Shown piece after piece: positions 1 through 64,000 of a stretch of 64,000 nucleotides of DNA. A model generated the notes under the pieces. That model searched no databases and was not told where the DNA came from. It saw only the letters and a list, made by a program, of their open reading frames with translations. The number at the start of each line of letters is the position of its first letter. The stretch's first letter is position 1. Position numbers and translations under genes: made by a program. Source of the stretch: Callorhinchus milii. Lineage: Eukaryota. The stretch covers positions 117,678,001 through 117,742,000 of the forward strand of contig NW_024704742.1 in the NCBI RefSeq assembly GCF_018977255.1, given 5' to 3'.

Positions 1-111
1 AAAAAAACCCTTCCCTGGACCTATCCCTGCTTTCTAACTAACAGCTCATCTCCAACCTCCCTTTTCTTTCCAAGGTCCTTGAAAGAGTTGTTGCTTCCCA
101 GCTCGCTCATT

Positions 112-428
112 GGAGTCCTGTAGCTCAGTGGTTAGAGCACTTGCCTTGCAAGCGAGACACCTGGGTTCAATACCAGGCAGGGCAAAACTTGGGCAAGTTT
201 CCTTACTCCACACGCCTAGTAATAATCCCTCCAAAACAAAACAATAATAAATTGGTCATTTTCAATCCACGACTGTTTGTGGAACACTGCTGTGTGCAAT
301 TGGCTGCTGTGTTTCGCCCACAAATATACGGTCAATTCACTTTACAGTATATTCTGTGAAGCGCTTTGAGACGTCTAGAAGATGTGAAAAGTGCTATATC
401 TAATGCAAGGATTATTATTATTATTATT
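112..428 (+). mobile_element. tRNA(Ala-like)-derived SINE with Deu-like core and L2-like (ATT)n tail
   Basis: A box TAGCTCAGTGG, B box GGTTCAATACC; core gctgtgtgcaattggctg; tail tgcaaggattattatt; many copies in the window. Confidence 0.9.
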
Positions 429-1590
429 CCTCTCCAACCACTTCATGAGCCTCTCCAATCGGGTTTCCATGCTGCTCACAGCGCGGAAACTGCTCTAGTC
501 AAGGTGACAAACGACATCCTGTCCATCTGTGACCAGGGCTCCCTCTGCCTCCTCATCCTCCTCGACCTCTTTGCTGCTTTCGATACTGTAGATCACTCCA
601 TCCTCCTCCACTGCCTCTCCTCTCACCTCAACCTGCAAGGTTCTGTCCCTGAATAGTTCAGGTCTTATCTCTCACACCATCTCCAATTTGTCTCCGCCGA
701 CAGTTTCTCTTCCAGCCCCCACACAGTCTCATGCAGGGTTCCTCAGGGCTCTGACCTCGGTCCCCTTCTCTTCAACCTCTACGTGCTCCCCCTTGGTGAC
801 ATCATCCGCAGACATGGGGTCAACTTCCACATGGATGCGGATGAAACCCAACTCTATTTCTCTGCCTCCACCCTCGATTCAGGACAACTGACGTCCTGAC
901 AGACTGTCTGTCAGACTTCAAGTCCTGGATGAGAGCAAACTTTCTACAGCTGAATGTCAGCAAGACCAAGGCCCTTGTGATTAGCTCGCACCAGCTCCTC
1001 AGCGCCTCAGGCACTGGCAGCACCACCATCCATGGATGTATCTTCCACCTCACCAAGCCAGTCAGGAACCTGGCCATTTTGTTCGATCCTCAACTGTCCT
1101 TTCTCGCCGTGACCCGCTCTGCCTTCCCCCACCTCCGCAACATTGCCCGACTCCTCCACTGCCTCACCCCTCATGCCGCCGAAACCCTCATACGCACATT
1201 CATCACCTCAAAGCTCAACTACGGAAACTCCCTCCTTGTCGGCCTCCCCAACTCTTCCCTCCACAAGCTGCAGGTCATCCAGAACTCTGCAACTCGTGTC
1301 CTCTCACACCCCGCTCCATGATCCCATCACCCTCACCAGGCTCTGTGACCCCATCACCCCCACCCTCACCCAGCTCCACTGGCTCCCCATCCCTCAGAGG
1401 ATAGAATTAAAAATCCTCGTCCACACTTTCAAGGCCCTTCGCAGCCTCACCCCGCCTAACTCATTGACCTGCTGACCCCCTATCACCTGTCCGCTCCCTC
1501 TGTTCAGCAGGCTCCAGACTGCTCCATGTCTCCCGCCTGACCTGCCCTACCATCAGTGTCTGGCCTTCAGCCTCTATGCCCCCACCCTTT

Positions 1591-4500
1591 TGTTGAAATA
1601 TACGGGCTATCACCTCAGGATACATTGGTATATTTCAAACAGCAACTGAACGTTCCAGGAGGTTTGATAGTTAAATTGTTAAAAGTAACTTTGGTGACGG
1701 GTTGAGGTTAGCTTCTGATTACATTTCATATTTTCCTGGATAGATGTTCACTCCTCTGAGATAATGAGCAGTCGGGTCCTCGAGCAAAGATGTAAGAACA
1801 ATGGGCCACAGAAAGGAAAGGCTGCAGCCTCAGACACCTGCCGATCTCAAGGCTGAGAAATAAGCAGGTTGCGGAAGGCTGCCCAGAAGTTGTCCATATC
1901 TCCTTGCAAAGCAGGCCGTGAAGGGTGGGGGCTATCCCTGTGACAAGGGGAGGTGGAGTTAGAAACACATAAAAGAAAGATGTAACTTTGAAATAGTTGT
2001 GTAGAGGATTAGCGCACTTCCCAGTGGAATCAATATTGATCCTACTGTATCTGTGTATATGTACAGGGATGAGGGAATTTACCTCCTGTAAGAAAGTGAC
2101 CATTAAAAGTGAAAGAGAAGGAGCAGTGAGTAATATGATTCTGATTCTGTCCGTTACCTGATATATCTATAAGGGATACAGTGTAGCTGATTTGTCTGTT
2201 CAAACGTTAATGAAACCTATATTTGAAAGTTATGTGGTGTCAAGTAAAATTACCTACAAATTGGTAAGGAGAGTGTGCATTCCGAGTCGTTGATCAGGAT
2301 GGGAGCCCATAGGGTAAACCACTCTAAAATACCTGGACGAAAATTACAAATTTACGGTGGTCGGAGTATAAGGTTTAAACAGGCAGACCAGTCTGGTCAG
2401 AGGAAAATTGTTGGTAGAGGCGAGCATTAGAAAGTTAGAAAACATTGTGCGTAAAGTAATGGTAAATGAATAAGGGTTTAGGAAAAAACAGACCAATACT
2501 GGTCGATCTTTATGTTGAAAAGATTGGAAAAGCCGTGCTGTCTGAAGGGCTTGAGGGAATGTACGGATCAATGGAGCACCATTCCGATCTGTTTCAAGGT
2601 GCAGTCGAATGGTTAGATGAAATGCCAGGGCTGGAAAAGTGACGATCGATAAGGTTATGAGATACGCTATATATTCCGCGATGAAGATCAATTTAGCTAC
2701 GGTGCAGAGGTTGCAATAGCAGCTTCAGGAGGAGGCGGTCAGGCTGGAATTAGAAAGGCAGGGAAGGAAAAATGATCCAGAATATTACGGCAAGCAAACG
2801 AAAAAGCTGGAATCAGAAAGGCTGGAAATTGTGGATGGTCTGAGAGCTCGGGTCAGCGAGTCGAGCGGGATGGTCGGCACGCAGCAAGGTGTCGTAAATC
2901 TAGTAACACAGCATGGGTTAGAAAACATAGCCAAGGCTCGGCAATGCAGGGAGTTAGAAAATCAAGTTAAACTCCTCTAGTAGAAATTGTCAGACGCTAG
3001 GGGAGCATTACGAGAAGAGATAAGCAGGAGAGGGACAAGTATGAAAGAGAACCATCAGGAGTGCCAGCGGCAGATTAGCAAATTAAAGATAGAGTTGGGA
3101 TTCCGACAGACTCGGGTAGAGGCAGTCCAGTGCCTGCCAGCCGATCAGGAGTTGGCAATGGGAGAAAAGGAGTTGAGCAATGATGATGTGGATTGGGATT
3201 GACTGAGTGATGAAGCTGCTAGTTATGGGGAAGGTGACCCTTATGATCCTATGGTTAAAAAACAGTCAGGTGGTAGTGATAACCCAAAGTGGTGTGCATA
3301 ATGCCCAAGGAGATGTGGTCCATCAGACCACCACATCAGTTCCCCTTAAACGTGGGGACCGTCAGGCTCTGGTGACCGCATTTGGCCCAATCACTACGGG
3401 ACAGCATCCCCTAGCTTTCCGTCGAGATTTAAGTACCTTTGTCCATTTGCCGTGCTGAGTTAGAGACAGAGAAAAGGATTCTGTTATGGGCAATGGTGCC
3501 AGAACTACAAGTGAGATTGCCAGTAAATTTGTTTCTTCGCACCACTACCTTCCAGGCACTTAAAGAGGGAATCAAAGTATTGAGTCTCGTATTGGGGGGA
3601 ATGAATGTGACGAAATAATTGAATGAGGTCTGTCAGGATTTTAGAGAACACCCCCTAACCTTTGATAGGAGGCTAATGGAATTATACAAAATGTCCTAAC
3701 ATGATCCGTTTCTCTCTGGACAGGAAAACCATGATGTAGAACCCTACAGACAGCTGTTTTTAATCAAATTACATTCTCGGGTTAAAACAGCGCTGGGAAT
3801 AGCGGCCACTAGTCATACGGCTTGGGGCGAACTAATTAAGGTGGTTACTCAAGCCTGGAATAATCACTGTATGAACTTTCATGGTGATGACCCCCAGGGT
3901 AAAGAAATTAAAAAGGAAGTTTGCTTTGTAGAAGAGTCGGACCTCCCAGACCAAATTCCCGGGGCCTGCCAACTCCGAATCAAAATTGGGAATCCGGACG
4001 AGGAAATGAGGGAAGAGATAGAGGTGGGGCGGGGAGGGCGCCACATCACCAGGACCCGATCAGGGCTCATTTTATAATTGCAGATGAGCGGGACATTGGA
4101 CCCAACAATGCCCCCAGGGTCGCGGGTTCCGCCGTAATCAACCTCCCCAATACTCCTCGGCTAACAACTCCAGATCATCGTTTACCAATGAACAGCTAAA
4201 GGAGTTGAGAGCAATTTTTAAAGGCGAACAGAGCAAACCAGGTTCGACCCCACAGGTCAGCCAAATCAGTCAGGTCTCAGCTTCTGCTCCTCCCCTCCCC
4301 TCGGATTCCCAATGACGGGATGCAGCCTCCCTTGCGCACCCACCCCATGCATTTCCCATTTCATCGAGACCCTTCTATCAGGTCCTGAACAATCAACCCT
4401 ACGTGAGAACCTGTGGTGAATGGAGGCCCACCGCAACTGATGTTGGTCAACTCAGAATCAAGTGTCACTATTCAACATTCGGAACAGCCTTCCCAATTTC

Positions 4501-4891
4501 CCCACGTAACTGCGCCACTCTCTGCAGGAGTTTGATGGAACCGCTCAGTACGACGTGCAATTAACCCGTTGTCTCTTTTCTTTCCCCCAATACGATTTAT
4601 CAGTTGTGGAGCCCATCGCTATGTCCATGCCCACCAAGCATGGTATAATGGGTTCTGATATATTATTAAACCATACCATCACAATTGATTATGTAAACCA
4701 GTGACTTTGGACGCACAACCCGTTAGGAAGTGGATTGACGGAATACCCCATTGAAATTTGGGATTCCCACTCTGTTCACAATTAAAAAGGCTAAAATACA
4801 CCCTCCGCTAAAACAGACCCTAACTCCCAGTTTGCCAAAATATTTAAGAGCCACATTAAGAGTAATGTGGTGTCAAATAAAATTACCTAAA
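1591..4891 (+). mobile_element. Degenerate LTR retroelement: 5' LTR 1591-2258, gag-like region, protease remnant, last ~31 bp of the 3' LTR
   Basis: TG...CA LTR followed by a TGGTA PBS-like site; 4-bp TSD CTTT (1587-1590 / 4892-4895); 4861-4891 matches 2228-2258; protease-like LVNSESSVTI and IMGSDILL. Confidence 0.85.
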
Positions 4892-5353
4892 CTTTGGAAC
4901 TCCATCCCACAATGCCTTTGCCTTGCTCCCTCCCTTGGCTAATTCAAGACACGACTCAAGACCCTCCTTTTTGACTGTGCCTTCAGTCACCCTCCTACCC
5001 TCTCTGCTCTCCCTCATCCCAACCCTGCCCCCCCACATGCTCAAGTTCTGATCTCTGATTGTTCAGGGCCTTGGGACATCCTTCTGACGTGAAAAGCGCT
5101 TTACAAACATAATTTTGTTGTTGTTTCCATTATACCTGTAGAAGACAAAGCTTGTAAGCATAAGCTCATGGAATATTATATATCCAATAGAGTACTGCAG
5201 ATTGTTTTTCTGAAATGTTTGCTGACACATTCTTAAAGCGTTGAGGATCAATGAGATTTTAAAGTTTTGAGGTTCAATTTGTCGTCACCAAATGCCATAA
5301 AACATCTTTGAGTCAGATCCTTGAAATTTGATTTTTGTACTGTTTCCTCAAAG

Positions 5354-5681
5354 GATACTGAAGCTGAAGTAAAGAAAGCTTCAAGTAATGGCACTTCCCA
5401 GGATCAAGGAGAAGAGAATGTTGTATTGTCAGAGGAGTCCATAAAAAGACGAAAGAGAGTAAAAGTGGAGGATGTCAATCTGGATTGGGCCAAATCTGAA
5501 TTTAGTCCTAGTGCTGACACAAATATCCAGGATGGCACAGACGAGGATTCAGAAGCTTGGGAAGAGGACAGTGAGCCAGAGGAAGGTGAAATAACAGATT
5601 CTGACAAGTGTGGGGATTCTGTTGATGAGGAGATGGATAAAGAGTTCAGTGAAGAAGATGAAGAGAGTGAGAAAGAAGAAG
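5354..5681 (+). CDS. AGGF1: AGGF1 exon, acidic region (DTEAEVKK...[11 protein letters not shown]...EKEE)
   Basis: Acceptor tcctcaaag|, donor G|gtgagt; EEGEITDS motif; 3' phase 1 matches the next exon. Confidence 0.85.
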
Positions 5682-8600
5682 GTGAGTTGCAGTTTACTGT
5701 AAATGGAACTATATTGAGAAAAAATATTTGGATTTGTGTGAAATTCAGAGCATAATTTGTACCTTCAACAGAATGTGTTGTGTGTCTACGATGTGGGCTT
5801 CATGTGCCTCCTTGCCCTAGATCTCCCTGCCGCCTTCACTGTTAACCATCCATTCTTCTCTGTTATCTTTCCTCACTCTGCTTTTCCACATCTGCATGCT
5901 GCTATTTACACATCTGCAGGCATACGGTTCTGGTTCACATGTATGGGGATATACTAGACCTCATTTTTGTATAGGATGTGTCTCTTCCATTCGCACATTA
6001 TTTAGGACCCAATGCCTTTATTTCTACATTATTTGAGACCTGTCTCCTTTACGTCTACCTTTCTTGGAACCTGTCTCAATTTTAAGGCAGTTGTGTTCAC
6101 ATTTTATGGACAGGGAAGATCTTTTGTGTATATATCCTGAAGCAAGTCAATTTAGTTTAACAGGGCACAGCTTTAGACAAACTGAGTGATATCTGGAGCC
6201 ATCCTGCGAGGGAAAGCATAGTATTGGCAAATATGTAGCCTGTACAACAACAACAACAAGATTGCATTTATAGAGCGCCTTTCACATCGGGAGGACATCC
6301 CAAGGCGCTGGACAGTTGGGTTGGGACCCGAGCAGGGGGGGAAATGGTCAGGATGAGGGGAGGGAAGGGAGGGAGCGAGGAGGGGGTAGAGAGTCAAGAG
6401 GGGAAGTGAAGGCACGGTTGAAGAGAAAGGTCTTGAGACCGGCCTTGAAGGAGGAAAGGGAGGAAGCAAGGTGAAGGCACTTGGGGATGGAGTTCCAGAG
6501 CCTAGGGGCTGAGAGGCTGAAGGCCTGGCCACCGATGGTAGGGTGGTTAAGGCGGGGGGTGTGGCGGAGACCGGAGCCAGAGGAACGGAGGGTACGGGCA
6601 GGTAAGTAGAGGGATAGTAGGTCAGAGAGGTAGGAGGGAGCAAGGTCATGAATGGCCTTGTAGGTGAGGATGAGGATCTTGAATTCGATCCTCTGGGGGA
6701 TGGGGACCCAGTGCAGGCGAGCGAGGGTGGGAGTGATGTGGTCCCGAAGCCTGGTGCGGGACAGTACACGAGCTGCAGAGTTCTGAATGACCTGCAGCTT
6801 GTGGAGGGAGGTGCCGGGAAGGCCGACGAGGAGAGAGTTCCCATAGTCCAGCCTTGAGATGATAAAGGCGTGGACCAGTGTTTCAGCAGCGTGAGGGGTG
6901 AGGTAGTGCCGTAGTCTGGCGATGTTCCGGAGGTAGTGGAAGGCGGTGCCAATTGTGGCGCGGATGTGGGGAAGAAAGGACAGCTCAGGGTCGAGCAGAA
7001 CACCGAGGTTCCTGATTGGCTTTTCCAAGTTTGATCTGCTCCAGACCAGTCCAAATCATCTACAAATCATCTTTAAATGGAGTCACGCTGAGAATGTTGT
7101 GTTGTTTTTCTTATCAGTGAAGTCATCTGAGAAACCTAGCGCTGAGTCTCAGGTAATGTAGAATGCAAGAGAAAATACACTGACGCTTCTTTCTTCTATG
7201 GACAAGGTCATTAGTTTGGACAACATGTACTCGTTCTCGGCTGTTACCTTTTTTTAAAAAAAATCTCAAGTTTCAAGGATTGCTGAGACTTGCCTCCTGC
7301 TTCACCATGGTGCTCCAGTGGCACCACGTGGCAAAAAATGAACGTGTGTTTTCAGTTGCATTAATGTTCTTTGGGACTTCGGACTGGTTTGAGAGCAGAT
7401 CCAGATCTACCCAAACGTAGAAAAGCAGAGCTGATGAGCTTGCACCCTAAATCTGGAGGGGGTGGATCCTGTAGCTCAGTGATTAGAGCACTTGCCTCGC
7501 AAGGGAGAGACCTGGGTTCAATTCCTGGGCAGGTTTCCTTACTCCACACACCTTTGTTTCCCTAGCAGTAAGTAGGAACCCGGTTGTTAGTCGATTGGCG
7601 GATTGCGTTTTGTGATTTGTGCACAGCAATGTGTCACAACCAATTTTATTTTAAAGAAGAGTTCAAAATTTCTGTGTGAGTAACTTCAAATTGATTGTAT
7701 TGCATATTGCATATTGTATTGCAACACAACTGGTTATTCCCTGTTCACATTGCACATAACATACTCAATACTGTAAAAATGGGGCATTAAATTATTATAC
7801 AGCTATAGATAAGTTTTTAAAATCTGTTCCCAAGGATACTCAGTACAGGCACAGTGGGTTTCTATGGTGCTTGCTAACAAATCATAAATTTCAAATCTTG
7901 CACTCATATAAAGTTTTTCAGTCAGACAGGAATGCTGAGTTGAACAAAGGATGACAGCACTGTGAGGTTATTCTCCTAATGACAATCCTTCAATTTGATA
8001 TAGCTCCTTATCACGTCATTGAAAAGTCTCAAAACACTTCACATAATATATTGTAAAGTGGATGTACAGGTGCTAATGGGAGCCATGCAGGAAAAAATTT
8101 AATGGATTTAAATTTAAGGCTGCAGTAATTGTGGCTCCTTTTTTATATTGAATAAGAATCTTACCAAACATTTTTGTGTTATTTTATATAATAATTAATG
8201 CTCACTTTATATTACTTTCTCCTGCACAGGTCAGCCATGGCCTCCCTGTATCCGAGTGACAGTGGTGCGGTCACCAGTACTAACACCTGGTACACTGTTC
8301 ATCATCACTGCAGTGACGTCAGCTACAATTGGAAGGTAAAGATTGAATAGTGTATATATTAATTTATTTTGCATTAGTTGTACAATAGTGTGGGGATTAG
8401 TCATTGATCTTGTGTAATTCCACAACAGTATAACTGTCACAACAGCCAATAGCCAATACCCATTACTACAACAACAACAACAACTTGGATTTATATAGCA
8501 CCCTCCACACCGTATGGCGTCTCAGAGCTAATCCGAATAGAGCTAATACTAATCCTTAATAAATAATCCTTATATTTAGTCTAGTACCTTCCCCTCAGGA

Positions 8601-11600
8601 GGACGTATCAAAGTGCTTCACAGGATCTATGACTGTTTCTGTGGGCAAGCGTGGCAGCCAAATTACCCACAGCATTGTCCCACAAACAGCTATGAAACGA
8701 ATGACCAATTTTATTTGGGGGATTATTGCTAGGACATCGAGAGAAACTCCTCTTTTCGAACAGTGCCATGGGATCTTTAACATCCATCTGAACAGACAGA
8801 CAGGACCTTGGTTGAACTTCTCATCCAAGGGATAATGCAGTACACCCTCAGCCTAGATTCTATGAGTTCCAAGTCCCAATATGGATCTTGAACCCACAGC
8901 CTTTTAACTCAAGAAACAAGAATTCTATCAACTGAGCCAGGCTGACACACATTGTATTCTAATATTTATTTTCTGCACTATGATGAAATAGGAAAAGGTT
9001 GTTGAAAAAATATTCCTCAAAACATTCAGTATACAATCCGGTTTCTGTGTTTTATACTTTGTACTATCAAACGCCTGGATAGATCTAAGAGAAACTAGCA
9101 TTGCCATGAAAGATCATTAATGTGTTCTTTCTGCAACAGTAATATGTGCAGGTGGTGCTTTCCTCAACCCACTGTCCCCATTTACAATGCCAGAAACCTC
9201 ATGAGTAGTTCTGCATGGTGGAACACATAAGCAAGCGTAGCATTTTGACTGCCAAAATACACTATGGGGTTTTAATTAACAAACTGTATTGATACTAAAT
9301 GGCTCATTTTGGATTTTGCTGGCTTTTGGGAATTTCACTTCTTTATAGTACAAATTTGATTACAATAGGTACATTGTGGTTCATGAGGCTATTGATAGAT
9401 TACATGAAGCTATCCCATTTGTTTTTAACGTGATGGCCAGCTTTGCACTAAAATGGCTGACTTCTGTTCATCGGGTCATACTGACATCACTCCCCAGACT
9501 GTTGTCCTAGCAGAAACAAATAGGAAGCCAGCAATGACCTGATCACCTCGTAGTCGAACATTTTGTAGCAGGGAAATGGCTGTAGCAGGAGGCTCGCCAG
9601 CTGGCTGCAAACACGTGCAATGGAATTGGCCATTGCACCTCATTACAGGATCAAATCTGTTGTGCACAATTGGCTGCTGCATTTCGCCCACAAAATATAC
9701 AGTTAATTCATTTATTGTATATTCTGTGAAGCACATTGAGACATCTCAAAGATGTGATAATGCGCTATATCAAATGGGAGGATTATTATTATCTAAATCA
9801 TGGGTTGGGTTTTATTGATGTCAATATGGCTCCACTGTATCAAACTGAAGCTCAATTCAGCTTTGCAAATATTGTCAGGAAGAGCCTAGCCTAGAGTCTG
9901 TTGTGTCGTTAAGCAGTTTTGCTTACTGTATAGAATAGTAATCTTTCAATATATTAGCAAACATTAGTGGTTAGGTGTTTGAGCATTTATGTATGAGAAA
10001 TTGGTGACAAAAATAAAGAGCTTTGTTTGAGAGTTGTGTTTATTTTGTTAAGTATGGTTGTTTCCTTTACAGAGACAAAGATATGGATCATACCATCAGG
10101 TTACCAGAAATGGCAGTTAGTAAGGTTAGTTGCATGGGAATATTATAGCATAAAATTCAAAATATTTTTATTGAAATAAAGCTTAAGACAAATGTATGAT
10201 ATACCACTGTCTTGGTTTATTGCAAAAGGAAGCATAAGCCAGAGGCTTTAAGTCTGCCTTTTTAAGTAAAATCTATTAATTACAAAAATTTAATTCAGTT
10301 GAGTATAACATGAAGATAGTCAGTGGATCTTTGAATACACAATACAAAACAGTACACAAGGACGTGACAAAGCGATTGAATATAATGTAACCAGGCTCTA
10401 TAGATAGATTTTTAAGCCTCAAAGTTTGTAATGTATTTTCCCTCTTGTTTATGTTCCACCCATCATCAACTCAAATTGATCTGAGTAACATTCTGCTAAT
10501 GTTGCTCTTGATTTGAAAGACGAAAGGGGCATTAGAATGATCCAGTGATTTTTGCCCTCTGAATTTGTATCTCCTTCCATTCAAGAGGAAGCTAGACCGT
10601 CGAATGAGGTTGAGGGAATAGAAGAATATGGGAGGGTTCGAGATTTGTGTGGAGTACAAACAGCAGTACAAATTGCTTGAGCCTGTTTCCAAGCTGTACG
10701 TTCTGTGTAAATCTCGGTGTCTCAATGTACCATTGTGTAACTACCATTTGTCACAATGTGTTCATTGCTTATGGATTTTTTGTTTTCAAATTTAGTTGAT
10801 AAATTGAAAATTCAAAAATCACATTAAAAGTATTCATTGGGACTTTTTGATATGAAGAGAATCTTCCAGTGGGAACCATTGAGTGTACAAACTCTTTTAA
10901 CTGTGTGATACAACTGATACAGCCCAGGTTTAACCTTATGACTTGCAAGTTATGAAGACTTTTTGAATATTTGCTATTTAATAATATTGCTATAGTTGTT
11001 TTCCACACACATGCTTTTCAAGTATATGTATTTTGTATGAATGTTTCTCTTTGAATTTCCATTTTGACTAGTTTCATGCCGAGGTATACTTTGACCAAGA
11101 ACTGCAGCAATACGTGCTAGTTGATCAATGTAGCCAGAATGGGACTGTGCTTAATGGGACCCGGATCTTGACAGTAAGTGTGTTTGTTCTAATCAAACAG
11201 TAAGTTGCTTTATTACAATATAGGTGGATGGGATCGCCTTTCAGCTAAAGTGTAGAAATGTTGGTGTTTGGTGCATGCCCCTTGGCAACTGTGAGGACCA
11301 CAATGCCAATATCAGCTATTTGTTTTTATTGAACCCAATTGAAAGTAACGCACCAAAATGCCAAATACTGCAGATGCTGGAAATCTGAAACAGAAACAGA
11401 AGTCGCTGGGAACACTCAGCAGCTCAGGCAGCATCTATGGAGAAAGGAAAGTAAGTCAACGTTTTGGACCACAACACTTAGTCAGAACTGGGGCATGTTG
11501 GGAGGGAGAGGCTTTTAAGGGCTAACAAAGAGGGGGGAGGCAGGGCAAGGAAGACAAAGGAGAAAATGGGGTAGAGGACAGGGGATGATGGATTAAAGAG

Positions 11601-14600
11601 GTGTTAATGATGCAAAACAAAGTGGGGAAAGATTGCAACAAAATAGGCAGACCAGAGAGAGAAAAGATGTGTCTGGGACCCAGATGATGTGATAATGGTC
11701 ACAGAAGAGGGGGAGGGGGAAGGTGAGCTGTTATGGTCTGAAATTGTTGAAATCAATATTGAGGGCTGTAAGGCCCCTGGCAGATAAATGAGGTTTACTT
11801 AAGCTACTGAGAGCTTAAGTTTTTTTTAAAAAAGTTGACTCACTTTCCTTTCTCCATGGATGCTGCCTGACCTGCAGCGTGTTCCCAGCGACTTCTGTTG
11901 CTGAAAGTAATGCGTATTGGACAATTTAAAACTGGCTTTTGCTCTGCATAGCTGTATTGCAGCATCCGAATATTATAGGGAGAGAATAGAGAGTTTATAC
12001 TATTTGTATTCTTTACACCTTACATGTGGAGGTCAAGTAACCTAGCATGCTGTAACTTCCTCCACAGTGTGTGTGTGTAACTAATCCATTACCATTAGGA
12101 TATTTCTACAAAGTGTCCTGCTATGTTTTCAATACCTTTTGGATTATGCCAATATTACCATCTGACAGATGACTTTGCCATTTAACCCAAATTGGGTTGA
12201 ATAAAAACGAATAGTTGATCTTGCCATTTTGGTCTATTTACAAAATAGAACAACTAAATCAAGCCAGGCAATAACACCTGGATCACAAATACCTTATAGT
12301 AATAGGAAAACCCCAAATGTTTCACTTAAAGCTGAAAAGTCTAACAGCTGAGTTAAAGAGCAAAATTATTGAAACTCATGAACCTTGAGATCCACTTTTT
12401 TTTACTTAAGCTCTCAGTAGGCTGAAGAATGTTGGCATTTGTTACTATATATATTTTGAAAAAAACTTTTTGATATTAGTACTAAATGATATCAAATACT
12501 CCTGGCTACACAAGCTGTCACTGAGGCGCAGAAGAATTCTTGTTTAGATGGGGAAATTACGTGTGTTTAAATTTAAAAATGGAAGATTTTAGATTTGATT
12601 TATAAGATAATTTTGGAAATCTTAGAAATTTTCAATTTCTTATTTGGGGGGAAAACATTAAAATTAATTCCAAAAAGAACTGTAAGAGCTGTTGTTTCTG
12701 CTGTCAGTTAATATCCAGATAATTATTTCAGCGAAAAAACAAATGTGATCCTCACGCATTGGAGCATGGAGATGAAGTAAAGATCGGGGAGACAGTGTTG
12801 TCTTTCCACATCCATCCAGGAACCGACACGTGCAATGGCTGTGAGCCAGGTCAAGTGATAGCACATTTAAGGCTCAACAAAAAAGAATCAGCAGGTACTT
12901 AAAATATAACAAATATGTTATGTTTCGCCCACAAATATAGGGTCAATTCACGTTACAGTCTATTCTGTGAAGCGCTTTGAGACTTCGAGAAGACGCTATA
13001 TCAAATGCAAGGATTATTATATTATTATTTATTATTATATATGCTGCTAACTTTGTATCTTTGTTCAGAACTAATGCAAAAGGCTGCAAGCAGTTGTGTA
13101 GTGTTTGTACCAAATTAATCATGGTAGCCATTTAGATTTGTCCAAGGCATTGACATTCCTCTCTGAACTTTCAGTTTGTGTTGTAGTGGGAGCCACTTAA
13201 TGTTGTGTTTTTGATTAGTTGGGTATCTTCCACATAGAGAAACCAATCATTATGCTTAACAGTATCCCAAACCAGAGAGTTCCTACACATTGAGATTTCT
13301 ATGACTGGATTGGAATGTGCACTCCTCCCAGGAGGGAGGGATCCTGCTTACCTAATTCCAATGGGTATGGGCGCAGGTTGGCAAAAGCCAAGGCCTTCAG
13401 GGTGGTCAAAGGACCTTTCAGGACAGCCTGTGACGTGCCAGCTACCTGATGTTCTAGAGATCCAAGTTCAATACAGCATTCCAAGCCTACTCAGAACTAG
13501 CTGCTTAATCCATGCCCTCGTGTGAGAGGCTTTAGTAAACAATATGTTTGCTGTGAAGCTGATTCCCTCAGAGTGCCAGCAGCAGGTCAGTTGTTGGTAG
13601 TGCAAGGCCTTCCTCCTTGCAGATGCTTTCTATTTACTCCAAATCCACCTGACTACTTGGCTCTGGGCTTTACAAATGGACTGAAGGAAACCCATCTGCA
13701 GCATGTCCAGGAGCTTGGAACCATGAAAGAGAACTGTTTGGACACATGTATTATACGGCAGATGATATTTTGGCCTGACAATCATGTGGAGTAAAATCAT
13801 GTTGCACTTAAAGTTTACTTTTTGTTCACAAAATGTCAGTTTAGCAGTTGTGCTCTTTTTGACCTCACCTTTCAGGATTCATAATTTATTTACTTTCTGC
13901 ATGGGCGCATATTATTGTAGAAGCTCTGGATCAGTAAGTGATTATTCTTTCTTTACATTTAGTGTCCAAAATGTTAATTTAGGTGAATTATTGTTTTTGT
14001 TTTGTAGCTGTTCCAGTACTAAGCAAGGAGGAGAAAGATAAATTACGACGACGAGAATTAAAACAAATTCGGGTCAAATATGGTTTGCAGGTAGATTTTT
14101 ATTGCAATTGTTTTCAATTGTCAGATTTTGCTTATACCTTTAGCTGTCAGCCTGGCTCAGTTGGTAACACTCTCACTTCTGAATCAGAGATTGGGAGTTC
14201 AAGGCTCACATAAAAGGTAAAACCTTGTGGTCTATTCTGACACTCCAACCCAGTGTTTGCAGAACGCTGCGTTGTTGAAGGTGCTGACCTTCAGATGAGC
14301 CGTTAAACCAAAGTTCAGGTGATTGTTACAGATCCCATGAACTGAATGAAAAAGAGGAGGGAGTTTCTCCCAGTCCTCGCAACTGACCAACAATCTCCCT
14401 AATACAAATGACGATTAGACTATTAGCTACAAATGAAAAGATTTGGAAATTTCCTTATCCTTTTGACAGGATTTGTTTAACAAAACGGTAGCTGTGAAAG
14501 ATAAATATGATTTAAATCAAAAAGTTATACTTTTTCTTATGAATTAAGGCAAAACTATCCTGTTTCCAATTGAAAATACTGTACAGAGCTCATTAGTTCT

Positions 14601-17600
14601 CTGTAATGTACTGTATACTGTTTATAAGTGTAACTAACAAATCTGTTAATTTTGTAATTAGAACTTGATTATTATGCTTTATTTCACAGCTGTTAGGCAC
14701 TCTTAGAAGCTACCTGCATGAAGGATCCTATATAAATGCAAGTTGTTGTTGTACTAGCACTAACATAAAGATTGTGTCAAATGCTGACTTTAATTCACTC
14801 TATTAGTATAATACCTTTCATAATCAGTCATGATTTTCAATATTGTTTTTATTGTGTTTTCTGTGTAGAACAGTGCATATGAGGAATGCGAAGCGTTAAA
14901 GAACCCAGCATACAAAGACCGAGCTGGTAGACGCAGACATGTAGTTGGCAGCGATTGCATTTACCAAAAGGATGACGCCCCAGCTTCAGTCAATGTGTAA
15001 GTAATTATAGACGCAACGTCATGAATCGTTATCAACAATGGACCTCCCTGTCGGTCACCCTCCACTGCTCCTGATCCCAATCCCCTGCTTTGTCCAAATC
15101 CCTGACTGTCCAGCACCTTGGGAAGTCATCCTGAGGGGAAAGGCGCTATACAAATGTAATTTGTTGTTATTGTTACTCTAAATACATGTTAGACCTGGGA
15201 ATGCAGCAGTGATCCTATAAGTCTATGCCCAGCCCAGTTTTAATTTCCTTGTACCTAAGGCAGTCATCAAGCAAATAACTGTCATATGGAGCTCTTCTGA
15301 TGTTAGGAGTAGGTTTCAACTTCAAAACTTTGTGCAATAAATATTCATGGGCATTCATTCACCTTAGTGCTCAGTACATAGAAACAGGAGTTTCTGTGCC
15401 ATTCAGCCCCCCCGAACGTGTTCCGCCATTCTATAAGACCATGGCTGATCTGTATGTCAAGTCCAATTGCCCAGTAACTACCTGCCCTTGCCCTGTATCC
15501 CTTAATACCCTGACCTAACAAACATCTATTCACCTCAGTCTTGAAAATGTGAATGGATCCAGCATCTACAGCCTTTTGAGGGAAGAGTTCCAGATTTCCA
15601 CTACCCTTTGGGTGAAAAACTGCTTCCTAATTTCACTCCAAAATGGCCTCACTCCAATTTTGAGATGATGGCCCCTTGTTCTGGATTCCCCTACCAGAGG
15701 AAATAATTTCTCTGTAACTACCCTATCGAATCCCTTTATTATTTTAAAAAATCTCAATTAGATCACCCCTCCAACTTTTAAACTCAAGGGAATAGAGACC
15801 AAAATTTATGCAACCTGCCCTCATAATTTAACCCTTTAAGGCCTGGTATCATTCTGGTGAATCTGTGCTGCACTCCATCCAGAGTCAATATATCCTTCAT
15901 GAGGTTCAGTGCCCAAAACTGAACACAGTACTCCAGATATATATAAATGGAGTCCTGGAGCTCAGTGGTTAGAGCGCTCGCCTTGCGAGCGAGAGACCTG
16001 GGTTTGATTCCCGGCAGGACGAAACCTTGGGCAAGTTTCCTTACTTCACACGCCTGATAATAATCCCTCAAGAAATAAAATAAAAATTTGGTCACTCAAT
16101 CCACGACTGTTTGTGGGACACTGCAGTGCACAATTGGCCGCCGCGTTTCATCCACAAAATATAGTCAGTTCACTTTGCAGTATAAATGTACAATAACACT
16201 TTACAGCTTCTGTGAAGCGCCTTGAGATGTCTAGAAAATATGAAAGTGCTATATCAAAAGCAAAGATTATTATTATATAATATATATTATGGTAAAAAGC
16301 TGAGGCCCCAGTACAGACCCCTGAGGGACACCATTTGTCAAGCCCCGCCAATCAGAGAACGTTCCTTTTATCCGTACTTCTTTCCTGCCTCCCAATTTCT
16401 AAGCCACATCGAAAGGTTACCTTCGATTCCATGCACTTTTATGTTTGCTAATAACCTCATGTGCAGAACCTTATCGATTGCGATCTGGAAGTCCATGTAC
16501 ACAACATCCATAGGCTCTCTTATCCACCATGTCAGTGACCTCCAAAAAATGGAGTTAGATTTGTCAGACATGACCTGGGCCAATAGAAAAGTGCGGACAT
16601 TTTTGCCAAAAAAAATTGCGGTGCGCACTGCTACATTTTTTTCAATTTATTGATTAAAAACGAAATATAAGGAAATAATATAAAACTTGCAAAAAAATTA
16701 ATTGCTTCTTTAACAAAAATTGGGTGGCCACTTTTTTGGAAGGGTGGGGCCAGGCACCAGCGAGGCGACAGGAGCTCACCGTCTCCTGTCTCTCAGAGCC
16801 AGCACCTCACACAGACAGAGACCCAGAGAGACACACACTCGGACACAGTGAGAGACACACAAACTGAAAGACAGAGACACGCACATACTCAAAGACAGAG
16901 AGACATACACACACTCAGACACAGAGACACACACACACGCACTTTGCATTCCTCATATGCACTGTTCTACACAGAACTCGCAGACATACACACGTTCAAA
17001 GACAGAGAGAGAAACACACATACGTACACCCAGACACAGAGACATACACACAGAGACACTCAAACACACACACATATATAGGAGACGTAGACACACACTC
17101 AGACCCACAGAGACAATTACAACAGCGGGGCCTCCAAGTGTAGCCCATTTGCGCCACACTGCGCATGCGGGGCAGCTCTGCCCAGTGACATTAGGTAAAC
17201 AATGCGAGTGGCCCGCATGACCAGAAACTACATTTATGGTGGGTTTGTAGCGGACAGGGGTTGTTGGTGCGGAAAAAGTGCAGCAGCACTTTTAAATTGG
17301 CCCAGGACATGACCTAACCTTCACAAATCCATGCTGATTCTTTGATGAGCTCATACTTGTCCAAGCGCTCAGTTATTCTGTCCCTAATGAGAGATTCCAG
17401 TAACTTCCCCACAACTGAAGGTGACAGGTCTGTAGTTACCTGGTTTCTTCCTCCGAGTGACAATTCTCCAATCCAAGGGCACAATTCCCAAATATAGAGC
17501 TTTGGAAAATTATGATTAACGCATCGGCAATTTCCTCCCCTACTTCTTTTAATACCCATGGGTTGAATCTATCAGGCCATGGAGATTTGTCTATCTGTAG

Positions 17601-18963
17601 TCCCATTATTTTCTCTATTAAAATTTTTAAAATTTATGTTAAATCCATTTAGTATTTCTCTTTGACTTATTTTTAAGATTCCCTTGTACCACTGGTATTT
17701 TTTTCCTCTTCCTCCACTGTGAAAGCTGAAACAAAGTATTTATTAAACAAGCCTGCCATTTCCTTATTGTCCATTACAGTCTCACCGTCATGTCTTTAAT
17801 CAGCAGGCATTCCCCTTTTTTATTAAAACTTTTACTGCTGCCCTTGATATCCCATGAAAGTTTTCTCATATTCACTTTTTGCACCTTTGTTACTTTGTAT
17901 CTTTGTTGCTTTTGATAAGTTTCCCAGTCCGCTGGATTTCCACTTTCTTGCATTAATGTAAGACTTATCTTTTAGTTTGATGCTGCCTTATCTCATTTGT
18001 CGACCATGGTTGTTGAACTACATGAGTACAGACCATAGTTTAAATATATCTTTAATCTTGATGTACCTTTGTATTTTAATGCAGTATGAATTGTAAATGC
18101 TGAAGACAAATGGAAATGTATGAATGCAGTAAACCTTTGTATAATATATTAAAGAGAATTTACTTATTTTAGTGAAATTGGAGGCACCAATAAGGGACGA
18201 AAGATGTTAGAGAAGATGGGGTGGAAGAAAGGTGAAGGACTTGGAAAAGGCAGTTGTGGTATTAAGGAGCCGGTAAGTCCCCTTTACTGCATACACAAGT
18301 GTTATTTTATAAATTAAATCATGAAATGGCAACTGATATTCTATACTAAGTATTTAATTTAAAACCTGCAGGCTAGTTATCACATAATTTAAGTGATTTA
18401 GAATGCCACTTTCAGCTTGGCTCAGTTGGTACCATTATCATTTGTGTGAAGTGTAGTTGTCTATACCTGTGAGATCACGCTGAGCTATTTTTAAAAAAAA
18501 CTATTTTGGCTGGTGAACTGCAATTGAAGAGTTTTTTTTGGAGGAGTTGTCAATTGCTACCTTGATACCAATATTTGATTTTTTTACAATTAAAACCAGA
18601 GGGGAGATTTTCAAAATGATTGCATCAAGTTTCAGGAAAATCTAGCAAAATTGATGCTATACTGTTGCATAAATACTAAAGCACCCTTCTGATCTGAAGT
18701 TCATCTTCCTTTGCTCCGCATGTGTTTTCCAGATTCAGGTTCATCTTCATCAGTCACACACTGGCTTAGGGGCAGCTGTACCACTTGGCATTGAAGATGT
18801 ACAGATGGTCAAATCCAAAAATGAGAAGAACTGGGCTAAAGCTAGGGAGCGATTTTCAGAAACTTTTCAGCAAACCACTAATCAAAAGGAAGGAAAGATC
18901 AAAACTCCATGGATGAAAGGAGAAGGTATTAAGGAGCACCCTGAAGACTTTCCCACAACCTAA
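5354..18963 (+). CDS. AGGF1: AGGF1 (angiogenic factor with G-patch and FHA domains 1), 3' portion; join(5354..5681,8230..8335,10073..10124,11072..11173,12732..12894,14008..14090,14869..14996,18173..18272,18733..18963), 430 aa plus stop
   Basis: All introns are GT-AG with consistent phases (1293 nt). Translation gives [42 protein letters not shown] (FHA), [26 protein letters not shown] and [20 protein letters not shown] (G-patch), matching vertebrate AGGF1. The start codon lies upstream of the window. Confidence 0.96.
6245..7027 (-). mobile_element. Young 5'-truncated L2 LINE copy
   Basis: Uninterrupted 226-aa ORF2 C-terminus ([41 protein letters not shown]); (TTG)n tail. Confidence 0.92.
7464..7640 (+). 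mobile_element. tRNA-SINE 5' part
   Basis: Head matches the copies at 112 and 55306. Confidence 0.8.
8230..8335 (+). CDS. AGGF1: AGGF1 exon ([35 protein letters not shown])
   Basis: cacag| ... AG|gtaaag; start of the FHA domain. Confidence 0.95.
8595..8950 (-). mobile_element. Older Deu-domain SINE (SacSINE1/AmnSINE-like)
   Basis: Head gtgtcagcctggctcagttg..gggttcaag; central aaagatcccatggcactgttcgaa; related copies near 14143, 29450, 47720, 61898. Confidence 0.75.
10073..10124 (+). CDS. AGGF1: AGGF1 exon ([17 protein letters not shown])
   Basis: tttacag| ... AAG|gttagt; FHA domain. Confidence 0.95.
10490..10712 (+). mobile_element. CR1-type LINE 3' end fragment
   Basis: gcctgtttcc..gctgta..ttctgtgtaa tail, similar to 21400-21497 and 41820-41888. 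Confidence 0.55.
11072..11173 (+). CDS. AGGF1: AGGF1 exon ([34 protein letters not shown])
   Basis: gactag| ... ACA|gtaagt; FHA SxNGT motif. Confidence 0.95.
11352..11901. mobile_element. Penelope-like insertion with an internal inverted terminal segment
   Basis: 11395-11460 is inverted at 11834-11899; flanking direct repeat TGAAAGTAAYGC (11340-11351 / 11902-11913); family assignment by recalled similarity. Confidence 0.65.
12732..12894 (+). CDS. AGGF1: AGGF1 exon ([54 protein letters not shown])
   Basis: tttcag| ... CAG|gtactt. Confidence 0.95.
14008..14090 (+). CDS. AGGF1: AGGF1 exon ([28 protein letters not shown])
   Basis: tttgtag| ... CAG|gtagat. Confidence 0.93.
14869..14996 (+). CDS. 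AGGF1: AGGF1 exon ([42 protein letters not shown])
   Basis: tgtgtag| ... GT|gtaagt. Confidence 0.95.
15949..16276 (+). mobile_element. Full-length tRNA-SINE nested in the CR1
   Basis: Same family as 112-428. Confidence 0.9.
16575..17305. mobile_element. Non-autonomous TIR DNA transposon (hAT-like) nested in the CR1
   Basis: TIRs CTGGGCCAATAGAAAAGTGC / GCACTTTTAAATTGGCCCAG; TSD GACATGAC (16567-16574, 17306-17313); internal CA/GA-rich tract. Confidence 0.8.
18173..18272 (+). CDS. AGGF1: AGGF1 exon, G-patch ([33 protein letters not shown])
   Basis: attttag| ... CCG|gtaagt. Confidence 0.96.
18733..18963 (+). CDS. AGGF1: AGGF1 last coding exon ([13 protein letters not shown]...[10 protein letters not shown]...PWMKG...PTT*)
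   Basis: tttccag| acceptor; TAA at 18961-18963. Confidence 0.95.
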   Translation: MQVHLHQSHTGLGAAVPLGIEDVQMVKSKNEKNWAKARERFSETFQQTTNQKEGKIKTPWMKGEGIKEHPEDFPTT

Positions 18964-19720
18964 CACTTCTTGTAAATAATGCATTCCACTTTCTCCCATT
19001 TTATTTTTCTGTACTTATTAAACATTTGTCTGAACTTCATATAGGTTTTGATTTATCACACCTCAAAACCAGAAATGAACAAGGGCGTTCACCTTTTGTC
19101 AAACAGGTAACAAGCAGTACACTGATTAAAACTAGAAGGCACTACAATAGAACATACAAAGGAAGTTATCATGCTTCCCTTGAAGCTTTAGGTTTTAAAT
19201 ATTAATTGGCAGTTATGAGAATTAGGTATTCTAGTTGAAGTGTAAGGCTGGGGGTGAACAGAATTGAAGTGCTAGATTGCAGAAGTGAGGTTCCTCTGCA
19301 AATTTTATAAACACTTTTCTCTATTAAGATGGTTTCTAATTTTAAATTATTTTGATATAAAAGCTGTGGGCAAAACATGGCAGTGTTGCACAGATAGTCA
19401 TGGATGGAGTAACCAATTTTTTGGGGGGAGGGAATTATTGCCCCAGGTTACTGCTAGGTAAGCAGACCTGTGAATAAAGAAATGTTCCTAAGGTTTCACC
19501 ATACCCAGTTCCTCTCGCTTGCAAGGTGAATGCACTAACCACTATGCTACAACACTCCTTAAGATGTGGATAGGAACTTGCCTAGCCACATTTTAATGCT
19601 TAAAAATAGATGAAAAAGATAACTAGAATTTCACCCAACATGCTTGACCAGAATTCATGGTAATTTTTTTTAATTACTTAACTATATCCAAGTACAAATG
19701 TTAAATCATTCAGTTATCAA

Positions 19721-19726
19721 AATAAA
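19721..19726 (+). terminator. Candidate polyadenylation signal AATAAA for AGGF1 (alternative at 19473-19478)
   Basis: Hexamer downstream of the AGGF1 stop; usage not determinable from sequence. Confidence 0.35.
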
Positions 19727-19884
19727 CCACGACACAGCCCTACCTACACATGTATTCCCATTATAGATCACCCCTTTGTCAAACATTGCACTGAATGCAG
19801 AACAAATTCAAAGGAAACTTAGATTCATGACTTTAGCATTTTACAAATACTACCAAGTTATAATGTACTATATATTTCTCACAT

Positions 19885-19890
19885 TTTATT
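19885..19890 (-). terminator. Candidate polyadenylation signal AATAAA for the KHDC4-like gene
   Basis: TTTATT on +, about 430 nt downstream of the stop codon. Confidence 0.5.
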
Positions 19891-20318
19891 TTACAGTTGT
19901 ACAATGAAATACACTAAATTCTTGCTCATTACAACATAGAAGATTGATGCACGAATCATGCTGATGCAAACTTTAGGTGGGGAAAATGGTATCTTTTTCT
20001 CCCCATTTGTCCTGCATTCTGAAATTCGTGCCTATGAAAGGCAATCTTTGAATTTACTCTTCACATTGCTGCAGTAGATGAAGTCCTGTTAAATAACAGT
20101 AGAGTATGGTTCTTCACAAGTTGGTGTGTATATACCTTTAGTAAAAATCCAGCTTTCATTGCTGAAGTCAGCCATTTGATACTGATGATCCTTATTGAGT
20201 ACAGGTGTAGTTGTATATTGGGTAAAGGTACTGTAGCTAGCAAAGACAGGTGAACAACTGAAGTTCAAACTGCACATTGTGAAGAGAATATTAAGAAAAA
20301 TGCATTTAAAACACAATG

Positions 20319-20620
20319 TTAATTGGGAGCCATCCAGAAGGGCATGGTATTGTGGGACCTTGGGAGAGCTTGCTGTTGCTGCTGGTGGTGAAGCTGCTGC
20401 TGGTGATGATGGTGCTGGGGGGGGTGGGGAGGATGATGTTGATTAGAATGCTGAAAATAGGGAGGGTACATATTGCGCGATGCATTTCCAGAATTCCTGT
20501 ATCTCCCCCCTCGCCTCTGCCTTTCTTCTTCCTCATCTGAAGAGTCCTCCCCATATTGGGCCAGCGCACCTAGGCTGTCACTCGTCTTCTGCCGTTTATG
20601 GCTTGGTGAAGAAGTATGAC
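20319..20620 (-). CDS. KHDC4: KHDC4-like exon 14 ([12 protein letters not shown]...[11 protein letters not shown]...MPFWMAPN*)
   Basis: tctgtag| acceptor; family C-terminal MPFWMAP; TAA. Confidence 0.95.
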
Positions 20621-23600
20621 CTACAGAAAAGACCCCCAAACACCATCCATACCCAGAAAGCCAAAATATCAATCAATATAAAAAAAGAAAAATATTTAGT
20701 TTGGGAAAGAGAACACATTGTTAATTATTTAAAATATTTACAGTTAAGTCACATCAAATAAACCATTTGTAATACAGTACACGTCAAAATCAGACATCAG
20801 ATAAAACCATGTCAAGTTGACAGCAGCAGGCGGTGAAGTCCCATCAGAAACATGTAAGAGAACACAAGACACAAAAGAGAAGATTGAATTAATTATAAGA
20901 TAAATTTGGAAATGCCAGTTCTAACTGGAATACAATATTTAAAACTTCACAACAGTAGCTTTACTAAACAGTTTCTACCTAGCAATACATTCTAAGCTTC
21001 AATGAAAGTTAACATTCTGTCGTAAAACTATATAAAGACCAAATGCTGTGCAAGTATCAGCAATGGTAAATCTGGAGGACGACAATCTTCATTTTTTTCC
21101 CCCAAGGAAGCATGCCGGCCAAGATCTGTCTACAGCTTCACATTCTCACCCAGTCAGTGGCACTGGTTAATTCCAATACTTCATCTTAAGTGGCATGGCC
21201 ACAAGAAGACAACGATCCTGGAGGATTACAAAAATCTGTCCAGCATCAAAGGGCACTATCCCGAGATATCACTGAGCAATGTCAGAATGATGGAGTAGAT
21301 ATTCTAAGTATAATCTGAGCCAAATGAGGCCATATCCAACCTCTTTCATTAGTGTTTAGCTGCATACATGACTAAGGAGGGAACAAAGGGGTACAGGAGT
21401 GGGGATTCAGTGGAGCAGAGGTTCATGTAGAGTATAGACATCAGCACAGACTAATTCAGCTGAATGGCCTGTTCCCGTGCTGTAACATTCTATGTAAATT
21501 GTTTGAAAACAGATTTTGTCACTAATGCCGCTTGTACCAATAGAGAAAATTCCAGTTGGTTTGATGGGCTGCAGACCTTACCACAATGGCGAATTCAGTA
21601 CCAACCAAATACACTGAAAACTAAAATGATAAAAGCAAAAATCTTGTGAAAATTAAGTGTTGATTCCATGACCACAGCACACAAAAGCAGAAACTCCTGC
21701 ACACTTTCCTCAGATGAAAAATAAACTGGAGAGGAACAGGATATATCACATGAGCATTGACCCTCAACACTGTGACCTGCATAACAGCATGAAAATATAA
21801 CGTCATTCCTGGGATTTCTATCCATGGAGAGCATACCTACCAGGTGTGTTAAGAGACCCCAGATCGCCAAAGAATTGGAGGTCAACAAGTGATAAACTAC
21901 AACTTCACCAAACGGATCCTTGGTTCAGTAACGTTTCAGTGGTTTCCTCTTATAATTCAAATACTTTCCCCCTCCAATCACCAGGCTTAGGGAGTGTCCA
22001 AATCAAATTACTGAGAGTTCCATATACACCTGTAGTCACTTTGGTAGCAAATATATAAAGATTGAGCCATGACTAGAGATGTTTTAACCAAAAATGCTGC
22101 ACTGCATTTAAACACAATAAAACTATTCTAAAATTGCAATTATTCATTGTAGCATATACAATGATAGCCATGATAACTTGTCGATATTGGGTATAAAATG
22201 CACTCAAGGAATTTGAATTACTTGCCCTTATCCCCCATTTCTTGTATATTTAAAAAAATATATATTTCTCTTTCACCTTCGAATGTATAATGAAAACATG
22301 AAGCACAGACTTCTCACTGCTGTCGTGTGTATTGATCTGTAGTAGGCAGGCAGAAGGCACAATTCCACAAGTGAGAGTGATCCAGACATTCATTCTGTAT
22401 GCTAAGATAGAAGCACTATGCATGGTTTGGTAAGAATGGTCAAACTTATTCAATTAGCAAAACAAAGCTTAAATTTTGAGGCTGGAATCTGAACCCTCTA
22501 ATTGGAAAACGCAAACTATACTTCTGGAACAAAAGGGCACGACCAATCTTCTTTAAGCATCTGTTTCTCTTCGATTCAACACACTATATAAAAAAACTAA
22601 AGTAAAATGGCATACAGATTTAACCTACCTTTCATCCTTTAAGTTGTTAATAAGTTGTATTTCTGCCTTATATTATAAAACTATCCACTACTTGGTTGAA
22701 AAGCCAATATACATTTGTTTCATCAATCTTCTGTACTTTTCTTGCCATTATTCCCTAAATAATCAAATTCCCTTCCTATAAGTGTTATAGTTCTAAATGA
22801 ATAGTATAAAATACTTCACAAATTAGGTCATTACACATTGGCAGTGTAGTTACTTTCAAACATTGAAATTTCTGGTTCTTAATGGTTGTCTGTTTGTGTC
22901 AAGTTTCTGAATCTATAATTCAAGCAAGGTAAACTTTAATCTGAGCCATCCAAATCTTAAATGAACAACTTTTACCCCAAATATGCACGCAGTCAGCTTC
23001 TTCAACTGAAATTACTAACGAAGGCCGCTTACTTCTGAACCCATTAAGGGTTTCAACCATGCTGATTCTCCAACTGTCTCTGGATAAGACTAGGTGTTTG
23101 GCTTCAAGAGAACTATATGATGTTTTTGTTTCATCTCTGATCCACGTCAGCTGTACTCCAATTAAAATTCAACTGCATCAATTGTAATCAGAACTGACAA
23201 AATGAAATCCAAGCAGAACTCGCCAAAATACAAAAAAAATCCAGTAATATCCTGTGCATAAAGCACTTTAGGATGATGGAAAAACAGCGGAGTATTTTCC
23301 CCACTACCAGATTCAAGTCTTATTTCCACTTATTTTATCTGTTCATGTCAAATCACATTCCAATAACATGCTTTAGGGAAACAACTTTATGCTTTATGGA
23401 ACAGCTCCAGTCATTTGTAAAAGTCTGGAGGCTAATCCAAGTATCCCTATTTAGAGAACATCATTTGTGTAACTAATTCTCAGTGTAAGTTCCTCAAGAT
23501 TGGCATTGGCTTCCGTATGAAAGACATAATTTACCCTCCTCTCCAATACTGCAAATTCTGCAGTAACTCCAGTGGGAGCAAAGAGAAAATTGCAGCTCTT

Positions 23601-26600
23601 TAATGGAGTGGAGTTGAGGAGGCATAGATACACAAGTAAACAAAGACCAGATAGATAATCACCGCTTCTCTGTATTTTCTAAACACACACGATGGGAGTT
23701 CTTCGGTATATTTTGCTCTTCAAAAATGTACATATAGGGGTACACAATGAAGAAAACAGCAACAACAGTCTTGATTTCAGACTTGCCAATGGACACCTGC
23801 ACATCACATCTATATATGACTCAATTCGCATCACAGAGCAAAAAAAACTTGTGCAGCAGGTGACCATAAGGAAGCCAAACTTTTTTTTTAATGAGACGAA
23901 TTGTTAGGACACTTACAAATTATTCATTTTAGTCAAGTTAAAAACTAATAAAAAACAACTGGAACCATAAAAAGCCTCCTCAAAAAGTCAGCCAGTTCCT
24001 CTGATAATTATTTAGGAATTCCTTCTGGAAATACCAGAAGAGAACCACCTAATGGTTGGCTTTGACTGGGTCAACATTCTCATCAAAGAGCCCAACGTGA
24101 ACATAGGGTACTACAGAATCATTGCCCCTAGATTCATTCACAAAGCATTGTACCCTGGCTTCAGGGGAGAAGAGTTATAGGAGAAAAAAAAATTCTAGTA
24201 TTGTTGAGTTAACCAATATGTATCAGTTGTTAATGGTTTAGGACATCCTAAATTGTAAAAAGAGCTGCACAAAGAAACCTAGAATTACAATTATGTATAG
24301 AGGTTCCTCACCTTGCATATTTAAAGAACGCAATACAGGCATCGAGGCTTCTGGCATTTCAGAATGATCTCCATGGTTGGACAGTGGGGGCATCAGCTGC
24401 CTGCAAGATATCAAACAAGAACAGGAATAATGATAGCAACAATATACATTTTTAGCATATCATGGCTTTTCAGTAGTGTTAAATGAAGAAATATTGCGAG
24501 TAGCACACAAGAAATCAAGCTTACCCTAACATTTGTATAGCGCCTTCCACATTGGAAGGCGCTATACAATGCCCAAGGCATTGGATAGTCAGTGATTTGG
24601 ACCCGAGCATGGGTTGGAATCGGAGGGGGTGGTGGTGGGGGGTTTTGGGGACAGTGGAGGGCAGAGAGGGTAGGGGTAGGAGGGTGGCCGAAGGCGTGGG
24701 GGCAGAGGAGGGTCTCGAGACACTATCGTGCACAAAGTGCAATATACCCGAGCCTGGGGGAGGAGATAGAAGATGGGGTTGGAAAGGTGGGGTGAGATAA
24801 CGGAGGGATTTGAAAGTGAGGATGAGGATCTTGGAATTTATTGAAGAGAAAGTCAAGTGAGTGACGATCTTACATACAAATACAGGAGTCAAAAAACAAG
24901 GTTCTGCATCAACTCGTGAGGTTGAGAGAGCATGAGTGCGGGTCAACTGAGTCAGCTCCTGAGATAAGCAGATTCTCAGTCTTTCTGACATTTACATGAT
25001 TTGAGGACAGAGGCGGAGACATAGTTGGAGGTCATCCTGTATATGTGGAAGTGGAATGAATGCATGCAGATGATTCACCGAGTAGGAGAGGACAAATGAT
25101 CTGTCAAATAACTGACAACTTTGGATTAATAAAGTGTAACTGTAATTACCTTTCTCTTCCCCTTCCAAAGAAGGTAGGATCAGCAGCAATCTTCAACCCA
25201 GAGCCCATATCCTGACTGCTCCTAGTACCTAGATTAGTCAAGTGAAATGGTCCGTGCTATGAGTAGAAAAAAGGCCACAGAGATCAACAGGCGTGATTGC
25301 ATACAATTCATAAAACAAATTTATAACTTATGAACACCAATATCAATTTTATTCTTGTAATGTAAACAGGATCTTAAGACCTCTTTAGCATTAGATGGGA
25401 ATCAATATGGAAGGGACGAACGAGGTGGTACAATAGCTTAGCTCATTTAATTTCTCTTCTGGAACCTCGGTACAAATCCAGCTCAAATTGATGGGATAAA
25501 AGTCCCTTCATCTGATGAGTATACACAAAATGGGTTGAAGCAGTCTTAGACAGGTTGTTAACTTGGTATGGGCCACACAAAACAAATAAACTTTTTTGGT
25601 GCTTTGTTAATCTCATTTAGTCAGCTATGGCTGATTGGCAAATGAAAAAAATTGAACACGCAATTTGGGCCTATTGATAGTATGGAGTGGAGAGGGCATT
25701 TTCTAGCTAACTATTACACTTGCCCTGGGAGTGTTTCATAATGACAAGTTATCTGAAATAGGAAAGTGATGCATTTTCCAGCAGCCACATAAATCATCAA
25801 TAAAATGAAAGTCAAAAGGAAATTCTAGTATTTTGATCGTCACTATACGTTTCAAACATAAATATTAAAAGTGAAGCTGTAGGCAGAACAGCTGCAGATA
25901 CTTTTAAGGTTCTGGCAATTGGTTTCTTACACTCAACTATTACAAGGTCACTGTTGCAAAATAATAATAATTCCATAATGCAGAGGTTCTCAAACTCCTG
26001 GGGGGGTGGGGGGGGGACATGGTTGTGCGCTAAGGGAAGCGGCGGTTACGTGCTTCCCAACAGTCTCAGGTGTCACAAGGCTGCTCTGCTCCCACATCCC
26101 GGTGGGGCCTCTCCCTTGATGTTCAGGACCTGCAATGGCACTTCCCCCAGTGGCTACGCCCTGCGACAGTGGGCTTCCCACAACAGCCAAACCCTGCCTC
26201 TAACTTTCAACACCACAACCCCAAATTCTACTATTTTGTACAATGAGGAGACAGGCTCACTCCTCTCACTGATAAGGTAGATAAATTTCCGCTGACAAAT
26301 ATTTTACTGCCATGGTCTGTAGTTGTTTGGTGGTGTGATTCCCAGGAGTGTTGGTGGTTTTGTTCTGGCTGCTGCAATTTGTGCTCTTTTTGGGCAGAAT
26401 AATGGGATAGCACAGAGGGTGCTTTGTGAAGTAAATTAGTGCTTTTGACTCTCATACTCAGTGTAACTGTATTGATCTGAGCCCTTCTACTTTGTTGCTC
26501 GTACTCTTGCGTAGTATGAGATTTTCGGGTTTTTGTGTTGTCTTGGTGGAGGTGCAATTGCTTTTTTTTTTGGCTTAGAGAGGCTCACTGTGACAAAGTT

Positions 26601-29600
26601 TGAGAACCCCTGCCAAAATGTATCTGAATTTTAAACCAACCCATTACAACAAAACTTACCCAACTTGGTAAATTTGAACAATTTGCATGAACAAAATATT
26701 TCCTTAAAAATCAGATAGATAATATATTAGAACATGGGGTTTAAAAATAATTTCTGAAACGTCAAACTAAGTCACCAATTTTTTTAATGCTATATGAGAA
26801 CTTTAGGAACCCTACATTTAAAGTTACATTGATGGATTGGAGAGGGCTTAGATTGGCAAGGGTGATTCCAGGATTTAGGGCTCTTAAATTATGAGGACAG
26901 ATTTGAGAAGAGGTAGTGGGATGTTCGCCAACAAATATACAGGCATTACACTTCACTGTAGAAATCCTTGGAGGACATAAAGGACTATATAAAATGCAAA
27001 GGTATATAAATTTATATATTTTTTTAAATGTTTGGTTATTTCATTTGAACAGTGAGGGCAGATCTAGGGAACAGGAATATAAATTAGCTTGCCTCAAGTA
27101 AGGCAGGATTAGGAGAAATTTCCTCACCCTTCCTGTGTATAGTGATCATGTGAAATAGATTTCCACCTGAAACAGCTGGTGCTGTGAGTGAATTTATTTA
27201 CAGAATAGGATGAGTATCTGATTAGGAATGGGTTTAATGATCCTAGGGATAGGTACAGATAAAAATGATTGAATGCTACGTGGCTGAATACTGAGTCGAG
27301 TTGCCAATTGCCACAGATGAAAGTGTAGGATGTAAGGTTAACATTATGCAGTATTGTTCAATTTACCTGAGGGCAAGGAGATACATGCAGAAACTTTCCC
27401 CAGGAAATTAAATAGGTTTGGTAGAATCCACACAGAAGTAATTAAACACGGTCTGAGGAAAGAACAGGCTAGATGGGCTTAGGCTTTTCTTGTTCTAGGT
27501 TTTCTTATGAAAAAAATCCATGTAGCGCTGTGCATTTCAGCAGAATACAACGCTATTATAACACTTGCATATGAAAGAAAATCACCAATAAATACAGCAA
27601 ATATAATGAGCTGCCTCATCTTCCGAATCCTTCATTATGTTCATTTTGTCCAGTCAAAATTGTAGAAATTTTAGGTCTTCATTACGTATGTTTGTCACGG
27701 AGATTGCAGAATAAATCCATTTGTCAAATTATCAATTTAAACCACAATGTTACTAAAACTTCTTTCTTATATACCTATACATGTAGAAAGTTCTCATGGA
27801 ATAGAATCTACATCAAGATTGAGTAATAATAGCTATGTTTCAATGTCTAATTATAAAACAAGATTCCATTTGAAACAAAACACAAGATTTGAATGGGATA
27901 AAGTTCAATATTCATAAATTCATGATTTTCAAGTTCGTCGGTAAACTAACCTCTCTCAATATCAAGCACTATACATAATAAATTCTCAATAAGAGCAAGG
28001 CGGTTCTAACAGTCCTGAACCCAAACAAATCCTGAAAAGGATTATTTTCAAATCTGATACATTAATAAAACAAATTTTCCCTAACCACAACTTTACCTCA
28101 TGCCAGCAGTATTAAATTCTAGTCTGTCCTTTTTAAGAGTCATTATTTCAGTTAGTTTGGTAAATCATTCTATCAAAATCTAACCTGACACAGCTACACA
28201 TTTAACAATTTAACAACAGTCACACAACGTGCAAACACTATTGTTGGTTTTATTATCTATCAAAATTAAACAGCATACAATGCTTTTTTGAAGTATGCAA
28301 GCAGATGTATTTTAAAGATTCACATTACCGCAGCAACAGTTATAAAAATACTTTAGTTGAGCTTTTTTTAAATTTCTCAAAATAACTGCATCATCACCTC
28401 CATAAACCAAAACAATTTCTGGCACAACAAACTGCACCTATCAACATTCTACAAATGTTCTTATCGCTTCCAATAAAAAAGACCTTGATCCATTTGCATC
28501 ATGCACTGCCCATTTTGTCTGTCAAGCTCTCTCCTTTCTGAGTTTCACCTATCGAGTCCTAAATGCACTACATTTAGTTATATTGGTGTAATTCTAGTGG
28601 TAGCTCCGAGCACGCACATTCTGAGCATACCTACCTGGTATCCAAGAAGTTCTTCTGGTGTATTGGCCATTCTCTCTTCTCTGAAACGTCTCTTTTGTGG
28701 TTGAGAGGACGACACAGGAGGTGGCATTGAAACAGGGTTATTAGTACTTGTGGCCGGGATCTGATACTCTGAGCTGGACACAGAGACTGGCATGGGGGCA
28801 GAGTTTACATGTTGGACCTATGAATAACCAACAGAATACTTAATTCTAGATCTGTAGATGAAAGAGTAGTTCTAACAATCCACACTAAAAAGCTGTCGAA
28901 CTCCAGTTTCTTTCCATTTCTATTGTCCCATTTCCCCACTAACTTAAGGTGAAATATAATTCTTTGGAGTGACAAATATTTTTAAAAGTCTATAAACCTC
29001 AAAATTTACAGTATATTCTGTGAAGCGCTTTGAGACATCTCAACGACATGGTAAGGCCCTATATCAAATGTAAGGATTTTTATTAACTTAACTTAAGATC
29101 CTTTCAAAATAAACATGCTCCAGTTATTTTTACTTGTCTGTATTATTACATTAGTGACACCATACAAATATGTCACTAATACAATCATAGGGAGCATTAT
29201 AGAGAGCACTAATGTGATCATAGGGAGTAGGGAGAAAAAAATCAATCAGAGTTTCTGCCCGTGAGCAGGATGTGAGCATGTTTGGACATCTGGTGAGAAC
29301 TAATTGGGATCAACTGCTATCCCCAAGTTAAATTACTTCCCAACACCCACTGTCAAACCTCAGATAAACAGTTAGGCAAGTTATCATAGGGTGACTGGAG
29401 CTGTACCCAAGAATTAAGAAAAAGGAGCCAAATTCCACAGTAACAATAATCCGTACATTTATTATAGCACCTTTCATGTCAAGAGGACATCCCAAAGTGC
29501 TTCATGGGATTTAAATTACTGTAGAGACTGTTTTGCGGTAGCCAATTTGTGCACAGCATGAAGTGAATGACCAATTTTATTTAGGGGATGGTTGGCCAGG

Positions 29601-32600
29601 ACATAGGGAGAAATCCCCTTCTATTTTCAAATAATGTTATGGTACCATTAATGTATACCTGAACAGACAGATGCGGCCTCGGTTTACATCTCAAAGGACA
29701 GCACCTCCAACAATGCAGCACACCCCCAGCAGTGCACTGGAGTGTCATCTTAGATGAATTCCAAGTCCCAAAGTGGAGCTTGAACCCACAAACCTTGTGA
29801 CTCAGAGGTAAGAGTGATACCAACTGAGCCAGGCTGACACACAAACTGGGAGAGGGGAGATTGAGCCGGACTGACACACAGGCTGGGAGGAGGAGACTGG
29901 CCAGGCTGACACATAGGCTGGGAGAGGGGAGACGGAGCCGGGCTGACACACAGACTGGGTGGGGGTGGGGGATTGAGCCGGGCTGACACACAGGCTGGGA
30001 GGGAGGGGGAGATTGGGCCAGGCTGACACAGACTGGGATGGGAAACGATTAGGAATTATTTTAACATCTGACAATCTGCTGATGAAAATCCATTAAAACT
30101 TGAAAGGCCTCTGTACTCATTTAATATATATTTTTTAAAACAGCCATATTTTTCTATTCTTGTATGCATAGTTGAATTATTTCCTGCAAATTAATTTGAT
30201 TTTCAGATCACTAAGACTGTCTCAGTATACTAGTGTAGGCATTGAAGTTCAACAATACTTGTCTGCAGCAATAGTGTTTTTTCTACTGTATTGTAGAACT
30301 CACTATTATTGTAATATTTTAATATAGGAGGAGTTCACCAGTAAATGCAGCAGATGGAAAGCTGTATCACTTTCTCAATCCTCCACAATATTCTTATTGC
30401 ACAGTCAGAATTTGATTGTTGGGTAAACTGATTTCTTTCTATGAAAACCCTTCATTTTCTGCTAAGATAAATGCACAACTCACAGCTCCTACTCTTAACA
30501 GACTCTTAAAAAGAACACCGTCCGGCTATTCCATGAGAACATATGTATAAACATATGTATATATAAGAAGGAAGATCATCTCTTCTGTAAATATGTTGTA
30601 AGCAACAAATGGATTAGTCCAAATTTCTATTCACCTTTCAACGGTTTTGTTGTAATTAGAATGCAGATGGATTTCTGAGAGCATTTTGTGCCTAGAATCT
30701 AGAATTTTTAAAATCATTGTTAAGTCATTTTGTTTTTAAAGAAATAAGGTATTTATTTCACTCTGAAGTTATTAAATGGGCTATAGTTTGGTATCCCAAT
30801 TTCACAACCGGTTGTCTGGCCTCAGGACAATCAAGGTGTCGGAGACATCACCCTTCCCATCCTGTACCCTATATATAGAAGACAGCCCCACCTAACATGC
30901 ACCAGTTTGTCATCCTGTGCCCTATATACAGAAGACAGCCCCACCTAACATGCACCAGTTTGTTTTGACCCGTAGTTGTTAAAAGAAAAAAGCCATTAAG
31001 GCAATGAGAGAGTGATGTGGAGGATGCTTCAACTTGCAAAAATGAAGACAGCCCACAAGATAGGTTGTGTGTCTCTAGTCTTAATCTGGTAAATAAAGCA
31101 GAATACAATATTGATTGCCCAATGATGCACAGCTCATGGGGTAAAGACACTGCAGCACTTTAAGGTAACCAATGCATTATATATGGCAACCCAGATAGAA
31201 CAAGGTTCCTCCCAGCACACAAATGTCCTTCCTCCAATGGTATGTGAAGGATAATTCCTTATTCCGTTCAGATTAACAGCACCTCTAAAGGGTACCAAGC
31301 CAATTTAACTCAGTGTAAACTTCTCCAGTTTTTGAGCAACATTGAGAACCAATTTCTGATTAAAGAAATGTCACTAATATGCTTCAACTAATAGATATTG
31401 AACCTCAATGCTAATATCGTACAACCAAAATGTATGATACTGTTGAAGTGACTGGAGAAAAGATGTTTCAACACAATTTACCAGAGCAAGTCAGTGACTT
31501 AAAAATTAACAACCATTGTTAATTTTTACAGAATATTAAATTAAGTGGTTATATTTCAACCAAGCAACTAATTCTTCATGAATGAGCACAGGACTCATGG
31601 AGTCCTGTCGCTCAGTGGTTAGAGCATTCGCCTTGCAAGCGAGACACCTGGGTTCAATTCCAGGCAGGGCGAAACCTTGGGCAAGTTTCCTTACTCCACA
31701 CGCCTAATAATAATCCTTCCAAAAAATAATAATAAATTGGTCATTTTCAATCCACGATTGTTTGTGGGACACTGCTGTGCGCAATTGGCTGCGCGTTTCG
31801 CCCCCAAAGATACAGCCAATTCACTTTGCAGCATATTCTGTGAAGCGCTTTGAGACGTCTAGAAGACGTGAAAAGCGCTTTATCAAATGCAAGGATTATT
31901 ATTATTAGAAGCCACAAAGTATTTGCAGACAACCAAATCCAACACACTCAAATCTGATCCCTTTTCTGTTCTCACAAGGCTTCTGCAAAAATTACAGTGA
32001 AAAATCATTGAACAGATATCAGGAATTCCTAGCCATTTTCCTTCCCAACTAATGTAACTAATTTAGGATAGAACAGGAATGAAATCCAGGACATGGGCCA
32101 TATACAACACATTGTGTATTTACTAATTACGCCATTGGGTTGCAGATTTATAATTTATGCCAATTTGTTTTAACCTTCTTCTCTGAGTTAAATCCAATAA
32201 TTAGCCCAATCCTGCATGCCTTCCAAATTTAAGTTAAATCCAATGACAAACATAGTTTTGAAGCTGAACAAAACTGAAACATAGACTTGTTTTACTTTTC
32301 CGTTTTTCTCTCTAGCCATGTACCATAATTACACAGATGTAATGTGCATCAAACTTTCAAAAAAAATGTAAAACTTTTATATTTCAAAGGGTTAAGAAAG
32401 AAGACTAACAAATCCATCTATGCTTGAGAATAGTTTCAGTAGATGAATTTTTAACCTTCAAGGGATGTTAAAATTGAGTAGATTATGGGTGTAATTCCCA
32501 CATTTTGTGTGCAAACGTTGCATCTACATACCACTCCCAGAAGATTACACTAACATTAGTTGTATTTAACATTAGCATTTTGTTTATCTTAGTAAAAAGT

Positions 32601-35600
32601 GCCAAAAATTACATTAAGTGGCTGGAATGCTATGTATTTAAGCAGAAAACTGCTCATTGAACTCTTGAAAAGCAAATAGTTGTAGCAAACGAAGCCAACA
32701 TGGAGGTTTACAAATGCTAACTGTAAACAGAATCTTTATTTCTGCTATGGATCAAGCAGACTCCAGAACCCACAATCAGCGCCTTGTATTGCAGCCAAGA
32801 GTATCTAAATCAGCTTTTCGGAAAGGAAGAAGAACTTTGCTCAGTTACTTAACTTGTGCACCCTGCCAATGTTTCCAGTGACAGAAACTGTTGACACATA
32901 CCTAACATGAATTGTTTCGGAAAACAGAAAAATGTCTTTCCTTTATCCCAACTTTTAAGTGCATTGAGCAAAATCATTTACTCTTCCATGCATATGGCCG
33001 CTGTGTATCATTACATAAAGAATGTTTAGGACAATAAAGGCATATGGATTGTACCAGGATCCATAAAATTACAATATATATTTAAATAATTAATATTGTC
33101 AATTTAGTCACTTTTATATCATTCACAAAATCTTAAAACAGAATAACCCAGGTTGCTGCTTTGAACTTTTGTATTTCTACACCATTTTCTTCCCAATGTT
33201 TCCTTACATCCAGGCAAATAGATTAGCGAGCCATAGAACATTTCCAAAGGCACAATAAATGCTAATCATTTTTTTTATTCTTCACCAGACTTGAGTGAAA
33301 GAGGACAGAATCCCTATTGAGTCTGATTTTTGCCCTATTATTAACTGCATGGTGACCAAAAAGTTGGGATATCTACCCTATTATCTAAAAAATTACCATG
33401 TCTTTAAGACTTATTAGATATCGTTATGGTATCACAACTTTTTGATCACCCTGTAGAAAAATTCAACCCATAGGTACATATATACCTTTTTAAATATATT
33501 CAATAAAATTCAGGAAATTTGATTACTAAAGACAGTCAAACTTGGATCTTATAACCAAAGTCTTCGTACTCTGAAATACTCAATAGTTTTGGTTGTGCAA
33601 AACTCCCTCTCCCCCATGTGTAGACGATGCATTTGATGAAAATCTATTGAAGGTTGTTTGTTACCGATCTCACTAAAAGTCAAAACTCTGGAGATAACTA
33701 TTAAATTCCACTGAATGCTTCCATAAAGTTTCACTCAATTTGCAACAGGGAAACCATTATTATTAACTTTAATCAGATTCAAATAGGTACTCTTGAGTAG
33801 TTAAGGCACAAGCTTAAGTACAGATGAATCACTTTTGGGAGGGAGGGAGGGAAACTTGTTGTTTTACAAATATTACCATTTAGCAGTAAACCACAGAATC
33901 TTACATTTAAATACAAGGATTGCGCATGGTATAAAAATCATCAATGGTGTCCATCGCTTTAATGCTCTTACCTGCTGTGAAGATGCTCCAGTTTGTTGCA
34001 TTGGTTGTGGCGCATAACAAGGTCCTGGCATTGGTTGTGGCACAGAAAAGTTGTTCTGGGGTACTGAGTGCATCATCCCCGACACAACTTGACTTTGTGA
34101 CATCTCTGTAGGCAATCCAGTACTGTATGGGGTTTGAAGAGGCTGCCTTAACTGCTGTGTAGAATACTGTACATTTGTGTTTGCATACGTGTATGGGACA
34201 GATGATTGAGGCTGAATGGGATATGGCTGTGACGTCATCACAGGAGGTAGAACAGAGACAGGATTATGGGCAGGAGCCATAGCTGGAGATGGTGTCACCA
34301 TTGGATAGACTGAAAAATATCAAAAATTCCAGCATCAAATATCTGAAAATTTGTTGGTGAAAATCAACACAACCAAAAAGACACAAGTTCACAACCCGAA
34401 AAGACACAGCGTCCTCCCAAGTGAAAGGCGCAATACAAATGTAATTTTGTAATGTATTTAACATAAGCGATAATTACTTACTACAAAAACTACCATAACT
34501 TGATGCTTAAGCTTCACTTAATACAGATTCAAAACAGTAACTATATACCAGTAGTGAAGCTCAACAATATCTGTCCAGTGTTTATTTCTGTTGCGATACA
34601 CACTGATACTTTAACATTTTTAATATGAAGTTTTACCACCAAAGGCAGCATTCATAAAAATAATGCATCAATTTCTCAATTCACTCTATCCAGTCAGTGA
34701 CTCAGAGTTTATTCAATGAGTTGTTGAGCCACAGACAGGTTTCAGGTTTGATTCATGATCTGATCTCAACTGGGTAGTGCTTAATGGCGCTACAGTTGAT
34801 CTTAGCACCAAGATTGAGGAGAAGAAAACTTCTACTGGAAATGGACACGTAGACAAAGAAGACTGAAGAAAACATTAAGCTTTGCTCACAATCAGTTTAT
34901 ATAAATATAATGGCTACTTGGTAAGCACCCGAAAACCACACATTCAAATGCATTCAGCAGGCACAATGAAGGGAGAAAATATACAAGTGAAAAAATAGTG
35001 CCTGATGGTACTTTTTGCTATGACAAATACAAAAAATACTAAAAAAAATTGCATCATCATGCCTTTACGACACCCATGTTAAATCAGCACATGAACTGGT
35101 AATATGATAGACTAGAGACTGGAAATCAAAGGTCAAAGCAGCTTTAGCAATCAACCAAAGTAGACCGATAGCAAGAGGGGCAAAAGATGTAAACCAAGAA
35201 GGCATATATCTACTTAACTGCCTACTTAAATACTAAATTTGTCGTTATCCAAAATAATAAGACCTGGCTGGTGACCATAAAATTTAACCGTGTTGAATCT
35301 GCTCTCTGATAATAATTTGACATCAGATTTTTCAGTGAAGTCAACATAATCAGTACCTCAGGACTCAAATTTGAAATGTTCAACCTACAACTATACTGGT
35401 GACTTCAACATCCAGGCATGAAAACATGCATTGGCTTTAAACATTTACTCCTAATTTCCACCCTGTGTAAGAATACCTGATGGTGGTCCCATTCCTATGG
35501 TCATCTGGCTTTGGTATCTAGAATACTCTGCATGTACCTTCGGGGGAAAAAAAGCAAGAATTTTAAAAAGATATTTAAAATGTCGAGTATTTTGAACTAT

Positions 35601-38600
35601 TAATCCATATATAACCAATATTTGCATTCTGGTGTTGCAACATACTAGAATGGCCAAATAATGTTAACTTCCAAGATTATACACCTATCATCAACTCAAA
35701 ACACCATTTTACTATTAACATATTGTAACATTTCAATTAAGTTCCCTAAATATGTAAGGGATAATTAATGCATATTAATTTTTGATAAACCATTTAGGTA
35801 AATAGTAAGAACATATTCTTAAACAGCATTATAATATCAAATTTCTTTAATGATCATTAACAGATCCAAAAGATTCCCATTTACTGCAATGTGCTTATGC
35901 CCAATACAAAATCAAATCCAACTCAATCTAGAGTCATTTAAGCACTTGGCCTTTGGCACATCAGGGAACACTAACTATAAAATCGAAGAACCCTCTACTC
36001 ACCGTCTGAAGCAGGTTTTCGCACAATGTTTTTGCCCCTGCTAAACCTTCTGGCTTAGGATGGCTGTAAAAACAAGACATCAAAGGTACTTTAATAAACA
36101 GTAATACATATGATGAAGGACAATGAATTATTTAAATTTCTTTCTAATTTAATTGTTGAATAGTCACCTATTTTTCTGAACAAAAAACAGATACCGATTG
36201 GAAACGAGCTTAATTATGGCATAACTATTTAGAATAGGAATTGTAGCTCCTCTGAAGATTTGATGGATCAATTCAACAAACTCATGTAAGATTGAATTGG
36301 ATAGAATATAAAGGGCCAGGTTTGATCGCTAGTGTGTGCTGATGTAGCTGATCATAGCCAGAGCTCTTGTGGGGTCCCCATTGTCAGCAGTTTTCCCTCG
36401 ACAGGGGTGCATGGTAGGGAAGGCTTGAATGCTTTTCAGTAACCACACCTTTGTGGGCTGTTTCATTACTCCCATGTTCCAATAGCCTACCAACATCTAT
36501 CATCTTCATTCACTTAAGGAATGAAACTTGAACAAGGTAATGACGCCCATGGAACTGTACAGCAGAATGGGACACTGCTGGAGCCCAAAAGAATATTGAA
36601 ATGAAGAAAGGAAGCAACAAACATGGCGAGCAGACAACAGAAAAGCAGGGACGGTTTTAATTTTTTTCCACGGACCAATAATATTTGTGATAAATTGGAC
36701 AGCTGTTTTCAAAATTCACTACAACCTTCCCCAACCACTGCACTAGACTTTGTAGAAGAAGTATAACTTACGTGATATAAATATACATCGGTTCAAATGC
36801 TTCTCTTCCAGATGTTGGCTCAATGAAGCCTGATCCTTTGCCCCTGAGATGAACTTTGGCCCCTGTTTCATTCTGAATATGGTGCAGATAGGAACCTCCT
36901 GGGCCTTCCACTTTTTCTTTTGCATTGAAAGTAGGAGCATGCTCCAGACCGACAAAGATTTTGTCCTGAACAAAATGCATCTGTAAAAAAAGAGTTGAAT
37001 TTAAATAAAAAATCCAATATCAGCATTAAATGCAACACTATTCATATTCCTCTCCATCCTCATATCTGAATGTTTTCAGTACATTTGCAGGAATGCATCA
37101 AACTTTTTTTGGTAGAAATACTATTCATTTAAAGTTAAAAGTAATATTATTGCTTTATGCAATATACACAATGTTATGTTTTATATTATCCCAAATGAAT
37201 GCATTTTGACAAGGTTATTCAAAAAGGCCACAGGATTATTAATGTGTAAAACTAACTAGTGAATTTGGTATTAAAATTAAATAATTTGAATAAAACATAT
37301 ACAATATCAGGAATTTGCACTTTGTTGTCTTTCAATCAGGAATTCTATACAATGAGAAATCACAAATTGAACTATTATACACCAGGTTTAAGCCTTAAGT
37401 ATTTTTAACTGTATAATAGTTTTTTTTATTCCCATCACTTTTTTTAAAAAAAATGCAATGTTACAAACCACTTATAAGCCCGTCACAATAAATCCAGTTT
37501 AGCCAATATCACCTACCCCTGGCTGTAACTGAGGCAAGGAATTGTATGGAGAATGGTTATGTGAAGTCATGGAATTGCTCCTTGCAGTAGACGTTACTAC
37601 AAGTGGAAGAGGTTGTTTGATGGCTTCTTTTGCTAATGCCTCACCAATAATTTCCTTGATCCTGTTTACGGCTCCTAAAAGGAGGAAAGATATTCAATAT
37701 CTTACCTCACACATTCGTCCCAGTGGAAATTGTACACAGCTGATTAATTTCAAAAGAATCAAATATGAAATATTTCCAAACTATTTCTAACATAATTGAA
37801 GATATTAATGCAGCGTTTGTACTGCATTATTTAACAGCAAATCACCACAAACATGCAGTGTAAATTCAAGTTGAGGCAGTGCAGATTGCATTGGAGCCTC
37901 ACTCCCAACACCACTTCAGAGGTGTTTTCACCTGTATGATTTACGCCTGCAGAGTATAGAAATGCACTGAATTTCAATCACATTGGGCTCAGTCACCATA
38001 ATCTATTGAAAACTCAATGGACAGCGCAGGAACTTTCAACAGATTTTTCAAAAAAGCCAAGTGTTAACTGTTTTTTTACATTTAAAACTAACACCAGATT
38101 TTGATGTTCTGTACATGCTCTTAGACTGTGCATGTGCTGAAGACCAAAATCAGGCAAACAATGTTGAGCATTTACTCTACCAATGTACAAACAAATCACG
38201 GCAATTACTTTACATCTGCTAAGCTTTCATTATACTGGTGCAGAAATGCAAAATATTTGCAAGTCTCAAGAACCTATAGAAAAGTGCGATCCCTGATTTT
38301 TTTTATTGTAAATTATACAGCATTTGTTTAGGTAAAGGTGTAAACGATTCCCAACAGCACCTTTCCTGGCCATTGAGTGTTTGTATGCCGTATGAAGTTT
38401 CCACATCTAGAATAATACCCTTCAAATTACGAAACTTTACTTCTCAAATTCAAGTTAGAAAATGCCTGGTGGCCCCCATTCCCCCAAGTATTTCATGTTG
38501 ATATCCAGAAAGTTAATTATAAAAGTACACAGTTTGGGACCAGTTTCCATTCAAATATCCAGAATTATTTTATTCCAGAATAACCATGATAGGCATAAAA

Positions 38601-41600
38601 CTAAAATAATGTTTTTCAGGTGTTAAAGGCAGTTACAAATCAAACGGTCCTAGTTCAGAAAATCAAATCATAAACCATCTAGTGTATAAATTCTGAACAT
38701 TACAATAATGAAAGATATCTTGCTAGTATTTCGGGTACACAATGTGAGCAATTATGTGGTAAAAACTATATATACTAGCATCAGTACCCAGGTGATACAG
38801 AAGAATTACTGAATTTTAGTCACAATAAAATTAAACAAGTAGTATTTTCAGCATTTCTTACTGTCCACGCTGTCCTGCGTCTGGGCCTGTATGCAAAGGT
38901 AGAGGGGTCGATCCCTAAAAAAAAATTAAAATTAACTTAAAAGCATTTAAACTACTCTTCAACTACACTAACAGTAATACAGTAAAAATGTGTGGATTAC
39001 CACAAATGAACACTTTTGGCCTTTTTGTTACCAATTGACTGCCAAACTGCTACCAAACAATTACAAATTTTGCCACATATTCCTAAATTACAACAACTAA
39101 TAGAACTTGCATTTTAAATTAAGATTCACAAAACATTTTATTTGCCCGTGTTAGTGAGTTAGGCACTAACGACAGAGTTAAACAAAGAAAACCATTTTGT
39201 GAATACGGTGCGAGTACACCCAGAACCTATTAGTTCTCATGGTTCCAACTTCTGATGTTCATTCATGTTGAAAGCTTGAGAACCAGAACTTCCTGCTGCT
39301 CTGGAGGATTTAGTGAGAGACGAGCTGCTGGTAATTTGACTTTGACACCCACCTCTTTCACTGAGCTAAACAAAATGTCATCTTAGCAAACTTACTGACT
39401 AACCAAAGGCTAAGTATAGTTCTGTTTAAATTCCAAAACATTGTGGAATCTATTTGCATCTCAAAATAGCTGTTCAATAAATCACAAATATTTTGGAACA
39501 TTTAATCAAAGGACACTTATCCCTTAAAACATTTATTTTGTCTAAAGCAATACAATTACTTAAAAAAAAGATTTCTTATTAAACTGCAACAGTAGTGTAT
39601 TCCTTACCCTTGTACAGCCATCTGCTTCTCTTCTACTGTCATGAAACGCCCTCTAGTGGAAACAGCAGCACCACTGATCTTATTTATCTACAGAAAAGAA
39701 CACATTAAATAAGAAGTGTCATAAACATGCAAGACAGTATTAAAAACTGTTTCCACATTACTAATTTATTCTATATGTTTCTAATCATAACTGATTGACT
39801 AAACAAGAGGCCAAAATAAGGGCTCATTAAGAGTGCAGCAAATGACACCAGCCATGCAAGGATTTCCTACTATAAAAATATAAAATCACAATATGCCAAC
39901 ATATGTCTTATTCAATTAATCAAATACAAAATAAGGACATGATGTTTGCACTGCTATCCAACAACTGGGGATTGAATAGATCTTTGCAACTATTCAAAAA
40001 CACGAGTAAACCCTGAACTTGAAAAGCAATACTCATCATACAGTGAAATTCAGTTAAATGAATACTCAATTTGACAGCAAAAAATGATTCATTAATTTAA
40101 CTGGACTACATATAAGAGGAGCCTCGTCTCCCAGAACTCAAGCCATTTGGCCTCCAACCACACTGGAACCAAAAGCACTCTCCTCCACCAATCAGACCCA
40201 TCCACACTCATACGTGGCCAATCGACCAATTGCCCGCAACCTCTCTGGGGAGTGTAGGAAAGAGAGGGGATGATGAAGACGTTCACGCTGTATTGTAGAA
40301 GGCAGTGATTTGGGACTGTGCATTTATCCTGACTCAAGATTAATTGTTTTTATACAAATGGTCACAGGGAAAATTATTGAATAAGCTTAATTATTCATAT
40401 ATCCAATATTCAATTAACTGATCTGCATTCTTAGATTAGGTGTGGAAATTGTTTTGGATTTCTACTTTCTATTCAATAAACTTAACTATTCAAATATCCT
40501 ATATTCAATTAACCGAATTTCAATGCATTGTTAATTTAGCAGATATTTGCTCACTTAATTTACTAGAACAGAATTGCATCACAAATTTGCTTTAAATTTC
40601 TGTAACAAGCTAAATATGCTAATCTAATTATTCAAAATGTATAACATTCATTGTTTACCTCATCTTGAGTATGGCCTCTGGTCAGCAGATTTCTACAGAC
40701 AATAGGAACATCATTTATTTCAATCTCAGCCACCACCATATCATCTTTGTTCTTTAGATGGGACATCAATTTTGAAGGCATCATTGACTGGAAGGAAAAT
40801 ACTTTTAAGTAATCAGTTCAAGAGAACAAATAGGTTAGACCAAATTACAGAACAGCTCTGCTACTATTACAGTAATCAATTACTTATCTGGAGTAAAGAA
40901 AGACAAATTGATTGATTCCTAACTAAGCAGAAGAATGTATGCCTCAACAAGAAAAAGATAGCCAGTGTGACTCAAACCAGAATAACAGAGGGAGCTGAAT
41001 GTTTTTCTCATTCTACCGTCTTATTCTCTTTAAATGAAATGTAGTTTTGCATTCTTTACAAGGATTTATTTTAGCAATAATAATAATAATAATCCTTGCA
41101 TTTGATATAGCGCTTTTCACGTCGGGAGGACGTCCCAAAGCGCTTCACAGAACACACTGTAAAGTGAATTGACTGTATATTTGTGGGCGAACGCGGCAGC
41201 CAATTGCGCACAGCAATGTCCCACAAACAGTCGTAGATTGAAAATGACCAATTTTTTTTATTATTGTTTTTTGGTTTTTTTGGAGGGATTATTATTATCT
41301 TGTTGATACTCGTCAACAAGGTGATGTCTCACCACTGTAATCAACTTAACAACTTAAGCAAGACAACTTGGAAAGTATTGTTTCCCCAGTTCACAAGTAA
41401 CTAGAGCCAAGCATGATAAAATCAAACTGTCTTCCTTCACAGCAGACTGCCCAACCAACCCAGTTCCGCCCCCACCACCCCACGCTTTTGAATTAGAATA
41501 TACAATGAATAGCTGCTGCCCACTCTCATTAATTTTTTATATATTTGTAGTTACAGTCCCCAACAATTTATACTTAAATTAAAACCTTTCAGATAGGCTA

Positions 41601-44600
41601 AATTTCTCAAAGCATTTATATAGCACTTATCATTTAGGATGAATGTCCTCAGTGGCTAATCAGGAAATTTCAAGTGAGAAATAAAGTATGAAGATGTTCT
41701 CTAACACTAATCAACAAAATGTCCAATCTCCAGATCAATTCCTCTACAATTCCAAAATAATGTTTTCAGATCTCTTAAAAAGAGAGTTCTTGGGGCTCAT
41801 TTAGGGCAATAGCAAAAGTGAAGGCTCACTGGCATGGACTTGTTGGGCCCAATGGCCTTCTTCCATGCATATATATCATTCTATGTAATTCCCTACAATT
41901 CAACTTGTAGCTGTTTCTGGAACCTTGCTAATAGCTCCCTATAAACTCAGTTACCATACTTGACATTAATTACCTATGAAGCGCTTCTGAGTTTTCAACT
42001 GACAGAAGACTCTAAAAATGCAGGTTCTCTCTTTCAAAAGCAAAATCAATTTCCAAATTGTTTAGCAGTTAAGACACTCAATTCACATTGTTGTATTAAT
42101 ACATATATTTACAGCTGGAAAATACTATATGTAAGTCAGGAGTCCTGTTCAATTGTTCAAACATAACCCTTCCACTAGATTTTTTAAGTCATTAAACTTT
42201 AAGCCTTTAGATCATTTTGTTATGATGCATATCTATTGAAACCAGAGATATCCAGTAGGTACACCAAGAATTCTGAAGTAGAAACTGTTCAAAGACTGAC
42301 ATATTGATAGAGACTCACAAGTGACTCCTTGCTAGAAAGTGTAAGTTGTGTAAGTGTCAGGTGAGGACAGGATAAGGCTCAACTGTGATAAGCACCTTAA
42401 AATAGCCTGCCAAGACTCACAGTTGAGGTACAATTGTGAATAATTACCCTGTGGGATTGTGTTGGTGCCGTCCCAACACCTGTGTAACCTATGCCCCAGT
42501 AGAAGTCTTCAAGGAACGGGGAAAAGAAGTGATGGGATAAATATTGGCAGAATAAAATAATTCATTACTTACTCGGTTTTCCCTGCCACTTGGAGTCTGT
42601 GGTAGCTTTAGTTTCCCTTTTGCCATCAACATGGCATTAATTTTGGCAGCGGCAGCAGCAGCTGCCCCTAAAGCTTCTGATGAGGATTGAGGAGACTGGC
42701 TGACTGATGAAGACATAGAGGAAACTCCACCATGAACCCCAACTTGCGAGCCCGCTGAAGGAAAACTATTCATCTGAGACTCAATTTGTCCTGCCATCAA
42801 CCCAGGAGTTGGTTCTGGACGATCCCATTTACTACGACGCCTGCAAAGACAAAAAGAACATATCAGCTTTGTTTGTTAATACAGCTATATTCATTAAAAC
42901 AATTGGCCCCAATCATGCCTTCCACAATATGACAGATTATTTTGAGTATCTTAAACTTGAAAATATTATCTGTTAATAACCACCCAGAAGTAAATGGTCA
43001 GACCACAATTTGTTCACTCAAAGTATTCAATTCTCTTCACCCAACATTATAGTTTTCATCAATAACTTGCCACATAGAGGGAGGAGGGAAGGCGTGGTAC
43101 TGTAAGCTACCCCTTAATAAGTTCTTTGTAGAAATAACTAATTTGGCAAATTTATAGGATCACTCATTTTACTTTAATTTTTTCTTGTTACAGGATGGGG
43201 TTTACTTTCACAACCTCGACTCCAGGATCACTGCTGTCTTAACGAACTGTCTATCAGACATGAAGTCCTGGATGAGAGCCAATTTTTTTCAGTTAAATGC
43301 AGACGAGAACAAGGCCCTCCCGTCAGCAGCGCCTCACCTCAGGCACTGACTGCATCACTATTTAGGAATGCACTCTCCACCTCAAAAGTACAGAATCTAG
43401 GTACCTTGTTCAACCCTCAACTATCTTTTAAATCCACATTGCACCATGACCCATTCTGCCTTTCCCCACCTCCACAACTACCCCTCCCCTCGGGCCTCCG
43501 AGATCCTCATCCATGCTTTCACTACATCCCGGCTTGACGAAGCTAACTGCCTGCTCGCCAGAGTTCCCTCCACAAGTTGCAGATTATTCAGAACTCCACA
43601 GCTCAGGGCCTCTCCTGCATCAAGCTCCGTGAGTTGATCACTCCAATTCTCACACACCTTTACTGCCTCCCCATCCCCAAAGGTTCGTATTAAGATCCTC
43701 ACTTATAAAGAGCTCCACAGTCTTGCTCCTTCCTACCTCTGTGACCTACTGAAACATTACCAACCTATCCACTCCCTTCACTCAACTGACACTGGCTCGC
43801 TCCATGTACCCCGTCCTGCCTGCACTACTATCAGCGGTCTCTTTCTGCCCTGACTTTGTGGAACTCCATCCCAGAAACCCTCTGCCTCGCCCCCTCCCTC
43901 ATCTCCTTCAAGGCCCATCTTTGACAGCGCCTTTGGTCATCCTCTTACGTCCATCCCCCTCGACTCCAATACCGAGCTTGGGTGCAAATCCTTAACTGTC
44001 GGTGCCTTGGGATGTCTTCCCAACATAAAAGACACTATAAAAATGCAACTTCTTGTTGTTCTAAAAAGCTATTTCTCATAAGTGTAGGTTAACTTGCTAA
44101 TTTTCACAGGTAATCGAGGCATAATTGGTACAATTTTCCTCCCAAACAGTTTTCTAATCGCATACATTGACGAACTCAAAATTCTGAAAAAATTGTTGCA
44201 TGTATGTTTCCATTTTTAGTACCAACGCATTGGAATTATAAACATTACGAAATATGTTTTAACACCACCATCTTATTGGTAAGAGAACAACACCTTTCAA
44301 ATTTCTATTTAGTAAGCTTGTTTAACCACACCAACCATATGCTACTACTCCTGATGTTGTACAAGCCACCATTTATTTTTATAGTTGGGCAGCTAAACAC
44401 TGACTAATATGCTGGGGTTAGTACCTTTCCCACTCTCTGGGAAGGTCCACAAAACCTTACTATATACCGCATTTTCCGACTTGGTCAAAGCAGAGCATTT
44501 TAGCCACTTCGTTTGGTTATCAATGCTTGGCATCTATCCAGCTGTAAGCAACAAGTAGCAAGTTCACACAGCTTAGCAGTTGTGCCCTTCAGTAGCAGGA

Positions 44601-46072
44601 GTGACACCAACAATTTACAAGAGGCAAACATTGAACAAGAAGGTGCAACAAAGTAATAGCTAAAACACTGAATTAACAAAGTTAAACTCTGATGGAGGGA
44701 CATAGCTGAATAGTTAACCTATCTTTCACTTTTATAATAATTCTAGCATTTGATATAACACCTTATTACGTCTTCGAGACATCTCAAAGCGCTTCATAGA
44801 ATATACTGTAAAATGAATTGACCTGCATATTTTGTGGGAGAAATGCAGCAGTCAATTGCACACAGCAGTGTCCCACAAACAGAGAGATCAATTTTTTTTA
44901 AAAAAAGGAATTATCACTGCCGGAAAAGCAATCTGCCAATCATTAATAGCCGGTTTCCTACTTACGGCTAGGTAAACAGAGGTGTGTGGAATAAGGAAAC
45001 TTGCCCAACGTTTTGCCCTGCCAGGAATCAAACCCAGGTCTCTCACTTAATAATAATAATCCTTGCATTTGATATAGCGCTTTTCACGTCGGGAGGACGT
45101 CCCAAAGCGCTTCACAGAACACACTGTAAAGTGAATTGACTGTATATTTGTGGGTGAACGCGGCAGCCAATTGCGCACAGCAATGTCCCACAAACAGTCG
45201 TAGATTGAGAATGACCAATTTATTATTGTTTTTGGTTTTGGAGGGATTATTATTAGGCTCTGTGTGGAGTAAGGAAACTTGCCCAAGGTTTCGCCCTGAC
45301 CTGCCTGGGATTGAACTCAGGTCTCTCGCTTGCAAAGCAAGTGCTCTAACCACTGAGCTACACCTTTTATAATGGAACGTTTCAAAAACTACTGAAACTA
45401 TAAATCTATAGCAAAGTGTTAGTTTAAAACGGAAATAGTGCTACAGAATCACAACGTCATCCCATGGCGTACTCGAACATGGGTCCGAGGATATAAAACA
45501 GTGAAGAAAATCTAACAAAATGTACCATATTAACAATCAAGTGTAAGCAGTAATACTGAGTAGCCACTGTTCAACATTCGGACAGCAACTTATTAATATA
45601 TGAACTCGACGATAGCAGTAATAATCCTTGCATTTGATATAGCACCTTATCGTGTGGGAGGAGACGTCTCAAATCGCTTCACAGATTATACTGTCAAGTT
45701 GTTTGACTGCAGTTTGTGGGCGAAGCGCAAAACGAATCCCCCACCCCCAACCCCCAAAAAAAAAAAAAAAATCAAAATCGATCACCACGATCAGGTAAGC
45801 ATTTCAATACACGATGGTGAAACACGAGAATATTTCCGCTCGATGACATTTTATAGCGCGGCTGAGCTGCACGTCGGAAGCTGCAAAGGGGATTGACAAC
45901 CCACACGGCCGTTTGTCCTCGCATGAAACCGGACCGAAACGCATTCGAGATCAACATAGCAACAGCGAGAGCTGCGAACAGCAAAATCTTCTGGAAGGTG
46001 GTGGAGGAGCGAGCGACAAAAACACAAAACAAACTCGGGCGCGAAGTTGTTCAGATTGAACGCGAGTACAAC

Positions 46073-46103
<31 letters not shown>

Positions 46104-46761
46104 CTCTCTCTCGTTCTCTGCGACATTTTGAATCCCTCCTCCTCCCTTGAGTTACAGTTGGCAAAGTGAACATGGCTGTGAGAGAAAACGAGGTCACGCA
46201 CCGAGGGAGAGACGACGCCGCGCTCCCTCGCCGCCCCTGGTGTATCCCCCCCCCCGGCCGGAGCGGGCCGGGCCGGGCCGGAGCCGGGCCGGGGGCCCGC
46301 GGTGTACGTGTGTGTGACTGGCGAGAGGTCGCGTTGCTCGGAGCTGACGGCGTTTCCCCCTCAGGCCGTCAGGACACGGCCGAGGCTGCAAATCTCATCT
46401 CCCCGCCGCTGCCCGGCCCTGGGCCGCGACAACTCGTTCGCGCCTTTTACGCTCCCAACAGGCGCCGCCTGGGGCCTCCGCGCCGGCGCGGGCCTGGCCT
46501 AGGCCAAACCTCGACCTGACTCGATCCCCGGGCCGGGCCGAGCCGGGCATGGCCACCGCATCGACGCCGCCTTCTTCCAAATAAGCGTCTCTGCCGAGGA
46601 GGCGACCACACGCCGGTCCCCGGCCCACAGCGTGTCCGCCCACCCCACCACCGCGCCCCGGCGGCCCCGCTCGATCAATCGCCTTCGGTACAAAGCGCGG
46701 AGGAGGCCGTGTTCAGTTGAGGCACTTACCCCGCAGACTGCGGCGAACCCGCTGCCGACAT
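20319..46761 (-). CDS. KHDC4: KHDC4/BLOM7/KIAA0907-like KH-domain splicing factor, complete, 14 exons; complement(join(20319..20620,24312..24400,25150..25256,28635..28817,33972..34309,35477..35537,36003..36063,36772..36980,37517..37674,38862..38914,39608..39687,40659..40787,42573..42840,46730..46761)), 689 aa; possibly a paralogue rather than the orthologue of human KHDC4
   Basis: 2070 nt open frame over GT-AG introns. Family motifs: [141 protein letters not shown]. Confidence 0.95.
24312..24400 (-). CDS. KHDC4: KHDC4-like exon 13 ([10 protein letters not shown]...SLNMQ)
   Basis: cttgcag| ... AAG|gtgagg. Confidence 0.9.
24520..25090 (-). mobile_element. Degenerate L2 fragments
   Basis: [13 protein letters not shown] motif and an L2-type tail. 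Confidence 0.7.
25150..25256 (-). CDS. KHDC4: KHDC4-like exon 12 ([15 protein letters not shown]...GRGRER)
   Basis: ctcatag| ... AG|gtaatt; HGPxHxTNLG family motif. Confidence 0.92.
25981..26612. mobile_element. hAT-Charlie-type MITE
   Basis: TIR CAGAGGTTCTCAAACT / AGTTTGAGAACCCCTG; TSD CCATAATG / CCAAAATG. Confidence 0.85.
26800..27510 (+). mobile_element. Old CR1-like 3' fragment
   Basis: Degenerate 'attccagga..ttaaattatgaggacaga' and 'agatctaggg..ataaatta' segments with a CR1-like tail. Confidence 0.5.
28635..28817 (-). CDS. KHDC4: KHDC4-like exon 11 (VQHVNSAP...[10 protein letters not shown]...LLGYQ)
   Basis: ttcatag| ... CAG|gtaggt. Confidence 0.92.
29450..29840 (-). mobile_element. 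Deu-domain SINE
   Basis: Colinear with 8595-8950. Confidence 0.8.
29825..30043. repeat. Minisatellite, about 6 units of ~36-40 bp
   Basis: Unit TGAGCCRGGCTGACACACAGRCTGGGAGAGGGGAGAY. Confidence 0.9.
30257..30386 (-). ncRNA. SNORA47: Intronic box H/ACA snoRNA, SNORA47-like
   Basis: Sense to the host. Hairpin 1 is GGAGGA-[UUGAGAA]-AGUGAUACAGC/GCUGCAUUUACU-[GGUGAAC]-UCCUCC. H box AUAUUA (30325-30320) lies 14 nt from the pocket top. Hairpin 2 has AAUAGUG/CACUAUU and UUCUAC/GUAGAA stems. ACA (30262-30260) is followed by 3 nt; total 130 nt. The family name rests on recalled similarity to human SNORA47. Confidence 0.85.
30858..30963. repeat. 53-bp tandem duplication
   Basis: Two copies with 2 mismatches. 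Confidence 0.95.
31599..31907 (+). mobile_element. Full-length tRNA-SINE
   Basis: Same family as 112-428. Confidence 0.92.
33972..34309 (-). CDS. KHDC4: KHDC4-like exon 10, P/Q/S/Y-rich low-complexity region
   Basis: ttttcag| ... CAG|gtaaga; open in the required phase. Confidence 0.88.
35477..35537 (-). CDS. KHDC4: KHDC4-like exon 9 ([20 protein letters not shown])
   Basis: cccgaag| ... CAG|gtattc; an alternative same-phase donor 15 nt further (exon end 35462) is possible. Confidence 0.85.
36003..36063 (-). CDS. KHDC4: KHDC4-like exon 8 ([20 protein letters not shown])
   Basis: tttacag| ... ACG|gtgagt. Confidence 0.95.
36772..36980 (-). CDS. KHDC4: KHDC4-like exon 7 ([14 protein letters not shown]...[26 protein letters not shown]...PMYIYI)
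   Basis: tttacag| ... AC|gtaagt; second KH domain. Confidence 0.96.
37517..37674 (-). CDS. KHDC4: KHDC4-like exon 6 ([10 protein letters not shown]...QLQPG)
   Basis: cttttag| ... GGG|gtaggt. Confidence 0.93.
38862..38914 (-). CDS. KHDC4: KHDC4-like exon 5 ([17 protein letters not shown])
   Basis: tttttag| ... A|gtaaga. Confidence 0.95.
39608..39687 (-). CDS. KHDC4: KHDC4-like exon 4 ([27 protein letters not shown])
   Basis: tctgtag| ... GG|gtaagg. Confidence 0.95.
40659..40787 (-). CDS. KHDC4: KHDC4-like exon 3 (SMMPSK...[29 protein letters not shown])
   Basis: cttccag| ... GAG|gtaaac. Confidence 0.95.
41075..41297 (-). mobile_element. tRNA-SINE 3' part (young subfamily)
   Basis: Near-identical to 45048-45250. 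Confidence 0.9.
42573..42840 (-). CDS. KHDC4: KHDC4-like exon 2 (RRSKWD...[19 protein letters not shown]...ENR)
   Basis: tttgcag| ... CGA|gtaagt. Confidence 0.95.
43205..44060 (+). mobile_element. L2 3' fragment
   Basis: Colinear with 870-1590 and the L2 tail. Confidence 0.85.
44734..45362 (-). mobile_element. Two adjacent tRNA-SINE copies (44734-45047 and 45048-45362)
   Basis: Two (ATT)n tails and cores; the second copy has the tRNA head. Confidence 0.88.
46430..46635. repeat. Copy 1 of a ~200-bp direct duplication (copy 2 at 47226-47426)
   Basis: Near-identical sequence caactcgtt...cccacagcgtgt at both sites. Confidence 0.95.
46730..46761 (-). CDS. KHDC4: KHDC4-like exon 1 CDS ([11 protein letters not shown])
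   Basis: ATG inside the CpG island; donor GG|gtaagt; phase 2 matches exon 2. Confidence 0.85.
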
Positions 46762-47225
46762 AGTGAAGCCTCTCCCCCCGCGCGAGCCGGGACTGCGCAA
46801 AACTCACTGACGTCAGCGCGCACGCTGCCTCTGTGCAGCAACAATAACAACGAGGGACGTCAGCCGTGCGTGCGCCGTGCGTGCGTGCGTGCTCGCGCTG
46901 GCTGGCTGGCTGGCGGGGCGCACGCGCATGCGTGATTCAGGAGCCCTGTCTCGAGTTACCAGCGTCACTGACAGGTGCCTCGAGTCACAAGGTCACCAGG
47001 ACTGGTCTGGATAGAGAAGGCTCTTCAGACCATCCGATCTTGTCCTGGCAGAGCCCACACCATCATTACATCAAGACACTTCTTAAATTAGCAGTGTTTC
47101 ATGTCTGGGTGGGTGCGGGTCGCCACCCAGTGACTTCAGCTCGGTCTGTCTGGGCTGGTGCTCCATCATTACAGCTCCTCCATCCAGAGCAGCACTGAGC
47201 CCTCAACGGTGCCCTTTCCTGAGGG

Positions 47226-47426
47226 CAACTCGTTTGCGCCTTTTACGCTCCCAACAGGCGCCGCCTGGAGCCTCCGCGCCGGCGCGGGCCTGGCCTAGGC
47301 CAAACCTCGACCTGACTCGAACCCTGGGCCGGGCCGGGCATGGCCACCCCATCGACGCCGCCTTCTTCCAAATAAGCGTCTCTGCCGAGGAGGCGACCAC
47401 ACGCCGGTCCCCAGCCCACAGCGTGT
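47226..47426. repeat. Copy 2 of the ~200-bp direct duplication
   Basis: See 46430-46635; a few substitutions and one 5-bp indel. Confidence 0.95.
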
Positions 47427-47719
47427 GTGTCCCCCGCGCCCTGAGAAGCTGTTACACAATCGCCTGCAAAATACACAATCGTTAAACATTGTACGTCCTG
47501 AGGAGTGCTTTGAGGTGGCCTCCCCACATGAAATCCGCTGTATCACATGTTAAGATAATTATAATTATTATTATGATAAAATCTGAAGCAGGGACTTTCA
47601 CTTAGTGTCCTGGCAAGCAATCCTTCAGGTTAATTGTTCAATGACCTTATTGTCATGCATGAACTAGCGGCAGTGTTTCCTGCAAAAAAGCAATGTTTAT
47701 TATTAACAAGCAAAAAAAA

Positions 47720-48060
47720 AGCATTTCATATAGTACCTTTCACATCAGGAAGATGTCTCAAAGCATCCACAAACAGCCAAGAGATAAATGACCAATTCTA
47801 TCTGTAGGATAGTAAGCCATGACACCAGGAGAAACAATTTTCTCTTTTCAAATGGGTGCCATGGGATCTTTAACATCTACCTGCGCAGGCAGACAGGACC
47901 TTGCTTTAACATCTCATTCCAAGGCAGGCGCCTCTGAAAATGAAGCACATCCCCAGCATACTACACTAGCGAATCAGCCTGGACTATGAACTAAAAGTTC
48001 CGACTTGGGGCTTGAAAGCACAATCTTCTGACTTGGAAGCAAGAGTTACTCAGCCAGGCC
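47720..48060 (-). mobile_element. Deu-domain SINE
   Basis: tgccatgggatctttaacatc core, colinear with 8595-8950. Confidence 0.75.
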
Positions 48061-50329
48061 CACAATGTCACGAATCATATATGAAAAATGAGTGATGAGT
48101 ACCCTGAAGGTGTTTTCCTGAAAGCTATGGAAATCCAGCTTTAGTTAATTTACAAGTTTGTGAAGTGCCAGTCATAACTATTAGGAATGACTTGTTTGAA
48201 GTAAAAATATGACCTATTTTGTTGTGTGTCAGTAAACATAGTTGTTGCGACATTTCTATAGCTTTGCACTCTGTCACTCCTGATAAGCATAATACTTGTC
48301 TAAATATTTTTATGGGGAGCCCTTACAGTTATTATTATAATGAAGAATCAGGGGTCAGACAGAACTGAATGAGCAAAGATGGACTTAGTTTGGGAAATCA
48401 TCAGTTTTTATTATGGGGAGAAGGTTTCAGCTTGCCCTTCCCCCAGAGTCCCTGGCGTGTACAGACTATATTGCTTCACTTTATCAGACCCCACAGATCA
48501 CCTGAGTTCAAAATCAGTCCTCTTTGCCTCTCTCCCACTCCACCCAGCTCAGGCATACAGTATTCACGCCTCCCTGGTCTACCAGCTGCTAACATACCAA
48601 TCTCAACAGCTTTCTCTGCAGTATCTCAGACGTCCTTCCACTTCCTGCACAAAGGAGAAACGCTTGGTTTGGTCACCCTGACCATTTCCCCCCTGCTCAG
48701 GTCATGACCCAACTGTGCAGCGCCTTGGGACGTCCTCCTGACGTGAAAGGCGCTTTATAAATGGAATCTTGTTGTTGTTGTTGTTGTCACCATATTTATG
48801 TGGCACAGGCTCACCCTCTCCAGTATTGACCACCTTAGCATCCTTTCCACACTGCTAGTTACATAATATTGTTTACCAAGTGAGGTAAAACAGAAACAAT
48901 ATTGGGGTTATTCAAGTTGCCATAAAATTATAATAATAATAATAATAATAAATTAGTGACATTCCTACATGTAGATGTACTAGTGGGACAGAAATCCTAT
49001 TTCAGTATTTCTGCAGTATGGAGTGGTATATTGCAGGTTTGTATTAAAAGTTCCAAGGCAAATTTTCAATATTGTTCATACCATGGGGTCACAATTTCAA
49101 CAAAATGCTTGGCAGGCACTTTGCTATAGCAATGGAGAAATACATCACTGGGCATGTATTGCACTGAGGTTCTTCTTGTATAAGAAAAGACACAAAAGAC
49201 AGCCCAAACGTGACAGGCACCCGGGATGGGAGAAAATTGGAGGAAAACACTGAAATGTATTTTATTTAAAGATTGTGGGAAGGAGAAGAACCTTTGAGAA
49301 GGAGTTAAGTGGGATTATTTTATCAAAAAGAATGGGACTGCTGGGCATAGTGACATTATTCCTAAAAATATCCTATTTTCTCATGTAAATAAAAGGTCCA
49401 TAATATTCATCTATTGCCACATTATTGAACCCTGGCCTGTGACAGCCAAGATTTTCTCTCCTCTTCAGACCTAACAGCCGAAGGTCCAACTGCTCTCCAG
49501 TGCTGAAATATTTGCTCATTCCAGTCTATACCATCTCTTAAACCTGCAGTTTCATTCAAACCAGATATTTTATCTAACTTTTTTTTTAAAGGAGTTAAAT
49601 AGTATGGCATTCTTTGTTTTTGCTGGGAGTCAATTCCATTATTTCGCTGTACCAAATTACTTTTTTGGCAGTAAATATGTTATTAATAGTGGCAGGTAAT
49701 AAATAAATATCTTCTTGGCAGGTATTTGTATTTTTGTTGGTAAATTTACTTACAAACTGCAAATACCTGGTAAGAGACAAATCCAGCCCAAGCGTCCAAC
49801 CAACTGTTAACATTTTTAATGTTTTCTCGTCTTTGTTTTTTTTAATTTCACACTGATTCTTTCATGAAGCAGTTTCAGTACGAACAAAAAGTTCAAAGTA
49901 GAAACTCTAGGGATTAGCAACAAAATAATGAATGTGATAAAGACTGCAGAATATTGAATGAAGTACTTGCTAAGGCAGTTTAATTCCTTCTTTATTTTAA
50001 TAACAAACATCTGCTTTATTGCAATAATTTAGTCATGCTGCTTTACACACATAACTCTGCAGTGGATCAGTAATAAAAGAAGCATTATTGGCAGATGTGA
50101 GTACTTTAATTCTCATGTTATTAGGCATTTCATAAAAAAAAGCTATGTTAACATAATTATCGGAATAGATTTTACATTACATTACCAATTGTTTTCAAAT
50201 CAGTCCTGAAGTTAACAGTAAGTTGCTTCATGAACCCCACCTGATCTATTCCACCATCGGTGAACTAGTTTACTGCCTCTCTCCCCACCATCAAGGCCCA
50301 CTTTAAGTCTTATCTTTTCTACCAACACA

Positions 50330-50800
50330 CCAAATTGCATTTATATAGCGCCTTTCATATCAGGAGGACATCCCAAGACCCTGGACATTCAAGGGTTTGC
50401 ACCCAGGCTGTGAGCTAGAGTCAAGGGGCAGGGGGGGATGGCAGGATTGTAGTGGTGGGAAGATGACTCAAGGTGCAGCCGAAGAGGAAGGTCTTGAGCT
50501 GGGTCTTGAAGGAAGCAAATGAGGGACAAGGCAGAGGCCTCTGGGATGGAGTTCTGGAGGGTGGGGGCAGAAAGGTGAAAGGCCCAACATCCGATGGTGG
50601 AGTGGGTAGGGCAGGGAACATAGTGCAGGCCAGTACCCACCGAGCAGAGGCAGTGGATAAGTTGGTATGGTTTTAGAAGGTCACAGAGGTAAAGAGGAGC
50701 AAGACCATGGAGGGCTTTAAAGGTGAGGACAAGGATTTTAACCTTGATCCTCTGGGGATGGGGAGCCAGTGAAGCCAGGCGGGGATGGGGGTGATCGGGC
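50330..50800 (-). mobile_element. L2 3' fragment
   Basis: PQRIKVKILVLTFKALHGLAPLYL motif and L2 tail. Confidence 0.88.
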
Positions 50801-51199
50801 AATACATGTTTTTGGTCACCTTTCTTTTCCCCTTCCATTTTCTCAGTTAATCCCAAACTCGGGAGCCCAGTCAGCTGTGTCAAGTACTTTGAGATGTCCG
50901 TCTTCCTGACATGAAGGTGTTATATGAATGTAAAATTGTTGTTGTTAATGAATGTTTTTGGTAAAGCTCTTAATGGGGTGGTTTTGTGCATTCTTGTTCT
51001 CAAATAAAAACCCAGTGGTGGATTAAGGTTAGTAAGTGGCTACGTACAAAATTTATTGCCAATCAGATCAGTACATTTTTGATGGTGTTTGCTAAAAATA
51101 AAATAAGCCACGTCTGCCTTTTCAGTTTCTTCAGGCAATGATACAAATCACTATGATATTGAATAACTATGAAGATCTGGATAAAATCTGTAAGGGATC

Positions 51200-51570
51200 T
51201 CAACAACAACTTGAATTTATATAGTGCTCCTCAAGTAGGGTCCCAGAGCGCTTGACAGTGGTGGATTTCAATGCTGAGCCGGGGAGAGGGGGGAGGTGAC
51301 TGTAGCCACTGTAGAAGAAAAAGGTCTTCAGGCGCGACCTGAAGATGCGAAAATAAGGGGCAAGGCGGAGGGATAGAGGGAAAGTGTTCAAGAGTTTCAG
51401 GGCATAGTGGCTGAAAGTGTAGCCACAGATGATAGAACAGACAGCATGAGGGAGAAGCAGGAGGCTGCTGCCAGTGGAGCAGAGGCAGCGGGCAATGGGT
51501 TGGGGAATAAGCAGGTCAGAGAGGTAGGGAGGCGCCAGGGCATGAAGGGATTTGAAGACGAATGTGAAGA
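51200..51570 (-). mobile_element. Older L2 3' fragment
   Basis: FKSLHALAPPYLSDLL, FRSRLKTFFF. Confidence 0.8.
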
Positions 51571-53027
51571 GTTGCAGGTGGTTGATGTGCAGACTCATTT
51601 GTGTGTGAATATATTGTCGCATTCAAATAACACAGAGAAGAGATAGATAGATAGAAGAATTATTCGTTCTTGTCAACACTACTGACAAGAGGCCATTTTT
51701 GTGGCCAAATGTTAAGATAATTCAGAAAACTACTAATGTTGCAGAATGAAACAGAACATACCCAGGGACTAGTATAGTACACATAGTGCTATGAGGGAAA
51801 AACACATGGGAACAGAAATAGGACATTTGGCCCATTGAGCTAGCTCTGATATTATATTAGCCAATTGTAACTTTTTAACCTATTCAATCTCATTTCCCAC
51901 CTTTTTACATATGACTTAAAATCCTTACCTTTACAATTATGTCTACAACTATCTGTCCATCTCTCTTTTAAACAATGCTTACAACTATCTGTTTATCTCC
52001 CTTTTAAACACAAGTGTTGATTTTGCATCTGTGATCTTTATTCAATAATTGTACAATACTTTTGTATAAATAACTGTTTTCTGGATTTAGTTTTAGACTT
52101 AGTTCTAATTTTAAAAAAATTATATTGACCTTTTGGAGAAATATGTGCTTTCTTTGTATTAGTGACATGGTGTCTCTTTGCTGATGATACCACCTGCTAC
52201 TGGATGCTTAACTTCCCATCTTAACATGCCATTAGCAATGACCAGATCACCGTGGGCAGTTACAGGCAGAATTGGCAACGGGGTGGACAGACAGTTTAAT
52301 ATTTTAATCCCTGACAAAGACCAAGTCATTAACTTGGTCAAGAAAGATTGACATTGATATTGCTCACCAACTTCTATAGAAAGATTGTAAATTCTCTTCA
52401 GATATTGATTTTCAGCTCATCTGGTTATCACAATTGATATACACAAGGACAGAAAACAAAAATGAATTTGGCTAGAAAAGCAGAGGGAAGGTCAGCAGTC
52501 CCAAAGCAAGGAATACTTGTCATTATTAAGATCTTCGGATTCGGCAAAGCCTGAATGTGTCCAGTACAACAATAACTTGCATTTACATCACAGTTCGGTA
52601 CCATTCATGTAACAGGTCGCAAAGGGTTTAACAAGAGGAGTGGTGGACAATGAACACATGTGGGTGGAATTTAGTAGTGAATGAATGGTCAGAGAGGTAT
52701 GTTTGGAAGAGAGAGCAGGGAAAGTGATGCAGAGGACAGCGTAAACTGATGCTTTATTTTTTCACAATAATCTTTTGAGCCATGAGTATAACACTGAGCA
52801 ATGAGTATAATACTGAATATTAACACTGTAGCTCTGCTTGGCAAACTACAGAACAACATTCGAAAAAAAATCTTTTATACTTGAGCTAAGTGGTTTCTTC
52901 ATCATAATCAGACAAAATGTATGTTCTTAGTGCATGATCGACTGGTACCTCATCCTCACCCTAAATGGAATGAAAAAATCAAGTTAGAGTAGCAAGTACT
53001 AGACAGGTTTTTGACTTTCTATCATAC

Positions 53028-53200
53028 AATAATAGTAATAATCCTTGCATTTGATATAGCACCTTATGACATTGTTGAGACATCGCAAAACATTTCACAG
53101 AATATACTGTAAAGCAGATTAACTGTATTTTTGGGGTGAAATGCGGCAGCCAATTGCACACAGTAGCATCCCACAAACAGTCGTGGATTGAGTGACCAAA
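53028..53200 (-). mobile_element. tRNA-SINE 3' part
   Basis: Core and tail match the family. Confidence 0.85.
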
Positions 53201-53249
53201 CAACGCCTTCCTGCTATGATTGGTGCTTCTGTGGAATGCTCTACTCGAA

Positions 53250-53590
53250 TGCTCAGATCACTTTATTGTGATACTGTCATTTCTCACAGTGATTTATTCC
53301 AGGTTTCTCATTTTTCACATTGATTTGCTGCCCTGCTCTCCTTTCTCACAATGATTTGCTCTAGTGCTTTAATTTCTCACAATAATCTTTTGCAGATCTC
53401 TAATTTTTCACATCGATTTGCTCCAATATTCTCATCTCGCAATCGATATACTGTGACTTTTTTGTTCCTCACATTGATTTGTTCCAGAGCTCTGATTCTT
53501 CATGTTGACTTAGAGTGACTTTTCCATTTCTCAAATAACTTTGCTTCAAAGCTAAAATGTCTTAGATTAATTTCCTCTGATGCTCGATAT
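53250..53590. repeat. Degenerate ~31-bp tandem repeat, about 10-11 units
   Basis: Recurring TTCTCACAnTGATTTGCTcc.g..nctc.a.t. Confidence 0.75.
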
Positions 53591-55305
53591 TCCTCTTTTC
53601 ATGAAAAACAAGAGAAAAGCATATTTCATGAATGTAATAAAATGCCTGTTCTCATGGTCACATGAGCAACGGCAATAGTCCAGTGAGAATTGCAATTATA
53701 TCTCACCATTCATATGCAATAATAGCTCAAAGCACTTCACAGAGATGGTGCTGAACACCAAGCAGGGAGGGTGGGAGAGGGACGAGGAGATGACCCTAGG
53801 GATGATCAAAAAGGTAGACTTTTTGAAGTCTTTTGAAGTTAGGTAGAGAGGGGACAAGACACATGGGATAAGGCAGACCCCTGCAGAAGGTACAGTTGTG
53901 TGTGGATGTGAAGGGAAGACAGCTGTGATGACCTATTGTGGCCCCAAGTCATTTCAGTCAAATAATCTGCCAAGACCCACCATCACATCTCACCCATCAA
54001 AAATGACCATTGGGTGAAATACCAGAGGACAACAAGTACCATTTGAACTATACCCCAGTGAAAGTGAAAAAACATCAAACACCTTCAGGAGGAGGAGGAA
54101 GCGGAAGAGGAGGAGGGGAATTTTTTTTGTTTTCATGAGCTCATTGTGTTCGAACATGAGAAATGCAATTCTATTGGCGAAAACAGCCAGCGATAATGTA
54201 TCTGTGAATATTTTCATGTTCCTGAAGCAGCTAATAAAGCAAGTGGATCTTCCCAAAACATTTCAAAAATCCATGAATGCAGCTGGTGAGGTGTAAAGCA
54301 CAATGGCAAAAATGCAAAGGAGATTTTTGGCCAATGTCCTACAAGTGGTTGTAGATGTGGTTATGGAATGATACCAGACATGTTTGATTAGAGAACGCAG
54401 TTCACTCCACTCCTCATCCCCCTCCAACTTCTGTATTTAAAGACGGAAACCATAGCAATACATGATGTAACATTATCACTGTTAAAATCCAGTTTATGAT
54501 TGTTTGCTGCCCCACTGTGTTTCTCACATTGATCAGTTCAACTGGATTGTCACGCTGGTTTGCTGGAAATGTCTCATTTCTATTCCTTTAGATTAGGACA
54601 ATATTATTTATTGCAAGAATTTACTGTAAACTCTGGAACACTCTCCCACAATCCTTCCGCATTGCCCCTTCTCTCCCCTTATCTAAATCCCGCCTGAAAT
54701 CCTTCCTTTTTGACCGGGCTTATGGTCACCTCCCTGCCCATATGTATATGCATTTCTTCCTCTATTCTGACCTCTTCTTGCTGGGATGTGGTATTATGGG
54801 CACAGTTTGCCTCCCTGTATTCTGTCCAAGTGGCCATCGTTTATGTGACAGTAAATAGGCAGTAAATATGTGCAGACCACTCAACTATAAAGAGCATTAC
54901 AGGCAACAACGACAAAAAAAATTACATTTGTATCGCGCCTTTCACGTTGGGAGCACATCCCAAGAAGCTGGAATGTCAAGCCTAGCTCTGCCCACCCAAC
55001 TGCCACATACCTGCACATCAAGTTGGAGGACAGAAGCAGGAACTTTTTCCCTCTCTCTCATCCTCAGAAACCAATTTGATCTCTCCATGCAGCCCCAGCT
55101 GTGACCAGCAAACACATCATGGAGCGTAATTCTGTCTAACCAGCTCCCAGTCTGTAAGCTGCAGATCCACCCATTACACCACTGGGCGTGCACCTTAAAA
55201 ATATTTTTTTGGGATATCTCCAAATTTTAAAAGCACTTAAGATTATTTTATTGCAAAACAAAATACAGCTGTGTTTAATGTTTAAGTCACCTTTTGTTAT
55301 AATCC

Positions 55306-55688
55306 ATCCTGTAGCTCAGTGGTTAGAGCACTTGCCTCGCAAGCAAGAGGACCTGGGTTTGATTCCTGGTCAGGGCAAAACATTAGGCAAGTTTCCTTAC
55401 TGCATACACCTCTGTTTAACGAACAGTAAGTAGGAACCCGGTTGTCAATCAATTGGCGAATCGCTTTTCTGGGGATAATAATCCCTTCAAAAAAAGTTTA
55501 AAAAAGGAATAATTTGGTCACTCAATCCATGACTGTTTGTGAAACACTGCTGTGTTCAATTGGCTGCGCATTTCACCCACAAAATATGCAGTCAATTCAC
55601 TTTACAGTATATTTTGTGAAGCACTTTGAGACGTCTCAAAGACATGATTAGGTGCTATATCTAATGCAAGGATTATTAATATTATTAA
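55306..55688 (+). mobile_element. Full-length tRNA-SINE, long variant
   Basis: Head, extra cagtaagtaggaacccggttg segment, core and tail. Confidence 0.9.
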
Positions 55689-55984
55689 TGTTATAGAGAT
55701 GTCTGTGTCGTGCCTGTTTTGTACACAGTTTGCATATTGACATAGCTTAACCTAGATTTTCATGACAAATTGCTTCTCTTGTGCTTGGGGGACAATATGC
55801 AGAACTATCATTATACAGTCTGCAGGGGGAGCTCTAACTGTATAGATCATTTTTTTTCTGCAACTGTATTCACTATAAGTGAACTAGCAGAGTCCAGTAC
55901 TTCGAAATTAAATGTTTTAGGAGAAATAGAAGCTCAATCAATATTACTAATTATTATTTTCCATAAATGGCAAATTATGAAGTG

Positions 55985-56901
55985 TCATTCGCAGACATGG
56001 GGTCAACTTCCACATGTATGTGGATGACACACAACTATACCTCTCTGCCTCCACCCTTGACTCCAGGATCACTGCTGTCCTGACAGAATGGCTGTCAGAC
56101 ATCAAGTCCCGAATGAGAGCAAACTTTCTACAGTTGAACGTCAACAAGACCGAAGCTCTCCTGATTGGCTCCCGTTAGCACTTCCACACCTCAGGCACTG
56201 ACAGCATCACCATCCAAGGATACACACTCCACCTCACTGAGTCAGTCCGTACCATGACCTGCTCTGTCTTCTCCCACCTCCGCAACATCGCCCGGCTCTG
56301 CCACTGTCTCACAGTGTAGGCCCCCGAAACCCTCATACAGGCATTCATAACATCCAGGCTCAACTACGCAAACTCCCCAATTCCTCCCTCATCCAGAACT
56401 CTACAGCCCGTGTCCTCTCCTGCACAAGGCTTCGCGGCCCTATCACCCCCATCCTCGCCCGACTCCACTGGCTTCTCATCACACGGAGGATACAGTTCAA
56501 GATCCTGGTCCTCACCTTCAAAGCCCTCCATGGCCTTGATCACCCCTACCTCTGTGACCTCCTAACCATCTACCAACCTGCCCGATCCCTCCGCTCAGCG
56601 GGCTCCGGCCTTCTCCACATACCCCACCTCGCCCATCCCATCGTTGGCAGCCGAGCCTTCAGCTACTCAGTCTCCATCCTCTGGCACTCCATCCTGCAGT
56701 CCCTCGGCCTCACCCCCTCCCTCGCCTCCTTCAAGACCCATCTCAAACCCTCCTCTTCGATCGTGCCTTCGGTCACCCTTCTTTCCCCCACCCCCGTCCT
56801 CCACCCTCCCCGATCCCGACCCCCAGCTCAGGTCTGAAACACTGACAGCGCCTTCCTGACGTTAAAGGTGCTATACAAATGTAATATAGTTGTTGTTGTT
56901 G
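55985..56901 (+). mobile_element. L2 3' fragment
   Basis: [14 protein letters not shown] motif through to the (TTG)n tail. Confidence 0.9.
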
Positions 56902-57023
56902 TATCAGCTTCGCAACTGCCCATATCTGGGGCCAGCAGACTGCAGTCTGTGTTCTTTTCAACTATGAATTCTCTCCAGTCATGTATTGGCTCCACAAACC
57001 TATGCAATACAATTTTACATTTA

Positions 57024-57735
57024 TAACAACAACAACAACATTACACTTGTAAAGCGCCTTTCACATCGGGAGGACATCTCAAAGTGCTGGACAGACAGAG
57101 TTATGGACCTGAGCTGGCGGTCGGGGTGGGGGAGGGTGGAGGGCGGAGCAGGGGGAAGCAGGGAGATCGAAAGCATGGTCGAAGAGGAGGGTCTTGAGAT
57201 GGGTCTTGAAGGTGGTGAGGGAGGGGGTGACACGGAGACAATGCGGGATGGAGTTTCAGAGGGTGGGGGCAGAGTGGCGGAAGGCTCACCCACCAATAGT
57301 AAGGCAAGCAAGCAGGGGATGTGAAGTAGGCCGGAGCGCACTGAGCGGAGGGAGCGAATAGGATGGTAGGGGGTTAGCAGGTTGGAGAGGAAGGGGGGAA
57401 CAAGACCATGGAGGGCTTTGAAGGTGAGGACCAGGATCTTGAATTGTATCCTCCATGTGATGGGAAGCCAGTGGAGTTGGGCAAGGATGGGGGTGATAGA
57501 GTCACGGAGCCTAGTGCGGGAGAGGACACGGGCTGCAGAGTTCTGGATGATCTGCAGCCTGTGGAGGAAGGAGCTGGGGAGGTCGACAAGCAATGGGTTT
57601 GCATAGTCGAGCCTCAATGTAATGAAGGCATGTATGAGAATTTTGGCAGTCTGTGGTGTGAGACAGTGCCGGAGCCGGGCGACGTTGCAGAGGTGGGGGA
57701 AGGCAGAACGAGTCATGGCGCAAATGTGGGGTAGA
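57024..57735 (-). mobile_element. L2 3' fragment, inverted relative to 55985-56901
   Basis: [27 protein letters not shown]. Confidence 0.9.
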
Positions 57736-58964
57736 AAGCATATAGAGCTAACTTTGGGAGGGTCTCCATCTCACAGCAAAACAAATTCAAGATCCTCATC
57801 TTCACATTCAAATCTCCACTGCCTTGCTACACCCTACCCTGACTTCCTGCAACACTACCAACCCAGCCACTTCCTCCGTCAGTAACAATTGTCCTGGTTC
57901 ATGTCTCCGTGACTCCCTGATCTACCTCACCATTCAAGGGCCATTTTTCAGCCTTTCTGCCCCTACTCGTTGGAACTTCAAAGCCCTTCCGACTCTCCCT
58001 CTCTCTCTCCACTTTTAAAGCCCACCTTCGATTTACCTCTCTGACCATGCTTGCAGTTATCTTCCTCCCCATCCCCCTAATCTTTTCAACTTATTGAAAA
58101 TACAAAAACAATTTACTGTGTTACTTAATTTCTATATAATTCCATGTGCAATAGAAGACATTGTGGACCAATCATTGCTGCCCCTTAACTAGGTTTGCAA
58201 CTTCACAGCCAACTCCAATAGATTATGTCCTGCAGGACACTCAGTGCTTAATGTCCCAAGCACAATGATCAGGCAGGCAAATATATCACTGCTCGACTGA
58301 TTTATCAGAACTCAGAGGTTTATAATTAAATGGAACATTTTGTAACTGAACAAAATAACTAACCAGTTTAACTGGAACACATATTTCCTCCAACAGATGC
58401 AAACACCAGCCCATTAAACACAGCTTGCTCCAACACACTGAGGGTGGTGTTGCAAAGTTGTTTATTAATTGCACAGTTGCACCCAATGATTTGTAACTTC
58501 TTTTTGCTTCTTTCTTCGTCAGTTAAGATCCTCAGTTTCTGTCTCTAACTTCCTGGCCTTTCTCTCAAACTCTCTGAACTGGTGCAGAACTTTTGCCTCC
58601 GGTTCGATTTCCAGCTTCCCTTTTTCCCTCATACTCAGTCCCGCACCAAAACTACCTTCCTTCACTTCCACCACATTGGAATTACACAGTAATTAACACA
58701 GGAGTTAAAATCCTCTCATGTCTGATTGAATGATACAAGCGATCAAATCAATTTCACCCACAAATTATATAATCAATTCACTTTGCAGTATATTCTGTGA
58801 AGCACTTTGAGACATCTCGAAGACTTGATAAGGCGCGATATCAAATGCAATTATTATTATTGTAATCAAATCTATGGAACACAATGCATGTGTTGTTGGG
58901 CTGTTCATACATCATCTGTGGTCGGATTGAACAATGTGGATTATATTCTTGGGTCAGTATCCTC

Positions 58965-60402
58965 AAAAAATTTTCCCTGGACCCATCCCAACCACCACCC
59001 CATCTCCTACCTCCCTTTCCTTTCCTTTCCAAAGTCCTGGAATGAATTGTTGCTTCCCAGGATCGCTCCTTCCTCTCCTGCCACTCCCTACAAATCCTTC
59101 CAATTGGATTTCCATGCTGCCCACAACATAGAAACAGCTTTGGTCAAAGTCACAAATAACATTTTGTCCATCTGTGTCCAGGGCTTTATGGTGTTCACTT
59201 CTATGTGGGGGATAATATGCAGTGCTATCACTATACATTCTGTAGAGGGAGCAACAGAATGTCTCCTTGTCCTCCTTAACTTCTCTGCTGCCTTTGACAC
59301 TGTTGACCATTCCATCCTCCTCTGCCTCTCTTCTTAGCTCAATCTTCATGGTCCTGTCCTTGCCTAGTTCAATTCTTACCTTTGACATTGTTTCCATTTT
59401 GTCTCCCAAAAGTCTGCTTCTCCTCCAGCCAACCCACCATCTCATATGGCATTCCTCAGGGCTTTGTCCTTGGTCCCCTCCTCTTCAATATCTCTATGCT
59501 CCCTCTTGGTGACATCATCCGCAGACGTGGGGTCAACTTACACATGTATGCGGATGACACCCAACTCTATCTCTCTGCCTCCACCCTCAACTACAGGACT
59601 ACCACTGTCCTGACAGAATGTCTATCAAACTTCAAGTCCTGGATGAGAGCTAACTCCAGTTGAACGTCAACAAGACCAAGGCTCTCTTGATTTGCTTCCG
59701 TCAGCACTTCCACACCTCAAGTGCTGACAACATCACCATCTATGGATGCACACTTCACCTTACTAAGCCAGTCCGAAACTTTGTTTAACGCTCAATTGTT
59801 CTTCCTACCCCACATTTGTGCCATGACTCGCTCTGCCTTCCCCCACCTCTGCAACATCGCCCAACTCAGCCACTGCCTTAGGCCACCGAAACCCTCATAC
59901 ATGCCTTCATTACATCCATGCTCAACTATGCCAACTCCCTGCTTGTCAACCTTCTCAACTCTTCTCTCCATAGGCTGCAGATCACCCAGAACTCTAGCTG
60001 CAGCTCCCCCTACCTTTGTGACCTCCTAACCCCCTACCAACCTACCCCCTCCCTCCACTAGGCGGGCTCCAGCCTGCTCCACATCCCCGCATCACTCTCC
60101 CCAACATTGACGGCCGAGTCTTCAGCCATTCTGCCCCAACCCTCTGGAACTCCATTCCACAATCCCTCCGCCTCACCCCCTCGCTTGCCTCCTTCAAGAA
60201 ACTCCTCTTTGACTGCGCCTTCAGCCATCCTCCTTCCCCCCCTGCCCTCCACACTCCCCGATCCCAATCTCTGGCTCAGGTCCGAAACACTGACTGTCCA
60301 GCACCTCAGGGCGTCTGGTAAAATGCTCTTGAGCATTATCCCCTTTAACTTTGTCCTCCCGACATGAAAGGCACTATATAAATGTAATTTTGGTGTTGTT
60401 GT
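58965..60402 (+). mobile_element. L2 fragment including RT motifs
   Basis: [38 protein letters not shown]. Confidence 0.9.
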
Positions 60403-61089
60403 TCCTACGTTGTAGTGTCTCAACACCCTTAATAGTGGTGGAGCTTGACTCCAAGCAATGAAGAGAGGGCAAGTGACTGTAGGCAGAGTCAAAGAGGAAG
60501 GTGTTCTGGTACAATCTGAATACAGGCAAGAAAGGGGCAAGGCAGAGGGACTGAGGCATTGAGCTCCAGAATTTCAGGGCGCAGTGGCTGAAAGCATGCC
60601 CATTGATAGTTGAGCGAAGGGGACGAGAGACATATAACTAGCATATAATTTGAATCTGGTATGCTCTGTTGTCTTTAGAAGGATGTTCGCCGGCTACATC
60701 ACCTTAACCTGCATATTGTGTCAGAAAAACATTACCAGCCGTGTCAATCTCACACAAAGTAGTTCTGAACAGTACCCAATGCTTTTAGAAACATACCATC
60801 ATGAGATCAAAAAATACCAGAGTACATAACTATCTCTTATAGACGCAACATTTTCGCAAATGCCATTAGTGAAAAGTATAGAAAAATACTATTACAAGAT
60901 AGATAAAACTTGCACACATAAATATCATTTAAGTTATATAACAGCTTATTTTTATTAAGAAGGGAATTCAACTTGAAAGATTGTTGCAAAGATAATAGAT
61001 TAACAAGTTGGGGGAAGGGTTGTTTTTATGGCTGTCTGCCAAGAATATCCCAGAGGATATTGGTCATTCGCTTTTTGATTGTTTGCGGA

Positions 61090-61425
61090 AGTAATAATCC
61101 CTCAAGAAAAAAAGACAATAAGAATTTGGTCATTTCAATCCACAACTGTTTGTGGGACACTGCTGTGCGCAATTGGCTGCCGCATTTCGCCCACAAAATA
61201 TACAGTCAATTCACTTCACTGTGAAGCGCTTTGAGATGTCTAGAAGACATGAAAAGCACTATATCAAATGCAAGGATTATTATTATTATTATTATTGCTG
61301 TGTACAAATTATCTGCCACATTTGCCCATAAAATACACAAATTTACAGTAAATCCTATGAAGCGCTTTGAGACATTCCCCTAATGTAAAAGGTATTATAT
61401 CAAATGCAAGGATCATTATTATTAC
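61090..61425 (+). mobile_element. Tandem tRNA-SINE 3' fragments
   Basis: Two family tails. Confidence 0.8.
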
Positions 61426-64000
61426 AAAAAAGCAGCGTTGTACACCATAGCTTCCTCCATGATAGATGGAGAACTTGTCTGTTGCTCCCTTGCATCTTTG
61501 ACGGAAACCTGCCCATTTTGAAGGAAATTGTTGAAAGCATTCATCCAAACCAGTTCTAGGGGAAAGTGCCATTGGTTTGAAGACAAGAAGATGGCACGGG
61601 AATAGTTGGGGGGAAGGAAACAGTTCCAATTATATCTACAAATAGTCCTCATCCACTAATTTACTTAACTCCACAAAGAATTCCCTTTGTTAATGAGGTG
61701 TGACCAATTACTTATAAAGTCTTATTGATTGTTTCTTATTGCTATGTGTGCTGTTTGATAGCATCTGGTAAAATGCTCTTGAGCATTATCCCCTTTAACT
61801 TTGTTATACAAATTGATCAATAATTCCTGATTAATGTTTCACTCATTTTATGAACATCGGAATGGCCTTTGCTATCTAGTTACCTGGTACTATATGGTAT
61901 CAGCCTGGCTTAGTTGGTAGGACTCTAACCTCAAAATCATACGTTTGTGGGTTCAAACCCCATGTCAAGAGTTTGAATTCATATGGAGCCCACAAACAGT
62001 GAATGACCAATTTTATTTGAGGGATTGTTGACCAAGTCATCGGGAAAAAATTCCTAACTTTTGTCATGGCATCTTTAATGTCCACCTGAATGGGAAGACA
62101 GGACAGTTTAACCCCTCACCCAACAGATGGCACCTCTAACAATGAGCACTCCCCCAGTATTGTAGCGTGTGTTATTCCATCTTAGTCAAAATGAAGTGAC
62201 AACATTTCAGTTTTAAATTCTAGACCAGCTTTTAATCAATTATTTTAGTATCTGGTGAAGAACCCTGGGATCTCCCTGGCAATGTCTGAATTGTCCAATT
62301 GAGGCTCGAAGCCTCTGAACGAGCAGGAAAATTAGATTTCAGGCTTGGGTTGAGCAGCGATTCTGTGTTCCTTTGCCAGATAATGTCTGAAAAAGAATTA
62401 TTAAACAAAATAAATAAATTTAAAAGTACCGGATTCCTTAAAAGTCATTCTAAAGGTTAGAATTTAAAAGTGAAATACCTTCTCATTGTTTAAACCATGA
62501 TAGTGTGGAAAGAGCTGAAATGAAAGAGATGGGAGAAACTATTCTCCAGAGGTCAGAGGGGTATTCAACCCCAAGCAATCGTTTGGTCTTAAATAAAAAA
62601 CTACCTCAGATTCTCTTCTGGTAACAGCTGTTGCACAGCAATAGTTATCATGTCGGATGGTTATAAACTCTGCAGATACTGAGAAATCCAGAAATCGAAT
62701 TATCTCAAGAGATATTCCATCAAATCAGTATTTATTTTTTTACATGCCAGGAAGCATCGTGAAAAGAAACATAAACTTGGCAGTAGTCTTGAAACTTCTT
62801 CACTGTCATATCCACCATTTGGTGCCTCTAGGTTTTGGACAGTAAGAATAAAAGAAAAAAAAGTGCTTAACAGTGTGGTCTGCTGAAGACCTTTCTTTTC
62901 GACTGCGCCTTTGGTCACCTTCCCCCCCCCCTCCCCCGGCTCGGTTCCGGGATCCATTTTCTGTGAAGCGCTCTGAGACACCGTCCGGCGTGGAGGGCGC
63001 TATATAAATCCAAGTTGTTGTTTTTGTTGTTGATTAGTCTAATTTGCTATTTTTTCTTGCTTGATTCTTTAATAACGATTCTGAGCCACAAATAGCAACT
63101 ATTTCCAGTTATCTGGAGTATGGAACGCCATCTCACAGGAACTTCACTGTGGCTAACCTTCTGACTCAGATGCGACTCTCAACTAAGCCAATCTGATATC
63201 AAAGATTCCCTGTAGAAGACAACAGACAATTTGGACTCCAGTTACATCAACAAAGTATACTATGCTTGACATTAAACATAATTTGTGAAAACATTTCATG
63301 TCATGATAAAATGTTCATGAAAAGTTCTGTACAAGATCATTTGTGTTTTCTTACTTGTACTCATATATGCAGTATACAAATGAAGCATGAAGCATAGGGT
63401 GGGAGTGTTTTTTTTCACAGGAACGTTTTTTTGTCAATTATTAATGACTACATTTTCCATCTGTTCATGATATCATAGGGTGCAGTTGACAGTGCTGTTT
63501 GTCTTAGGTATATTATATTTCTGCTTTATGATTATTGCTGTCAGTTCATTTAAACATTACTTCCATCAAATCTGAATTTCGTGCATTGACTTCATGACTG
63601 ACAACAAATTGTTTTCAAAATGTAAAACACTGTATACTTAAAGTGGAAGTCTGGTGAAAAGGGCTGATGAGAACATCCCCTGGTTCACATATAATAACTT
63701 TACATGATATGAAGCCTCTTCATTTTCGTTAGTTCATCCAAAGTGTTCTTTATAGATGAAGTGAATTGGAGGTCATGAACAGTTTACACGAATAGTTTCC
63801 AAACTGGTGAACAAACAGGAGTGTATTTAAACACGCTGTCCTATTATTTGCTAAAATTCTCTCACTCCAATGTAATGTTAGCTGGTTTTAAAACATTGAA
63901 ATCCTACTGCTAAATACATGATGAAAGTTATTAACCTCAGTGAACTCTATAAACATGAAAAATCAATACTGTAGGCTATTTGCCAATTTTCTTATCTTTT

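What the first reader, a model, noticed from the sequence alone, without database searches (positions are those of the whole stretch)
20319..46761. Intact KHDC4-like gene tail-to-tail with AGGF1: candidate lost ohnologue and ancestral occupant of the mammalian ZBED3 locus
Seen: a complete 14-exon KHDC4-family gene convergent with AGGF1, carrying a SNORA47-like snoRNA. Recalled, to verify: human KHDC4 is at 1q22. Human AGGF1 is at 5q13.3, followed on the opposite strand by ZBED3, a domesticated hAT BED-finger gene hosting SNORA47. 1q22 and 5q13-14 are paralogous WGD blocks (IQGAP3/2, MEF2D/C, BCAN/VCAN). The protein also departs from human KHDC4 in normally conserved stretches ([15 protein letters not shown] vs recalled LYLHVQGQTRELVDR). 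Inference: this is a second vertebrate KHDC4 paralogue kept in cartilaginous fish. On the mammalian lineage its coding exons may have decayed while the transcription unit survived for the snoRNA and was later colonised by a transposon-derived ORF.
Basis: partly seen in the sequence, partly recalled or inferred. Interest (0 to 1): 0.9.

Follow-up and report, generated by a model that had tools for sequence, protein, structure and literature searches.

The report
Ancient KHDC4 twin hosting SNORA47
This cartilaginous-fish gene beside AGGF1 is an ancient extra copy of the splicing factor KHDC4, not found in bony vertebrates, and one of its introns carries the small nucleolar RNA that in mammals sits at the same chromosomal spot inside the transposon-derived gene ZBED3.

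Summary
The minus strand at 20319-46761 carries an intact, expressed 14-exon KHDC4-family gene. It is identical to Callorhinchus milii KHDC4 records and lies tail-to-tail with AGGF1. Intron 10 holds a SNORA47 H/ACA snoRNA, the only above-threshold SNORA47 in this genome.

It is not the orthologue of human KHDC4. Sharks carry two genes: type A groups with human KHDC4, and type B is this one. B is found only in cartilaginous fishes (13 named species). It falls outside A plus a third, ray-finned clade C. AU tests reject B+shark-A (p 0.0002) and B+C (p 0.005).

B shares a chromosome with AGGF1 in 8 of 8 chondrichthyans checked. IQGAP-type and PDE8-type genes flank the locus here, as around human ZBED3.

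By the literature, human SNORA47 sits in ZBED3, downstream of AGGF1. A barn-owl interval holds AGGF1, SNORA47, PDE8B and non-coding RNAs, with no ZBED3 listed.

So the paralogue reading is supported. That ZBED3's transcription unit descends from this gene fits position and snoRNA content but was not tested.

Type A is absent from this assembly. This may be an assembly gap: TRAP-beta and a third IQGAP are missing too.

The parts
20319..46761 (-). KHDC4-type B gene ('KHDC4-like'), start codon to stop codon, 14 coding exons, 689 aa
   Evidence: exact reconstruction of P0002/P0003; spliced contigs
46730..46761 (-). coding part of exon 1 (ATG at 46761)
42573..42840 (-). exon 2 (RRSKWD motif, Ala-rich helix)
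40659..40787 (-). exon 3 (start of first KH domain, PF23469)
39608..39687 (-). exon 4
38862..38914 (-). exon 5 ([10 protein letters not shown] motif region)
37517..37674 (-). exon 6
36772..36980 (-). exon 7 (second KH domain, PF22675)
36003..36063 (-). exon 8
35477..35537 (-). exon 9
33972..34309 (-). exon 10 (Pro/Gln-rich region)
28635..28817 (-). exon 11 (cassette exon: skipped in isoform X2, P0003)
25150..25256 (-). exon 12
24312..24400 (-). exon 13
20319..20620 (-). coding part of exon 14 with stop codon (ends ...MPFWMAPN)
19748..20318 (-). 3' UTR as far as contigs reach
   Evidence: contigs end at 19748, 19753, 19924 and 19928
30257..30385 (-). SNORA47 H/ACA snoRNA in intron 10. The Rfam match covers 30283-30385. 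The fold gives a 5' hairpin, H box AUAUUA, a 3' hairpin, then ACA followed by 3 nt, ending near 30257
27531..27634 (-). second, diverged SNORA47-like copy in intron 11 (29.5 bits, below the gathering score). The 5' hairpin is shared with compensatory stem changes; the guide and the 3' half differ
46001..48000 (.). GC-rich (0.58) stretch around exon 1, the presumed CpG-island promoter
   Evidence: the promoter role is inferred
5351..18963 (+). 3' part of AGGF1 (residues 286-716 of P0392; G-patch exon at 18153-18314), convergent neighbour

Best explanation
The gene is a functional member of an ancient third lineage of the KHDC4/BLOM7 family of KH-domain pre-mRNA splicing factors, called type B here.

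B split from the lineage leading to human KHDC4 (type A) before jawed vertebrates radiated, most likely in the early vertebrate genome duplications. In the databases searched it is found in cartilaginous fishes only.

The gene has two products. Its mRNA encodes a 689-aa protein with both KH domains and the family's terminal motifs. Its intron 10 releases the H/ACA snoRNA SNORA47, which in human and frog guides one 28S rRNA pseudouridine.

The gene sits between AGGF1 and a PDE8-type gene. In placental mammals that slot is held by ZBED3, the present host of SNORA47. A bird interval lists SNORA47 with non-coding RNAs there. So the snoRNA has stayed at one locus while its host gene changed.

Shown here: gene structure, expression and splicing, family membership, tree position, linkage to AGGF1, and the uniqueness of SNORA47 in this genome. 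Inferred: the protein's splicing function (by family), release and activity of the snoRNA, the genome-duplication origin, and loss in bony vertebrates.
For: Structure and expression. Domains PF23469 and PF22675 both score above their cut-offs.

Two types in sharks: among the best 120 of 411 hits, 17 entries from 13 named chondrichthyan species are type B, and 4 named species have type A. Heptranchias and Heterodontus have both. No bony-vertebrate protein is B-like, either there or among the best 150 of 1242 hits in the 1.84-billion representative library, where B is represented by a single 82%-identical cluster.

Careful tree (37 rows x 534 columns): B 100/100, A+C 98/95, A (shark + bony) 96/86, cyclostomes+(A+C) 93/87. 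AU tests reject B+shark-A (delta lnL 40.7, p 0.00017) and B+C (delta lnL 23.7, p 0.005). A tree on the KH core alone keeps B (99) outside A+C (98).

Constraint: Callorhinchus B is 75-82% identical to elasmobranch B over about 680 residues, against 42-44% to shark A.

Type A lies on 8.6-22 Mb contigs instead. In this genome an IQGAP-type gene lies 273 kb upstream and a PDE8-type gene 132 kb downstream. A second IQGAP+PDE8 pair lies on C22.

SNORA47: 2 matches in the whole genome, both in this gene, one above threshold. No SNORA42 or SCARNA4 signal in the gene.

Literature: SNORA47's host is ZBED3, and KHDC4 hosts SNORA42 and SCARNA4 (PMC6466398, passages). ZBED3 lies 'downstream of AGGF1', with orthologues in cow, pig, mouse and sloth only (PMC3606216, passages). 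Barn-owl interval (PMC13748587, passage). Frog SNORA47a lies on chr1 with target 28S-U1411 (PMC6984369, supplement rows); frog AGGF1 is on a 217-Mb contig.
Against: Only one KHDC4-type gene is found in this assembly, so both types are not seen side by side in this species.

B has a long stem (0.55), C a longer one (0.84), and the cyclostome rows are long too. The AU test shares the model's pull between long branches, and I named the tested groups after seeing quick trees.

Whether B split before or after the cyclostome divergence is open: gnathostome monophyly is not rejected (p 0.20). C's place is unstable, sister of A but nested in A.

'Not found in bony vertebrates' rests on predicted proteins only; decayed or unannotated copies would not be seen.

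No small-RNA data show the snoRNA itself. My search for an rRNA site complementary to its 5' pocket gave no more hits than the control.

The PDE8-type gene was told from other PDE families, not PDE8B from PDE8A.
Confidence: 0.8

Rival explanations
1. B is a cartilaginous-fish-specific duplicate of KHDC4 that diverged fast. Its basal position in the tree would then be a long-branch artefact.
For: B has a long stem (0.55) and is confined to chondrichthyans. treekit warns that long branches meet.
Against: The AU test rejects B+shark-A (p 0.00017). B evolves slowly within the clade, with end branches of 0.005-0.05. It has the full 14-exon structure, so it is not a retrocopy. It encloses SNORA47 at the locus where literature lists place SNORA47 in pig, human and barn owl (PMC4201535, PMC8836216, PMC13748587), which a late duplicate landing there would have to do by chance.
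Confidence: 0.06
2. B is the orthologue of the ray-finned 'KHDC4-like' clade C. The second paralogue would then be lost only in lobe-finned fishes and tetrapods.
For: B and C are both long-stemmed second copies beside A, and gar, bichir/reedfish and sturgeons each have A plus C. Long branches could hide a B+C clade. C's position is unstable.
Against: The AU test rejects B+C (delta lnL 23.7, p 0.005). A+C is supported at 98/95 and at 98. C and AGGF1 have different contig lengths in 6 of 6 teleosts checked: Paramormyrops, Brienomyrus, Denticeps, Chanos, Anguilla rostrata and Osmerus mordax. Teleost rearrangements could still explain that last point.
Confidence: 0.1
3. It is the single KHDC4 orthologue, simply moved next to AGGF1 in this lineage.
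For: Only one KHDC4-type locus is found in this assembly.
Against: Sharks hold both types. The gene groups with shark B, not with A. It lacks SNORA42/SCARNA4 signals and has SNORA47 instead. The assembly also lacks TRAP-beta and a third IQGAP, so the block that should hold type A may be unassembled.
Confidence: 0.02

Closest known systems
KHDC4 / BLOM7 (KIAA0907), the KH-domain pre-mRNA splicing factor of human and other vertebrates (type A)
   Same: Same two Pfam domains in the same order (PF23469, PF22675). Shared N-terminal RRSKWD and Ala-rich motifs, shared QKRRF, LLGYQHGP and DSSDEE motifs, and the shared MPFWMAP end. Both are multi-exon genes that host H/ACA RNAs in their introns.
   Different: A separate ancient lineage: 42% identity over the full-length alignment (56% over the N-terminal ~380 residues) to primate KHDC4, and outside A+C in the tree. 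Different conserved residues in the KH regions, for example [10 protein letters not shown] and [17 protein letters not shown]. It hosts SNORA47, whereas the human gene hosts SNORA42/80E and SCARNA4 (PMC6466398). It lies beside AGGF1.
ZBED3, the mammalian host gene of SNORA47
   Same: Same slot downstream of AGGF1 and before a PDE8 gene, and the same intronic snoRNA family (PMC3606216, PMC6466398, PMC8836216).
   Different: ZBED3 encodes a BED-finger protein derived from a hAT transposase, reported only in placental mammals (PMC3606216). No zf-BED match lies near this locus: 12 matches genome-wide, the nearest on C1 at 33.19 Mb. The coding sequences are unrelated.
ZBED6 in ZC3H11A intron 1 (also ZBED2 in CD96 and ZBED1 in DHRSX): domesticated BED genes riding inside host transcription units
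   Same: A precedent for a BED open reading frame living inside an older transcription unit (PMC3606216 Table 1 passage; PMC2780926 abstract seen).
   Different: For ZBED3 the paper lists 'intergenic'. A pre-existing snoRNA host unit there is my inference, not something the paper says.
Mammalian lncRNAs that are fossils of ancestral protein-coding genes (Hezroni et al. 2017, PMC5577775)
   Same: The same kind of process is proposed: a coding gene kept in other vertebrates and a non-coding transcript at the syntenic place elsewhere.
   Different: This locus is not in that paper. [quoted passage not shown] Here the end point in mammals is a new coding gene, not only a lncRNA.

Membership tests
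KHDC4/BLOM7 protein family | N-terminal KH domain of the KH_12 type (PF23469) | tested here: met
   P0002 residues 119-199, 90.7 bits against a cut-off of 27
KHDC4/BLOM7 protein family | KHDC4/BBP-like type I KH domain (PF22675) | tested here: met
   P0002 residues 256-329, 137.9 bits against a cut-off of 30
KHDC4/BLOM7 protein family | Role in pre-mRNA splicing | not testable with these tools
   Inferred from family membership only
Orthologue of human KHDC4 (type A) | Groups with tetrapod KHDC4 to the exclusion of other vertebrate paralogues | tested here: not met
   A (shark A + bony) 96/86 and A+C 98/95 both exclude B. B+shark-A rejected, p 0.00017
Orthologue of human KHDC4 (type A) | Hosts SNORA42/80E and SCARNA4, as the human gene does | tested here: not met
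   No match to either family in 19000-48000 at E up to 1. SNORA42 copies lie on C21 and a weak SCARNA4 match on C24. This feature also varies between taxa: in frog the two lie about 105 Mb apart (PMC6984369 supplement)
Ohnologue (paralogue from the early vertebrate genome duplications) | The duplication is older than the split of cartilaginous and bony vertebrates | tested here: met
   Type A contains both shark and bony sequences and excludes B
Ohnologue (paralogue from the early vertebrate genome duplications) | The copies lie in paralogous chromosome blocks | tested here: inconclusive
   The B locus lies in a block with IQGAP-type and PDE8-type genes that has a twin on C22. The block holding type A could not be read in any genome. 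The 1q22/5q13 paralogy is recalled
SNORA47 (Rfam RF01234), H/ACA snoRNA | Score at or above the family's gathering score | tested here: met
   52.6 bits against 45, E 4.4e-08. The intron-11 copy does not meet it, at 29.5 bits
SNORA47 (Rfam RF01234), H/ACA snoRNA | Hairpin, H box, hairpin, ACA layout with ACA 3 nt from the end | tested here: met
   The fold of 30240-30386 gives two hairpins, AUAUUA between them, and ACA followed by AGU after the second. The z-score is only -2.0
SNORA47 (Rfam RF01234), H/ACA snoRNA | Guide pocket complementary to the 28S target (human U1766, frog U1411) | tested here: inconclusive
   A site built from my reading of the 5' pocket gave 133 hits against 149 for the control, with none recognisable as rDNA. 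The pocket borders, wobble pairs and the presence of rDNA in the assembly are all uncertain
Intronic snoRNA host gene | The snoRNA lies on the sense strand in an intron of a spliced transcript | tested here: met
   The snoRNA is on the minus strand inside intron 10. The joint 28815|33970 across it is seen in 4 of 4 laid runs
ZBED3 | BED zinc finger (PF02892) | tested here: not met
   None of the 12 genome-wide matches lies near C1:117.68-117.74 Mb

The most novel reading that the evidence does not exclude
The promoter, 5' non-coding exons and SNORA47 intron of mammalian ZBED3 descend directly from this KHDC4-B gene.

In bony vertebrates the coding exons decayed, but the unit went on being transcribed and spliced because SNORA47 needs an intron. 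Bird non-coding RNAs beside SNORA47 would be that stage. In the ancestors of placental mammals a hAT-derived BED open reading frame settled in its 3' part.

ZBED3, listed as an 'intergenic' integration, would then be a fourth ZBED gene that entered an existing transcription unit. The locus would show one snoRNA outliving two successive coding hosts.
Probability: 0.4. Interest if true: 0.75.

Novelty: new member of a known kind. Interest (0 to 1): 0.6.

Why it matters
The gene itself is already in public annotation, as 'KHDC4' or 'KHDC4-like'. I found nothing in print recognising it as a separate, ancient family member confined to cartilaginous fishes. A full-text search for KHDC4-like, khdc4l, khdc4a or khdc4b found 0 papers.

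It matters in three ways.

1. Annotation. The Callorhinchus record called KHDC4 is not the orthologue of human KHDC4, and vertebrates have up to three KHDC4 lineages (A, B, C).

2. A concrete, testable case of a snoRNA staying at its locus while its host changes, from a coding gene to a probable non-coding host to a domesticated transposase gene. This bears on how snoRNA host genes and some lncRNAs arise.

3. A reason to re-read ZBED3's 'intergenic' origin.

It is a well-supported evolutionary case history, not a new kind of system.

Tried and rejected
1. Second KHDC4 in this genome. Searches with the KH exon and with shark type A P0117 at E up to 10 found only the window's locus, plus one chance-level hit on C16. 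I do not read this as loss. TRAP-beta gave 0 candidates, and only 2 IQGAP loci were found.

2. SNORA42 cluster on C21 as a relic of type A. tblastn with 9 KHDC4 proteins over C21:4935001-4995000 gave nothing better than E 2.7. I rejected this as far as it was tested, and did not identify the cluster's host.

3. RIT1 as a landmark. The best RIT-like exons lie on C1 at 128.47-128.51 Mb. RIT1 cannot be told from RIT2 there, so I did not use it.

4. Pfam scans. I scanned 97 + strand ORFs in 1-20300 and 130 ORFs on both strands beyond 46800. They found only the G-patch, reverse-transcriptase fragments and chance-level hits. The GC-rich patch at 56-58 kb is a CR1-like repeat tail, not a gene start.

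5. RNA runs. No listed holder is on record as RNA. The laid contigs are spliced, which shows mRNA, but nothing could be said about the snoRNA itself.

6. Guide-target test: 62+71 hits against 79+70 for the control, so no signal.

7. Frog SNORA47b. It lies on chr8, the chromosome whose length matches the contig of frog KHDC4. But it is 4.9 Mb from scaRNA4 and on the other strand, so I could not place it in khdc4.

8. Earlier scan notes. There were none for this place, one unrelated fungal note for 'KHDC4', and none for 'SNORA47'.

9. Papers. PMC13736004 (snoRNA-host evolution, 2026) has 0 occurrences of SNORA47, ZBED3 or KHDC4 in its main text. I did not look at its supplements.
Full report
WHAT IS THERE

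The window is G000:C1:117678001-117742000 of a 991.5-Mb genome.

A protein that UniRef names KH homology domain-containing protein 4 of Callorhinchus milii (P0002, 689 aa) maps at 100% identity, or nearly so, onto the minus strand in 14 pieces between 46761 and 20319.

A script that searched GT/AG boundaries gives 14 coding exons and a 2070-nt CDS. Its translation equals P0002 except I344L. Omitting exon 11 (28635-28817) gives NCBI isoform X2 (P0003) exactly.

The gene is expressed and spliced. In 3 of 4 laid runs (2 studies), contigs of 2134-2395 nt join the exons across all 9 introns inside 19000-38999, with CT..AC ends (GT..AG on the minus strand). They carry a 3' UTR down to 19748. The runs are not on record as RNA. 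The spliced form and the single genomic locus are what show mRNA.

The protein has both family domains, PF23469 and PF22675.

NEIGHBOURS

The + strand ORF 18153-18314 is a G-patch. Its best protein hits are Callorhinchus AGGF1, on a contig of 139,202,109 bp, which is the length of C1. AGGF1 residues 286-716 map from 5351 to 18960. The two genes are therefore convergent: their stop codons lie 1.36 kb apart, and the 3' ends of the transcripts lie within about 0.8 kb.

Beyond the GC-rich stretch around exon 1 (GC 0.58), Pfam found only repeat fragments.

PDEase exons lie on the + strand 132-135 kb past the window. One exon scores 130 bits to PDE8A, against 72 or less for other PDE families.

IQGAP-type exons lie 273 kb upstream. 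The only other IQGAP locus is on C22, which also has the other PDE8-like locus.

No BED finger lies near the locus.

THE snoRNA

Rfam SNORA47 matches 30283-30385 (-) at 52.6 bits (gathering score 45), inside intron 10.

Folding 30240-30386 gives a 5' hairpin with an internal pocket, AUAUUA as H box, a 3' hairpin, and ACA followed by 3 nt. The RNA therefore probably ends near 30257 rather than where the Rfam alignment stops. The z-score is only -2.0.

A second copy in intron 11 (27531-27634, 29.5 bits) shares the 5' hairpin, with compensatory changes in the lower stem. It differs in the guide and in the 3' half. It is a diverged duplicate or a pseudogene.

In the whole genome these are the only two SNORA47 matches.

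The gene shows no SNORA42 or SCARNA4 signal at E up to 1.

WHICH KHDC4 IS IT?

A search with the KH exon listed the best 120 of 411 hits. Two kinds of cartilaginous-fish proteins stand out.

- Type B: 17 entries from 13 named species are 91-100% identical to this exon (one, Mustelus, 85%) and 67-89% identical to P0002 overall. They are mostly named 'KHDC4-like'.
- Type A: entries from 4 named species (Heptranchias, Heterodontus, Carcharodon, Pristis) are 80% identical in this exon, 42-44% overall, and carry the human-like motifs.

Heptranchias and Heterodontus have both types.

The exhaustive representative search found 1242 hits at E up to 0.001, with the best 150 listed. It supplied hagfish, lamprey, amphioxus, acorn-worm and scallop sequences. 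It also supplied a ray-finned 'KHDC4-like' group, clade C. A further search widened clade C to bichirs, sturgeons, gar, bowfin and most teleosts.

TREES AND TESTS

I chose 37 of about 510 stored proteins for the careful tree: 8 B, 5 shark-side A including the unnamed P0124, 9 bony A, 10 C, 2 cyclostomes and 3 outgroups.

The careful IQ-TREE run (LG+C20+F+G4 by PMSF, 534 columns) gives:

| Group | Ultrafast bootstrap / SH-aLRT |
|---|---|
| Vertebrates | 99/98 |
| B | 100/100 |
| Cyclostomes+(A+C) | 93/87 |
| A+C | 98/95 |
| A (shark A + bony) | 96/86 |

AU tests:

| Group held together | Delta lnL | p-AU |
|---|---|---|
| B + shark-side A | 40.7 | 0.00017 (rejected) |
| B + C | 23.7 | 0.005 (rejected) |
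| All jawed-vertebrate sequences | 6.3 | 0.20 (not rejected) |

A quick tree on the KH core only used 33 rows and 285 columns, dropping the two bichir-type C rows, P0124 and Pristis A. It keeps B (99) outside A+C (98), but nests C weakly inside A.

Robust conclusion: B is a separate lineage, older than the split of cartilaginous and bony vertebrates.

Still open: whether B split before the cyclostome divergence, and whether C is a duplication twin of A or a fast offshoot of it.

Caveats: the stems of B and C and the cyclostome rows are long, and I named the tested groups after seeing the quick trees.

LINKAGE IN OTHER SPECIES (INDIRECT)

The protein tables give the length of the longest contig that holds each protein.

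- AGGF1 and B share that length in 8 of 8 chondrichthyans where both are listed: Callorhinchus, Heptranchias, Cetorhinus, Heterodontus, Rhincodon, Hemiscyllium, Narcine and S. torazame. In S. torazame the locus tags are consecutive, scyTo_0002815 and scyTo_0002816, on a 723-kb scaffold.
- Type A lies on contigs of 8.6, 9.4, 10.3 and 22.1 Mb.
- Clade C and AGGF1 have different lengths in 6 of 6 teleosts checked.

Equal length means the same chromosome, not adjacency.

COMPARISON WITH WHAT IS KNOWN

A review table gives ZBED3 as the host of SNORA47 (target 28S-1766). It gives KHDC4 as the host of SNORA42 and SCARNA4 (PMC6466398, passages seen).

Hayward et al. list ZBED3 at chr5:76.37 Mb as 'Intergenic (downstream of AGGF1)', with orthologues in cow, pig, mouse and sloth. 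ZBED6, ZBED2 and ZBED1 lie in introns of ZC3H11A, CD96 and DHRSX (PMC3606216, passages seen).

A figure legend and text place ZBED3, SNORA47, ZBED3-AS1, PDE8B and WDR41 together next to AGGF1 (PMC8836216, passages). A pig table lists F2RL1, S100Z, CRHBP, AGGF1, ZBED3 and SNORA47 in one interval (PMC4201535, passage).

In the barn owl, a 0.9-Mb interval holds AGGF1, CRHBP, F2R, IQGAP2, PDE8B, WDR41, SNORA47 and two uncharacterised non-coding RNAs. The list contains no ZBED3 and no KHDC4 (PMC13748587, passage). The paper does not say which transcript hosts SNORA47.

In Xenopus tropicalis, snoRA47a is on chr1 (-) with target 28S-U1411 (PMC6984369, supplement rows). Frog AGGF1 is on a 217-Mb contig.

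The chimaera order IQGAP - AGGF1(+) - B(-) with SNORA47 - PDE8(+) thus matches the amniote order, with B in the place of ZBED3. That ZBED3 is on the strand opposite to AGGF1, and the chromosome bands, are recalled, not checked.

HOW IT MOST LIKELY WORKS

The gene makes a KH-domain protein of the BLOM7 family. Its role in splicing is inferred from the family.

Splicing of intron 10 releases the precursor of an H/ACA snoRNA that guides one 28S pseudouridine. This is inferred from the Rfam match, the fold and the conserved target in human and frog.

B is strongly constrained: 75-82% identity between chimaera and elasmobranchs, and very short branches inside the clade.

WHAT REMAINS CONJECTURE

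It remains conjecture that the bony-vertebrate SNORA47 host, and later ZBED3, is the same transcription unit with decayed B exons.

The idea fits the position, the snoRNA, the bird list and the habit of ZBED genes to sit in host units. But no genome outside this one could be read here.

The locus is not among the 'fossil' lncRNAs of Hezroni et al. [quoted passage not shown] I found no paper naming a KHDC4-like paralogue. The searches cover only the held library.

MISSING TYPE A IN THIS ASSEMBLY

Type A is not found. Neither is TRAP-beta (0 candidates) nor a third IQGAP, so the block that should hold it may be unassembled.

P0124, an unnamed record with no organism given, sits as sister of elasmobranch type A (99/98).

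VERDICT

The paralogue reading is supported and sharpened: there are three lineages, and B is found only in chondrichthyans. The ZBED3 descent is plausible but untested.

Noticed in passing
G000:C21:4956854-4971550 (-) and C21:5130072-5130211 (+); loci L018, L019: A tandem cluster of six SNORA42/SNORA80-type H/ACA snoRNAs lies within 15 kb: four above the gathering score (76.7-88.7 bits) and two just below. A seventh copy lies 160 kb away. In human this family sits in KHDC4. Here no KHDC4 exon relic is detectable around it. Frog has a similar triple cluster on chr8 (PMC6984369 supplement).
   Followed up: partly
whole genome G000: There is no TRAP-beta (SSR2) signal at all, and only two IQGAP loci (C1 and C22). 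With the missing type A KHDC4, this suggests that the block corresponding to the human KHDC4 neighbourhood is absent from this assembly.
   Followed up: partly
proteins P0141, P0277-P0281, P0144, P0289 and many teleost entries: Ray-finned fishes carry a second KHDC4 lineage, clade C, with a very long stem. Gar, reedfish and sturgeons have both A and C. Most teleost proteins named KHDC4 or KHDC4-like fall in C, not with human KHDC4.
   Followed up: partly
Xenopus tropicalis chr8:109789735-109789867 (+), xenTro9.1 (PMC6984369 supplement): Frog has an extra SNORA47 copy, snoRA47b, with no human counterpart. It lies on the chromosome whose length matches the contig of frog KHDC4, 4.9 Mb from scaRNA4 and on the other strand. 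Its host is unknown to me.
   Followed up: partly
window 114-185, 7466-7538, 15951-16022, 31601-31672, 55306-55377 (+) and 45305-45360 (-): These are tRNA-Ala-like elements (Rfam tRNA 38-61 bits; ARAGORN anticodons TGC or CGC), scattered through introns and spacers. The bins around 29.0-29.7 kb and 31.0-32.3 kb have contig depths in the hundreds to tens of thousands, as expected of tRNA-derived SINEs rather than tRNA genes.
   Followed up: no
window 360-896 (+), 55981-56175 (+), 57021-57716 (-), 59307-59660 (+): Fragments of reverse-transcriptase (RVT_1) ORFs and a CR1-like ORF tail. The GC-rich patch at 56-58 kb is repeat-derived, not a promoter of the next gene.
   Followed up: partly
window 28635-28817 (-): Exon 11 (61 codons, Pro/Ser-rich) is a cassette exon. 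It is present in P0002 and in the laid contigs, and absent from RefSeq isoform X2 (P0003).
   Followed up: yes
G000:C24:9252257-9252392 (+), locus L015: The only SCARNA4-like match in the genome, at 42.9 bits, below the gathering score of 60. It is on a different chromosome from the SNORA42 cluster.
   Followed up: no

Follow-up and report, generated by a model that had tools for sequence, protein, structure and literature searches.

A SNORA47-type box H/ACA snoRNA gene in intron 10 of KHDC4 in a cartilaginous fish

The minus-strand interval 30386..30257 of the window (the whole 64,000-nt stretch of Callorhinchus milii DNA that was analysed) is a genuine but ordinary H/ACA snoRNA gene, the cartilaginous-fish counterpart of vertebrate SNORA47, whose predicted RNA would guide one conserved pseudouridine in LSU rRNA. 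The explanation that best accounts for the observations, and which we hold with high confidence, is that this locus (hereafter copy 1) is a single-copy box H/ACA orthologue of SNORA47 (HBI-115) that guides at 28S U1398 from intron 10 of KHDC4. Below, we lay out the family assignment, the fold, the rRNA target and the host gene, together with a diverged second copy in the following intron (copy 2) and the alternative readings that have to be weighed.

Family assignment and fold

The features of copy 1 are the following:

30257..30386, minus strand: probable SNORA47 orthologue, box H/ACA snoRNA of a predicted 130 nt with both mature ends predicted (RF01234 score, single copy, fold)
30327..30384, minus strand: 5' hairpin with pseudouridylation pocket, RNA positions 3-60 (fold and Rfam alignment)
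30320..30325, minus strand: H box AUAUUA (ANANNA), positions 62-67 (sequence; consensus hinge in the Rfam alignment)
30266..30311, minus strand: AU-rich 3' hairpin with a 2x4-nt internal loop and no guide pocket, positions 76-121 (fold; outside the Rfam alignment)
30260..30262, minus strand: ACA box, positions 125-127, 3 nt past the 3' hairpin and followed by AGU (sequence)

In a search of the window, copy 1 scored 52.6 bits (E 4.4e-8) against the Rfam SNORA47 model RF01234, whose gathering score (cut-off) is 45 bits. When the 130-nt stretch was scanned with cmscan, SNORA47 was the top and sole significant Rfam family, the runner-up, SCARNA15, reaching 20.9 bits where its cut-off is 65. The SNORA47 membership proposed in a preliminary description of this DNA was thereby upheld by Infernal against Rfam. 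The whole-genome search with RF01234 (991 Mb) returned copy 1 as the sole match (E 1.6e-7), a DNA search of the genome with E up to 10 matched the copy 1 sequence once, and its read depth in four DNA runs (~8-12) was likewise that of a single copy. Within the 5' hairpin, 15 of the 16 modelled pairs were standard; relative to the consensus, two pairs were changed on both sides (G-C to A-U and G-C to U-A) and one on a single side. An 18-letter pattern from the 5' end of copy 1 recovered 117 stretches in metagenome contigs, none of them with a following CCUCC-type stem and ANANNA motif, so that these pattern matches are due to chance and provide no covariation set.

With RNA position p corresponding to window position 30387-p on the minus strand, the minimum free energy and centroid structures of copy 1 coincided at -32.2 kcal/mol (z -2.65; 2 of 200 shuffles folded equally well) and presented, in order, a hairpin, the H box, a second hairpin and ACA. 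The 5' hairpin has a lower stem GGAGGA/UCCUCC, an upper stem at positions 16-47, and the pocket strands UUGAGAA (9-15) and GGUGAAC (48-54). The H box, for which the general motif is ANANNA, starts one base past this hairpin, and exactly 14 nt (positions 48-61) separate U47, the last base of the upper stem, from A62 of the H box; as a rule, an H/ACA pocket has its top 14-16 nt away from the H or ACA box. The fold on the minus strand therefore recovers both the hairpin-H-hairpin-ACA layout and the 14-nt pocket-to-H spacing that had been described from the letters.

The 3' half bears less resemblance to the family. The cmscan alignment to RF01234 covers 30385..30283 only and leaves the 3' hairpin unaligned; support for the 3' half of copy 1 comes instead from the fold and from an alignment with copy 2, in which the ACA at 30262-30260 falls on the ACA of the latter. 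Likeness to the 3' half of the family is limited to the tail around ACA, where GCAGACAAGU is similar to the RF01234 consensus tail. The only loop interrupting the 3' hairpin is the 2x4-nt one, located 18 nt from ACA, and the hairpin therefore lacks a pocket fit for guiding; a scan against the rRNAs with the 8-bp stem opened still gave zero sites pairing at 3+3 or better. The earlier view of this hairpin as merely structural fits both the fold and the empty scan.

Guide pocket and rRNA target

The two strands of the pocket that take part in pairing are:

30372..30378, minus strand: 5' pocket strand UUGAGAA, 7 contiguous bp with rRNA UUCUCAA, 3' of the target U1398
30337..30339, minus strand: 3' pocket strand GGU, 3 contiguous bp with rRNA ACC, 5' of the target

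The pocket pairs with the LSU rRNA of the same genome as ACC-[UA]-UUCUCAA, leaving UA unpaired and U1398 of the 28S as the target, with 7+3 bp. The scan behind this assignment covered the rRNAs only, namely the 1200 uridines of the genome's own 18S, 5.8S and complete 28S, the latter taken from contig C328 (the rDNA of contig C708 is broken after LSU model position ~2350). U1398 was the best of the 1200 uridines and the sole one reaching at least 9 bp, the second best having 8 bp, and the Rfam consensus pocket strands selected the same U1398 with 6+4 bp. The complementarity anticipated in the preliminary description, with its unpaired UA, is thus confirmed on the 28S of this genome, and the target sequence was intact in 19 of 22 rDNA pattern matches. 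The minimum given for H/ACA guiding is 8 bp (PMC6049503), compared with the 10 bp of copy 1.

The target of human SNORA47/HBI-115 is given as 28S-1766, or 1779 in the newer numbering (PMC9941101, PMC6466398, PMC3542256), in agreement with the site U1766 that had been named for the human RNA. We infer that U1398 is the equivalent of human 28S-1779 (1766) from the shared guide, the chicken table and the human assignments. This position is placed at an intersubunit bridge in PMC9941101. The yeast site 25S-986/990 (snR49) was considered as an equivalent and rejected, the tables in PMC2653536 and PMC3542256 giving no yeast guide for the site.

If copy 1 follows established H/ACA biology, it would be transcribed within KHDC4 intron 10, the H and ACA boxes would recruit dyskerin, NOP10, NHP2 and GAR1, and exonucleases would trim the spliced intron to an RNA of ~130 nt ending 3 nt past ACA. 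Pairing in the pocket puts U1398 at a distance of 14 nt from the H box, the position at which dyskerin would be expected to make the pseudouridine, and the 3' hairpin, having no guide, would have protein binding as its sole function, as the second half of the particle.

Host gene, the copy in intron 11 and alternative readings

The host gene and the second copy are represented by the following features:

28818..33971, minus strand: KHDC4 intron 10, host of copy 1, GT..AG, 5154 nt (tblastn of protein P0003, splice sites read)
33972..34313, minus strand: KHDC4 coding exon 10, about residues 350-465 of P0003 (tblastn, splice sites)
28635..28817, minus strand: KHDC4 coding exon 11 (tblastn, splice sites)
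46730..46761, minus strand: KHDC4 coding exon 1, residues 1-11, start codon at 46761, followed by GTAAGT (3' limit approximate)
27518..27635, minus strand: diverged SNORA47-like paralogue (copy 2) in KHDC4 intron 11 (RF01234, below the gathering score)

A search of the genome found one KHDC4 locus, with 14 coding exons, one of which matches the Callorhinchus milii KHDC4 protein at 100% identity. In elasmobranchs, the protein search returned genes named 'KHDC4' as well as others named 'KHDC4-like'. Copy 1 lies in the sense orientation of the host, beginning 3585 nt past the 5' splice site and ending 1439 nt ahead of the 3' splice site of an intron rich in repeats; the number 10 holds once the first coding exon, of 11 codons at 46761, is included. 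Host, intron number and host-sense strand, all three named beforehand, are borne out by the protein match and the splice sites.

A search of sequencing runs for the stretch listed zero holders recorded as RNA. The four runs that contain the locus (X1-X4, one study) were judged to be whole-genome DNA, because their depth is even (~7-13) across exons and intron and their contigs bridge the exon-intron borders, and are thus silent on expression. They carry 0 variants in 30257-30386, the nearest being at 30214 and 30242; as 15 variant places in 6001 nt predict ~0.3 in 130 nt, this absence says nothing on constraint.

Copy 2 reached 29.5 bits against RF01234, with an E value of 0.011 when 23.5 kb were searched and of 2.9e-4 when the search covered 601 nt. 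A MAFFT alignment showed it identical to copy 1 at 47 of 68 aligned bases across the 5' hairpin and hinge. A blastn comparison of the two copies with 600-nt flanks detected neither the snoRNA pair nor a shared flank, and it is the covariance model together with the MAFFT alignment that supports paralogy. With the structure taken from copy 1, 96.4% of cells in the alignment of the two were paired and 3 pairs were changed on both sides, a weak signal that was equalled in 62 of 500 shuffles. The hinge of copy 2 reads AUAUGC instead of ANANNA, a broken H box; its pairing at U1398 is 4+3 bp only (<8 bp) and its fold has z -1.19. Copy 2 is probably a decaying paralogue rather than a working member of the family.

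The presence in the next intron of what appears clearly to be a decaying paralogue indicates that copies decay at this locus, and raises the question of whether copy 1 is itself a silent or decaying SNORA47 pseudogene, no longer processed to a stable working RNA, which we regard as unlikely. Its 3' hairpin has diverged beyond alignment to the Rfam model, and the base after GGU is G where the consensus has U (GGUG vs GGUU), leaving the 3' pocket strand one pair short of the consensus. This loss is, however, balanced by a C to U change that gains a pair on the other strand, and the guide again has 10 bp in all. Copy 1 retains canonical H and ACA boxes and the 14-nt spacing, and its modelled pairs are intact but for one, with compensatory changes among them. 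The flanks lack an A-rich tail or other visible sign of retroposition, and the orientation within the intron is sense. Furthermore, copy 1 is the sole SNORA47 match of the genome, and if it were dead the conserved modification would lack any other guide of the family.

It is very unlikely that copy 1 is a functional H/ACA RNA with its principal role elsewhere than at U1398, whether directed at another RNA or acting as an orphan or regulatory RNA. Pairing by itself is no proof of target, as 407 of 2000 shuffled guides reached at least 10 bp somewhere in the rRNAs, the pocket departs from the consensus at two positions, and rRNAs alone were scanned. The 10-bp complementarity counts because it falls on the known site of the family: the best rRNA site of copy 1 is the single site of the consensus guide and the one reported in chicken and human, and the pocket-to-H distance is canonical.

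The cmscan alignment, ending at 30283, puts the family ACA at 30288-30286, which would imply a single-hairpin RNA of ~103 nt that ends at 30283 and uses that box; we consider such an end highly improbable. To reach this ACA, the alignment has to take a local end past the 3' hairpin (51 model positions); the triplet itself sits in a hairpin loop, above a 16-bp stem, and no hairpin is possible between it and the H box. By comparison, the ACA at 30262-30260 is 3 nt past a hairpin, is aligned with that of copy 2 and has a consensus-like tail, and vertebrate H/ACA RNAs are described as having two hairpins (PMC6049503). Finally, a chance resemblance within an AU-rich region (35% G+C) of an intron full of repeats is scarcely credible against exactly one match in the whole genome at the E value given above and the agreement of guide, boxes, spacing and host-sense orientation.

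Relation to known snoRNAs and evolution

The SNORA47 orthologue in KHDC4 intron 10 shares its target uridine with SNORA47/HBI-115 of human and other vertebrates (RF01234), and in both only the 5' hairpin guides. The RF01234 model has 138 positions compared with the 130 nt of copy 1, its consensus pairing is 6+4 bp instead of 7+3 bp, and its 3' hairpin is longer than that of copy 1, which is not alignable to the model. Similarly, the chicken HBI-115 orthologue, GGgACA33, is described as an H/ACA RNA of 138 nt which, like copy 1, addresses one 28S site via the 5' hairpin with 10 bp, arranged as 6+4 nt (5') rather than 7+3, and for which the published table gives no yeast counterpart (PMC2653536). 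The hosts differ: human SNORA47 is assigned to ZBED3 (PMC6466398, PMC8836216) and GGgACA33 to intron 1 of the mRNA CR523168, not to KIAA0907/KHDC4 (PMC2653536), whereas copy 1 resides in KHDC4 intron 10.

In human, KHDC4 is reported to host two H/ACA genes, SNORA42/SNORA80E and SCARNA4 (PMC6466398), and the chimaera KHDC4 likewise contains two; SNORA42/SNORA80E is placed in the same-numbered intron of the same host as copy 1 ('intron 10 of KIAA0907', PMC4966663). These human genes belong to families other than SNORA47 and have other targets (18S-109/572 and U2-41). The SNORA42 and SCARNA4 models gave zero matches over the whole chimaera KHDC4 gene with E up to 1. Elsewhere in the genome, SNORA42 matched at 7 places on another contig, 4 of them above cut-off, and SCARNA4 produced a sub-threshold match only, outside KHDC4.

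The annotation of one cartilaginous fish gains a bounded H/ACA gene, for which the guide, the target in the organism's own rRNA and the host intron are defined. Given that these fishes are the outgroup used for bony vertebrates, the finding implies that the SNORA47 guide is at least as old as the jawed-vertebrate common ancestor, and presumably so is the pseudouridine at the equivalent of 28S-1779(1766). The locus also offers a small case of snoRNA evolution, in which 10 guide pairs are kept by offsetting changes, a duplicate decays in the neighbouring intron and the host differs from that in human and chicken. Copy 1 is an ordinary addition to the known SNORA47 family, found by a standard Rfam scan. 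Host switching and intronic duplicates are well known for vertebrate snoRNAs, and the locus is unsurprising to specialists.

A broader and quite doubtful proposal is that KHDC4 introns 10-11 constitute a long-lived H/ACA 'slot', in which local duplication and guide re-targeting replace the cargo over time. It is based on the chimaera SNORA47 in intron 10 and the drifting duplicate in intron 11, together with the human SNORA42/SNORA80E in the same-numbered intron and SCARNA4 elsewhere in the gene. Were it true, the snoRNAs of human KHDC4 would have arisen in situ from SNORA47-like duplicates, and not by insertion. In a milder form, KHDC4 may have been the ancestral SNORA47 host of jawed vertebrates, with a later move to the ZBED3 region.

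Family assignment, structure and host gene

Scanning the entire window against Rfam at gathering thresholds returned SNORA47 (RF01234) at the position and on the strand of the candidate snoRNA (copy 1; window 30386..30257, minus strand), with a score of 52.6 bits (E 4.4e-8) against a cut-off of 45 bits, as the preliminary description had expected of such a search. When the 1.7 kb surrounding copy 1 were scanned permissively, no family competed with SNORA47; the next in score, SCARNA15, reached 20.9 bits where its cut-off is 65. Copy 1 was exactly the one RF01234 match in the 991-Mb assembly (E 1.6e-7), and a DNA search with its 130 nt likewise found a single place.

Folding of the 130-nt RNA (ViennaRNA) produced a hairpin, a single-stranded hinge, a second hairpin and a short tail, with -32.2 kcal/mol for the minimum free energy and centroid structures alike (z -2.65); 2 of 200 dinucleotide shuffles folded as well. 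The parts are listed below, RNA position p corresponding to window position 30387-p.

Parts of copy 1 (RNA positions, all minus strand; ViennaRNA fold, boxes from the sequence)
3-8 and 55-60, minus: lower stem GGAGGA/UCCUCC
9-15, minus: open pocket, strand UUGAGAA
16-47, minus: upper stem
48-54, minus: open pocket, strand GGUGAAC
62-67, minus: H box AUAUUA
76-121, minus: 3' hairpin
125-127 (window 30262-30260), minus: ACA, then AGU

The upper stem lies 14 nt from the H box, so that every structural statement of the preliminary description (two-hairpin fold, H box, ACA and 14-nt spacing) was found in the sequence. Of the 16 pairs that the model places in the 5' hairpin, the cmscan alignment showed 15 as standard and one as broken (A.C). 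Relative to the consensus, both partners had changed in two pairs (G-C to A-U and G-C to U-A) and a single partner in one, and the structure of this hairpin has thus been kept despite sequence change.

The same alignment covered 30385..30283 only, with 51 model positions skipped by a local end, and set the family ACA on an ACA within the loop of the 3' hairpin, a placement that we rejected because the second hairpin would vanish. The ACA at 30262-30260 is located 3 nt past a 16-bp hairpin, lines up with the ACA of copy 2, a paralogue in the next intron, and is surrounded by a tail (GCAGACAAGU) resembling that of the RF01234 consensus; on these grounds the originally proposed boundaries, 30257..30386, were preferred. 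The 3' hairpin could not be aligned to its counterpart in the Rfam family. Its sole internal loop measures 2x4 nt, 18 nt rather than 14-16 separate its upper stem from the ACA, and a scan of this genome's rRNAs with the 8-bp stem opened found no site of at least 3+3 bp. We share the earlier view of a structural hairpin lacking a pocket, which is probably the non-guiding, protein-binding half. Those hallmarks of a box H/ACA snoRNA, and of the Rfam SNORA47 family, that were examined are present in copy 1; its mature ends and protein binding are predicted.

The host was identified through the reading frame 36768-37019 (minus), which bears a KHDC4/BBP-type KH domain and is 100% identical to the Callorhinchus milii 'KH homology domain-containing protein 4'. 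Mapping of the 689-residue KHDC4 query by tblastn placed 13 exons from 42839 to 20322, the first of which starts directly after a splice acceptor; residues 1-11 lie in a separate exon that has the start codon at 46761 and GTAAGT after it, giving 14 coding exons. By this count the assignment to intron 10 was correct.

33971..28818, minus: KHDC4 intron 10 (GT..AG, 5154 nt), host of copy 1 in the sense direction

From the 5' splice site to the start of copy 1 there are 3585 nt, and from its end to the 3' splice site 1439 nt.

Guide pocket and probable 28S target

The 18S and 5.8S rRNAs were taken from contig C708 of the same genome and a complete 28S rRNA (3975 nt; RF02543, 2807.7 bits, model positions 1-3401) from contig C328. 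Among the 1200 uridines scanned for contiguous pairs, G-U allowed, with both pocket strands flanking an unpaired U-N, the best site for copy 1 was 28S U1398 (7+3 bp), the runner-up reaching 8 bp. The site reads UCUCAACC-UA-UUCUCAAA, with UA unpaired as the preliminary description had it. Complementarity taken by itself is weak evidence, since shuffling the guide letters gave 10 bp somewhere in the rRNAs in 407 of 2000 cases; the pairing gains its weight from coinciding with the site found in the same scan for the Rfam consensus pocket strands, also U1398, at 6+4 bp, the figure tabulated as '6+4 nt (5')' for chicken GGgACA33, the orthologue of HBI-115/SNORA47 (PMC2653536). Relative to the consensus, copy 1 has GGUG for GGUU in the 3' strand, losing one pair, and UUGAGAA for CUGAGAA in the 5' strand, gaining one, so that the total is unchanged at 10 bp and exceeds the 8 bp given as the minimum for H/ACA guiding (PMC6049503).

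The preliminary description gave the human site as 28S U1766, and entries in three papers do assign SNORA47/HBI-115 to 28S-1766, or 1779 in newer numbering (PMC9941101; PMC6466398; PMC3542256); its equivalence to U1398 is what we infer from the shared guide. The target sequence was intact in 19 of 22 rDNA pattern matches of the assembly. Three rDNA-like copies on the large contig C29 (524245-556863, minus) have G in place of C within the ACC partner of the 3' pocket strand and may be degenerate rDNA.

With its sequence, fold, boxes, spacing, guide-target pairing, single-copy status and sense-intronic position directly observed, copy 1 is very likely an H/ACA guide, made from the KHDC4 intron, for pseudouridylation of 28S U1398. 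Following established H/ACA biology, the dyskerin complex would assemble co-transcriptionally on the nascent intron, splicing and exonucleolytic trimming would release an RNA of ~130 nt, and U1398 would be isomerised under its guidance. The main rival, a silent relic, is improbable, as the sequence is single-copy, its boxes are intact and its guide is compensated.

A second copy in intron 11 and the surrounding repeats

A permissive scan of the gene (20000-43500) revealed a second SNORA47 match at 27634..27531 (minus) with 29.5 bits, below the gathering score (E 0.011; 2.9e-4 over 601 nt). Copy 2 and the repeat-like features noted elsewhere in the window are listed below.

27635..27518, minus: copy 2, extended to its own ACA, in intron 11 (28634..25257)
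114-185, 7466-7538, 15951-16022, plus: tRNA-Ala-like sequences (Rfam and ARAGORN)
31601-31672 (inside intron 10), 55306-55377, plus: tRNA-Ala-like sequences (Rfam and ARAGORN)
45305-45360, minus: tRNA-Ala-like sequence (Rfam and ARAGORN)
29823-30030 (29405-30007 by depth): tandem array, periods 40 and 72 nt, ~5.5 and 2.7 copies
30858-30963: two 53-nt repeat units in intron 10, 96% identical

Copy 2 can be aligned with copy 1 from end to end; across the 5' hairpin and hinge the two agree at 47 of 68 aligned bases, and no shared sequence was found in their flanks. All 15 of 15 5'-hairpin pairs are kept in both, two by both-sided changes, a count that is not significant for two sequences (62 of 500 shuffles match it). 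The hinge of copy 2 reads AUAUGC against ANANNA, its 3' hairpin has been shortened through deletions, its pocket, with 4+3 bp at U1398, falls short of the 8-bp minimum, and its folding energy does not stand out from that of shuffles (z -1.19). Copy 2 thus looks degenerate, and from sequence comparison we read it as a probable old duplicate that moved into the adjacent intron and is at present in decay. At 28S U3040, copy 2 has another possible site, of 3+7 bp.

The tRNA-Ala-like sequence of intron 10 falls within 31415-32017, where word depth reached 10^5 to 10^6 in four DNA runs; all such sequences in the window appear to be tRNA-derived SINE heads rather than tRNA genes. One paper reportedly treats Callorhinchus SINEs (PMC5499810). 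The tandem array, represented by thousands of genomic repeats by word depth, begins within intron 10, ~230 nt downstream of copy 1, and generates long spurious proline-/serine-rich ORFs on the minus strand.

SNORA47 hosts and KHDC4 cargo

Human SNORA47 is tabulated under ZBED3 (PMC6466398) and given elsewhere as its neighbour (PMC8836216), and the chicken orthologue GGgACA33 is listed in intron 1 of mRNA CR523168 (PMC2653536), whereas in the chimaera copy 1 resides in KHDC4. In the source entries, human KHDC4/KIAA0907 hosts SNORA42 'in intron 10' (PMC4966663) as well as SCARNA4 (PMC6466398), and neither model matched within this genome's KHDC4 gene. KHDC4 hence harbours snoRNAs in both lineages, but different ones, in introns that share a number and may correspond. 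The SNORA42 model produced seven matches on contig C21 (4956854-4971550, minus, and 5130072-5130211, plus), of which four exceeded the cut-off; six share a strand and lie within 15 kb of sequence, an arrangement like that of a multi-snoRNA host gene, outside KHDC4, unlike in human. The sole SCARNA4 match in this genome was sub-threshold, on contig C24.

A literature search on SNORA47, KHDC4, ZBED3 and Callorhinchus snoRNAs showed, among the titles listed, none on SNORA47 in a cartilaginous fish or on a link between it and KHDC4; a passage in one study only counts '11 snoRNA' among elephant-shark cDNAs (PMC3466250). The locus is very probably already labelled in public annotation by an Rfam-based pipeline. 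The preliminary observation was confirmed and its SNORA47 interpretation supported by the RF01234 score, the U1398 pairing and the KHDC4 intron: copy 1 is an ordinary member of a known family, mildly notable for its compensated guide, decaying neighbour copy and change of host, and for nothing else.

The genome search turned up a single KHDC4 locus, with 10 of 10 exon matches falling here. Elasmobranch proteins comprise a 'KHDC4-like' form, 90-97% identical to the window's exon, and a 'KHDC4' form at ~80%, that is, two genes, which suggests either that the chimaera lineage lost a paralogue or that elasmobranchs acquired one.
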